A DNA stretch of 64,000 nt, from positions 32,550,001-32,614,000 of the forward strand of contig NC_087254.1 of the NCBI RefSeq assembly GCF_037042905.1. Reading direction: 5' to 3'. The first letter of the stretch is position 1. Each line of letters starts with the position of its first letter. The stretch is from Lytechinus pictus (Eukaryota). The notes below the pieces were generated by a model, which made no database searches, was not told where the DNA came from, and saw only the letters and a program-made list of their open reading frames with translations. Positions 1 through 64,000 of this stretch are shown one piece after another. Position numbers and translations under genes: made by a program.

Positions 1-140
1 GGTGAGGTAAATGGGTACCTGGCAGGATTGATTCCTTTAATGCACAAGTGCCTGTAGGTATATCCAGGGTAATATATAGTGCGCTACTGAATAGGCAAGT
101 AGACAATTGGCGCCTTATAAATGCTGCATGTTATTATCAT
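1..140 (+). mobile_element. 3' part of a tRNA-derived SINE
   Basis: GTAAATGGGTACC core and a GCGC..TATAAATG..TATTAT tail shared with the full copy at 46697-46985. Confidence 0.6.
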
Positions 141-2594
141 TTGTACCATCAGGTGGTGAAAATTCATTTTTTAATGATTAATAATTGCAAATATCAATTT
201 TTGTCAACAACACTTAGTACAAATCATATAATATCTACACATTCATGAAGATAAACAAATAAAATAACAGCATTGCTTTTCAATAAATCATTTAATTAAA
301 TTGGCCTGTTGTCATACATTTACAATGATAAATGGCCACATTTAATCTTCAAAACCACAATAAAGCCACGAAATATATATATTTCAGAAATGTTATGCTC
401 ATCTCAACATCAATTTTCTACTCCCCATTTTGAAATTAAACTTTCACCTTGAATACCACTATGAAATATTCTGTTATGATACATCAATTACATTATCATA
501 TCAATAACATGTTCCATATATTTAATCTCATTATCTCAATAAATGCCCTGTTGCACAATCTTTATGATGATAAATAATTCATAGGCATAAGCAAAATTCC
601 TTTGGTTTTCCCTATCTTGTGGGAAATGTACATATCATCCCTTTTATTAGTTCAAACATGTGCCATAGAGGTAGTTTGCAGGTATAAACCCACTGGATAT
701 ATTGGATTGTTCATTAGCAGTCTGAATTAAGAGACTAGGTTCAGCAATGTACTGTGGCCGCCCTCTTGACACAAAAGTCATAGTCTAAAGTCAGAGTTGA
801 TTTATAAACTCTGGTCTAAAGTTGTGGTTTAACATGGATAGCCATTTATCACATGATTCTCTAACATTAGATTTGAATGTTCAGTTCATTAGACACTAAA
901 ATAGTTCTTAATTGTCTGGGAACCATCACAGAATTAGGAAAGAGAATAGTAAACCAAATTTTTACCTTTTGGCTTCCCATAGGTTTAACACAGTTAAACC
1001 ACGGCCTATCTCCTGCTGTTTATTTTTTTAATCATTTATTACATCAGTCTTTTTTCTGTCTCAGAGCTTCCTTCTTAAAAGCATGTTTGAATATAAACTG
1101 CTTTTTACATTCTTCTTTTCATGCTCCACGATTATACAATGTTTTAATCATGAAAATCCTTTGTAAATATTGTGATTTTTGATGATTTATTCCAAATGTC
1201 AATCACAATTTTCCTTCTTTATTTAATGTTCAAGCCTAAGAATCAGGTGAAACTTACCAGATCCAATAATAAAAAGTTTTATTACTTCTCATCAATTTAT
1301 CACCAATAAAAACCACATTTCCTTTTCTATATCCACATTTTAGCTTTTTTGCTTTTGTTAGGTTTTTCATACCATAAATGGAAAGCTGATATGAACTATT
1401 CCCCCTCCCTTAAAAAATAAAAGGAAAAAAATGGGGGTGGGGGGAATTCCCCAATCCGTACAAAACAAAATAGCTTGGACTCCTTTTTTAGGTAATGGAA
1501 AAAGAACTGAGTCTTTTCGCTAGGAATGTTCCATGTTTTAGAGTTCCACAGCATTATCAGACATGGCATCACAAAAGCTAAGCATCATTTAGCATGCAAT
1601 GTAAATGGAAAATGATCTTCATGTTGCAAGGGGTTGCATTTTGTTTTGTTTGTTTGGTGTTTTTTTCTTGGGGGGGGGGGTCACCCCAGTCTAAAAAAAG
1701 TCCAACTATATAGAAAAATAAGATTAAGGTTAAAAGTTAAAGTAAAAAAAGATCTGTTCAAAGTTGCATGGATACTCGTGATCATGTGACACAAATTCTG
1801 ACAACATAATGAAATCGATGTGAAGGTTGTGTTTGTCAATGCAACATTAGGATATGTTTTCGAAAGTTGATGCATGTAAACCACATTCTTAAACAAGTAA
1901 AGCAATTTGTCTTGCCATTGCTATGACATGAAGTTTTCTGAAATTTGTTGAACCGATTCTCAAGGATGCTTTCAAACCAAAGACCTTTCAAAATGTTTGC
2001 TGATCACTAAATCTATCCTCAGTGCCTATCTTAATGATGCTTTGTGTTAATGATTTGGGCAAACAATTAAGGAGATATATATTGACCAATATTCAAAGTA
2101 GCTTACTCTCATTGTGCTTACATTTACCACATCCCCCCCCCCTCTTATTTATTGTTGGTGCTTGATAGTGTGATGAGTTGTTGGGATTACAACTTATTTT
2201 ATTTGCATGGTTTGTATTTCTCAATGTTTGTCAAAATTTTCTTTCTTTGGCTGGGAACTACCCTGTATAAGTTTTAATATTTTTTTCTAGTTTTGTGTTC
2301 TTTGTTTGTATTTACTTCTTTGCACATGTATATAATGTAATGTTTAAAATACTTGACAAGAAGAAATAAATCAACCAAATTGAACAGAAATCCAATGCTC
2401 AATTGTCTGGATTGTCACCGGGCCCTTTCCAATTAAGAGTTGAAACATACATTTGAGAAAAAATGTAATGAAAAAAAAATTAACCCATCAAAGACCGAGC
2501 TTACATATATGCAGCGTGAGGTCTATGGAAAATGCGTAGCATAATAGTAATTAGCCAGTCTCCAAAGGGTTAATTAATTTGTAAAAATTCTAAT

Positions 2595-5500
2595 CTACTT
2601 TTTCCTGAGGTTTTCTAGGTATCGTCCAAGATGTTTCTGTACCGGAGCTGTCTGGATGAAACTTGTGAACATGTCAATGTCTGACTCTCTGGTGTCTAGG
2701 AGTTTGGTGAGGGTGTGTTCACGGATCATACGCTTAGAAGCCATCCTAGCTATACCTGCACGAAGGGTGTGAAAAAAGAGCAAATCCAAAGAGAAAAATG
2801 ATCAATTCATGTGAGATTTTATCATACTAAAAAAAAAAAAACCCAAACTGAAAGAAACTTATAGAATCAAAAATTCCCTTTTCATAGTTAATGCAGGCAT
2901 GATATTCCCCTCTGAAAAAAATCTGAAAAACAGCCAAGGGTCGCTAAGTCACCGCCAAAGTCCAAGGCATCCCGGTCTGAGTTACAAGCTCTTGCATAGT
3001 AAAGAAATCGACAGTTACTATTTTTCAGGGTGAGTCTGCATGATAGTCACATTTGACTTAAAGGCAGTAAAAAACAGCATGAGAATGTTCTTGGGCAAAG
3101 GATTTCGTGTAAAAAAAAATCTGAAAAAAAAAAAAAAAAAAAAAATGGAATTCAAATTTTAATCGGGAGAATATCATGCCTGTTAATGGTAAAATGCATA
3201 ACTGATTTTCATTTTAGTTCAGTAAAAAGCTATAATCTTTGAGGCATTAATAAAGTTAAAGATAAATGCAAGTTGTGGCAACGATTTCAAAATGAGTTCA
3301 TCAGAATCAACTAAAATGAATACAAAGGTGTCTGTTTACAAACAAGAGGGGGTTCTGGAAGAAATTGTGTAATTTCTGAGAAGGAGAATACGCATGAAAT
3401 TGAAGCCAAATGTCAGGTATTTTTCCAATCACTAATCATACACTGTCCCGCATGTTCTTATCAGTGTCTGCGATCTACAGTGTGAGCGCTTTTCAGCTTA
3501 GACTCTATGTTTTCACAAAGTTCATTTTATTTAACTGTACCAGAAATAGATCCGCAATGATATAGTTACGATTGATCTTGGTTTTACAGACCTTCTTGTG
3601 AAATCGGTGTTTACTGCAAATACTTTCATTTAACTTTGAATGATGAAACAGGCAACATAGGCAGTATGGCAGAGTACAGCTAGCTTGCATTACTGATTAA
3701 ATCCAAGACTAGATAAGACTGACCATAGCCTCTAATGTAAATGGTAATGGTAAGTGGTGGTGATTTATTACCTGATTGCTAGGAAAGCATGAATGCTTGT
3801 AAGCAAGCAACCAGAGGACCGACATCTTAAGGTCCTCTCTGAGGGACCTGGTAATGTGGATTAATGCCTTACCAAAGTGGGAATCAAACCCAAGTCACCA
3901 AAATGTGAAACCCCCGCTCTACCGACTGAGCTATCGCGCCTCCATACCTGGTATTTTTATCCATTTCTGGATTTCTTCTCGTGCTCTGTCTACAACATTC
4001 TCAAGAGGTACAACTTCATCTACTAGACCAACCCCGAGGGCTTCATCAGGCTTGTACAACAGACCTGAGAGGTAAAGGATCAAAAGAAAATGGAAAGGTA
4101 TTATGTTCTATTTGGTTTATTTTTGCATTTCATAACATATCTTATAATAATGATAAATATTATAAAGGCACTTAATACCAGTGTTTTTAATCACTCAGTT
4201 TTCTGCCTATCAACTGTAAATAACCGGGGTAAATAAAAATGTAGTCTTCATAAATATATTTAGACATTAAAGATAAATGCCAGTTGTGACATGCCAGTGG
4301 TGACAATTCCAAAATGGGTTAAAATGGCCACCCAAGTGTTTGTATGCATAAATAAGAAATATGTGCCAAATGACTCCTGGACAAAATGTGTAGTTGCAGA
4401 GAAATGATACCATAAAATGTCAGTATTTCAATGTACCAGATTTAGATCAATGATAATATTGTGGCAATTAACCTTGATTTTAAAGGCTTTCTCAAGAAAT
4501 AATTATTTGCTGCAACTACTTTCTTTTACCTTTAACCCTAACTAGGCCGGGCTTTTTTGGCTGTTCTGTGGCCGGGGGGGGGTTGATTCAACCCCCCCCT
4601 GAGATCTCGGCCGCCGATCGCGCGAGCGCCGCAAAAATTTGCACGCTGGTAGTGTGCGATGTAATCTACAAGGCTGTATGGTAAAATTTTCAAAAATAAA
4701 GAGATTTTATTTTATATGAATTAATTATGCTAATTTATGCATAAATCATACTTTTTGCTCTAATTCACTAAATAAAGCTCCTAGAATGATGATTTTTGGT
4801 AAAAATATTCTTTGTAGCATTCTTAACAATGGCAATTGAAAAAAACTTCGGTTTGGAAATCAATTTCTTATGTATTTTATTGTTTTATGAATTTCTTATG
4901 TATTTCTTTGTTTTTCAACCTTTTGTTTTTCTTTGTTTTTTTCACCAGATTTATTGCACAACCTTTTTAAAGCATAATTGTGCTAAAATCAATTGCTTTC
5001 AGCTGTTTAAAGTAAAAATAATCATATCTTTATGAATAAGATGAGGAAACTCAATTTGCATTGACTTTGCACACAAAATCACGTTTTGGAGCAATTTTTG
5101 GTCTGACATGCACTTACAAAATGTTGCGTAATTTTAGAACCGCGTACCCGGGCGTCGTAAATTTGGTCTCAAAAGATGCGCAAGACTTAAAAGTATAAAC
5201 TCTGCCAGTGGCGCGGTCAAAAAATTTCGCGCGGCGGAATGATCGCAGAAAATGTTGAGGGGGGGTTGATTCAACCCCCCCCGGCCATTTTAGGGTTAAA
5301 AGGGTGGGTCGTTAGCAAATTCTTAAATTGATCAAGGGAGTTGGCATTATGGATGTGATCACTTGTCAAAACATTGTTGATATCAATTGACAAATCAATT
5401 GACAAAACAATTAAGGTCAACAATAATCAGAAAACAATCACACAATTTTCACTCTTCTTCATGCAAAGAATTTTTCTGTTCACTTAGAAATAAGTAAGTC

Positions 5501-7603
5501 ACATGCTCAAGTGTAGTACAGCTAACCGGTCACCAAGGCCCTGTAACACAAAGAATTGTGATCGACTGCTACTATGAAACATGATTCTGATTGATTACTG
5601 GGCCCTGTCTTATAAAGAGTTGCGATTAATCCAATCAATCGCAATTATGGAAAGCCAGCAAAGTCAACATATAAAATGCATGTTCATTTAAAACAAAATT
5701 CTAGATATGAATGTATATCCATAAATTCATTGATTTCTTGCAAATTTCATGTAGAAAAAATTATGACACTGATGGATTTCCATAGAGTTACGATTGATTG
5801 GATCAATCATAACTCTTTGTAAGACAGGGCCCTGATCAATATCCTGAACAAAATGAGCATGCAACAATGACCTCTATTGGTCACTGCCCTTTTGCCTTTT
5901 TTTTTTTTTTACATCAGTCTAAATCACATCTCAAAAATCATTTGATGACCAAAAGAAATAGTATTCTCAATAATCAAAGAACATCTTGATGGGCAAATAT
6001 TAAAATTGAGCTTACCAAGTCCAAGCGCCCTCTCTGTTTCCCTTTGGCCAATCGTATTCTGCATTGTATCTTTAAACCAAAATGGTGCCACAATACCCTG
6101 CATGAAATAAACAACCACCATACATGTATATTTTCATGATATTATTGTAATTATTGTAATATACTCTGGGGTAATTGTGAAATAGTTCATCTAAGCCGAA
6201 TAATCATTTCATGGAAATGTGCAATACAAGTTATTACCAATTCCTCCCCAAGAACCAATTACCAATACACAACCATCGTAAACAAAAAATTAATTTACTC
6301 TCTATCAGTAATATAAAGAACTATCAAATTGCAATTTTCATGCACTTATTTCTCGACAATTCTCTTTCCTTTTCTATGATGATTTTTTTGTAAAAAAACA
6401 AATCTGTTAGTAATTACATTACCAGACAGTCTGAAAACTTTTATTTGCCTAATTTCAAATATAATTTCTCACGAACTACAATCGAATATATTGGACCTAC
6501 TCTCTGGAATAGTTTACCCAATGATCTCAAATCTTGCCCTTCACTCAACTCATTTAAACGAACTTATAGAAAATGTTCTCATAAACTTTTTGTTTCTTAA
6601 GCCGTTTTGATGATTCTAGCTTTTTGTGTTTTTGCCTAGGTTAGTTCTGTTTTTAACACTTTTTGTCTGTTCACAACCGTTTTGTTTTGCCTTTGATGGG
6701 CCGTTGGCCTTTGTTCAATTCCACACATTGGTATTCTCTGTATTTTGTGTAATCCTGTGTGTAATATGCCTATTTTATCACTGTAATTGTATATATTGTC
6801 TTTTTATGCAAATGTGAAATATATCGAATTGAAATATTAAGGCACATGAAAATGTTTGTTTACATACAAGCAAACTCAATGATTGTAAAAACCTATTCAT
6901 GAATGTTTAATTCTTGTTGAAATCCACACTAAACAAAGAAATTGAAATCACCAAGTGGTTATCTGGTAAACCCTGAAGTACATCTCCATTTTTATTTATC
7001 CAACCCCTTCCACGTCACCTAATTTATTGAGCAAATTGTTGAACATAAACATTCCAGGACTGAAGACTGATTGAAACAATTTTATTCCTTTTAAAGAAAT
7101 GGGAATATACTGCTGGAGAATGAACATCAAAATAAACACAAAATTTTTGGTATGGAGAAGATTTTTCAAGGTATTCTGGAAATAAGCAAAATGTTCTTCA
7201 GGCCTACTTAAATGTTTGGGTGAGAATAGCAGGCCTCTGTATGCATGGGAGATGGGGTCCCAGAACAAAAGGACTAATAACATCTGTACGACATAGTTGT
7301 AGCTGATTTCTAATCCCCATGACTGCTTAATAGTTCAATGCTTATCCTCTCACAAATATACTTAAAGGAAATCTAGCACAAATATAAAAATCTGTTCTCA
7401 GTCACTATTTGGGCAAGATGGAAAGAAAGGAAACTTACCAAGTGTACTTCATTGAGGCCCATAGTGAAAGGTCCGTCAGCCATTATCCGATGGTCACATG
7501 ACATAGCTATTGCACATCCTCCAGCAGGGGAATGACCCTACACAAAACAATGAGAATGGTATATTGACATAATATGGAGGGAAGGGCTTGCCCCCCCCCC
7601 CCC

Positions 7604-7635
<32 letters not shown>

Positions 7636-10600
7636 GGAGGGGAAAAAGGAACCACAAATCAAACATTGCATTGTATTTTTTTACATAAAATTTGACAATT
7701 ACAAGTAATACCCTGGAATATGCTTTCAATTGCACTACCGACTACATTTAAATTTATCAATTCTTTTTATACCTCACAATCGGACAGGTCAAAGTTTTAA
7801 AAACACATTGGCACTATCATTTCTCCCATGTAACCTAAATCCAATACATTTTATCATTTTTGTTTCTCTCCATCCTCCCAATGCTCTCTTGTGTCTTTGG
7901 CTAGTTGAGCTCCATGCCCACAATAACTTGGACTACGATTTCTGGAAAATATGTAGTACCAGTATACTCAAATGAAATCATGTTCACCAGAGGCTAACCA
8001 AACTTAACATTACCTGAAATCCAGTTCAAACGCTACTATAACGCTTCTATTCCTAAACACTTCCTCCTTTAAAAACTGAATTAAAATTGGAAAATGATTT
8101 TTCAAAACAAAAAGTACGAAACAGAGGGTAAGATACAAAGGGCTGGGGGATACTTTGCCCAATGACCAAAACAGCATCAGTTAGGAGCAAAATAACCTCC
8201 GTATATTATCATTAGCACAATTAAAGAAGAATTGTAATTAACAATGCCAAGAAATGGCCCCCACACAGAGAAGTTATGCCCAATAGTATAGGAGCTCATC
8301 ATACCGTGACTGCAGCGATTGTTGCTAATCTGCTGTTATAGAGTGTCAGCCAGAAATCTTGAAGGCTACGCCAGAAGCGATCTGTTGATTCTGGAGGAGC
8401 TTGGTACATCTCTGTGATATCAAGACCTGCTGAGAAGATCTTTGGACATCCCTGGATGGGGGTCGGGGGATGTTACAGAGGTTATTATTGTACAAGTTGT
8501 GCTATATAGCTCCTAGATATCTCGCACATTAATGTTGATAATGGTAATGGCATAAATGTGTAAAGCGCAGGAATTGTGTGTATATTCTCCTGCACTACAA
8601 AAGATCAAACTTTTTGAGCATACAAATAACTTCCTTATCAGGGTAAAATGATTGATCATTAATAAGAATAATAATGTGAATTATAAAGCACCAAATCCAC
8701 TCTGAAGAGTGCTCAAGGCGCATAAAGAGCTAAGAGTTAAATAAAAAAGTTTCTAGAAGAATTTTGAAAGTTTCGACAGAGGTACATTTTTTTTATATCT
8801 TCAGGAAGGCTATTCCACAAAGTAGGGCATGCAAAAGCAAATGATCTTTCATTATTATCTATAGTTTCATCTTTTCCAATAAGCCCTCAAAGTACACATC
8901 CTATACACATCTTTTTTTTAGAATTAGAACGTTTTTCAACAACAAAGAAGTGAAGGTATGAACTCACTGATGTAATGATCAGACCCTGCATATGATGGTC
9001 TTCCTCAAGATCATCAATGGCAGCTTTGAGTTCTTGAAGGAATACTGTGTTCAGACTATTTACAGGGGCACGATTCATTGACAAGACAGCATAACCTGAA
9101 ATAAATGAAATACTTTGATAGGGTTTGTTCACACGTGGAAGAAAACAATGTTAACAACATATTGGCCGGTATTCTGAAGTCAGGTTTAACTTAGACCATG
9201 GTCTAACCCCAAAAACCAAATAATTCTGCTTCTTACATTTACTATTTTGTTGCCCTTTGCTTTCATAATGAAGAATATATTTCAGTTATCATTCTGAGAC
9301 AGTTATAAATGATTTGAGTGTCATTAGGCCGATTGGCTCTCTATAGTTAAACTACAACTTTAAACCAGGGTTTAATTTAAACATGGGTTCAGAATATGGG
9401 CCTTCCTGTACAAAATGCTGCATTGTGGATATGACAGACAGGAGATACAGTAGAAGATTATGGCCAGTATTCTGAACTTGGGTTTAATATAAACTCTGGT
9501 CTAAAGTTGTCAGGAAAAGATAACTAAAAATGTTTTCCACACCATTAAAGAATGAGGAAACACAGGGGCCGCGGAAGCAGGGGGGTGGGCCATGCCCCCC
9601 ACATTTTTTTTTTTCAAAACCGTGTACAAGAACGTAAAAATGACCATATGATTGTGATTTTTTGCATGGTGAGCCCCCCACTTTGAAAACCATTCTGCGG
9701 CCCCTGAAACAGAAAAGTAAACATAAAAAACAAACATTGCAAACAAACTTTTGAGTCAACTTGGCATAATATCAGCAGAGAGTTAGACCATGGTCTAAGT
9801 TAAACCAGGGCCACATAACACAAAGGTTAGGGATTGATCGCTATTAAAAGAGCATTTCTGATTGGTTCCTAGTCAGTCTACTGAGCAAAATGTGCATAGG
9901 CCATTTCATTTAGTGATTAATCACTAACCTTTGTGTTATGGGGTCCTGACTTCAGAGGGAATATGGGCCTATAACACTAACTAGCTTTTGCAATAACAAG
10001 CATTGTGGCAACAACTCTGTGCCGATGGAAAAGCAGGCATAATTTTTTTTTTTCAGATCGACAAGAAAGTTTTTGCCGACCTTCCTGATTAAAAAAGGCT
10101 AATTTGGAATTGTATGGCAAACAGAAGAATGTAAACAATATTGAGATGGGCATAGGAATTAGGTCTTTCCAGAATGATCATATGTTCTTACAGCAACACA
10201 AGAAAAGGAACTATACCGTAAGTTCTTTTTTATAAACTTTTTGTTGCTCTTTCCTGATGCAAGTTTACATTTTGCTTGATCCTGCGTAACCTGAGAAATT
10301 GCCACATTGTGAAAAATGGCATAATAGAACAGGGGTTTCAGGAAAATCTGCACATTAAGCTAATCTGGAAACTAAACCTAAACCTAATCTAACAGTGTTT
10401 TTTTCAGCAACACATTAGATTGCGCCTCCTACCCACATAATCATCAAACATATTTTCACAGGAGCCATTGCTGCAGGACTATGTCTGGTCAACTGTCCTT
10501 GAAAATCACCTTGAAATGACCCACCTTTATCTTTTTCTACCTTGACTAGTCCATCATCACTGCTATACATCCTGGAGAGGGTCTGGCTGACTGGGACACC

Positions 10601-10656
10601 ATTCCTGGAAAGCTGTGAGGCAACCAAAGACCTTTGGGCCTGGTGAACACAGGGTC
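2595..10656 (-). CDS. ECI1: Mitochondrial enoyl-CoA delta isomerase 1 (crotonase fold), 7 coding exons; first exon lies further upstream
   Basis: Phase-consistent GT-AG exons: 10525-10656, 8968-9095, 8305-8451, 7439-7537, 6016-6097, 3948-4064, 2595-2755 (TAG). Translation includes a transit-like SQTLSRMYSS, YAVLSMNRAPVNSLN, IFSAGLDITEMY, FWRSLQDFWLTLY, GHSPAGGCAIAMSCDHRIM, MGLNEVHLGIVAPFWF (catalytic Glu motif), GLVDEVV and KHLGRYLENLRKK*, all typical of ECI1. Confidence 0.93.
3260..3635. mobile_element. TTAA-associated non-autonomous DNA transposon (Kolobok-type MITE)
   Basis: TTAA|AGATAAATGCAAGTTGTG left end with a degenerate inverted right end; a related copy is at 4271-4531. Confidence 0.5.
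3755..3943 (-). mobile_element. tRNA-derived SINE
   Basis: Minus strand GGCGCGATAGCTCAGTCGGTAGAGCG (A box)...GGTTTGATTCCC (B-box-like), followed by a non-tRNA body. Confidence 0.65.
4271..4531. mobile_element. Kolobok-type MITE (second copy)
   Basis: TTAA|AGATAAATGCCAGTTGTG ... CAACTACTTTCTTTTACCT|TTAA; homologous to 3260-3635. Confidence 0.55.
4536..5295. mobile_element. Non-autonomous piggyBac-type element
   Basis: TTAA|CCCTAA ... TTAGGG|TTAA termini with a TTAA TSD; the palindrome GGGGGGTTGATTCAACCCCCC occurs near both ends. Confidence 0.8.
5601..5831. mobile_element. PIF/Harbinger-type MITE
   Basis: TIR GGCCCTGTCTTA / TAAGACAGGGCC with a 3-bp CTG TSD and extended inverted arms. Confidence 0.7.
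6270..6590 (+). mobile_element. Decayed 3' end of an L2/Crack-clade LINE ORF2
   Basis: Translates as NYITRQSENFYLP...IGPTLWNSLPNDLKSCPSLNSFKR (WNSLP motif). Confidence 0.7.
8665..8850 (-). mobile_element. 3' end of an L2-type LINE
   Basis: Reverse complement of 51312-51491 (FAFACPTLWNSLPEDI plus a TAT-rich tail). Confidence 0.7.
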
Positions 10657-11274
10657 CTACAAGTACAACAAGATAATGAATGAAAAGAAGCAAAAGGTTT
10701 CTTTGTAATTTGTCAAGGACAAGAAGCCCAACATAATTAAGCTCTCTGGGCCTAGTATAACTAACAGGATGGGTTTCCGACACATTATATTAAATAGATG
10801 AAAATTAAAGTCATACTTTTATCTTGGTTTTCTCAACATAAGTAGAGTAGGCAATCGCACTAGATTAGTGCTGTACACATGTGTCCAAAAAGTCAATAGG
10901 TGAAGTGGCCTCAAATTTTCTTTCTATATTGAATGAACAATGTAGTTAAACGCAGCGACCCCTCACATTTTCTGGCAACCAAGTTGATTAATGTGACAAG
11001 TTTCCACGGCTCATCACAGAGGCTCAAACAGTCTAGGTCAGCATAAAGACTTTAAAATGCCTATTTTTAGCCACTAACCCACACAGTATAGCCTATAGAG
11101 ATGGACCAATATGCTACATGTATTTCCAGGCACATTTTATGGGGTATTTAAGCCTTATTTTTCACTATTTAGGAAATTAAAGTTTTGAGCAATGTCTGTG
11201 ATAATAATGCTAATAAAGACTAAAATGCTTTTTAGTAGAAATGCTGTTTCACTTTTTTGTCCTACGTTACTGGA

Positions 11275-11516
11275 TCTGGATACGATGCAGGGCCCTCCTG
11301 GGCATAAACGCAACGGGTACTTGACCTGAATTTTGCCGGGACCGGCAGGTGCAATAAACCGGGTGAACACCCTACTCTTTGACGAATAGTGTATTGGTTT
11401 TTAACATGCATAGGTTGTGACTCTCCTATACAAGAGACCAACATTTGCGTCCTTTCCGATGGACGGAGTGTTTTCCAACTGCATTCGCACCTGCACTGAA
11501 TACAGTGGTGAGGCAC
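11275..11516 (-). mobile_element. SINE body with a Deu/Nin-like conserved domain
   Basis: Minus strand CTCCGTCCATCGGAAAGGACG...TGCATGTTAAAAACC...AAGAGTAGGGTGTTCACCCGG resembles the Nin/Deu SINE core. Confidence 0.55.
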
Positions 11517-11824
11517 GCTATAAACTAGACCAAAAGCTTCAGTCTCTGTTATGTTGGTTGTTCAGCTGAACTCCGTTGGCTTCACTCACCAAATACAGAG
11601 ACCGAAATTCTAGCGCGATCTGTACAGGGGACTCAATGGCCATATGTTTATGTACTTAAGAGCGGATAAAACGGGGAAGTGAATTTGCGCGACAGCCGAG
11701 GTAAGTCACTGTTTTTGTTCCTTTTAACTTGATTTTTCTCTGTTTTTTGGCAATTAATGCCAAGAGGGAATATTGATTTGCATTTTGGTCGCGTTAATTT
11801 TCAAAAATTTTATTCATTAAAGAC

Positions 11825-12110
11825 AAAAATTGAAGAGCCCCGACGGGAGGATTTTGCATTGCAAGTCCCCTAATGGTGGCTGCACGATAGCGAGCCATCT
11901 GTGTACGAGGAGAAATAAAAAAAATTAAAAAATGTTAAAAAACTCCTCGAAACAGACGGCTGCCAGCTGTCTAGCTATAAACACACAACGCTATAGCATC
12001 AGACTTTTTTGTTAGACGCGCTCTGGCAAGAGCGGGACTCGAACCCCTCATGTTCAGATCTACAATCTTATCCGAAACATGCGCTTTAACCGACTGAGCT
12101 ACGCTGCCTC
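11825..12110 (-). mobile_element. tRNA-derived SINE
   Basis: Head GGCAGCGTAGCTCAGTCGGTTAAAGCG...GGTTCGAGTCCC carries A and B boxes and runs into a non-tRNA body. Confidence 0.65.
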
Positions 12111-12469
12111 CTTATGTTACCTAACATAAGCTTAAATTTAAAAAAGTTCAACCTAATTCCTTCGGCTGCCATCATTATCAAGTATCATTTTAATTTCAAT
12201 CAAAATTGAATATCGGATTCGGAATAGATCTCGATCTTTACTGTGTCTCCTTTACTTTCAGACAATCTATGAAATATTTATTGTTAAGTTCCTGAAATTG
12301 CTGCCTTCTGTGGACAAACAAAAACAGACCCTAGCCAACTACACTTGACTTTGCAGTGACTTTCAGAATTTCATGCCTCACACTCACTATTTTATCAATC
12401 TCATTCTCAATATGTGGGACCAGACAAATGATCACTAACATTACAGTCACAGTTGCGACTCGGATTTAC

Positions 12470-12494
12470 CTGCCCTTGAACATGTATATTTCAT
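12470..12494 (-). CDS. Candidate first coding exon of ECI1 (MKYTCSRA-G)
   Basis: ATG AAA TAT ACA TGT TCA AGG GCA G|gtaaat gives the phase-1 donor needed to join exon 10525-10656 and sits next to a promoter-like region. An alternative phase-1 candidate is 12121-12175 (MMAAEGIRLNFFKFKLML-G|gtaaca). Confidence 0.4.
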
Positions 12495-12644
12495 TTAAAC
12501 ATTTCTAACATTTTAGATATCTAATACTATACGTTATAAAGGTAATATATGTCATACTCACTGATGAATCGGGACAGGAAAGACATGTTTTTTATTGGAA
12601 GTTTTGCCAAGTTAACTCAAAAGCAGAAAGTTGTGTGGTGTCGA

Positions 12645-12660
12645 ACGATAGATGGCGCTA
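12645..12660 (+). promoter_or_regulatory. CTCF-like motif in the presumed ECI1 promoter
   Basis: ACGATAGATGGCGCTA resembles the CTCF core (CCAC/GYAGRKGGCRC); it also overlaps a YY1-like AGATGGCG. Confidence 0.4.
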
Positions 12661-13152
12661 AACCTCGAAAGAACGCGAGCGCGAGGCGGTTCTGCGTGTG
12701 TGAACTCCATAGGCAGCCGCAGCACCCCGGGAATTTTGGTAGATGTAGCCAAATTGAGAAATATACCAAAAATTACCAATTGTAGTGTAACCCAGCCCCC
12801 TTTTTTTGCTTGTCAAATTTTTCGGGGCCAAATTGACCTCCATTTTGTTGCGGAACCCCCCTTTTTTTTTTGCTTGTCAAATTTACATCAGCACCCCTCG
12901 TTAAAAAAAATCGTTCCAAGCAGGGCCCTGATACCCTATGTAGTGCCACCGCATCTTATATGAATCTTATATCAATTGTATAGTTTCAGTCATAGTTTCA
13001 ACTAATTATTTCATAATACAGACTGGATTTCCAGTGGGTGCTTTACATACGCAGACTTGGGACCGGCGGTGTGTCTGTACAATTCCCAGCTAGAGCCATG
13101 CCCCCACCCCCCCCCCCCAAAAAAAAAAAGGTGTGCACTCTAAATTACAAGG

Positions 13153-13316
13153 AAATCCAGATCGGCTGTGAATAGTGAACAGCCGAATATTATATTTAGA
13201 TTTAAACCCAGTTGATTTAACTACAAATCTAAAAGATTTTGAATCTTTTGAGATCCTTAAGATTTGAAATAAATTAAAAATTCGGCTGGTCACTGTTTAC
13301 AGCCGATCTGGATTTA
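13153..13316. repeat. Palindromic MITE-like element
   Basis: AAATCCAGATCGGCTGTGAATAGTGAACAGCCGAAT ... ATTCGGCTGGTCACTGTTTACAGCCGATCTGGATTT inverted arms. Confidence 0.6.
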
Positions 13317-15065
13317 ATTTAAATCCTTGGAAATAAGAGTGAGTATTGGAGACCGTAAACGGTTTATTTGCTATATACATTTATTTTCACTATCTTAAAT
13401 CATTCGGAACGGGCCGCAACCTCGGTAACTATGGTCATATCCCACCATTAAGGGATTATGGTGAAGGGATATTAAACTTGTATGCTATACAAACCTCACC
13501 GATGTTCACACATGAGGGAACAATAGATCCACAAGAGGTGATTTTAGTGGGACTTAAAAATGATATTTCATCTTCAGGTGGAGTTTATTTGAGTAAAGAA
13601 AATAGAACAAAATAACAAACGGCAAAATAGGATGACAATGAATAATAGCTTACATCACATTAGCAGTGTTTCAAAACAATGTGTCTAGCATAGTAGTAGG
13701 TATGGTATTTTTTTCATTTAATTCATTCTTCATTCTTTTGTTTATAAGACATTAAAACCATTTCAATTTCTGAATGTGACCCATGTAGAAATTCAAATTG
13801 ATACCTTGGAGAGATGTTGTACGAACATCTATAACAAGAGTGACAATTAAGATATTAAATAGAGATGTAAAAAAATATATAATATATATTTTACAGCTTG
13901 TACCATTTCGCTAAAATAATACAAATCTCAAAGATGCCATATTATTTCGTTATTTTTGGATCGGATGTCTATTTTCTTTTCAATTTTTCTCTCTGGTTAT
14001 TTTAATTTCACTCCATCCAAACCAATTTTTTTTTCAGGGTTCGTGCACATGATTTTATAATGCCTCGTTTATATTGCGCATATCAGACCAATACCAGTTT
14101 TATATCAGTCTAATCAGCTTGTTTATTAATTATTGCTTTATTTTCTTTGCAAGAATACTAATTTCTCACTGGTAATTCTGTCACATTCTATTCATATTAC
14201 TTAAACTTTTTTTTATAGTCCCCCCCCCCCCCATTTGTTCTTACTAACATGGCAATCAAGACTATTTTGTGTGACTATCGGGGCCTCTATAAAGCTTCGC
14301 CCCACCTTATGTTTTCCAATTCCAGATTCATTTTTCATACAATCATTGTTTATACAAGAACCAGGAACAACGACTGGGGGGGGGGCGGCGAATGGGACGT
14401 TCGCCTCTTTAATTTATCAAATGCTTATCAAAACAAAAATTTAATAATGAGAGAAGGAGAACATTTAGAGTAGATATGTTGACAGAATTACGTAGAACAT
14501 TTAGGGGAGAGGAAAGAATAATAGAACTGTATAAGTCCCCTTTTCATTCTTAAAATACCGTCATCTTTGTCCCCTGAAAACAGAAGCTGCCTTTGCAAGC
14601 AACAACAAATAATCAAAAATAATGTACCGGGATCAATTCATTTATGTAACTTTTCTTTAATTATGCTATATGTTGTAATCCTTTTATTCTTTGTGCTAAA
14701 CAGGGTCAAACATTTTATGAAATAAATATGTAATGTTTCATACGTGATGTAAATAAAACAACTCAAGTTTTAACTAGGAATGTGAAATACAACTGTAATA
14801 GGTATATATATTTTATATAATATAATAAAACATGCTAATTTCACTTTTTATCTAATACTAGTGAGATGTGACAAACTTTAAAACACTTTAACCAGAATTC
14901 GTTTACAATCGCATTATCATTTTCTTCTTTGCTTTTTTTTTTTTTGGGGGGGAGGGGTTGCTGTCATATCAAATTTGGTATTTGGTATAAAGCTTGATTT
15001 AACGAAATTCTTTGAAACAAATGTCAATTCAACCGATATGTAATTAATTTCTATTCATTTCCAAT

Positions 15066-16208
15066 TTAGTATGTGCAGTCGTTTCCGTGGTAGACTCGCT
15101 GTCGCTGTGTCGTTGGAGTCGTGAAGCGAGTAATGAGAAGATACTCGGTGACCTCGGCATCGTATTTAAGGTCAAAGGTCTCGGGGTCACGGGCAAGGAC
15201 GGAGAGCGACTGGCCTTTGTCGTCGGTGATGACCGAATACTCGTACTGGTTGTTGACGATTGGGCCGAGTTTGAGTATCCAATCTGATGAAAAAAAGAAA
15301 AAATAAATAATACTCTAATTGAGTAGTTTTACAATGCCCCAAAGAATTTATCTTTAAAAAATCCAACAAACAAACAGAAAAGTTTCTGTAGCTTGGTCTT
15401 AAGAAAACCTGTAAACTTACATTGTGTAAAATAACAGAAAATTGGTTTATGGCATATGACACATTACAGATTTCTAGTAATAAAACTTCTCTTTCCTCTT
15501 TTCACAAATAGACTGATTAAATTACAGAAAATTTGCCGTTATAATAATTTACAGAATGATTCTTTAAGTTTTGTTTTCTGTGAAATCTCCCTTTTGTATA
15601 GTGTAGGTCTATTACAGATGGAAGTAAATCAACATTTGAGTAAGACCATTTGCTTTAGAGTGTACTTACATTTACTTTCAGTGGCTTGGTTATCAAGGTT
15701 GACAATAATCTTTCCAGGTTCACTCGGGAGAGGAACCCTGGCATTCCCGGTTGTAGTAACAAGTTCACCCTCTACTGTGTAAGTGTTTACAACAGCGAAG
15801 CTGGTTTCAGAGAGCTTCGAATCTGAAGAATAAATACATAAGATAAAGGTTGATGAGATTAACATTAAAGACAATCATAGGTCTTATCATCATCAGCAAC
15901 AACACCATCATCATCATCATCATCACCACCACAATCGTCATCATCACAACATCATCATCATCATCATTATCGTCATCATCATGATCATCATCATCATGAC
16001 CGTCATCATTATCATCATCATCAGCAGCAGCATTTTCAGCATCAACAACATCGTCATCATCATGATCAACATTATCATCTTCATCATCATCAAAATCATT
16101 ATCATCCTCATCATCATCACCATCACCGTAATCATCATCACTGTCGTCGTCGTATTCAACTTCATCATCACCACCACCACCATCGCCACCAACACCACCA
16201 CCAACACC

Positions 16209-16255
<47 letters not shown>

Positions 16256-19200
16256 TTTATCACCACCACTACTGCTACACCATCATCGGCAACACAACCT
16301 CCACATTACCAAAATAGTCATCACTTAGGCCGACATCATGGCGCATTTCGTCAACATTTTGTCGTCTGATAAGCTGATAGGTCGGCTTACTATACGCCAT
16401 AGGCGGTACCTTGCCATTCGTTCTGATAGGCTGAGAATTACTTGTCTCTGACTGTTACTGTATAGTAAATGTTTTAAACCCCTCAAAAAAAAGTTTGGAA
16501 ATCTGTGTTTGGCCATTAATTTCTCCCAACTCCCAATGTTACACAATGCATGTTTTGCGCCACTCAAAAGATAATTTGATTCTCTTTAAAATGTTACCAT
16601 GCTTGTAATGATCATGCCATCAAGAAAAGAGCAGGATTCAAAAGTGTTGGATGAGGTCTGAATTGAAAAGCTACAAAACGAACAGAATTAGTCATGATGG
16701 GTCAATACAGAACATGATTCTTTTGTCTGTGTCAATAGAGATGAAAATCCATTCAAATCAAGCCCCTGCTTCTGTAGTGATGGTACTGTGAGATAACATG
16801 GTTTGAGTCGTGGTTTGAAATACCCATGCATGTTTTTTGTTTGTTATGTTTTTGCTTGTGCAGAGGTCTGTTTGATTCCATGTTAATGGTGATGTTAAGG
16901 TGCATGAAAACATTTAAAAGAAACTGCTGAGAAACTCAGTGACTTTCAATATTGTGTCATTTTGCAAATTTTGAATTTTGACCTTGCCCCACATTTCAAG
17001 GCACTGCACCTCCATGTGAACCATAATCATATCATGTAGGGTATCATTTAAAGAAAATTAAATGATCAATTCATTGGTATCAATTATACATTAATATTTA
17101 CTCAAACCGATGAGGAATTATCGATCAAAGTAAAATAAAATGCTGAGAAACTCACTCATCACCACGGAAAAAAACCCAGTAATTTTCAATATTGTCATTT
17201 TGCAACTTTTGAATTTTGACCTTGCCCCACATTTCAAGACACTGCACCTCCATGTGAACCATAATCATATCATGTAGGGTATCATTTTAAAGAAAATTAA
17301 ATGCTCTATTCATTGCTATTAATTACACATTGATATTTACTAAAACCGAGGAGGGATTATCGGTCAAAGTCAGATTTCCAAACTTTTTTTGAGGAGTTTA
17401 GAATGACAACTATTCCAACACCATCCTCACCACCATTATTACCACCAACACCATTTTCATTGTAATTATCGTCATCAAAACGATCTATATACTAACACTG
17501 AGCCGTTGTACATTCTGCATCTTCTGTTCCAAGGAATGAATCTGACCAGTAATTTGTGTACATCTATACGTGATAAATTGATACAAAAGTAGACAAGAAA
17601 GCAAGCATTCAAACGAAAAATCACCCCATCTCAATGCTGAGCTGTAAGCTTGAGACCAATTCCACTCTAGCAACCCATGGTGATGTGATTATATGAAAAA
17701 GAATAGTAAAGTTGTTTTTTTTCTCTGTGAGGCGATATCAAAATTCTTCTGTATTTTCCATGTTAACTAAAATAATCTTATAATATTGAATATAACACGC
17801 GATTCGGGAAATTTGGGAAATTGTGCGGCAGGCGAGTAAAAGGAAAAGTAAATCGACGTTTTTAACTAAAACGATTCTTTAATTCCACATTCTCAAAATC
17901 AGTTGTGCAAAATCGACAGATGCCTAATGGTTGCATTAGATGTGATCATTCCAAATTGCAACTGCTAATCAACTAGTTTTAGAGTGGATGATGTGGTTTC
18001 TAATTCTATTTCAATTGTACTCACTCATTTGATTTAATTGTACATACTTTCCTTAAAAATAGGGCACAAGACCCCTCTAGTCATGATAGTCGGATCGAGC
18101 CGGGTTAGATACAATACCGTTTTACGTGGGGCATATTGTTTGTGCTAGATCTGCCACCGTCCCTACCCACCCCACCAAAAAAAAAGGACGTTGAAAAATA
18201 AAAATAACAATTCTATAAATTCTCATATTCCAGCTTCAAAGGGTAATCCTTTATGGTACACCCAAATTTTGCACCATCTTTATTGATTACATGTTAAAAA
18301 TATCCATACATGCATTAAAATAAATCTAAAACTCTTTTAACTCCTTCTGACAGATTTTACGAACTATATCCTTGTATGCGTTTGCTCGTACCAAAGTACA
18401 ATTGTTTTTTTTTAATCAAACAATAATATCAAGAGGATTCTGATATCAGAAGACAGAAGATCATAATGTATGTTGACCTCTCCATTTAGATATTGATAAG
18501 GATATTCAATAATCAAAAGATATTGAAAAATGAAGTTATATTATAACAGTCCAACCCGGTAGTGTATGTAATGAACTTTCTTTGTCGTTGCGACGTTTTG
18601 TTCGGAATCATCTGGACAAGTGTGGCCGTAATTTGGTTTGAAAAACAATATTCTTGACATGTTGATGAAATGTACCTGATGAAAATATCTTAAATCATAT
18701 AAAGTCAGTAACAGCTCACTTTACTTATAAAATAACTTTTGTAACATGTAATTCATTTTGTAAATGGGATAATTACTGGCAATTGAGAGTACATAGCCCA
18801 CTATACTTATCTATCAAACATTATGATAATTAAGTATGTTTTTCAATGCAATGAAAATATTTAGGTTATTTAAAGAAAAATCTATTGCAATTTTGAATAA
18901 TTTTGTTTGTGATATAGATGAGGTCCGTTGATGAAATAGAGTTGTTTATTCTGGGAGGTCGTATTAATTATTAGAAACACCATTTTTTTAAACATGTTTT
19001 CTGAATGTAATATCCGTTTCAAATCAGCCTAATTGATTAAAATAATTGTGAGTATGTGAAATAATTGTGAGTATGTGAAATTTGTGTGTGTGTGTGTGTA
19101 TTAATATCTTGTATTATTTTACTCCCGACATTATAATATAGGCCTACTAATTCGGCTTTACTACTAGTAAGTCTTTATCATAACGAAACAGCATACTCAA

Positions 19201-19786
19201 TCTCCGCCCATTTGAATTGTATTAATCATAATTTGGCATGGTTTGCTATAGTTTCACACTGTTAATTTTTTAAGCCCCTCACTCAACAAGCAAAAAACAA
19301 GTTGTTTAACTTTTAACAAATTGTTTAAACTTTTTGAAAATGGTTTAAAACATTTTGAATGCAAACTTTCATGAAACTGTAAATAAACTGTTTAAATCTT
19401 TAAGCAACTTGTTTATAACTTTAAACAATTGTTTAAAACTTCAAGCAACAATAGTTGTTTGATTGGCGGGTATAAACGACATGATTTTTAATCGGAGTTT
19501 TACATTGCATATACTTTCCACATAGCGAACTCTTCCATTTTAATTGAATTAAAGATGTGCATATTTTGCCATAATTACGTATGCTTTATGTGTGCTTTCA
19601 TCTTATTTTGACTAAAATCAGGAAACACATAGTTTTCAACGACCAACTTACGTTATACCAGGTTCCGACGTATTTGTTCATGTCGATATCATACACCGTC
19701 CCGAGGCAGTCAGCGGGGGACGAAAAGAACAACATGGCGCCCAAAACTCCAAACCACAGCATAGCGTTCTTATTACCCATTTTCAT
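15066..19786 (-). CDS. Secreted lipocalin, ApoD-like (copy A), 190 aa
   Basis: Exons 19652-19786, 17497-17563, 15670-15822, 15066-15283 (phases 0/1/1, 573 nt). Signal peptide, then KYVGTWYN (GxW motif), AECTTAQY, EPGKI, YWILKLGP, YEYSVITD (TD motif), VLARDP (R motif), YHGNDCTY*. Confidence 0.9.
15886..16325. repeat. (CAT/CAC)n microsatellite in intron 2 of lipocalin A
   Basis: Visible trinucleotide run; it produces the poly-M and poly-I ORFs. Confidence 0.95.
16475..17400. mobile_element. Non-autonomous Tc1/mariner-like element with an internal ~240-bp tandem duplication
   Basis: TIR TAAACCCCTCAAAAAAAAGTTTGGAAATCTG / CAGATTTCCAAACTTTTTTTGAGGAGTTTA; internal direct repeat ~16925-17130 vs ~17140-17370. 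Confidence 0.7.
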
Positions 19787-20804
19787 CTTCAGTAATTAAT
19801 CCTAGCAAAACTTTGAAATAGAAGGATGGATGAAGCGGAGGTCGATTTGTGCACGGACAAAATGGCTAGAGAATTGAGTCCTATATTAAATAAAAAATTT
19901 AAGCTATGAGGAACACGACCGAAGTTGTGTGAACAAACAGTAATTATGTACTAGAGTTGATGATTATAGACCGGTGATCAAGGGCATAAATGTAGCTAGG
20001 ATTTTCAAGGGTGTGTCAAGCAAAGCCAGGTAATTATCTGTATAGTGGAAATTACTCATACACTTATTTCTGATGTTGTGTTTGTTTAGTCACCTATGTC
20101 TTCTGCAGGTGAAATCTTAATAATGATGCTGCTACACTGACCCGTCGTCGTCATAATCATCATGATGATGATGATGTTGTTCATCCTGATCCTCCTCCTC
20201 CTCCTCCTCCTCATCATCATCTTCAACACCACTTTCTCCAGTTCTATATCTCATTCTCCCAGTGACTTTGCATAATGACGTCAAATTTCTTCGCGGTTGC
20301 CGACATCAAACAACTCGCGTTGATAACTGTTTCCCCTCTTTGGAATTATGAGATCTTTTTAAGTTGGTTAAACATTTTCCATACATTTTAATTTCATTAA
20401 CCCAACGACAAACTTAAATAACTGGAGTGTTCCGATGCATATATAAATCTATATTTCATAATTGTTTAAGCTTCATTTTCAGTAACGCCGAAAAAACAAC
20501 ACGAGTAGGGAGGTCAGGGTCACCCAAACACCTTCTGGAGCTACGCCAGCAAAAGGCAGTTATCTCCGTTGATAACTCAAGGAGTTGGTACTTTACTCAA
20601 GATGTGCACTTAGCCCATGCAGTCTGTATTTCGCCCTCAATATTAAAACAGATAAGACCGATTAACATTTCTTTTATAAAATGTATTATTACTAATGAGA
20701 TCGACGGTCGACTACGTTATTCAGTATCAATTTACACTAATATCCAACACCCAAATCGTTGATATATATCGCTTTGTTTACATATTACTATTGCATATAT
20801 ACTG

Positions 20805-20925
20805 TTTCTCAGTGGTCTAGTGGACATGTCTCCGGATTATAGATCACAAGGTTCGGGGTTCGATTCTCGCCTCGGCACTAATATCCTTTGGAAAAGGCGT
20901 TGAGGTGAGGTAAATGAGGTAAAAA
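20805..20925 (+). mobile_element. Truncated tRNA-derived SINE
   Basis: GTGGTCTAGTGG A box, GGTTCGATTC B box, then a remnant of the GGTGAGGTAAATG core. Confidence 0.55.
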
Positions 20926-21954
20926 AAACGCCTAAAAAGCTTTGCCTATATAAGCTGGGGGTAATAATATAAAGAGTTTAGAAACAGTTGTATTAAGCGC
21001 TATATCAGTATTATATAATATTTTTAACTCTGATATATGGGTAGCATTTATATTTTCCCATGCAAGCTCGTTGGTCGATGAGTACCTGTGACAGCAAACC
21101 AGTTTACTCTTCTTCTTGTCATCCCTATCACCATGCATTCTGCCATCACCATCATCACCGCCATCATTGTCAACATAACAACAACTCCATATTTTTAACT
21201 AATGATATTAAGAATTCATGAATAATTATAGAAAAATAAACCCATCAGTAAAATTTGATATTATTAGTTAAAGGAATGTAGGATCTTTAAAAAAAAAAAG
21301 CTTCATTAAGCCATTTTACAGCCCACACCGATAATTTGCTGGAATAGGAAAAAAGTTAATCGGATTCTATACCCTGAATCTTATTTTTCTTAATGAGACA
21401 TCATATTAACACTGTCGATATGTTATGTTAAAGTCCAATAGGAAGAGGGGAATTCGTTAATTACATCACGCAGTTGTCAAAAGCTAAGTCATGAGGGCGG
21501 TCTAACGAATTAATCAAACATCTTGGATGGATTATTCAATTATAATTCGAATATTCATTGATGGATTTATAAATATCTTCTTCGTTTGATATTTTCTTAT
21601 CTATTTCGAAATGTTATTTTAGTTGAATTCGTATTATCGATGTCCACTCATAAAACCTGATCAACTCCTCGTACCACCGTCATACTCTGACGTCAGTGTT
21701 TACATTTAATATTTTATAAACCGAATTCTAAATTATTTCATAATCATGGGATATTATTGATGGGTTGATGTTTGTAGATCGATAACGTGAAGCAAACAAA
21801 CTCAGTTATGAAACCAAAATTATGAAAGACTGACTTAATACGTAAAAAGAGTAATGGCTTATGAAATATAATTCTATAACCATGATTATCTAAAATTATT
21901 AGACTGTGGTCAATATTGCAGTTCAGTAACCTCTGCGGGAATTTTCACAAATTT

Positions 21955-22330
21955 AATGATAATAATACATATGATTTATATAGCGTCTTTTCCAATTGAG
22001 GTCTTTAAGAACAGGAGTGATGTGATCGAGTTTATTTGACAGAGAAACGATGCGAGCTGCTGAATTCTGAAGTTTTTGAAGTCTGGTAATTTTAGAGTTA
22101 GGTATATTAAAGTAACGACTATTACATTTCTGTAATGATTATGAGTCATGCTTTTAGGAGTGAGATTAATAAATAAATAAATTTCGGGGTAAAATATAGG
22201 TAACTTCGAGAACTCCCTTCAAAACGGAATTGAGGATTGCGTATGAGAAAAATTTATCTTTTAATTTCAAGCACATTCACTCCTGAATGAAATGCTGTTA
22301 GATGAGGGCGCCACGTAAAGCTGTGACAAA
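21955..22330 (-). mobile_element. L2-clade LINE fragment
   Basis: Minus translation IPNSKITRLQKLQNSAARIVSLSNKLDHITPVLKDLNW is characteristic of L2 ORF2. Confidence 0.75.
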
Positions 22331-22992
22331 CTATTCGCTTTTGAGCATAACTGACCTAGCTTGTGGTTGATGGGTATGCCTGCTAAACATGTTTTTATTC
22401 AATTCTTTTCATCTCCAATACCCGTAATTTTGTTTGGAGACAAGACAGGAAAGGAACAACAGATAGATATCAAAGAAATATTAAAACTTTGATACAATAA
22501 TATGATATATTTAAACAATGAAAAATATTGTGACATGAGAAAAAATAGCCAAATCAAGAAAAATTAGGTTTTGTTGAACTACGACTGTTTCTTTTGTTTG
22601 TTGTTGTTAATGACCTAGTCAGTAAGCTTTACTCTGTGAGTTTTCAATTGTTGAAGAGAATGTTTTCATACATGCATAATCTAAGCCTTCCATACGTTTC
22701 CCCCAATAATAATAATAATAATAATAATGGCGAGATGAATGAATAAATGGGGAAAGTGCTTATTATTGACTTCGTTCTTGGCTGAAAATGGGATTGAAAA
22801 AAAAAAAACATCAGGTTGCCTATAAGATAAGAAAAAAAAAACCTTTAGCACAAAAAACGAAGAAAAGAAGTGCATTTTAATTAAAATGAGAGGTCCTCAT
22901 GGAGGTCGCCCCAAACAAGACTATAGTTGATCAGTTGCCAACTTTTGATGGAGATTTCCTCTATCATGTTAGTGTCCAAATATCAAAGATTT

Positions 22993-25900
22993 TTATGCTC
23001 TTGGTGAGAAATAAGTGCAGTCATCTCCGTGGTAAACGCGCACTGGTTGCGTTGTTGGGCTCGTGAAACCCGTCACAAGAAGGTATTCCCTGACCTCTGC
23101 GTCATACTTGATGTCAAAGGTCGCGGGGTCACGGACGAGGACGAAGAGAGCCGCAGCAGCAGGATCCGTTACGATGGAGTACTCGTACTGGTCGTTGACT
23201 ATCGGACCAAGTTTGATGATAAAATCTGGATTGAAATGATAATATNNNNNNNNNNNNNNNNNNNNNNNNNNNNNNNNNNNNNNNNNNNNNNNNNNNNNNN
23301 NNNNNNNNNNNNNNNNNNNNNNNNNNNNNNNNNNNNNNNNNNNNNNNNNNNNNNNNNNNNNNNNNNNNNNNNNNNNNNNNNNNNNNNNNNNNNNNNNNNN
23401 NNNNNNNNNNNNNACTTTTATGAATTTTGGCTAGTAAATTGATCGCAACAAAATCCAGAAGAGACGTTTGAAGACAACTCTTGATTCCATAGCATACTAA
23501 AAAAAAACATGACTCTACAAGCCTATTTGAAACAATTTAATTCAAATGACGCCCATTTAGGGCGTATGCCATATGCCCTTACACTGTTTTTCAACGAAAA
23601 AAGAGACATTCTGTATCTTGAATTATTTTGGAAAAAAAAGAACTTGAAATTGAATTAAAATCGCATTTCAGTCATTTCAGGCAGTACGTTTGTATAACCA
23701 CTTTGAGAAAACACCACATCCCCATTGTTTTTGGACATGAAAAGGAAAAAAAACTTACATGGCGTTGCCAGGGGTACTCCTTCTAGTCGGACAAGAAGCC
23801 TTCCTGGTTCGAGACTTGGGAAAGGGATGTAGGCATACCCCTCAATGGTGTCAGATCGACCCCCTCGAACACTGTAGGCATTGAATACAGTCACGTTGGT
23901 CTCAGTTATCTTCTGATCTGAAAAAAATAAAGATAAAGAATATAGTTAATAGATTGATTGATGGTGGAATAAAGGGAGAAGGATGGAAGACATGGGTGAA
24001 TGATAGATGGATGGAAGGAAAGATGGAAGGAAATACGACAATACACCAGACGGTGGACTGTACTGTTTCCAGAAGAAGAAGAAGAAGAAAGAAATAAGAT
24101 AAAATATATTAAAAAAAATACCCAGGGTAGCCACTTCAGTTAGAAAACTGCTCTACCAGCGGCACTGCATAACATAGATATGTTATAATTATACCTTTCT
24201 CCAATCTAAATGCTGAGCGCCTATATGACAGAAGGTCCTATTTTATTAAGTCTTTGGTTTGAGCCGGCCGGGGATCGAACCCACGACCTCCCGTTCATGA
24301 GGCGGGCGAAAGATGGAAGGAAGTAATGAAATAAGGTAAGATTGGAGGAAAGAAGAATTGAAACAATTAAGAAATGAAGGAAGTAAGAAAGGAAAGAAGC
24401 AGAGAAAGAATTAAGAAATGAAGAAGTGAAGGAAAAAGGGAGGAAGGAAGGATGACTAGAAATAATAGCTGACTGGATAAAGGAAACCAAAACCCAAGAA
24501 GAAAGGCAATCTTATTGGAAAGGGTAAAATGAGAGGAGCAATGTATAATAAGTTTCATCAAAATCGGTTATGAAATAGGCAAGTTATGGACGTTTAAAAA
24601 AAATATTGTTGTACTTTCTATGGGGATCCTCAAATTGGCAAACACGCTTCAAAATGGCTGATTTTATGGACAACCCTCCATTTGTTTGTACACAAATTTT
24701 CAGATTTCCCCCTTTTTTGCATTATTTCACATCATCTCCACCTGACTTTGACATATGTGGTGTGGATTATATTTTCCCCATGACATATGTTATGCTCAGA
24801 ATGGGGCAATATGCAATTTACAGGACAATAGGGAAAATCTGAAAAATTGTTTTCAAAACAAATGGAGAGTTGTCCACAAAATCAGCCATTTTGAAGCATG
24901 TTTGCCAATTTGAGGATCCCATAGAAAGTACAACAAGACGTTTTAAACGTCCATAACTTGCTTATTTCACAACCAATTTTGATGAAACCTGTTTTAAATT
25001 GTTCCTCTCATTTTACCATTTCCAATAAAATTGCTTCTTTTTGGGGGTTTTTGGTTTTCTTTAGAAAAGGGTATATGGATAGGCGATATTCATAGATCAA
25101 TTAAACCTTGAACAAGATCAAGTTCGATTTGTTGACGTGTGATATCTTCACCGAAGTAAAAATATAGAAATTATTATGAACTGATAGATTGATGGACACA
25201 ATAATAAATCAATAAATGGATAGATTGATGAATAAGGAAAGACGACAAAATTTGAACGAAAAAAAGAAAGAATGCTCAAACGTATCGACTGTGCTTGAAA
25301 CGTTGAACACCGTACTGGTATAATTGATGAAATCATCTTGCCATATAATATCAATGGATTATTGCTGGATAGATGAGGAAAGGAAGGAGGGAATCGATAA
25401 ACAAATGGATTGATTAATTTAGGGATCATGGAATTATTTAATGGAGATTTAGACACACTAACCACCGCGTTCATGTGTCGGCGGGGTGTTTTCGGATAAC
25501 TTAGTGAAAAATGAATGAATATATTTAAGCCGACTGAAAAATGAAAGATGAATTTAAACAGATTGAATAATTTCATTATTTATGATTATTTATTTAGAAA
25601 GTTTATGTAAACAAAAAAGCAAGTTCGGAATTTTGAAAAAATGTGATATTCAAAAAATTATTGCATTATTGAAGTGAATTGATTTTTTTGTTTTTTTTGT
25701 TTATATATGTACATGTTATTGTGAGTAAATACCTCGATTAAGAGGATAAAAGAAAAAAATATTTAGGCTGACTGAAAAATGAAAGATGAATTTAAACAGA
25801 TTGAATAATTTTATTCCGAAGATAAAAAAAAACATGTTTCAAATACAAGACTTGGCAAAATCATAAGCAAAATCATTTTGTGAGTGGTTGATGTACTAAA

Positions 25901-27008
25901 TAAGTTGTAATAAGAATTTGCATATTTGTAATACGATATCTTTTAAATATCTATACAAGATTATCATTTTATTTTGTTTCATTTATAGTACTTACACTCA
26001 GCCGTAGTGCACTCTGCGCCATTCGTGCCAGCGAATAGGTCTGCCCAGAAATTTGTATACATCTGTATAAATAGTGATGGTGAAACATATAATTCAGTAG
26101 AAACAGAAAACACGATGACAGACATGATAAAATAAAACAATAACATAAGTTATATCTAAATATTGCAGATATTGAATTGAAAGCTTTTATTGATATTGCA
26201 CTTTGCAGCAAAAAGCTTGATTGTTTATAATTTATTCCATTCATAGTGTACAACTGGTTAAAAACATCAAACATGAAAATAATAATATTGCAACTCAATA
26301 TAGAGAGTGGATATGCTCACTAAAAGGAAAAGCTAACGTAAAAAGTAAAAACAGAAAAGGGTTGGTGGTGGTAGGATGCATTTTCTTTGAAGCATCTTAA
26401 TTTAAAAAAAAGAGTGAAAAAATTTAAAAAGGTGACAAAATGCAGGATGGATTCTGGGGACGAGCGAGCAGTCATGTTCAATTCACAAATTGTAAATAAA
26501 TGTGAATTTAATATGATTAATGTGTATTAGTGTGGCTATTTAGGCCACTTTGATTTGGAAAGAGGTAACTCAAATTGGACCAGCCAGCATGCAAGGCCTA
26601 TTTGGAATGATTGAACTTAAGACATACACAGAGGCAATAGAACAACTGATCTCAAGTAACTTGGTTGTGGATCCTTAAAAGGCAGGAATGTATTATTTCC
26701 TTTAACATTTTTAGACGCCATCCGATATCAAGTAAAAAAAAAAAAAAAGTGGATGCTCAGTGTAGCCAAGGTATTAAAAATTCAATTTTCTCAGGTTTTC
26801 TACGATGATAGCTTTGTATATTTTCAACATATTATCAGACATTTTATCATTAAAAATAAATATTTCAACTTACGTTATACCACGTTCCGACATATTTGTT
26901 AACGTCGATATCATACACCGTTCCAAGACCTTCGGCGGGTGACGAAATAGACAAAATGGCGCCGAAAATTGCGACCAGCGCAAACCAACAGTACGTGTTC
27001 GTAGCCAT
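22993..27008 (-). CDS. Secreted lipocalin, ApoD-like (copy B), 197 aa
   Basis: Exons 26874-27008, 25996-26062, 23759-23917, 22993-23225 (594 nt); the N gap falls inside intron 3. MATNTYCWFALVAIFGAILSISSPAEG-LGTVYDIDVNKYVGTWYN...ECTTAEY...IEGYAY...EPGRL...KLGPIVNDQYEYSIVTD...LFVLVRDP...DDCTYFSPRA*. Confidence 0.9.
24115..24310 (-). mobile_element. tRNA-derived SINE (5'-truncated)
   Basis: GGAGGTCGTGGGTTCGATCCCCGGCCGG B box followed by an ACCAAAGACT core. Confidence 0.6.
24478..25063. mobile_element. ~580-bp almost fully palindromic MITE in intron 2 of lipocalin B
   Basis: Long inverted arms, e.g. TTGTTGTACTTTCTATGGGGATCCTCAAATTGGCAAAC vs GTTTGCCAATTTGAGGATCCCATAGAAAGTACAACAA. Confidence 0.8.
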
Positions 27009-28876
27009 TTATATTCTTTAATTTTGTTCTACGGAAGGAAAGTCGAAGTTTGCAGTAGAAAGATGGTGCAGGGACTTGCTTGTTGCTTGAATCTATAATA
27101 TCATGAAATCGAAGACAAGATGTATTCAACTAGTTGATAGCGATTGATGCAATGTTGGTCACACCCAAATGATATCGGTCTTCGTCAACAAATGAGCACG
27201 GATAATAGTGGTCCAGAAGTTTATCCTAATTTAAGATAAGACTATTGATATTCATAGATAAACGGATTGTGGTACTTAAAGTATTCTATTCTATTTTTCT
27301 TTCCAGCTTTGTTATTTCGTTTTCTTCCCTTGCTCTTCAGGTTTTTTTTAGCCCCTGTATTTCATTTCCTATTTTGGAAGAAATTATCGTCACCATCACC
27401 GTGAATTTGTCCGTTGTAGTTATAGTCACTACCATCGTCATCATCATCATCAATGTTATTATCACCATCAATAACACCACCACAAATATCATATCATACC
27501 ACTACTCNNNNNNNNNNNNNNNNNNNNNNNNNNNNNNNNNNNNNNNNNNNNNNNNNNNNNNNNNNNNNNNNNNNNNNNNNNNNNNNNNNNNNNNNNNNNN
27601 NNNNNNNNNNNNNNNNNNNNNNNNNNNNNNNNNNNNNNNNNNNNNNNNNNNNNNNNNNNNNNNNNNNNNNNNNNNNNNNNNNNNNNNNNNNNNNNNNNNN
27701 NNNNNNNNNNNNNNNNNNNNNNNNNNNNNNNNNNNNNNNNNNNNNNNNNNNNNNNNNNNNNNNNNNNNNNNNNNNNNNNNNNNNNNNNNNNNNNNNNNNN
27801 NNNNNNNNNNNNNNNNNNNNNNNNNNNNNNNNNNACAGGAGATTACAATGAAATTGAAGAATAACTTGACAGGATAGCCCATGAAAGCCGAAAGGCTTAT
27901 TTCCAATGGGGTCCTATAGTTAGTATAGCAAATAGTATAAACTATGACAATATTGCCATCACCACCATTATATTGTTTTTAACTACTATAAGCCTACACA
28001 TTCTCTTTAAGTTCTCGTGTCTTGCACCTTCACAACGGATTAGTAAAGATTACAATACCGAGACATCGATATCTTCCTTTTAAACCCTGGTTAATGATCT
28101 ACTATAGTCCACGTGCCATTGACATACTTTGGTTATTTTGATGACAACTAAAATTGCATTTTATCATCGAAATTCGGACAATTATCGTTGGAATATTTTG
28201 GATGGAAAAGGATCACAATTGTACTTCTTCTTGTAAAAATATCCAGCGAGATATTGGTAATTCAAGACATCCCCAAATCGAAAATCGTGTGTTTAGACAT
28301 TAAGGATCTGAAAAAAAAGGTGTTGCCAAAACCTGCATATGGTTTTTCATATTCTTTTCATGTCGTTATGTTTTGACATTATACAAATAAACCCTGGAGT
28401 AAGGATATGTAATACCATGTCAGATGAAGTTGAAATGGTTCTTGGTAACATACATTTTTAAAATAGTGTTAGAGATCATACTGAAACTGCCATTTTCGCC
28501 TTAGATTCGTCATAAAAGATAAAATCTAGTCTCATATGGTTGTGTGATAAAAAAAAAAGCTGCATGAACAAATTCAGAGGAAATTTCCCTGTCACACCTA
28601 GCTTTCAAGTTTCAAATTCCACATACAAATCAATCCATCTCTTTCAATTAAATAAATTAATTGAACATGTATACATTAGTATCAGTGGATATCATTGTTG
28701 CATGGTCCTAGGAAAATGTTAAGCCACGGTCACAAAGATTCGAACGAACGATGCGTTCATACGAATCTTAATGTTCATAAGAACTTGAGTTCCTAGAGAT
28801 TCTTAGATGGAGCATATATCTTACGGCCTTCTTAAGAACGACTTAAGAACTTCTTGAGAAACGAAATGGTTTTACG

Positions 28877-29896
28877 CAGTAGCGTACCGTGGGTCAAGAC
28901 ATTGGGGGCACCAGCAATAAAATTGAGTCACTTAGTGCCAGGTATAATACCTAATAGAGACATTTTAAGGACTGTGCCATTAAACGGATATGTGTCTTAC
29001 TGATCAAATAATGCGAGCACGAAGCGCGAGCTGAAAATTTTTGATATTCAGACCCCAAAAAGGGACATAATATCAATTTTTTTTTAAATCGTGATACGTA
29101 CCTGTCTCACCAAACAAACAACGCTAGCGCGAAGCGCGAGCTGAAATTTGTGTATTTATTTACCTCAACTAAGGACATTTTTAGGATTATTTTTTTAAGG
29201 AATTCATGAAGAGCATACATATCTCACCATAGTCATCTAATGCGAGTACCAAGCGCTTGCTGATTTTGTAAGAATTACACGTAAACACATGAAGCACTTT
29301 TTGTAGTCATTGTAATCATGAACATGATACGTATCTTACTAATCAAAGGCTTATTTGTAGGAATTCCCTAAGACCATACGTATTTCATTAACCAAATTTT
29401 TTATATTCACACCAGAAAAGGAACATTTTAAGGACAGTTTTTTAAGAATTCATGAAGAGCAGACATATCTCACCAATCCACTAATGCGAACGTAAGTACG
29501 GACTGGAAATGTTTTATATTCAAAGCTGAAACGGGGGGGGGGGGCAATCACTAAAAGTAGTCATGAAAAAGAAGCATATGTCACTACATAGAACAATGAT
29601 AACTCGAAGTGCAAGGAAATATATTTGTGACTTGAAAACGGGATGGTTTAGTACAACAGGGTCATATATCTCATTACACAGATAATGCAAGCACCTGGAA
29701 TGATGAACACATAGGCCCTAAGCAAATTATGTTTCATAAAATTATGACAAAAATACTTTAAAAAAAAAATCATATACAATGATTTCTTCTTCCCCCACTA
29801 CGTTTCACTTTCTTTCTCTCTCTCTCTTTCTCCTTTGCTCCCGTTTTTTTTTTTGCCAGCCGATGAGGGGAGGGGGGGGGGCACGTGCCCCCGCTG
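28877..29896. mobile_element. Non-autonomous hAT element
   Basis: Perfect 8-bp TSD GTTTTACG (28869-28876 / 29897-29904), CAG...CTG ends, and internal degenerate repeats containing CGAAGCGCGAGCTGAAA. Confidence 0.8.
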
Positions 29897-30677
29897 GTTT
29901 TACGATTTTACAATACCCCTAGAATAAGTCAGTTTTTCGTAATAGTGCTTTGAGACTTTCTTTCGTCAGACTTAAGGCCATCTTACCATTTATGTTGTCA
30001 GAAATGGTCGCACGTGCAACTCACGGCACTCTCAAGTCATTCGTGAGAAAATTCACAAATTGTGTAACTACGTCTTACGAGTCTATTATCTTACTAACTA
30101 TCTATCTACCTCTTTTCATCTAAATGTATCACTTCCTTTCATTCTGTTTATGTGTGTTTTCTATTACTTAAATTTCTTTCTGCATCCATCTCTATCTCTC
30201 TCTCTTTCTTAGTTTGTCTCTTTATTTCTTTCTTAGTTTGTCTCTTATTCATCCTTCCTTTTCTTCCTTAACTTTTTCGGATGATTTAAATTAAATTTCT
30301 TCTCTTTCATATTCTACTTCACACCCTGCTGTTATTTCAACTTTCTTTAAACCTTCCATTTTCCTTTTCCCAATCTCGATCGAATGTAATTTTCATTCTC
30401 TCTCGCATCCTCTCTGAATTCTTCTATTTTTCTTTTTTTTCATCCAAAAACTTCTTTCTATTTCCTTTTCATCCTCATTATTGTGAGCAATACAGTGTTC
30501 CCATTTCTACCATGCACATTCTTGTGAAATGATTTTCTGAACTTCTTTTTTCACCAATTATTATAAACTCACACAACGTTAACTGTAGTAGAATTAAAAA
30601 AAATAGTCACGGTAATATCGTTTCCTTTCTCAAGAAGTTTATTCAATAAATAACACGAGCAAAATGGACTTAACTAC

Positions 30678-30890
30678 CGTCGGCTGCCCGCAAGAAGGGA
30701 CTTAGGGTAACTTTTTACGATTTTTTTTAAATTTCAAATTTTGAAAGAGTACATTTTAGGCTATCCAATGATCCAAAAATTATTTCGAAATTTCAAGTAA
30801 AACTCAAAATATCAGTAAACTGAAAAGGGCATAATTAAACAAAATAATCGTAAAAGTTATCGTTAAGTCTCTTATTGCGGGAAGCCGGCG
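30678..30890. mobile_element. Palindromic MITE just downstream of the lipocalin C stop codon
   Basis: CGTCGGCTGCCCGCAAGAAGGGACTTA..TAACTTTTTACGA vs TCGTAAAAGTTA..TAAGTCTCTTATTGCGGGAAGCCGGCG. Confidence 0.7.
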
Positions 30891-30937
30891 CTTTAATATA
30901 ATTATTTATACATTAATTGTTGGAGTTATTGGGACTT

Positions 30938-33025
30938 TTATTGGGTGGGTGGGTAGACGCATTCCGCTGGATGTGGAATGGCGTACGGTTTCCTATAAGG
31001 GCCGGTGAATCCGACACGGGATACATAACGTAGGACATCAGCGGCGTATTTGGATTCGAATTCTGCGGGGTCGCGAGCGAGGATGAAGAGCTGACGAGCG
31101 GCATCTCCATCGGTGACGAGACTGTATTCGTACTGGCCGTTGACCACGGGTCCGAGATCGAAAATCCAGTCTAGTAGAAAAAGTTGAATTGAAGAATGAT
31201 CAATTAAAAAAATCATTTAAAAACGACCTTATTTCATGATTTATTAGTTAGGTATTTTAATACCAATTGTTCGTGTTCATGTATGTGCCCTTTATAATCA
31301 AAGGTATAGAATTCTCAATAACATATTGCATTCTTTCATTTTATTTCATTTATTTGTATTTCCATTTAAAAATATATAAATATATGACATGACCAACCCT
31401 AAACGATATCTGCTTCATCTTCGTTAGAAAACATAACTTTTTTAAAACCCTTATAACATCTAAGGAAATGCTAATATTACATACGAAATCTTATATACAT
31501 ATGAGGAACAATTATTGCCTAGACACTAATTGCTTTATTCAACAAATAACACACACTGATCTCATAGAGCTCAAATTCGCTTGGAACATTAGAAACTAAA
31601 GAATGATTTTCTTTTTCATTATAATTTTGTGAAATCCAACTTACAATCACCCTCGACGGGAACGCCTTCGAGAACGACCTTGAGCTTTCCAGGGTATTTG
31701 ATATCAGGGATGTAGGCGTAACCGCTGATGTCGTCTGTGTACTCGCCGTCGAATCGGTAGTTGGCATTGTATACTGATATGTAGGTAGCGTTGATCTGGG
31801 CATCTGTGATGAGAATTTAGAAATAAATAATTTAAATGTTGATTGTCATTTGATATTCAGGTATTCTAAGAGTAAACAATTTATCTGTAGCAAAGACGAA
31901 GGAAAATAGTTGAAAGATGCTTAAGATGCCTAATTCCATAAGAATATTTTGTGGCATACTGTAATCTCGAAAGTGTGATATTTTTTTAAAGTGACGAAAA
32001 TGATTGAACCCAACATTGAGGTTAATACGTTATAATTGATAATGAAAAAAAAAATGCATTTCTTCTTTCTCAGTACATGTAATAGGACACGAGGGAATAA
32101 CTACATTTAATTCATCGTAAACATTTATAAACTTACAATCAGCTGTTACACAGTCAGGGTTGAATACATTGGAGAAAAGATCAGCCCAGTAGTTGGTATA
32201 AACCTGTTAAAAATGAAAACAAAAGATATATAATAAGACATACAAATTAGCGATATTTCACTAAAAACTCGTCAAACTGAATGAAAACAAGCAGGAACAA
32301 GGGAATGTATGAAGATGTCCCAAAGATAAACTTGTGTTTTATCATCTATAAGAGCAAAATAAAGGCCTGCGATCAACCAATACATATTTATGGCAGTATG
32401 GCACACACCTGAAGTTTTTATTTCAAAACCAATCAGAAATAATTCGTTTTACAAATGAGCCTGTCCATTTGTGTCAGGCAAGAATTACAAGTCGATGAGA
32501 ATAAAATGTTGTTTGTACCTATTCTTCTTTAAGGAAGAGAACACGATTTTACCATCAAACTATTTTTGCTGTTATAGTTCAAAGAGTTGAATGTGCTTCT
32601 TTAACAATGTTTATAAAATGTAAGACAATATATTTGTATCATAATTATATTATGTTATGGTTAGAAAAATTATACCCTTTTCACAACATTCATGAAATGA
32701 CGTTATATATAACATCCTTATAATTTTCGCCAGTTGCCGTAATTGATTTCCTAAACATGCTAAATATGTTCCAAATCAGAGGTGAACATTTTAGCAACTC
32801 AAAATGGCTATCAACTTATTTAGGGTGTTTTGTCTTTCAAATAAATGTGAGATATATGCACTTTCAAGTCATAATTAATGTTATTTACTGGATAATAGTA
32901 TACTATCTCACCTGGTACCATCTGCCGACGTAGGCGGCGGGGTTGAGGTCGGGTACGACATGCATGGCATCGCTACTGATGGCGTTGGCGGCCAAGAAGG
33001 CGACAAGAACAAACAATTTGAACAT
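30938..33025 (-). CDS. Secreted lipocalin, ApoD-like (copy C), 190 aa
   Basis: Exons 32912-33025, 32137-32203, 31645-31803, 30938-31170 (573 nt). MFKLFVLVAFLAANAISSDA-MHVVPDLNPAAYVGRWYQVYTN...DCVTADY...ISGYAY...PGKLKV...YWIFDLGP...YEYSLVTD...LFILARDP...ECVYPPTQ*. Confidence 0.92.
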
Positions 33026-33120
33026 GATGATAGCGAGGATTTTTCCCGTGAATGACGACGAGGAGGAGAAGATGGATATATCGGTGATACAGTTCTTCTA
33101 GTTTCCAGGTGGTAAACTGC

Positions 33121-33158
33121 TACTGATGATCATCATGTCATTGTGGCTCGTATTTATA
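33121..33158 (-). promoter_or_regulatory. TATA box plus Inr of lipocalin C
   Basis: Minus-strand TATAAATA (33151-33158), a TCAGT initiator-like motif ~30 bp downstream (33122-33126), and the ATG ~100 bp further on. Confidence 0.6.
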
Positions 33159-33490
33159 GAAAATTTATGCCATTTTCATCTGCTATGTTGCAGATAAGTA
33201 AATTGCGTAAGCTCACAGATGCGGTTAGTTGGGTTCGTTGTGTAAGAAGATAATCCTTTTCAAAATCATATTAGAATAAATATTTGTGTTCCAAGGTGGA
33301 AGAATCACTATTTATGTAAATCATGTGGACGAAAATGTCATGAGGAATGACACGTGATAATGATGATGCAATTTATTGGTTATTCATTTTTTCATAAAAA
33401 AATATCATTATCTCGTTTGATATCGTAAGGGGTGATGGTTATTTCAAAGGTGCAAATTTCCCTTTTATATAATTAAGAACCCGCATCTTG

Positions 33491-33563
33491 TAATACTTCG
33501 AATACAATTATATTGAGTTTTCTATAATATAGAAAACTCAATATAATTTTATTCGAAGTATTA
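33491..33563. repeat. 73-bp near-perfect AT-rich palindrome
   Basis: 36-bp arms (33491-33526 and 33528-33563) with one mismatch and a 1-nt spacer. Confidence 0.9.
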
Positions 33564-34940
33564 TATATTGTTGCACCAGTGCACACTGTAGGCCCGTAGA
33601 CTAGCTCTTGGAAGTGCCTAAATCAACTTAATTTGAATCATTTTTATGAGAATAAGAGAAAGTCATTCGATAACATGAAAAAATAATACGAAATGTATGC
33701 AATAGGAGAGCATGTCAGTGTGCGTGGATTGCACACCAAGAAAGAAAAGATTCATGCTTGAACTCGAAATGCTACACTGTCATACCGTCACCACCTTTCA
33801 AATCTATTACTTGCATCCTAAACGATGCAACTTTGCTCATTTTTTTAGTGCAAAGATTTCTACTCTAAAAAAGCTGGAAATTTGTACCTTCTCTAAACAG
33901 TGCAACTTTGCACCCTTCATTTTTTAAAGTTGCAAAAAAGCTTCCTAGGGTGCCAATTCAATTCAAGAAGGAACCCTTATTTTCATGACTGTACCGTTTG
34001 AAGGGAGGGGCTTGCTCTCTTGCCTTCATAGTATATGTGTAAGGTTGTAGTGTGTGTGGATGGGCATGTATATGTTTTCTTTAATAGAGTTTTCGATATT
34101 TATATTTTTTCTCTCATCAAAGAAGGAGTGTGCCAATTGGGGTGAGGTAAGCTATACTTGCTAACCTTAACCATGAATGAATAAGAAATAAATCGCATTA
34201 TTTTGGGTGTCAAAAATTCTACACTCTGTTTAATATGTGTGTTACAACTAAGAGATTTCTGCATCGTATTCATGTATAAAGGAGCATGACTGCACTGAAA
34301 GATTTTGCAGCAAAATTTTTCTCGTTTTTCCTTTAAGTGTGTCCGTGTTAGTCTTTTTTCCCCGACTCTATCGACATGACTTTTTTTAATCTCATCTTTC
34401 TTTTCCATATGTAGGACAACGTGACTGTCTTCGTTTACGTTATGTAATGGTTATAATTCAAACCGTCATATGGAACCTTTCTCAAAGATACGAATAAAAA
34501 AATACACCGTGAGAAAAAAGGTTTCATGGAAATATGGCTTCACAGATAAGAAAGGATTACAAAATATATATTTTTCATCTTAATTTATGAGTCACAGGGA
34601 CTTACAAACAGATATAAGTCACGTTTGAATCCTCGTCCACCCACGTGGGGTTATGTTTGATAGTTTTTAGAATTGGGGTGCATGGGGCTCACCACCAAGC
34701 CCCCTCCCCGATGGAAAAGGGGACATGAAAAGTGGTAGAGAAAGAGGAAAAGTGATATCGGAGGTCATGTCCAACGAAAATAGATGCTTTCTTTCCTATA
34801 CACACTAAACATTACATCGTCATCATTTCTGACGACTTTGTGTTCACATCTATGCCCCCGTTATTCCCGCCCCCTTCCATCAAGAACGCCATCTCTTCCT
34901 AAACACATATTACACAATCTTCATGCCACCATCCGTATCC

Positions 34941-34948
34941 TATAAAAG
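34941..34948 (+). promoter_or_regulatory. TATA box of lipocalin D
   Basis: TATAAAAG about 120 bp upstream of the ATG at 35065. Confidence 0.55.
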
Positions 34949-35064
34949 ATGAAATGTTCTAAATCCCTTCTTAGATTTTTGAAACTCCTGATTAGGCGAA
35001 GATCAGCCAATATTCTTTCTAATTCACTAAATATTGAAGAAACAATCGGCGAAATTACATCATA

Positions 35065-37269
35065 ATGTCAAAGATGTTGATGATTGCTCTGTGTTTTGCC
35101 GCATGTCTACTCGGCGGTAATGCCATACACACTGTCCCACAACTTCAGGCAGAGGCGTACATTGGCAGATGGTATCAGGTAATTTATTTAATGATTCCCC
35201 TCTCTTAATATCAAGGTACGAAAATCAGCATCCAACATTACCATTTTAATCTATGATCTTCATGACTTGTCAAACTTTTTACTTCCCAATAAGATCATGG
35301 TATATACTTCGGAGTGAGTGATACCATGACTGATGAGCAACATCTGACTATGTATAAGGAGGAGGGGGTGGTCTTAATGATTAAAATTATACTTAATACG
35401 ATTATTTTAACACCGATCCGTTGTTGCCCAATGTAAAACTGTCGTTTGCAAATACCCTTTCTTGTGTCGAGGATCATACTGCCAAGATGATTTTGAACAG
35501 AGACACATATTTGCGAACGACCTACTAACATGATTTATCTAAAATGATTTGATTTGACATATTATTCAGGTGTACCATTACATTAACTAAAATGAAATAA
35601 AAGAAATATATTGCTTTCATACTCATGATGATATATATTTTTAATTTCAGGTGTATACTAACTTTTGGGCTGATCTCTTCTCGAACATTTTCGAACCAGA
35701 CTGCGTAACAGCTGACTGTAAGTTTGGCTACCACTAATTATTCAGTAAATTTAGATGGTTATATTTTTTTCACCGGTTATGCCTTACACCATTTTTTTAT
35801 CAGCCTTCACATTTCGATCATCTTTTCGTTCAATTTGAAATCGAAAAAACCCCTCTATTCTTAGACACACATTATTTATAGATCAAACGAGTACGTATAC
35901 ACACGGCTCTCGATCCGAACAATAATTGTCTACAATATCTGAAGTTTCTATGTAAAGAATAGTTAATTTTCATCAAAAGTGGCCTTTCAGATATGCAGGA
36001 TTTATATTGATTCATTAATCTCTTATACCTTTTTTTTTTAATTCAGACGCTCTTTTGAACAGTACCTACGTGTCTGTGTATAACGCCAATTGGCGTTTTG
36101 ATGAAAACCGTACCGATGATATCAGTGGCTATGCATACATCGTCGATGTCAATGATCCCGGTAAACTCAAGGTCGTACTCGATGGCGTTCCCGTAGAAGG
36201 AGATTGTAAGTAGACACGTCATTCTGTCAAAATAATATAATTCTGTTTTGGTCTGTTGTTTAAAACACATTCCAATTGCTTCCCCACAGATTAAATCTCC
36301 CAAGTGACTCTGAAGAATGACACTGTTTTAGCCTCTAAGCATGCACTCTTATTCCGGTTTTGTTCATCGTATCATTGTTACCAGATCTTCAAGTCCACCC
36401 CAAAAAATTTGATCTGAATCAATAGAGAAAATTCAAACAATCATAACTATAAACAAATTCATGAAATCGGACGTAATATATAAAGAAAATTATGACTGTT
36501 TAAAGTTTAGCTTATTTTTTTCACAAAAAAGTTATATGCACAACTCTATAGTGTGCAAATGAGATCGTCGATGTCACTCACTCACTATTTTTTATTTTTT
36601 TAGATTTAACAGTATTCCAATTTTGTACATATTTGACAATAGGGGCCCTCTTCTGATTGAGCAAAAAAATGATCAGAAATGAATAAAACTTTGTTTCACA
36701 TAACTATGAGGAAAAAATCTGAATATTTCCTATTTCATATAATGATAATAGCCTAATAGGCATGTTGAGTGTGTATTGTCATCGGTCCACTCATTTGTAT
36801 CCTGACCAGGATCTGCTTTTATATCTTTCTTATTTTACAACTGATTTGATGAAATTATCAGTTTATGCTTGTTTGATTTTTCTCTTTTTATTCATATTAA
36901 CTTTTTTTTTGGGGGGGGGGGAGGGATCGGTTGGATTTGACATTATCTATCAGCGCATCTCTTTTGTTACCTTTCGTAAATCAAATATAAGATGCAGGAT
37001 ATTCATTCATTCTTTTTGTTATTTCGAAAACTACAGATTGGATTTTCAAGCTCGGTCCGATCATCGAGGGTCAATACCAATACAGCCTGATCACCGACGG
37101 GGAAGCTGCCCGACAGTTATTCGTCCTCGCCCGTGATCCTGCAGAGTTTGCTGAGCTGTATGACAAGGAGGTGATGGAGTATCTACCACTTCAGGGGTTC
37201 ACAGGGCCACGCAAGGAACCTTACGCCATCACGCACAATGATGACTGCGTATACCCACCAAGAAACTAA
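35065..37269 (+). CDS. Secreted lipocalin, ApoD-like (copy D), 190 aa
   Basis: Exons 35065-35178, 35651-35717, 36047-36205, 37037-37269 (573 nt). MSKMLMIALCFAACLLGGNA-IHTVPQLQAEAYIGRWYQVYTN...DCVTADY...PGKLKV...YWIFKLGP...YQYSLITD...LFVLARDP...DDCVYPPRN*. Confidence 0.92.
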
Positions 37270-37304
37270 GACGGTTTCTGCACAAATATGAGCGTCATCA
37301 TTGC

Positions 37305-37602
37305 GTTTTCGCACTGGTTGAAGAACGCTTTCAAGAACATATAAAATGTAATGTCAAATGCCCTTCATGACAAAGAACAACCGAGAAGTCTTTGTCGAAA
37401 ATTGGTGAATCAAGACGAAAGTTTTGTCCTGGACTCTGAACAAGCGACATAATTTTCGTCAGCTCCGAAACTTAGGACGAAACTGTTGTTCCGGTTCTCC
37501 AAATTTAGACAAAGACCTCTCAGCTATTCACTCTCATTTTGACGGGCATTTTAAATATATTTACTGCGTTCTTGAATTCGTTTTGCGGCCAAGTGCGAAA
37601 AC
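37305..37602 (+). mobile_element. ~300-bp hairpin MITE (GTTTTCGCAC TIR), copy 1, 3' of the lipocalin D stop
   Basis: GTTTTCGCAC...GTGCGAAAAC ends with internal inverted segments; homologous copies at 45522-45823, 47971-48269 (inverted) and ~49510-49806. Confidence 0.75.
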
Positions 37603-39221
37603 TTACTATTGTTAAACCCAATATCAAGGACATGGTTTAGTTCAAACCGGAACTCTGATGGGATTTGGACTTCTTGTATAAAGAATGAAAAACTAATGCG
37701 CCCCGTTTGACGTATGTGCCAATTTTACTTGAATTTGAATATTGATGATGCATTTTATATGTATACATTTTATCAGTTGATAATTTATCTTGTATTCAAA
37801 AGAATTTCCATGTATTAGAGCTTCCAACAGTTGCAGGTGAATAATGAAACAAGATTAATGGAACATTGCAAGAGAAATGTATGTTTGTATGAAACTATAC
37901 AACCTATACTTATTTTAATATTTATTCATGGTATCATTTACTGTAGTTTCCTCCATTATTTTGTTAGTGGTTTTCTTAATTGATTCGTTATTAGTTTTTT
38001 CTTCGATAAGAGTTCTTGTACATATTTTCTTAGAATATGTTTTTCAATATAATTATGTTCATTTATTTATATCCATCTCATAATATCTTTGCAATTCCTT
38101 ATTTTCATTATAAAATTTTTCATGCAATATGTAAACCAGTGAATAAAAGTGGTTTAAAAACAAAATTAATTTCTAACGTATTTTCATGTTTATCTTTAAT
38201 AAAGATTTCATTGAAGTCAATAGTAAAATCAAATTTTGTAAAGTGCGCAACGTTCTTCAATTACCCCATAATACTATGTAAAAACAAACGAATGGGTTTA
38301 ATTCATTGTGTTTTGACCATATTAAAAATCTAATATTTAAACGTTGAAAATTATTATCTCTAACTGAATAGTTGAGGGAAAAAAATAAACGTCTGCTCTC
38401 ATTGATGTACTGAATAACTTAATGAAATATTATTTGTATGGTAGTATTTTCGCAACTTAAACATAATTTTACAACAAAATTATAAAAACATGATATCTTA
38501 TAATCAATGCATCAGAAAATATCATATTGACCATGTTTCAGGATAAATCATGAAGAATAAAAGCTACAAAATAGTTCCTTGCTCGGCATAGGAGAAAAAA
38601 GGTAAAAATGATAGGGGAAAACTTCAAAATTACTATTTAGTTGAATACTGAAAAAAGAATTAAGGCACACAATTTAAGAATAGGGAAATAGACTGTGGGA
38701 AATGAGATAAAATAATACAGAGGTGTACGAGAAGGAGAGAGAATGGCTATGAAGTAAGAGGGAGAAGAGAATAAATGCATGCGAGATCGAGACAGACAAG
38801 TGTGGAGAGGGAGAGGGAATTACAAGTGTGTGTGTATTAGCGTTGAGTGCGTGAGTGTTTGAGGGTGACATGGTGTGTGTGTGTGCGAGAGTATGTGTGG
38901 GAGATAAAAATATAGATTGAGAGAGGCAAAGACAGAGACACAAAGAGAGAGAGAAAGACGCACATGAACGTCGTCCTTTCCTTACTAGCCTACGCTCTCT
39001 ACCCACACTCACGCCTGCAAACACACACACATATGTCTACGCACACACACATCTTAGGTACGTTCAGCGGGTAAATACCATGGACAAATAATGTATCGAT
39101 TAGATGTTACAACTTCAAGAAGCTGCACTAATTATATATTTGTTTTGTTAAGGGTTGAAATGGTACGGGGCTGAATAGATCATATTTACCTTAGGTGTCT
39201 TAACGTAGCAGTAAAACAAGG

Positions 39222-42191
39222 ATGGCATCTCGTGTCCAAGTATTAATTTCGGTTTTCGTCCTGTCATTTTTTGCGGTTGAGTGCATGCATACAGTGCCTG
39301 AACTTATTCCAGAAGCTTACGCGGGGAGATGGTATCAGGTAGGTACTCTGTGATATTGAATAAATTTAAACTGCTTGTTTATTCATTTATTTGTGAATAT
39401 TTATAGTGTGACCTGATTAGCATAATAAACAAACATCCAAGCATGATAGACATGATCAGTTTCCGTAGTAACTAGTATAATGACATTGCCACTTCTACTG
39501 AAGATTTTATTTTAGGAAGAGAGACAATATATACGAGAAAGAGATTAATTACCAAGATGGGCAAATGTAGAATAGAATAAGACAGAATCTGTCAATTAGA
39601 TAATTTTATCTACAATAACATTCTGTAAACCTTTATCGAAACTCAGGGGCGGATCTAACTTTTTTTCAAGGGCGGGGTATTGACCAAAAGGACCATCATC
39701 CGCGAGCCGTGACGCGGCGAGCCGATTTTGTTGTTGTTGTTGCTTTTTTGAATCCCCTTAAGAGCAGTGGAGACCATAAAAGGCAGTTCATGCTGCAGAA
39801 ATATATTGTGTGGATCTGGACATAATGATGGCGATTTTTAATGCACATTGTTGTTATTTTATTACTTGGCAGCCCAAGGGGGGGGGGGGTTACCCCTACC
39901 CCCGTAGATCCGCGACTGAAATTATTCATTAATCCCTAAGAGTGATGACGGTGACGATGAGATATAGCTGGCCACTACCTCGACCAAAATATCGACACTG
40001 ATGAATATTTGGTCAGGGATTTCACTGGTTGTTCGGCTCATATAGAGGCCTTTATAATTTATACATATCTTTCTTCTAAAGTCAAATAAGAAAAATAATA
40101 CAAACAAAACACAAAAAATTTCATTAAAATCGGTTACGACTTTTTCATTTTTTCCATTACTTCCTCAGAATCCTATGCATGCCTTCATAAATATGCAGTG
40201 AGCAATCTGATGACGTCTTATTCCCACTTTGGAGAAAAGATTGGATTGACTCATTACATAATGTATAAAATAATTACTGCTGACACTTAGTTTTTACGAG
40301 GAAGGTATACCCACATGTATGAAAATATAAGATAATTATGATTTCAGATAGTAATACAAGAAAATTAACATACATCATCAGCCCTCCTATTGCATATTCA
40401 TGAAGGCGTGAATAGTGAATGTTTTACAAAAAAAATATTGCTTTACTTGAAATTATTTTTTTTTTTAAGATTAGATTTAGATGAAATGTTAAACCATCTG
40501 CTCGGTGAAGTTTAATATATTTCTTTAAATGTAATCATTTTAGTAGAATATATACTTTATGGAATAATTTCTGCGCTCTATAAATTTATATATTATTATT
40601 ATTATATATTATTACCTTTATGCTGAGTAACCCCTTTAACATGGTTGCCTTTTATTCTATCTGCAGGCTTACAGTAACCGATGGGCTGATCTTGGTATCC
40701 AAGTCATCGAACCAGACTGTGTGTCGGTCGATTGTAAGATTCTCAATATTTATATATATATTTTGTTTAAATTTGAGGGATGTCTCTAAGTATAACTACT
40801 AATTGCGATATTATTATGTACATCCCCTATCATGGTGATTACAATGACGCCGACATTGATGACGAACACGATTGCGAAAAATAAGGAACAATGAGAAATA
40901 TGACAGAAATGAAGAGGAAAGGATTTCTATGACAATGACAATGGTTTCCATAACAAAAGTTATTCAATGAAATTTGATAATTATTCATTATTTGTCTGTA
41001 CACAACTATTTCAACAAGTTCACAATGATGCTTTTAATTGATGAATATGAACAAAATCAAAATAAAACTACGAATATATTGGGTAATTGTTCCTCTCTTT
41101 TGTGCCTCTCATTTTTCTTCTTTACTTATCTATTTATGTCTTTCCTCCTGCTTCCCCCTTCTTTCTCTCTCTTTTCTTCCCCATCCTATTTCTTCTTCTT
41201 CTTCTTCTTCTCCTCCTTCTTCTTCTTCTTCCTCTTCTTCTTCTTCTTTTTTCTTCTTCTTCTTTTTTTTCTTCTCCTTTCTCTCGTTCTTTATCTCCCT
41301 TTTCCCCCTTCCCCATCATAGATGGGGTCATAAATGCAACATTCGTGTCCGTCTATAACGCCAACTGGCTTTTTGACGAGAAGCGTACAGACGACATCAA
41401 CGGCTACGCCTACATCCCAGACCTCAATAAACCAGGCCAGCTCAACGTCGTGCTCGAAGGAGTTCCCGTCCTTTTAGATTGTAAGTCCCCATTACTCACT
41501 GTGATTATAATATATATATATATATCCATCCATTCATCCATTTCTTTCACAAAATATTTAAATAAAAGAGTTGCCAAAGCTGTTGTACATGTATAATTTC
41601 ACACATATATATATATATATATATATAAAAGAACATATTATGTTCATATTCATAATCTTGATCAGATTTTTCCTCGTAGTTCTTTTTTTTTTAATAGCAA
41701 AATCAAATGGACAGGTACCTGAGTTAGTCGCATTTTCTAATTCCTTTTTCTCCATTTATTTTCGTCATTATTTACTTGAAATTTCGAACATTATTAATAG
41801 ATAGTAATATAACATTATTTTGATAATACTTTTTGCTTGCTTAACATTACATCAAGACTATTTATTGCATTTTAATGGTTCAATTATTCAAAAGAATGAT
41901 ATCGACATTATTGCTTGATTTGCGATGTTCTCTCTTTCTATTCCAACAGACTGGATCTTCAAGCTAGGGCCAATCATCAATGGCCAATACCAATACTCCC
42001 TGATCACTGACGCCGAAGATTCGGCCCGACCCCTCTTCGTGCTCACCCGTGACCTGGACGTGTTCGCTGAGCTCTACGATCAGGAGGTTCGCGAGTATCT
42101 AACCCTGCACGACTACGTGGATGGTTTCAAGGCCCCGTATGCCACTTTTTACAACGAAAGCTGCGTTTTCCCGCCATTAAATCGAAATTGA
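39222..42191 (+). CDS. Secreted lipocalin, ApoD-like (copy E), 194 aa
   Basis: Exons 39222-39338, 40667-40733, 41322-41480, 41950-42191 (585 nt). MASRVQVLISVFVLSFFAVEC-MHTVPELIPEAYAGRWYQ...DCVSVDY...INGYAY...YWIFKLGP...YQYSLITD...LFVLTRD...ESCVFPPLNRN*. Confidence 0.92.
41150..41310. repeat. (CTT)n / pyrimidine tract before exon 3 of lipocalin E
   Basis: Visible microsatellite; it produces the poly-F/L/S/R ORFs. Confidence 0.9.
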
Positions 42192-44938
42192 TCATCATTT
42201 CCATCTGCAACTGAAATTCAATAATCAGACTATAATACACCGAGAGTAAAATGATCTTAGATTGCTTGGAGATCGACATAACTTTTCAAAAATGGCTCGG
42301 TTTGGGCAGATTTACCAAAGATTGTTAATAGAATGATTCCTTCAAAATATTGTTTGTGTTATTCATTTTGACTTAATGATAAAAATTCTATACTTTTCTT
42401 GGTAAAAATACAACGCAATGCTGATTAAGTTTACCCACACTTTGCCAGATTCGTTTTCATTTTTAACAGAATTTTATTTTTAATTGGGGTTCAGCGATTT
42501 TAGAGTATTGTATACCAGAATATGATTTTTATATACAAAAAAAGAAGAATTTTTAAAAGTAAAGTTAGATTTAAACAGTATTAGCAAGTTATTGAGGTTA
42601 ATGTTATTTTTATTGTGCATTTAATTAGAAGAAGTACATGTATTTGTACCTGAAACAAAACGGCCGTGATATAATGAAGGAATATATGCAAATAGTTAAG
42701 TAACACAAATTATTGACACTACACAAACAATGGCGATGATAACAGTCACATTTCTTTTATAATAAAGTATTTTTCCGAGGCAAACATATCTCTTATCTGT
42801 CTCAATTAGATATCAATTTTTGATTGTTCATCCAATTGTTCCAAATATTTTGTAACTCTAGTGTCGTATCTATTTTGATCTCCATTTCATAAGCAATCGG
42901 GCTTATACGACATTGTGAGTTTAAGACAGTGGTGCTCAATATTAGTGAACCCCACCAGATTATGAAAATATTCAAATTGTTCAAATTCTGCCGTGTTTAA
43001 AATATTAAGTTGTGAAATCCAGTGTTAAAATATTACATTCAATAAAGTTTGTTTCTCTGGACTAGCTGATCATTGTAGTGTCGTTGTCTACATACAACAC
43101 TCAGCATGAAAGAGTGCATTTTGTGTTGGGGTTCACTAACTTTAGAGCACAACTGTATATGCCTATACAATATACAGTTCAAAAGAACGCACTGTTTAAG
43201 TCCGTCACTCTATTAAACAAAAGGTTGTTTATTTTTAAACAGTAATTTTTATTGTTAAAAATACTTTAAACAAACTTAAAAAAAAACATTTAAACAGTAG
43301 CTGTTAGAGTGACGGTCTTATCCACGAAGTGCTGATAATTTTGAACAGCGTTTTTACAGTGTTGTACTGTATGTTCCAAAATTTCATCACTCTATTTTTG
43401 GCACACGTATAAAATAAAACTGGACTTTTGATAATTTGATACTTTTGATTTACACAAAAACATACAAAGTAACCAAATGTTTAGATATTTCAATTTTGGC
43501 ATTAAATTCTTAATATTATAGCAAATACAATAGGCCTTTGTGAAGTTTAAATAACCTGTATAAAGTGTTTTGCTATGGATCTTGTATACTTTTTCCTTGC
43601 AATATCTGAAACACAAATTTTGTTGACCAATATAACAATTTCGGGTCTAATTAGGTCATTAAGCATGTTACAAGATTAAACCATACCGGTCGCTAGATGG
43701 AGTAAAGTCTATGTTATCACAAAGGATTAACTTCTCCCAATTTTAAAGGTAACTTGTCTTTTACAAGATTGAAAAAAATCTGATATATTTTGTTAGTTTC
43801 AAGTTTATTTTCATTTCATCTGAACAATAATAACAAAGGAAATTATTGCACAGTAAAACTGTGACAATACAAACTGATACCCCACACATACCTGCATTTT
43901 GATCAAAGATTATTTTCAAAGTTTTTTTTTTAATGATAGTGGCACCAAAACATTTCAAATTTCACTCGGTTTTGCCTTTATACAGTACATACCGTGCACC
44001 ATAATAAAATTTTGATGACCATTTGACCGGCAACAATGAATAATTAACACAAAATTGTACACATCTCGATATTATCATTCTCGCATTTCATTTCTCTAAG
44101 TCTTTGTTATTTTCTTCCTTAATTTTATTGTTGGTACTCTTGATTTCTAATAATTACCTGGCTTATAAAGCTTGTATATTTCCTTAAAATTTTGACAATT
44201 CCCTTTGAGATAAAAATGTAGGCCTGTATTCAAATATGTCACGGAACCAGTAGTTCCATGATTATATGAATATCAAATATTATTTTCGTCATCAATTATT
44301 GTAAAACTAGTGTTTACCCCCTTTGAAATCGTGGAAATGTAATTTTTACCAACTAATTATTTAAAAATTCGGGGATGATCTCTCCAATCGGTTTGCCGTC
44401 CTTTGTGTTGTGCAAATAACAGTTTGCAATGAAAAACTGTAATAAGCAAAAGTAAAGGTGTTAGAATGTCGTTTGACATCCTTTTTTAAGGTATCTTTCG
44501 GAATACAAAACTGTTGGAAAGGAGCAAATTTGAGGGTACAATTTTCAGAACCTAGGATATAAATGTGTCACAGCTGTTTGAAAAATCGTGTGCAAATTAA
44601 CCAACAATTTTGTGAAACTTTCCCCTTTCTATTAGTGCGCGTGTTAATTTGTTCACTGTCGGTATTCTTGTCAAAATTCTTCGATAACTTCTTATTTGGT
44701 ATACAGGAACTGCTTTGTAATTCAAATCCAAATAGATTGTACCATGCAGTGTAAGGTCACCTCTCCCCAAAGCTACACCGCAAGTAAACTCACAAATCTG
44801 TTTAACTATGACATCATCCAAAATAAGATAAAATCTTGAGTTGACCCTCATCTATACGTAAGACCAGAGTTCCACGTTTGAAATCAGTTTCAAGATATTC
44901 TAATGTTTTAATTAGCTGCGGACCAGGTTCACCACAAA

Positions 44939-47900
44939 ATGGCGTCGTTTGATAAAATTCTATTCTTGATTTTAACCATCTTTGGCATCACTTCCCATGG
45001 AATGCACACTGTGCCCGAACTAAACCCGGAGTCGTACGTTGGAAGGTGGTATCAAGTAAGTGAACATCGATTTGTTTTTCTATACCTTCTCAAAGAGGGA
45101 ACTTCGACAACTTTAGAATATTAAAATTACAGGGGGCATTGATGGAGCAAAGAAATGAATCATGCTCTGAAAGAAGTACGTTATGGGGTGACTTGAATAC
45201 ACTCTTTAAACGGATTGGGAAAATTAACAAATCTGTTGGCAAATATGTGTCCTATATACCAATAAAACTCGTCAGTATCAGCCAAAATTCTGGTAGATTC
45301 TTATCAATAAATTGGATAATGTCGACCATTTTCGTTGATCGGATAAATATTCACAAAAACGTTGGTATTTTGAACAACCCTTTTTAAAAGTGTAGGCATA
45401 AAACATTATATATTATAGTAACCAATCACTGAATTCTTCACCCAAGGAGGTTTCGTAGTAGGCCTACTTGGCTTGGAACTTATATAACGCCCTCAGTGTC
45501 AAGACATGGGGGGGGGGGGGGGTCGCACCGCTATGCAGAACGCTTTCAAGAGCATAGAAAATATATTGTCAAATGCCCTTCATGACAATGAACAATCATA
45601 AAGTATTTGTCGATAACTGGTGAATCTAAACGGCAGTTTCGTCCTGGACTCTGGACAAACGAAATATTTGCAATTTTTCGGCAGCTCTAAAACTTCAGAC
45701 GAAACTGCTGTTTCGGTTCACCAATTGTTTACTTAGACCTCCCAGCTGTTCATTGTTATTTTACGGGCATTTTCAATAGATTTACTGTGTTGTTGAATCC
45801 GTCCACGATGCAGTTACGAAAACATCTTATTACGTTTGAAAATAAAGTTACACTATACAGTCACACCAACGATACACAGCAAAAACTGTGGTGTTAACCG
45901 GCGTACATACATGACCACACCGGTGTTAAATTGACAGTGTTAGTTTAACACCTGTAGGTGTTATTACAACACCTTTGGTTGTTACATTTACACTCTTTGT
46001 TGCTATGTTCAATCTCTAGGGTATAATTTTAACACCTCATGGTATAATCCTCTGTTAACACCAATTGGTGTCAGTTTTAGCACCAAACCTTTTACAGTGT
46101 ACCGACTCAAAACTGACCGATTGTATGTTACTTGAAAAAAAAAGGTGTAATAGCTTTGTCGGTCTGTATGTAGTCGGTATAAACAGTGTGATTGTATCCT
46201 TATAGGCCTACTAATAATGTAGTTGCAGTCAAAAGTGATTGTGATTAATTAGTTTAACCTCTCAAATTTCAAGTCACTGATTTTCTCACCTTGGCAACTT
46301 TGATTGCTAAAGTCACAATCGTTTGTGTTGGGTATAGCTTTACATTTCTTTCTCTGCTTCCCTCTTTTTTTTTACATGACCACTCGAAAATGTAAGGGAC
46401 ACGTCCCTGAAGCTTTGTAAGAATTAGTTAATTAGCAAAGCATCTTACTTGTTCGGTGACAAGAAACATATTTTTTTTTTGTGGTTTTAATAGTAACTGT
46501 GGCTAAGGCATATAAAAAATCGGCACTATTAAGCAAATATCCCCATTTTTTCTTTCAAAGGTTTACACAAATGCTGTATCTGACTTTTTCACCGGTGTTC
46601 AAGAACCAGACTGCGGAACTGCAGATTGTAAGTTGATCTACTTCGCCGTTTTCTTCTTCAATCGCTATTTTTTCGATCTTCTATTGTCATTGTTTAGAGG
46701 TGTTGTGGCTCAGTGGATAAGTCTCTGGACTGTGAACCACAAGGTCCGGGGTTCAAATCCCACCGCAGCACTAGCGTCCTATGGCAAGGCGTTTATCTAC
46801 ATTTGCCACTCTCGACCCAGGTGTAGTAAATGGGTACCCGGTAAAAAGAAATTCCTTGAATGCTCGATGCGCCCGATCAGGGTAGCCGTGCTAAAGCCGG
46901 GGTAATGGTATGCAGCGATTAGAATCATTTGTATTAAGCGCTATATAAATGTTGCATATTATTATTACTATTATTATTGTTATTATCTACCAAAGCAGAA
47001 ACTGTAAATCTTAATCGATCATTATGAAGATTTTCTCTGTAAGGCGTATATTGCCAGAGCAACAAGACAATATAATGGAATGTTAAGAGATTAAATTTAA
47101 TGGTCTTTTTGTTGCATGTCTGCCTTTCTTTTATCTCTCATTTTTATACTGCATCTTTACAGACACCTTAATCAATTCGACATACGTCACAGTTTACAAC
47201 GCTAATTATCGTCTTGACGAGGAGTTTACGGACGGACTGGGTGGCTACGCCTACGTCCCAGACCCATCCATTCCAGGAGAGTTAAAAGTCGTACTTGATG
47301 GCGTACCAGTAGCTGGAGATTGTGAGTTTGAAATTTCACCAATATTGTCAAAATTAACCTTGATATCATTACAGACAATTTTGATAATAATTATAGTGAA
47401 CACAAATATCATAGTACTAACAACCATCATTTAATTCATTCCCATTAATAGATGGACAAATCCCAAATTTTTAATCCTAAAAAGAGCATCAATCTCGTCG
47501 ACCCAGCGCCTCCGTCTTTTTGAACCCATTAAATTTTTATTTAAGCAACAATTAAGATATTGGACAGGTTCAATAAATATGTTTTCAAGGAGCGCAATGT
47601 CTGATATTTGGCAAATGCGTCCACAGTAATAACACATCAAGCGAATAAAAATGCAAGGCGACGGAAGTCATACATGTAACCACCACTTCTACTCTTTATT
47701 TCTTTTTCAGACTGGGTCTTCAAATTAGGGCCGCTGATCGAGGGTAAATACCAATATAGTCTAGTCACGGACGGACAGGACGCGCGTCAACTTTACGTTC
47801 TATCACGTGATCCCGAGGAATTCTACGAGCTTTACGATCACGAGGTCTCAGAATACGTGGCGCTGAATGGGTTCACGGGACCGGTCAAGACACCTTATGA

Positions 47901-47949
47901 AGTACCACATCCTCCAGAGTGTCGCTATCCTCCCAGCCCACCGGAATAG
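44939..47949 (+). CDS. Secreted lipocalin, ApoD-like (copy F), 193 aa
   Basis: Exons 44939-45055, 46561-46627, 47163-47321, 47711-47949 (582 nt). MASFDKILFLILTIFGITSHG-MHTVPELNPESYVGRWYQ...DCGTADY...LGGYAY...PGELKV...YWVFKLGP...YQYSLVTD...LYVLSRDP...ECRYPPSPPE*. Confidence 0.92.
45522..45823 (+). mobile_element. Hairpin MITE copy 2 (intron 1 of lipocalin F)
   Basis: GAACGCTTTCAAGA...GTCAAATGCCCTTCATGACAA...GTCCTGGACTCTG...ACGGGCATTTT, matching copy 1. Confidence 0.75.
45875..46099. mobile_element. Tc1/mariner-type MITE
   Basis: TA|CACAGCAAAAACT ... TTTTACAGTG|TA with many GGTGTT/AACACC motifs; related to 50426-50667. Confidence 0.65.
46697..46985 (+). mobile_element. Full-length tRNA-derived SINE
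   Basis: GTGGCTCAGTGG A box, GGTTCAAATCCC B box, CCCAGGTGTAGTAAATGGGTACC core and a (TAT)n tail. Confidence 0.85.
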
Positions 47950-47970
47950 GATTTTGAACTCAATACGATA

Positions 47971-48269
47971 GTTTTCGCACCCAACGCAAAACAAAATCAG
48001 GAACACATTTAATTAAAAATGCCCGTCAAATGACAATGAACAGCTGGGAGGTCTTTGTCGAAAATTGGTGAACCGGAACAACAGTTCGTCCTAAGTTTCG
48101 AAGCTGATGAAAAATTGTAAATATTTCGCCTGTCCAGAGTTCAGGACGAAACTGCTGTTTTGATTTACTTATTTTCGACAATGACTTCTTTGGTTGCTCT
48201 TTGTCATAAAAAGCATTTGACAATCCATTTTTATGTTCTTGGAAGCGTTTTGGGTTGCGGTTTGAAAAC
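47971..48269 (-). mobile_element. Hairpin MITE copy 3 (inverted), 3' of the lipocalin F stop
   Basis: Reverse complement of copy 1; it starts GTTTTCGCAC 22 nt after the TAG. Confidence 0.75.
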
Positions 48270-49509
48270 TCCCTCTCGTGTTCAGAAAGGGAGAGGTTGA
48301 TATCTCAGTTTGTTTGTTTTATTTTTATTTCTGCGTTCAAAATACACTATCAAAAATATTTACATTGTTTGTAACATACAAAATAATCCATAATGTATAC
48401 AATATAAACATAATACATAATTAGAAAAAAATGATGTGGGCATATACTGTATTTCACATTTTAATAATAAAAAAATAATATTAACAAAATTTAATGAACG
48501 CAGGAGACCGCCATCGTGAGCGGTTAAGCTTGTAATTGATGGCGGCCTCATTGACGTTGAACACAATATTTCGGGCGAATGCACTGCTATTAAAGTAAAG
48601 TGGAATTAATAGGTGCAGCAGTGTATAAAAAAGTCAGTAAATATCAATAAAGAAGAAGAAACGAGGTCAATGCTCACCACTTAAGAGGCAATTGAAAAAA
48701 GGGCCTTGATGGGAGGGGCCAAAGCCCCTTCAGCCCCTTTTGATACTGTCTTCTCTGAGTGGATTTGCAATATCATTCCTCAAAATATACAAATCTTTTG
48801 GTCATCAGCCTGTTCAGTTTCATCCTTATTCATTTTTTAATTGTTTATAGGTTACAAGTTAATGATTTTTCTCTCTATTTTCGTTTGGAGTAAGAAAATA
48901 AAAACTCTCAGTCACACATCCTGTGTGCATGCTGGTGTGTAAATGATAATTCATTTTGAAACCCTTTAGGCCTTATAACTTATACTGGGAGCGATCTGCA
49001 TAAATAAAACTACATGTACTTTAAATCTCAATAAATGAATTAAAACAACCCGATCGAGCATTGTTCATGAGCTCCACAGACTAGTGCCCGCTTCATCATA
49101 TTCATTCGGCTCGTGCATTCGTCCAAAATGACGAATTGGCGTTTTGGACCAACATAGGAATTGATACGACTTACAAGGCACAGATGTAAATTCGAATAAT
49201 ATACACATGTATAACCATACAGAACGACACTTGAGTTTAATATATGTTTATATGATTCGGTGAAAGAAAATAATGGCTATAATATGAAAGCTACGAACAG
49301 TTTCATATAGCAATTATAAAGAAATTAAGTTTATAATCCAAAACAATACTAATTACGAAGTTCATCGAATTGTATCACCAATCTTTGTGTAATCTAAAGT
49401 TTCATTTGGCCTTAAATTATCTTTACATGCCACTTTATCAAAGCTATTAAAAATAAAACCCTCAACGACTTATTATTTAACACTAGTTTCATCGATGTCA
49501 TAGAGGCTA

Positions 49510-49806
49510 TCCGTCCGCGACGTAGGGTTCAAGAACTTAACAAAAATGTATTGTCAAAAGTCTGTCATGAAACAAAAACAACCAAGTCTTTTGCAAAAAT
49601 TAGTGAACCAAGACAGCAGTTTCGTCCTGGACTCTGCAAAAAAAGTCGTATTTGTAATTTTTGGTCAGCTCCAAAACTTAGGACGAAACTGCTGTTCCGG
49701 TTCACCAATTTTCGGCAAAGACCTCCTCGGCTGTTCATTGTTATTTCACGGGCATTTTCAATACTTTTACGGCGTTCTTACCCTCCGTACGTTACGGAAC
49801 GAAATC
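49510..49806 (+). mobile_element. Hairpin MITE copy 4
   Basis: TTCAAGAAC...TTTCGTCCTGGACTCTG...CTTAGGACGAAACTGCTGTTCCGGTTCACCAATTTTCG...GGGCATTTT. Confidence 0.7.
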
Positions 49807-50425
49807 TCTCATACAGGGGGAGCGTACTACACTTTTTGTACAATGTCTTGAACGTGACCATCTAATTGTGATTTTTTTTTTCGGGGGGCTCACTATTATA
49901 GAGGTAATAACAAGTAAAATAACGAATCGTAAGATACATCCAAAAGTAAGGGTATGTTATTAAAGGACAAAAGGACTAAAAGACAGTTCAATAAATTTAT
50001 CATGACTATACAGATTATCGTGAGCATTAAATTATTCATTTGGGTTTAATTGAAAACACGGGATAGGATTGTTTCCTATTAAACTGAATGGGGCATGAAT
50101 AAAAGGAGAAATGGTAAACTGAGATGAAATAAGATAGAAGAGAGAAAGAAAAACAAAGTAAGGGGATGCAGTGAGTGATGATGAGAGATGGTGAGGGGAT
50201 AGAGAAAGAGATATTCAGAAAATGGTACAAGCATGAAAATTGGGACAAACAGACAAAGGTAAAGTAAGTTATTCTAATCATTTTTAGAAGGGAGTGCCAA
50301 CGTGAGTTTCCCAAATATAGCACCAGTTACTAGGTAACATATTTACCTTAGTAACTGAGCTTTATTGGGCTTGAGGAACAGTTTCACAAGCAATATGTCA
50401 CATATATTTTAGTCTAAAGCATATA

Positions 50426-50667
50426 CACTGCAAAAACTCCGATGTTGATTTAACACCAGCCCGGAATCTATATATGTCCACACCAGAGAAGTGTTAAACA
50501 ACACCAGTTTCGTTTTGGTCTAACACCAGATAGGTGTTTATACAACACCAATTAGTATTAAAACAGCATCGGTTTGATTCCAAACTGGTGTTGTTTCAAT
50601 ACTTCTCTGGTGTGGACATATATAGAATCCGGGCTGGTGTTAAATAAACACCGGAGTTTTTGCAGTG
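50426..50667. mobile_element. Tc1/mariner-type palindromic MITE
   Basis: TA|CACTGCAAAAACTCCG ... CGGAGTTTTTGCAGTG|TA with long, near-perfect inverted arms. Confidence 0.85.
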
Positions 50668-51219
50668 TACATAGTTCAGATCATTATAATTTACTCAGAA
50701 GAGCTCAGAAATTAATTTTGGCCTATAAATTCCTTATGTGATGAATGTTTCCATAGGTAGACCCAATGAGCACCAAAAGCAACAGTTGTTAGGCAACATT
50801 TTTCCTCAGTAACCAATACTTATAAGGTGTTTTTATTATTATAATTTCTATGAGCCACCATATCTTTTCTATTTAAGCACTAATACATTAATCACAACAA
50901 CCCAGGAACATGTATACCGTGTATACCCGCCCATGATAAGTACCAGTTGCTAAGTTACCTGTTTTCTGCAACCGATTGTTAAAGGCCGTATGGTAACATT
51001 ATTAATGTGTTTAAGAGATACTAATACTAGAAGATGCTTAAAAACGTAAAACCTTGCACAAATTGAACTACCGCATGATATGTTTTATATTTCCAAAAAA
51101 CGTTGTCTATTGATTCCATATCATTGTCATAATAATACTTGTTGCATGTTAGAAAACTTACCTTAAAACCAATCTTTCTCCATTTGGAAACCATAATTAT
51201 CAGGGATTAATCATTTATC

Positions 51220-51491
51220 AATTACTACAGACCAACCAGGTCTTTACGCTCATCCACTTCTGGCTTCCTTGTTATTCCAAAAGTTTCAAAAACTCGGGGG
51301 GGGGGGGGGGGAGATCATTTGCTTTTGCATGCCCCACTTTGTGGAATAGCCTTCCTGAAGACATAAAAAAATGTACCTTAGTCGAAACTTTCAAAAATCT
51401 TCTAAAAACTTTTTTTATTTAACTCTTAGCTCTTTATGCGCCTTGAGCACTCTACAGAGTGGATTTGGCACTTTATAAGTCACATTATTAT
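51220..51491 (+). mobile_element. 3' end of an L2-type LINE with a (TAT)n tail
   Basis: YRPTRSLRSSTSGFLVIPKV...RSFAFACPTLWNSLPEDIKKC...FKNLLKTF; the tail resumes after 54232. Confidence 0.75.
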
Positions 51492-54232
51492 TAGTCCAGG
51501 ATCGAAGAGGCATAACCTTGTTTTTTTATATATACAATATTTTTTGATGGTTTCTTGTCAATTCGAGGGTGCTGATTACCAAACTGAATGATGCCATTCG
51601 TGTAACCTTGAGCATTTTCCGCAAATTGGCAAAATCCAATATGGCCGCCAAAATATGCAAATTACCCATGAAAATCATAAAATTGTCCGCACATTGGCTA
51701 TGAAATGCATGAAATCGTGTGGCAGGAGTGAAATACTCTGTCAAAAAATAATTTTTGACAAAATATTTATTTTCCTGATATTCAAAATGGCCGCCATAGG
51801 CCCCTGTATACTCTATTATGTACAATATGAATAGGGAAAACTAGTTTTCACAAAAATGAGCACTAAACTGCAAAAAATCGCGATGTATGAACGAAGTAAT
51901 ATATGCAAATCATCATTACTAACGAGATATATCATTTATTATGTCATACATGTATATGGGAACATTGCTGTATTTTGATATCTAAAATAGCCGCCACTGG
52001 CCCAAACAGTATTGCGTATAATGGCAATGGGGGCCAAAAAAATCACAAGAGTGATCACTAAAATGCATATTATTAAGATTAAATGAGTGGAATACTGACT
52101 AAAAACATAATTGTTAACGAAATATATTATTAATATGCCATGTATGTGATGAATGTTGTATTTTGATATTCAAAATGGCTGCCAAAGGCCCTAAAAGTAT
52201 TATGCACAATGAGAAAGAGGAGCAAAGAAATCACAAGAGTGAGCTCTAAAATGCATATGTCTGTGATAAATTAATGGGATACTGTCTAAAAACGTATTTT
52301 CTAACAAAATATATCATTCAGGTTTCAAGTTTGTGTTAAATACTGTATTTTGACTTTCAAAATGGCCGCCATAGACAATGCAAAGTGGGAAACCAATATT
52401 CACAGGAGTGAGCACCATGAATGCACGTAATAGTGATCTATGAGTAAAATATTGTCTGAAAGCATAATTTCTATTAAGATATATCATTTATTCTGCCAGT
52501 TAGGTGATAAATACTGTTATTGGAATGTCAAAATGGCCGCTACAGGCCCTTACAGTATTATGCACAATGTGAATAGGAACAAATCATTTCAACAGATTTT
52601 GGCTTTGCTTGGCCAAATGGTGATGTATGAGTGAAATATTGTCTGAAAACATGATTTATAACAAAATGTATCATATCTTATGTAATTTAGGTGATAAATA
52701 CTGTATTTCAACATTCAAAATGGCTGCCATATGCTCTTTTTGTGAACATTATTTGTCTCCATTCAAATTTCATATTATACGATAAGGGCCTATGGTGGCC
52801 ATTTTCAATTAAAAAATGCAGCATTTATCACCTTAATTACACAACATTATGATATATCTCGTTAGAAACCATGGTTTTAGACAATATTTCACCCTTAGAT
52901 CGCAATTCACAATTATATGCAATATTTAGAGTCAAGCAAAGCCAAATTCTGTCAAAATTCTATGTCCCATGTTACAATGTACACAATACTTTTAGGACCT
53001 ATGGCAGCCATTTTGGATTTCAAAGTACAGCATTTATTACCTCCACGACCAATATGTGATGTATTTAGTTAGAAACCATGTTTAAGACAATATTTTTACT
53101 CGTATATCACAGTAATATGCATTTTATGATTCTCACTATTGTGAAAATTAGTTTCTCTATTCGCATGTTACATAATATAATTAGGGCTTGAATGTCAAAA
53201 TACAGTATTTATCACCTATATGGCAGAAAAAATGCTATAATTTATAAAAAAAAATATGTTTTCAAATAACATTTTACTCATACAACAGGATTATATGGAT
53301 GTCATAGTCAAACAAAATCCAAGTTCTTACAAAATTATATGTCCCCATTCACATTGTAGTTAATACTGTTAGTGCCTATAGGGGCCATTTTGAATTTCAT
53401 AATACAGCATTTATCTCATGCATGACATAAAACATGTTGTCGGACAATATTTTACTCGTAGATCACAATTACATGCATTTTATGTTTCTTACTCGTGTGA
53501 AAATTAGTTTCTCCATTCGCATTGTACATGATAAATATAGGGCCTATGGCGGCCATTTTGAATTTCAAAATGCAGCATTTATCACATAAATGGCATATTA
53601 ACAATTATGTTTTTAGTCAGTATTCCACTCTTTATCTTAATAATATGCATTTTAGTGCTCACTCTTAATTTTCATTTTTTTGGCCCCGGCCGTTGCCATT
53701 GTACATAATACTGTTTGGGCCAGTGGGCTATTTTAGATATCAAAATACAGCAATGTTCCCATATATGACATAATAAATGATATATCTCGTTAGTAATGAT
53801 GATTTGCATATATTACTTCGTTCATACATCGCGATTTTTTGCAGTTTAGTGCTCATTTTTGTGAAAATTAGTTTTTCCTATTCATATTGTATATAGTAGA
53901 GTATACAGTGGCCTATGGCGGCCATTTTGAATATCAGGAAAATAAATATTTTGTCAAAAATCATTTTTTGAGAGAGTATTTCACTCCTGCCACACGATTT
54001 CATGCATTTCATAGCCAATGTGCGGACAATTTTATGATTTTCATGGGTAATTTGCATATTTTGGCGGCCATATTGGATTTTGCCAATTTGCGGAAAATGC
54101 TCAAGGTTACACGAATGGCATCATCCAGATTCATAATCAGCACCCTCGAATTGACAAGAAACCATAAAAAAATATTGTATATATAATAAAACAAGGTTTG
54201 GTCAAGTTTCTATTGGGGCCTATCCTGGACTA
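51492..54232. mobile_element. 2.7-kb foldback-type non-autonomous element (inverted arms of ~187-bp tandem units)
   Basis: Termini TAGTCCAGGAT / ATCCTGGACTA. The outer several hundred bp are near-identical inverted repeats (mirror ORFs 51526-51825 and 53887-54186), and the AAAATGGCCGCC motif switches strand near 52760. Confidence 0.85.
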
Positions 54233-54890
54233 TATTATTATCATCTAAACATAATTATGTAAAAGATCAATCATTGATTAAATTATTTGGTGTCTTTCAT
54301 AGTAAACGGTTATTTGTTAATGTTTGTTATTACTATATTATAGTTACATACTTATCATTGAATGATAATAGATCTCATGATTACTTATCTGGCAATAAAG
54401 GTAGAATTGATCGACACTTGTATCATCGAGAATTAAAAGTCTAGAAACTGTTGACATACTGGAAATTTGTGGCGAACTATTTTCCAAGGGGGCCCTATTA
54501 ATCTCTTTTAAGCCTCTGTATACCTACAAATGCTCTTGGAAAGAATTCCACAAAATAAACATTTAACGAGAGGTCACTCTTGTAGAAGAACTTTTTTTTT
54601 TACAAGAGCTCACCAGGAGGTCATGGATTCTTACAACCTAAACATCTCCGATCTTGGAGAGGTGAACGAATGACCGCAAAGAATTGGTTCAGTCAACAAA
54701 GTTTAAAATCATTTCAAACACCAAAATCTCGCTAGAATGTAATTTCCAAATGAGTGCTTGCATGGATACCATTTTATTCCTTGCTATCAGTAGTCGGTCG
54801 CTTGAAAGGCCTTGGTTTTACCCCTCCCTTCCGTAGCCTGCAATGAAGATCATATTAGTTCTCCATGCATGCTGTTCCCGGACCTAACGT

Positions 54891-55348
54891 GCAGAAGTTG
54901 ATTTTGACTTGTCAGTTCCGTCTCTTGGATCAATCCTGCGCAGCTCCAGGATCTATCATGAAAAGAAAGATCTTGCCAGAGTTGATTTAGACCATTCAGT
55001 TCCATTTCGAGGCATGTTGGCCAGGATCCTACCGCTATATAATTGATCTATCACAACTAAATCTTGCAGAAGTTGATGTGGACCTGTCTGTTATGTTTCC
55101 AGATGTTTTAACCTGGATCAATCCTGCAGCTCCAGGATTCATCATCACGTCAAAGATCTCGCAACAGTTGATTTGGACCGGTCAGTTCTGTTTCAGGCGT
55201 GTTGGCCTGGAACCTGCAGCTCCGTGATCTATCATGACTATAAAGCTCTTGCAGAAGTAGATTTTGACCTGTCAGTTCCGATTGCAGGTGTTTTGACTCG
55301 GATCCTGCAGCTTCAAGATCTATCATGACTTCAAAGATCTTGCAGGAC
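54891..55348. repeat. Degenerate ~90-bp tandem repeat (5 units plus a partial sixth)
   Basis: Units start at 54891, 54975, 55066, 55161, 55251 and 55342, sharing GCAGAAGTTGAT..GACC.GTCAGTT..GGA..CTGCAGCTCC..GATCTATCATG..AAAGATCTT. Confidence 0.85.
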
Positions 55349-55856
55349 TATGTGCAGCTGACTTTGTCACATACAAGTGAAGCACTTGTAATATCAGGTT
55401 GGCTGGACGTGATCCATACTCGGCCTCAGGACAGTAGCATTAAGTTCTGATATGCTTCTTTCTTCCATATGCCTCACATACTTCTTTGCATGTCCAAATC
55501 AGATAGAAATGATTCTGCTGATGGCACTATCATTTTGTCTCGCAATATAATGTCCTTATGGTGAGAAATGTTTCTTACACTTTCGATAGATGAAAAATTC
55601 GTCTTCCCATCGAATAGGATGATGAATATAACCTTCTTGATGTATTCGTCTGTTGCCTCTAATATTCTTTGTCGAGCATAATGCATGCTTCACAGTGGCT
55701 TTGCTTTCCCCTACTTATGATTAACCAAGTCTTAACTTATTTTTTTGACAAAATATATGCCTGAGTCTTAGAAGGCGTGTGCGACACATTAAATGTACGT
55801 TCGATTAATTCTCTCCAATCGTACCCGACGTCCCAAGCTATTGGAAAATGTACAGT

Positions 55857-56100
55857 CACTAGCGTACCTACGGGGGGGGGGCAGGGGGGGGGCACTCTCC
55901 CCCTGACGAGTCACAACCAAAGCAAAAGACGTATCTTTGCCCCACCTGACGGGCTTGAAAAACCTTTTTTGCCCCCCCCCTGACGAGCTTGAAGACCTTT
56001 ATTGCCCCCCTGACGAGCTTGAAGACCTTTTTTTTTTTTTTTTTTTTTTTTTGCTTGTCAATTTTTTTCTGGTACGGAATCCTTTATTTGTGATCGAAGA

Positions 56101-56131
<31 letters not shown>

Positions 56132-56198
56132 GTGCTTGTCAAATTTTTTGGCGGACGGTTTTGCCCCCCCCCCTTTGAAAACCCTAGGTACGCCACTG
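55857..56198. mobile_element. Non-autonomous hAT element
   Basis: 8-bp TSD TGTACAGT on both sides; TIR CACTAGCGTACCTACGG / CCCTAGGTACGCCACTG. Confidence 0.8.
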
Positions 56199-57781
56199 TG
56201 TACAGTTGTACATTATTTATCTTTATATCATCTAGAAATTATTGTAAAATGTCTGTAAATTATGCAAATAATTCTACTGCCCAGCATTATAATCAAATAA
56301 AAAAAAAAGATACATGCAGTGGCAATTCCTTCTAGATCGTAAGTAAACTACACGTAGATGCTGAAACTATGGGCAATGAAAGAACTAATCTCAAGCAGGT
56401 TTGAAGCTAAACCAGCACCTTTACACTGCTTTCTATTTTCCAACCATACTTTTGATGATCTGTTACAATATACAATATATTGCAGTCTACTGCTTCATCT
56501 TCATGATTTGTAGGATGCGGCGTTAGTAATTAGTGTCAATAAGGCCTACAGAGATTTTAATTTCTCTCAAGAGATTGTGTTATATAATCACCAAATGTAC
56601 TGCTTCGTTACATATTCAAAAGTAGTGCACGTACAGTCAACGATGCTTGGGGCTGTTTCATGTCTGCTGTCCATGCTGAAATGCTATACAGGGAACATGC
56701 AGTCAATGATGATTGGGGCTGTTTCAGGTCTACTGTGCATGCTATTCAAGTCAGTCAATGATATGAAAACCTTACTGACAAGTTAGTGTGTGGGCATTAC
56801 TCGACTTTTTTTTTTTACATCACAATGAAGCTTTGTTCATATCAATCAATTTCAATTTCAGCTTCCCTTTGCCCTCAAAGTTCAGTGTCTTTCCCCAGTG
56901 TCCCATGCTACATCCACTACAATACCCTGTCTTATTTTCATAACAGGAGAGATCCTATGTAATTGATAAATAGTAAGCACATTTAATGACCCAGCAATGA
57001 TTTTTTTCTGTGTGTTAGCTGTGTCATGTATGAGTAAAAAGTATGAAGAAAAAATGAAATTACTTACACCGAAATTAGGTTTGTTACCTATATACGTTGT
57101 TTAGCAACTGTTGCTATGGTTGGAATGTTGCTTGATATGTGATTGTGAAATTGGCGCTTAGAAGTCAAAATATAGTTTTAAAATTGAGATTACACCCCCA
57201 AATTGGTGGTTGCTAAGGTCAATAAGTTACCTAGCAACTGTTGCTATACGAGGAGAGATCAGGTTGGCACCTCCAGCTGAAAATGTTCAGCACCTTTTAC
57301 TCTACCTGTCAGCCAAATTTCATGCTTGTACCATAATCTGAACAATTCTTGCTATTTTTTGCACCGATCATCTAGAGAGAGAGAGAGGGAGAGAGAGAGA
57401 AGGGGGAGGGGGAAGGGAGTACAGGGGGGGGGGGTAAGGGGATGTTACTGGGAATTATCGAGGGGGAATAATGATAAGTGAGGACCAGGAAAACAAACAT
57501 GAGTGATCGAAATAATTTAACATTTCTTGGAACAAAAGGGAAACAGAAATAGAGAGAGAGAGAGAGAAAGAGAAAGAGAGAGTACGTCGCATTTATTAAG
57601 AAGTGAATGCAAAGTGCAAAATGCAATGATTGAGTAATGACGTTGTGTTTGTACATTTTAAAGTGATTGTGGAGGGCTAGGCCCTATCTTCATTCAGGAT
57701 CTAAATTGTTTTTTTTTTCTCTCTTGCAGCTAATATTATAATCATAATTACAAACCTTTAGGTCAGACAGGCATTCACCTG

Positions 57782-57937
57782 GGGCCCGTTGCATAAAACT
57801 TTTTACCTAAGAAAACTCTGGTAAAAACTGAAAAATAAGGTTAGTCTGATTTCTGCCATTGACTTTAACACAGGGCAAAAACTCCGATAAAAACAACCTG
57901 AGTTTTTTCAGGTAAAAAGTTTTATGCAACCGGGCCC
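57782..57937. mobile_element. PIF/Harbinger-type MITE
   Basis: CTG|GGGCCCGTTGCATAAAAC ... GTTTTATGCAACCGGGCCC|CAG. Confidence 0.7.
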
Positions 57938-58844
57938 CAGGGATTTTTAATCTGATCGGTCGCTTACTTGCTGTGATAATGATGACTGCAGCCATAAGCA
58001 TCCATATCATGGATACTGCTTGCTATTGAGGGGGAAATTATCATTTTTTTTTCAATTATTATGAAGTATGTAATGATGTTTTCTATAGCTAGGCTTCACA
58101 TTATCTCATTCGTTGACAGCACGCAAGGTGCCACAGCTCAGATTTTTTTACAGACCCGCACAAAAGTACTCAATTAATCAAATGTTAATAAGAATATAGG
58201 CTTAAGTGCCAATTAGGCATCAGAACAAAGGTTTCTAAACATGAAAAGAATAATTATGTTTCGATATTATATTTCTTTATTTACAGGCTTTAGCAGCATG
58301 GGCGGAAATCACGGGGGACAGGGGAGACACGCCCCTACCCAAAATAGTGGGGGGGGGGACAAAATATCAAATGTCCCCCTACTATTCTTGGTCTTTTATG
58401 ATGTAAAGAAATAGATCATTCAAAATCGAAATAAAACATGTATTTTGGACGAGAGGACCTTACTTTTTGTAAATAACTTTTTTTTTGCTTGTCAAATTTT
58501 CCAGCCCCTGGTCCCCCTATCTTTGGGGAGAGATTTCCGCCCTTGTTAAACAGGGCAAACCTGTACGTTGCAAGTGGATTGTTATGGTGATCGTACGTTG
58601 AGATGAAAAGCCCTCTTATTTTCTTTGTACAACACATGATATTTCACATCCTGTTTCACTTTTCTGCTGGGTTAATATTACATATGACGGTAGACGTATT
58701 ATCATGTAGTTGTAAACTCGTAGCTGAAGTTCGACGTTCCCCAAGGTAAAATTATTATTGTTATATATTGTATTATTGCCTTTTTATTCGCAGGAGTTAA
58801 AAGTGTGTAGGCTCAAGGGAAAAAATAATGATATCCATTAATAG

Positions 58845-59430
58845 GCACGGCCGTAGTCACTAGATGGCGCTGTCGCGGAAGTGCTCAAAATTTGTACGCA
58901 AGCTTCGTTCGCATGTCAATCATTGCAATCGCATAGCGATGCGATATCGTCAAAATTAAGCCCCTGTTAGCGCGGATGTGTATGATATTTTCTCTTTGTG
59001 ATTGTCCTCCCGTGCGATGAAAAATATGTCATCGTATTGCACAGGACTTTCGCGAGCTACCGATACCATTTTCGTGCCCCAAATTCCATGAAATCTTCCG
59101 AAAATAAACATGAAAGTGTCGGTAAGTCGAAAATGTCTTGAGTTGCTTTCAATTCTTACCTTATTTAGTTGTATTTCTTGTAAAATGGGTCTCGAAGGGT
59201 TCCGGATTTTCCGTTGATTGTGAAAGTTGAGTTGATTTCCTTTCTGTGTATTGCAGTGAAATTGCAGCGCGGGGAATCGCAAGGGCTGGGGAAGCCCTTC
59301 TCAGTGAGGTTTGCAAGCTGAGCTGTCCTTAAATTTGGTCGAATTTCGAGCCATTTTAATCGCGCGCGGGATGATTAATTTACATCATAATAGAGATTAA
59401 GATTACGTCACGTACGTGCGTACCTGTGAT
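58845..59430. promoter_or_regulatory. CpG-rich promoter-like region with CTCF-like (TCACTAGATGGCGCTG 58857-58872), ETS-like (CGGAAGT) and CRE-like (TTACGTCA) motifs
   Basis: CpG density rises sharply against the AT-rich background, and the motifs are read directly. The direction of transcription is unresolved. Confidence 0.55.
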
Positions 59431-60640
59431 ACACACAGAAATGAAATTGAACTTGAATCACACGGAATCACAGTCAAGAAATGCTTTGTTTTCTTCGTTT
59501 GCTGAATGATTTCCTGAATTTAAAATCATGAATAAACACCAGAGTAATGACATGAATAAGATAATCATGGTCATATTTGAGAAATAACTAAATATTTTCT
59601 GAAAACGAGTGAAGATGATGGGGCAGTGATGTGCATGCACTGGAAAATGAACATTCACTGTCAGTGTCAGTGCCGTGGTGTCAGTGTTTTACTGCCAATA
59701 CTGGCTTTAGCCTTTACTTTTGCCAACTACCGGTAGATTAAAAACTCATTTATTGATATGTTTATTGCAATTTTTGAATAAATGGTAATACAAAGTGGGA
59801 AAAAAAAGATAAATGAAGATAATAATAATTTTGACTAAAAACTTGTCATGCCATCACCCCCCCCCCTAAAAAAAATACCCACTATCTTGAATGACTCAGG
59901 TAATTTAATTTGTATTGAAAAAAATAAACAATTGTATTTATGCATTTTATATTTCTGATTCTTTCTGCCAGAATACCAGATGCCATCATGAATAACCTCA
60001 CCACCAGGTTGAACTCATAAACATCTTGATGATGACTATCTCCCGAGATATATCTTGCCTTCTTGAGATTGGAAGTTTTAAGTTCAAGTCAGAGCGACCT
60101 AAGGCCCTACTACCAAGAAGAATCCAGATTTACATAAAAACAAATCCCACGAAAGATACAAACTGATTTTACTATTAATGTGTAGTGTGTGTGTGAGACA
60201 CTGTTTGTGTTTATTTTGATGAGGATCTCCTGTCTCTTTTTATTATTTCATTGACTGAATGAATGATCAATACCTAAAAGTGAGAACTGATTTTTGAGGA
60301 GAGTAGATAAGTGTATGGTTTTGAGTGAATTTGAGTAACTTTTGTTTTTATTACCGGTATTTTTTTCATCATTATTATTATTTTGCCTTTTATTACATAT
60401 TTTCAGTTTATTTAACATTAAGTTTAAGTAACCAAACTTGATCAAAGTGTTCAATTTTTGGGATAGAATTTTGTAATTTCATTTATCAGGTAATAAAACT
60501 GAGTTTGGTAAATCTAAAAAAGGACACTAAAAATATGAACACTTGGAGATGCTCACTAAGATGAGGAAAAAACATGAAAGGAACTGGAACTTAAGTGGAT
60601 GTTATAGCATGCCTTTCGAAGATCTCCAAGCACCTGGAAT

Positions 60641-60885
60641 CATAGGCGGTGGAAGTGGGGGGGGGGACGTATCCCACTAAATTTTAGGTGGGGAGGGGAC
60701 GACCCCCCCCCCCTCAATTTTTTGTTGATAACCTTTTTTTTTTTTTTTTTTTTTTGGCTTGTCAATTTTCACTTTTGTTTCCTGTGTCCCCCCCCCCTAA
60801 GATTTTTGGTCACTATTTTTTTTTTTTTTTTTGTCAAAAAGTTTTGGCGGTTCCCCCCTAAAATTTTTGGCTTCCGCCGCCAATG
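60641..60885. mobile_element. Non-autonomous hAT element
   Basis: CATAGGCGGTGGAAG / CTTCCGCCGCCAATG ends; TSD CCTGGAAT / CCAGGAAT (7/8). Confidence 0.7.
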
Positions 60886-60962
60886 CCAGGAATGATGATG
60901 TTCAACTGAGAGTCGCTGAAGTGGAACTTGTTGCAGAGAATGATTATTCCAGGACAAGTTAG

Positions 60963-61046
60963 ATGATATTACCCAGCCCATACATCACAACAATGGAAGG
61001 GAGACAATATACCCCTGTACTACGTGAAGTATCATATTATCTTCAG
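60963..61046 (+). CDS. Possible first coding exon of an unidentified downstream gene (MILPSPYITTMEGRQYTPVLREVSYYLQ)
   Basis: ATG-initiated frame ending at a CAG|gttggt donor, downstream of the CpG-rich region and of an acceptor at 59971. No recognisable domain. Confidence 0.2.
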
Positions 61047-61625
61047 GTTGGTTTGGAAAGTAATAATAGTCCTCTAGTCAATATTAACGTCTGTCCAACA
61101 TAATGGTACTATCGAGCAATTTGGGGGTTCAATCACAAACAGCAAAAGTTTAGTAAATTGACACTAGTAAGATAATTAAACAAATATAATACAGCCAAAC
61201 TGTCTGACCCCTTACTTGACTACTGACTTAACTACTTATTAAAAAATGACAAGTGATGCTTAGGCCCTTTGTAACCATTGTATTGGGCAGACTTTGAAGC
61301 AGATGACTAGAATTCATACTTTCATGAAGATGAAGGAAGATCAAAAGAATTATTACAATTTAGCAAATATGAAATTAGAACACTGTCATGGTTATAAAAA
61401 ATAATGAATTTCTATCAAGTAAAATGACAATACAATGTAAGAAATAATTGCAATCAAGTAATTTCATTTGCAAAAGATATTTTCCATAATTTAATGACCA
61501 AATTTCTCAAGATAATATTCTTCTGCACAGAAGTGTATGACACGCTCAGTGTAAATCATGCTGTTTATAAATCTCTAGGAAACCTTTTTTTTCAAAATGA
61601 AAATACATGTAAACTTAATAAAAAC

Positions 61626-61827
61626 CAGGGGTGGATCCAGGATTTATCCTGGGGGGGGGGGGGGCACATTTTCATGATGAAAATTTGTCAAGCAAAAAAA
61701 GGGCCTTGCTTTCCGGGGGGGGGGGCATACTTTGGTGAAAATGGCATATTTTCATTACAAATCTCGACTGAGGCTCTCTAAGGGGGGGGGGGTGAGCCAG
61801 ATGTGCCCTCCCCCAGATCCACCAGTG
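61626..61827. mobile_element. Non-autonomous hAT element
   Basis: CAGGGGTGGATC / GATCCACCAGTG ends; TSD ATAAAAAC / ATAAAAAT (7/8). Confidence 0.6.
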
Positions 61828-62774
61828 ATAAAAATCAACATTTGTGAAAGATGGCATACGTACCTTATACTGAATTGGTAAATTCAATGCATATGTCTAC
61901 AAAATGAAACTGACATGTTTGAATAAATTGCTTATTTTTGTTTCTAGAAAGAATTCATTAATAACAGCTTAGAGTTATTGAGAAAACATCAGGCAAACAT
62001 AACATTCTGATATGCAATAACTAAATCTGTTTTAAATATGCTTTGTTTATGTCAAAGGCTTTATCGAAATAAGATTATGCTATAATTTATAAATTACTGC
62101 ATTTTGGAGCCCATTAAAATTCAAAATGAATCATATAGGGCAGTGCCACACCTTATTCACTAAAATAAAGGAGGGGTGCAGCTGAAAAATCTCATCAGCA
62201 GGGGCAATAATTTTCACCGCCATTTCAATAGTACTATTAGATATCCTGAAAACACATAATTAAAATAAAATTAACTTTCTCTCAGGAAGTGCCCCTGTAT
62301 ACTATTACAGCCCTTGACCAGTATATTCTCTCAAGAGGTTCAATAATTCCTTCTCTTCCCTTAATTGTAGAGTCGGTTCGGGTGCGAATGTGTCTGAAAA
62401 AAATGATAAGCCAAAAAAAAAAGATCATTAGTAAAAATTGTAGAGTGAACAGAACATATCATTAAAAAAAAATGACAAGCAAAAACAAAGATTGATCTGG
62501 CATTGGAAAATAAAAGGAAATTAATGAACACCGCCCCCCCCCCCCCCCCGCTTCAACATTTTTTGTTGTTTGCTTCTCCTGCTTACAACTTTATAACTTT
62601 ACCTGATACACCATATATGGACCTTTCAAAACTTTTGGCTCCATTATCATGACTTTGCCACTGTTCAAGTATTATTTATTTGAAACCAATGCTAAGACTA
62701 TAAGGTGAAATGAAATTATATAAAGAAAAAAAAAATTCACAAAGTATAAAATCATAATGATGTAGGTCATGTTG

Positions 62775-63265
62775 AAATTAGACCCTGGACTGGACTCAAA
62801 ATTAGATCAAGTGTAGTGTAGACCAAATGTAAATTACACAAAGTGTAGACCAAATGGCAATTTAAAAAAATTAGACCAACTGGACATTTCGCAAAATGAG
62901 GATTAGACCAAGTGTAGACCAAATGGGTTTAGCCCATTTGGCATTAGACTAAATGAGAAGTGGGCAAACTGCATGTAGACCAAACGAATATATACATATT
63001 TCACACTGTGGAACTGCATGATATAAAGCCAATTTTATGTACCGGTATTTGACAAAGTAAAAAAAATTGTAATTATGTAGGTTATGCTGAAATTAGACCA
63101 ACTGGACATTTCGCTAAATGAGAATTAGACCAAGTGTAGTGTAGACCAAATGGCAATTCAGTAGACCAAATGGGTTTAGCCCATTTGGCATTAGACTAAA
63201 TGACAAGTGGGCAAACTGCATGTAGACCAAATGAACATACACCATGTACACATATTTCACACTTG
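62775..63265 (+). repeat. Array of TAGACCAA motifs within a local tandem duplication
   Basis: More than 12 TAGACC(A) motifs; block ~62868-63008 recurs at ~63091-63262. Confidence 0.75.
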
Positions 63266-64000
63266 GGACTGATAAAGAGAGCCGTAGCAGACGACGGAGA
63301 TGCGTACATGATCTGCGTCCGCAAATAACGTGCACGCATGTATGTACTAACATGAAAAACAGCATATGGGACGATCTTACAAAAAATTGCACATGCGGGG
63401 CTATTGGAGAGTCACAGCAGATGACGGCTAGCAGACGCCGATGGGCGCGCGCATTTAGCGAGCACATCGTGATCGTTTTAACTATCGATAGTACGTACAG
63501 TGTATTAAAAAGGTACCGCGATGTCTATGGCTTTTTCGGACCATGTTGGTGCTATGAATTTCCTTTTTTTTACAGTTTAAATGAATTTTACGTAAGTTTT
63601 AAGTGGTTTCACATGATAAATTAGATATTAAGGAATATTTTGATATCATTCTCTCGACAACAAACACATTTTGAAATTCTTGTTGTCCTGCCTACCATTA
63701 AAATTTGCGAATTTATGAGGAGTTTCATATAAGGGCGGGAGCTTTAGGTAGTTTGCTGTCAGTGCTGTGCAAGCCCTCGCTTGAGTAAAGGTTCTGAATG
63801 TCTACAATGCATTGTCACTGTACTAAGAAATTAAGAACGGCACATTTTATACGTGCTAGTCTTTGTGAAAAGACCCACTTATTTATCAAAATTTTTAACC
63901 AGGGTCTGTGCCTGCAGACTAAGAGTAGGGGACAGCATTTTGTTAATAGTCTTTTATTTCTTCTGTCATCAAACAAATTTAAAATATTACACTCATGAAC

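What the first reader, a model, noticed from the sequence alone, without database searches (positions are those of the whole stretch)
15066..47949. Six-gene secreted lipocalin array missed by the ORF track: candidate diversified hydrophobic-ligand-binding system
Seen: six intact genes (190-197 aa), each with a signal peptide, the three kernel lipocalin motifs (GxWY, TD, L.R), an invariant 67-nt exon 2 and intron phases 0/1/1. The scaffold is conserved, but the exon-2 segment differs in every copy: YWSDSFLGTEDAE, FWADLFAGTNGAE, YWADLFSNVFNPD, FWADLFSNIFEPD, RWADLGIQVIEPD, AVSDFFTGVQEPD. Established: in lipocalins the segment after GxW forms the L1 lid loop over the calyx, and invertebrate lipocalin expansions carry pigments (crustacyanin, insect bilin-binding proteins), lipids or signals. 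Inference: this is a panel of carriers for different pigments, lipids, chemical cues or defence compounds.
Basis: partly seen in the sequence, partly recalled or inferred. Interest (0 to 1): 0.78.

Follow-up and report, generated by a model that had tools for sequence, protein, structure and literature searches.

The report
Sea urchin secreted lipocalin gene array
Six neighbouring four-exon genes of the sea urchin Lytechinus pictus encode small secreted carrier proteins of the ApoD/Blc lipocalin type; they are real and at least two are transcribed, but they are already annotated, old, mostly conserved duplicates and not a specially diversified binding panel.

Summary
The six genes exist as described: 190-197 aa, four exons, all GT/AG, exon 2 always 67 nt, intron phases 0/1/1. 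Both assembly gaps lie outside coding sequence. One is in intron 3 of gene 2, 20 nt from the acceptor; the other is 499 nt upstream of gene 2's ATG. The window is Lytechinus pictus. Four models are identical to RefSeq 'uncharacterized protein' entries and two nearly so, so the genes are not new. Five of six pass Pfam Lipocalin_2 and g5 misses by 0.5 bit. AlphaFold models of g4 and g5 are confident lipocalin barrels closest to Blc, TIL and ApoD. Assembled contigs from two studies join g4 and g5 exons exactly at the predicted junctions. The array really has eight members (two lie beyond the window), is shared with S. purpuratus, and most duplications predate the Diadema split. The 'diversified lid' claim fails. 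The exon-2 segment ranks in the 12th percentile of variability, is a conserved clade signature, and has dN/dS of 0-0.07 in g2 and g3 (0.11 gene-wide). Only g1 and g5 evolve fast. Ligands are unknown. A different lipocalin cluster of this genome was judged ordinary earlier in this scan.

The parts
15066..19786 (-). g1 (RefSeq LOC129270101), 190 aa; exons 19652-19786, 17497-17563, 15670-15822, 15066-15283. Fast-evolving subfamily-A copy.
   Evidence: Model. The near-identical RefSeq cluster representative P0284 scores 43.2 bits on Lipocalin_2. dN/dS is 0.37 against S. purpuratus P0282. It has lost the GYA motif, the N-glycosylation sequon and five C-terminal residues.
22993..27008 (-). g2 (LOC129270102), 197 aa; exons 26874-27008, 25996-26062, 23759-23917, 22993-23225. 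Intron 3 contains the first assembly gap.
   Evidence: Identical to P0281. Lipocalin_2 41.9 bits. 86% identical to S. purpuratus LOC589771, dN/dS 0.107.
23246..23413 (.). Assembly gap (168 N) inside g2 intron 3, 20 nt upstream of the exon-4 acceptor.
   Evidence: The coding sequence is unaffected. Continuity across the gap was not verifiable and the gap was not filled.
27508..27834 (.). Assembly gap (327 N) in the g2-g3 intergenic region, 499 nt upstream of the g2 start codon. It may cover part of the g2 promoter or 5' UTR.
30938..33025 (-). g3 (LOC129270103), 190 aa; exons 32912-33025, 32137-32203, 31645-31803, 30938-31170.
   Evidence: Identical to P0176. Lipocalin_2 39.9 bits. dN/dS 0.107 against the S. 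purpuratus ortholog, with zero nonsynonymous changes in the L1 segment.
33026..35064 (.). Head-to-head intergenic region between g3 and g4 (2.0 kb), a candidate shared promoter. The same arrangement occurs in S. purpuratus (1.8 kb).
   Evidence: Three blocks of 107-293 nt are 65-70% identical to the S. purpuratus intergenic region. A regulatory role is inference only.
35065..37269 (+). g4 (LOC129270104), 190 aa; exons 35065-35178, 35651-35717, 36047-36205, 37037-37269. Transcript contigs reach from 35004 to about 38034.
   Evidence: Identical to P0158. Lipocalin_2 42.8 bits. AF2 pLDDT 94.5 and Foldseek best matches Blc/TIL/ApoD. All three junctions are seen in contigs of runs X1 and X5.
39222..42191 (+). 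g5 (LOC129270105), 194 aa; exons 39222-39338, 40667-40733, 41322-41480, 41950-42191. The most divergent copy.
   Evidence: One residue differs from P0177. Lipocalin_2 23.5 bits, just under the 24-bit cutoff. Tree branch length 0.66. AF2 pLDDT 92.6 with the same barrel. The exon 1-exon 2 junction is seen in X1 and X5.
44939..47949 (+). g6 (LOC129270107), 193 aa; exons 44939-45055, 46561-46627, 47163-47321, 47711-47949.
   Evidence: Identical to P0161. Lipocalin_2 40.3 bits. Diadema ortholog P0163.

Best explanation
This is an ancient tandem array of single-domain lipocalin genes of Lytechinus pictus (Pfam Lipocalin_2, the ApoD/Lazarillo-Blc-TIL branch). Six copies are in the window and two more basal copies lie just outside it.

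Shown: each gene has four coding exons. At least g4 and g5 are transcribed and spliced as modelled. The proteins are about 19-20 kDa and acidic (pI 4.2-4.5). They are predicted to fold into an eight-stranded beta-barrel with a C-terminal helix. They carry one conserved cysteine pair and, except for g1, one conserved N-glycosylation sequon.

Inferred from the family: a signal peptide sends them into the secretory pathway, and outside the cell they hold a small hydrophobic ligand (a lipid, or a heme- or bilin-like molecule) in the barrel cavity.

Shown for evolution: the six belong to an echinoderm-specific clade with two subfamilies, A (g1, g2) and B (g3-g6). The clade is marked by a remodelled L1 loop, with ...YTN[FY]W[AST][DN]LF...P[DE]C in place of the widespread TFERNA-C. 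Most duplications predate the split from Diadema. The order and the head-to-head g3/g4 pair are shared with S. purpuratus. g2 and g3 are under strong purifying selection, while g1 and g5 evolve several-fold faster.

The copies are best read as long-established paralogs with separate roles, not as a recently or continuously diversifying panel. What those roles and ligands are is unknown.
For: Gene models and splice sites. Identity or near-identity to RefSeq LOC129270101-105 and 107 on a contig of the same length as the window's contig. Pfam Lipocalin_2 at 39.9-43.2 bits for five copies. Closest solved structures by sequence are TIL-1 (7e-8), Blc and ApoD. AF2 g4 pLDDT 94.5 and g5 92.6. Foldseek finds only lipocalins at the top, with Blc at TM 0.86 normalised to the target. 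Spliced contigs in two studies match g4 junctions 35178|35651, 35717|36047 and 36205|37037 and g5 junction 39338|40667. The family is confined to one eight-member cluster in the 812-Mb assembly. Tree with starred supports for the clade, the subfamilies and the ortholog pairs. S. purpuratus synteny. dN/dS 0.107 for both g2 and g3, with L1 segment values 0.07 and 0. Protein features.
Against: No ligand, tissue or stage information exists. Two deep RNA-seq runs (about 6% of each read) had no reads on g4 or g5 exons, so expression is restricted in a way I cannot name. Splicing of g1, g2, g3 and g6 was not tested with reads here and rests on the RefSeq models. Runs X1 and X5 are not on record as RNA; the intron-less contigs are the argument that they are. 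Signal peptides rest on a hydrophobicity heuristic. g5 falls 0.5 bit under the Pfam cutoff. The high AF2 confidence is driven by the alignment and does not prove that g1 or g5 are functional. dN/dS used simple pairwise Nei-Gojobori counts at dS of 0.5-0.7, and the 13-codon segment gives very small counts.
Confidence: 0.85

Rival explanations
1. One reading: a panel of carriers whose L1 lid loop has been actively diversified, by positive or diversifying selection, so that each copy binds a different pigment, lipid, cue or defence compound.
For: The segment does map to L1 at the open end of the barrel. Open-end loops are somewhat less conserved than closed-end loops and strands, 0.47 against 0.57 and 0.59. 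g1 shows 7 nonsynonymous against 2 synonymous changes in L1 relative to its ortholog, about 0.9. g5 and g6 have the most deviant L1 sequences. The g4:g5 contig depth ratio differs between X1 (190:95) and X5 (23:78), a weak hint of separate regulation.
Against: L1 ranks only in the 12th percentile of variability and is not the most variable element. L1 is a conserved clade signature across echinoderm classes. L1 dN/dS is 0.07 in g2 and 0 in g3. Paralog synonymous divergence is saturated and most orthologs exist in Diadema, so the differences are old and fixed, not ongoing. The g1 signal rests on 9 substitutions and fits relaxed constraint equally well.
Confidence: 0.1
2. Part of the array is decaying. 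g1 and/or g5 are under relaxed constraint and heading towards pseudogenes, leaving about four functional lipocalins.
For: g1 has dN/dS 0.37 against 0.107 for g2 and g3. Its tree branch is 0.40 against 0.06 for its S. purpuratus ortholog. It has lost the near-invariant GYA motif, the sequon and five C-terminal residues. g5 has a branch of 0.66 and scores below the Pfam cutoff.
Against: Both reading frames and all splice sites are intact. g1's dN/dS is still well below 1. g5 is transcribed and correctly spliced at a depth comparable to g4. g5 keeps W, the Cys pair and R, and is predicted to form the full barrel.
Confidence: 0.2
3. The proteins do not work mainly as soluble ligand shuttles. Instead they act like ApoD, TIL and Blc in membrane or lipid protection against oxidative or temperature stress, or as extracellular-matrix components.
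For: The nearest characterised relatives by sequence and fold are TIL-1, Blc and ApoD. From established knowledge of those families (ApoD review PMC8530192), they are linked to membrane maintenance and antioxidant roles. An earlier scan note (s1-320053) says another L. pictus lipocalin group occurs in the larval skeleton matrix.
Against: There is no lipobox, no GPI-like tail and no hydrophobic C-terminus that would tether the proteins to a membrane. No matrix-proteome paper naming this family was found. The six have lost the TFERN-type L1 motif shared by TIL, Blc and ApoD-like relatives.
Confidence: 0.2

Closest known systems
Apolipoprotein D / Lazarillo / NLaz (metazoan ApoD-type lipocalins)
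   Same: Secreted single-domain lipocalins of about 170 mature residues with four coding exons (PMC8530192). They share the GxWY start of strand A, a Cys in the L1/strand-B region paired with a C-terminal Cys, and an N-glycosylation sequon near strand B. Source annotations call the relatives 'apolipoprotein D-like' or 'Lazarillo protein'. ApoD 2HZQ is a structural match.
   Different: By sequence ApoD matches only residues 29-114, at E 1.5e-3. These proteins have one conserved disulfide pair where ApoD has two. They lack the GPI-type hydrophobic tail of Lazarillo. LGP replaces TDY in the F-G loop. The six form an echinoderm-specific clade separate from the more ApoD/TIL-like g7 and g8. Orthology to chordate ApoD was not tested.
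Bacterial Blc and plant temperature-induced lipocalin TIL (Pfam PF08212 Lipocalin_2)
   Same: These are the best sequence and fold matches: TIL-1 8WB2 at 7e-8, and Blc 3MBT at TM 0.86 normalised to the target. The Pfam family is the same and is passed by five of the six copies.
   Different: Blc is a lipoprotein anchored to the outer membrane, and TIL has no signal peptide (own knowledge). These proteins have a eukaryotic signal-peptide-like N-terminus. L1 is three residues longer, and there is a four-residue insertion in the F-G loop relative to TIL and Blc. The TFERN motif is replaced.
Pigment-binding invertebrate lipocalins (bilin-binding protein, insecticyanin, crustacyanin) and sandercyanin
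   Same: Lipocalin fold. BBP 1BBP and sandercyanin appear among the structural matches.
   Different: They are only distant matches (17-21% identity), and there is no evidence of pigment binding here. The one sea-urchin carotenoid binder found in the literature is an FABP-like protein, not a lipocalin (PMC4156332).
Tandem lipocalin arrays of vertebrates (MUP and odorant-binding clusters)
   Same: Several secreted lipocalin genes in a local array produced by tandem duplication (own knowledge; review PMC8476925 was listed but not read).
   Different: From own knowledge, those arrays are young, lineage-specific and rapidly turning over. This array is old: orthologs exist in Diadema and S. purpuratus, paralog synonymous divergence is saturated, and the two best-measured copies have dN/dS of 0.11.

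Membership tests
Pfam PF08212 Lipocalin_2 | Whole-protein score at or above the curated gathering cutoff (24 bits) | tested here: met
   g1 representative 43.2, g2 41.9, g3 39.9, g4 42.8, g6 40.3 bits. The g5 representative scores 23.5 bits, 0.5 below the cutoff. Single exons and six-frame genome scans do not reach the cutoff.
Lipocalin fold (calycin superfamily) | Eight-stranded antiparallel beta-barrel with an N-terminal 3-10 helix and a C-terminal alpha-helix | tested here: met
   AF2 models of g4 (pLDDT 94.5) and g5 (92.6) show eight strands followed by a helix. The top 50 Foldseek PDB matches are all lipocalins. These are predictions, not solved structures.
Kernel lipocalins | SCR1: G-x-W at the start of strand A | tested here: met
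   GxWY is invariant in all six. The W is invariant in 76 homologs.
Kernel lipocalins | SCR2: T-D-Y in the strand F / loop L6 / strand G region | tested here: not met
The F-G loop reads K-L-G-P, with G120 invariant in 76/76. It aligns to TIL 'IDP' and to ApoD 'ATDY'.
Kernel lipocalins | SCR3: conserved Arg at the end of strand H | tested here: met
   R146 (g4 numbering) is present in 75 of 76 homologs and in all six copies.
Secreted lipocalins | Cleavable N-terminal signal peptide | tested here: inconclusive
   A hydrophobic h-region is present in all eight genes. No dedicated predictor was available, and my crude cleavage-site guesses are unreliable.
Lazarillo (name given to the Holothuria homolog) | GPI-anchor signal: a hydrophobic C-terminal tail | tested here: not met
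   The last 20 residues have mean Kyte-Doolittle values of -0.6 to -1.6 in all six.
Apolipoprotein D orthologs | Phylogenetic grouping with chordate ApoD; two disulfides; four coding exons | tested here: inconclusive
   Four coding exons are met (PMC8530192). Only one conserved Cys pair is present. No chordate sequence was included in the tree, and the six sit in an echinoderm-only clade.
Ligand-binding carrier | Demonstrated binding of a small hydrophobic molecule in the calyx | not testable with these tools
   No model coordinates or docking were available, and no literature data were found.

The most novel reading that the evidence does not exclude
The echinoderm-specific clade evolved to carry an echinoderm-specific class of small molecules, for example naphthoquinone pigments, sterol or saponin derivatives, or waterborne cues. 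The clade is marked by a remodelled L1 (W-x-D-L-F...P-D-C replacing TFERN) and by loss of the SCR2 aspartate. Under this reading the long-retained paralogs g1-g6 have distinct ligand specificities, and g1 and g5 are undergoing lineage-specific adaptive change in Lytechinus.
Probability: 0.15. Interest if true: 0.5.

Novelty: new member of a known kind. Interest (0 to 1): 0.22.

Why it matters
The practical value is modest. The report gives exact, cross-validated models for an eight-gene lipocalin cluster in a sea urchin that is being developed as a genetic model. It shows that the cluster is an old, echinoderm-wide invention with a distinctive L1 signature, and it singles out two fast-evolving copies (g1, g5) worth a proper selection test. 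No publication in the searched library deals with this subfamily, so its ligands and its roles in echinoderm physiology are open. In kind, however, it is an ordinary family of secreted carrier proteins. The genes are already in RefSeq, and the feature that made the finding look special, a hyper-diversified lid, does not hold up.

Tried and rejected
1. Exon-by-exon Pfam scans gave only sub-threshold PF24976 hits.

2. Six-frame scans of the assembly with PF08212, PF24976 and PF00061 did not hit this cluster, because the exons are too short. They hit other loci on contigs C14 and C15 instead. The PF24976 scan rang nowhere, not even in the control genomes, so it says nothing.

3. Raw RNA-seq runs X8 and X9 gave no exon coverage, only partial matches on repeats. 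This is not evidence that the genes are silent.

4. Literature searches for sea-urchin or echinoderm lipocalins, LOC589771, Lazarillo in S. purpuratus, coelomic-fluid lipocalins and skeletal-matrix proteomes found nothing specific to this family. The only hit was a passing mention of an 'Apolipoprotein D' transcript higher in female Paracentrotus gonad, which cannot be assigned to this subfamily.

5. The 7TM receptor gene that sits between the g2 and g1 orthologs in S. purpuratus has no homolog in this window.

6. No tRNA genes or Rfam families were found in the window.

7. Pairwise dN/dS between paralogs cannot be interpreted, because synonymous divergence is saturated.

8. My rule-of-thumb signal-peptide cleavage sites are inconsistent between copies and should not be used.

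9. Pocket-residue comparison was not possible because model coordinates are not exposed to scripts.

10. I considered that the two-domain top hits (330-460 aa) might mean that adjacent genes here are read as one protein. I rejected this because every gene has its own start codon, signal-like N-terminus and stop codon, and the RefSeq models and the g4 contig are single-domain.
Full report
**1. What is in the sequence**

The window has 35% G+C and two runs of N, at 23246-23413 and 27508-27834. Three are on the minus strand (17513-17551, 26012-26050, 32153-32191) and three on the plus strand (35663-35701, 40679-40717, 46573-46611).

I anchored on these segments and on the GxWY-bearing first exons and the LGP...TD...R last exons visible in the ORF list. 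From there I built explicit spliced models. Each gene has four coding exons:
- Exon 1 is 114-135 nt and ends after GxWY[QN] in phase 0.
- Exon 2 is exactly 67 nt in all six and ends in phase 1.
- Exon 3 is 159 nt (153 nt in g1) and ends in phase 1.
- Exon 4 is 218-242 nt.

All 18 introns are GT..AG, and 13 of the 18 donors read GTAAGT. The products are 190, 197, 190, 190, 194 and 193 aa.

The gap at 23246-23413 lies in intron 3 of g2. Twenty bases of intron, ending in a CAG acceptor, separate it from exon 4. The gap at 27508-27834 lies 499 nt upstream of the g2 start codon, in the g2-g3 intergenic region.

The g2 coding sequence is complete. It is identical to a RefSeq protein (P0281). It is also colinear over its whole length with the S. 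purpuratus ortholog, at 86% identity and with the same exon structure.

Whether the DNA is continuous across either gap cannot be known from this assembly.

**3. Whose genes they are**

The window is contig C10:32,550,001-32,614,000 of an 812-Mb assembly. A profile of the six exon-4 peptides (A1) finds 707 cluster representatives at E <= 1e-3. Using full-length relatives as queries retrieved Lytechinus pictus RefSeq proteins that lie on a contig of 37,180,102 bp, the same length as C10.

- g2, g3, g4 and g6 are identical to LOC129270102, -103, -104 and -107.
- g5 differs at one signal-peptide residue from the cluster representative named LOC129270105.
- g1 differs at a few residues plus a two-residue N-terminal indel from the representative named LOC129270101. 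These differences could be allelic or due to cluster representation.

So the genome is L. pictus, and all six genes are already annotated as 'uncharacterized protein' with a Lipocalin_2 domain. 'Missed by the ORF track' only reflects short eukaryotic exons.

**4. Family membership**

Single exons reach only sub-threshold scores, and on a different model (PF24976). Full-length proteins score 39.9-43.2 bits on PF08212 Lipocalin_2 (cutoff 24) for g1, g2, g3, g4 and g6, and 23.5 bits for g5.

By sequence, the closest solved structures are Arabidopsis TIL-1 (8WB2, 7e-8), E. coli Blc and human ApoD.

AlphaFold2 with a 76-sequence alignment gives g4 a mean pLDDT of 94.5 and pTM of 0.87. The model has a 3-10 helix, eight strands and a C-terminal helix. 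Foldseek against the PDB returns only lipocalins at the top: Blc and its derivatives, TIL, ApoD, sandercyanin and bilin-binding protein. The most divergent copy, g5, gives the same architecture at pLDDT 92.6. That confidence is largely driven by the alignment.

All copies share these features:
- a hydrophobic N-terminal stretch;
- no hydrophobic C-terminal tail, so they are not GPI-anchored like Lazarillo;
- pI of 4.2-4.5;
- one conserved Cys pair (C56 and C184 in g4);
- except for g1, an NxS/T sequon at the start of exon 3.

The HMMER alignments to TIL and Blc, the ApoD sequence printed in PMC8530192 and the model's strand map place the canonical SCR2 'TDY' position in the F-G loop. That position reads K-L-G-P here, and its Gly is invariant in 76 of 76 homologs.

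**5. Transcription**

Only one read-laying run of 6 kb was allowed. I used window 35000-40999, which covers all of g4 and exons 1-2 of g5.

Logan contigs of runs X1 and X5, from two different studies, contain a 552-nt piece. It joins g4 exons 1-2-3-4 exactly at 35178|35651, 35717|36047 and 36205|37037. Another piece joins g5 exon 1 to exon 2 at 39338|40667. All of these are GT..AG.

The contig depths were 190 and 23 for g4 and 95 and 78 for g5. These are a poor measure of expression, but the ratio differs between the two runs. Further contigs extend the g4 transcript from 35004 to about 38034.

Two deep RNA-seq runs of the same species, X8 and X9 (about 6% of each read), had no reads on any exon. 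Spliced transcripts therefore exist, and expression depends on the sample. The tissues and stages are coded and unknown to me. Neither X1 nor X5 is on record as RNA; the intron-less contigs themselves are the evidence.

**6. Extent and age of the array**

The exon-4 profile finds eight matches in the whole assembly. All are on C10 within 71 kb: the six in the window, plus two at +14.6 and +21.4 kb beyond its right end.

I fetched and modelled those two. g7 is the RefSeq 'apolipoprotein D-like' protein P0128 (77.8 bits on Lipocalin_2). g8 is a further copy. Both have a 64-nt exon 2 and the widespread L1 motif TFERN.

A maximum-likelihood tree of 31 sequences gives these results:
- The six window genes sit in an echinoderm-only clade (support 100/99).
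- The clade splits into subfamily A (g1, g2, two S. purpuratus proteins, one Diadema, one Amphiura and one Patiria protein) and subfamily B (g3-g6, three Diadema proteins, and asteroid and holothurian clades).
- g3, g4 and g6 each pair with a Diadema ortholog (starred supports), so these duplications predate that split. From my own knowledge, that split is an old one within crown echinoids.
- g1 and g2 duplicated after the Diadema split but before the Lytechinus/Strongylocentrotus split.
- g5 is a long-branch (0.66) relative of g4.

In S. purpuratus the gene order is g4-ortholog(-), g3-ortholog(+), g2-ortholog(+), a 7TM receptor gene, g1-ortholog(+). The head-to-head g3/g4 pair and the gene order are therefore conserved. 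The receptor gene has no counterpart in this window.

**7. Is the exon-2 segment a diversified lid?**

Position: yes. The segment (g4 residues 43-55) forms a short helix plus a loop between strands A and B. That is loop L1 at the open end of the barrel.

Diversification: no, for four reasons.

(a) The paralogs are only 31-65% identical overall, so any 13-residue stretch 'differs in every copy'. The segment's mean pairwise identity is 0.40, against a mean of 0.52 (sd 0.10) for all 13-column windows. That is the 12th percentile. The C-terminal tail (0.30-0.38) and the exon-3 C-D loop are lower.

(b) Across 20 echinoderm sequences the segment is a recognisable conserved motif...YTN[FY]W[AST][DN]LF...P[DE]C. 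It replaces the TFERNA-C of g7, g8 and relatives in molluscs, annelids, a nemertean and other echinoderm paralogs. It is a signature of the clade, not a hypervariable patch.

(c) Against S. purpuratus orthologs, by Nei-Gojobori counting, g2 and g3 both have dN/dS of 0.107 (dS 0.74 and 0.59). Within the 13 codons the values are 0.07 and 0.

(d) As a group, open-end loops are modestly less conserved than closed-end loops and strands: 0.47 against 0.57 and 0.59 among the six copies, and 0.45 against 0.60 and 0.63 in the 20-sequence clade. This is the usual lipocalin pattern and is not specific to L1.

The exceptions are g1 and g5. g1 has dN/dS of 0.37 overall and about 0.9 in L1 (7 nonsynonymous against 2 synonymous changes). 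It has also lost the near-invariant GYA motif, the sequon and five C-terminal residues. g5 has the long branch and the sub-threshold Pfam score. Either relaxed constraint or lineage-specific adaptation would explain both, and the data here cannot separate the two.

**8. Most likely function**

Shown: intact genes, of which g4 and g5 are seen as spliced transcripts; lipocalin family and predicted fold; secretory-type N-termini; an old, conserved array.

Inferred from the family (the ApoD review PMC8530192, and the ligands in the PDB titles: vaccenic acid in Blc, heme in TIL, progesterone in ApoD, biliverdin in sandercyanin and BBP): extracellular binding of a small hydrophobic molecule in the calyx. 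The long-retained paralogs probably differ in ligand, in place of expression, or in both.

Nothing in the sequence identifies the ligand. No paper in the searched library treats this subfamily.

**9. Novelty and verdict**

This is a new, uncharacterised member set of a very well-known protein family. It is already present in public annotation, and its organisation (four exons, tandem array) is ordinary for lipocalins.

Three points are mildly interesting: the echinoderm-specific L1 signature together with the lost SCR2 aspartate, the conservation of the array across echinoids, and the two fast-evolving copies. The feature that motivated the high first-stage score does not survive testing.

Noticed in passing
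G000:C10:32620001-32640000 (L001, L002), 14.6 and 21.4 kb beyond the window's right end: Two further members of the same cluster on the plus strand. g7 is the RefSeq 'apolipoprotein D-like' protein P0128 (203 aa). g8 is 204 aa. Both have a 64-nt exon 2 and the canonical TFERN L1 motif, and both sit at the base of the echinoderm-specific clade.
   Followed up: partly
G000:C14:24557656-24570730 and G000:C15:13462272-13490825: Other lipocalin loci in the same genome. C14 has Lipocalin_2 and Lipocalin hits. C15 has a tandem run of four PF00061 hits on the minus strand, possibly the four-gene cluster of earlier scan note s1-320053.
   Followed up: no
window:51514-54198: A 2.7-kb element bounded by 439-nt inverted repeats that are 97% complementary (arms 51514-51952 and 53760-54198), with many shorter internal inverted repeats. 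It looks like a foldback or TIR-type transposable element. Each arm carries a 99-aa ORF.
   Followed up: partly
L003:19810-23542 and L004:1-5569 (S. purpuratus): In S. purpuratus a 411-aa 7tm_1 receptor gene lies between the orthologs of g2 and g1. The 3.2-kb g1-g2 spacer of L. pictus has no such gene, and tblastn finds no homolog anywhere in the window.
   Followed up: partly
window:33026-35064 compared with L003:1458-3298: The head-to-head g3/g4 intergenic region shares three blocks of 107-293 nt at 65-70% identity with the corresponding S. purpuratus region. These are possible conserved regulatory sequence.
   Followed up: no
Protein hits P0001, P0003-P0006, P0008 and others; P0183, P0185, P0186, P0192 and others: Many of the best database matches to the exon-4 profile are unnamed proteins of 330-870 aa with two or three lipocalin domains, on short contigs of 1.3-1.9 kb from metagenome and Logan assemblies. 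Separately, about 306-326-aa proteins combine Lipocalin_2 with C-type lysozyme domains (PF00062, PF18896). The source organisms are unknown.
   Followed up: no
window:15944-16330 (g1 intron 2) and 41087-41330 (g5 intron 2): Long low-complexity tracts (ATG/ATC-rich and CTT/TTC-rich microsatellite-like runs) inside introns produce spurious long ORFs of poly-M, poly-I, poly-F or poly-L.
   Followed up: no
window:36800-36999 and 37200-37599: Very high contig depth (thousands) and many partly matching RNA reads with loose ends in g4 intron 3 and in the g4 3' region. This indicates dispersed repeats that are transcribed elsewhere in the genome.
   Followed up: no
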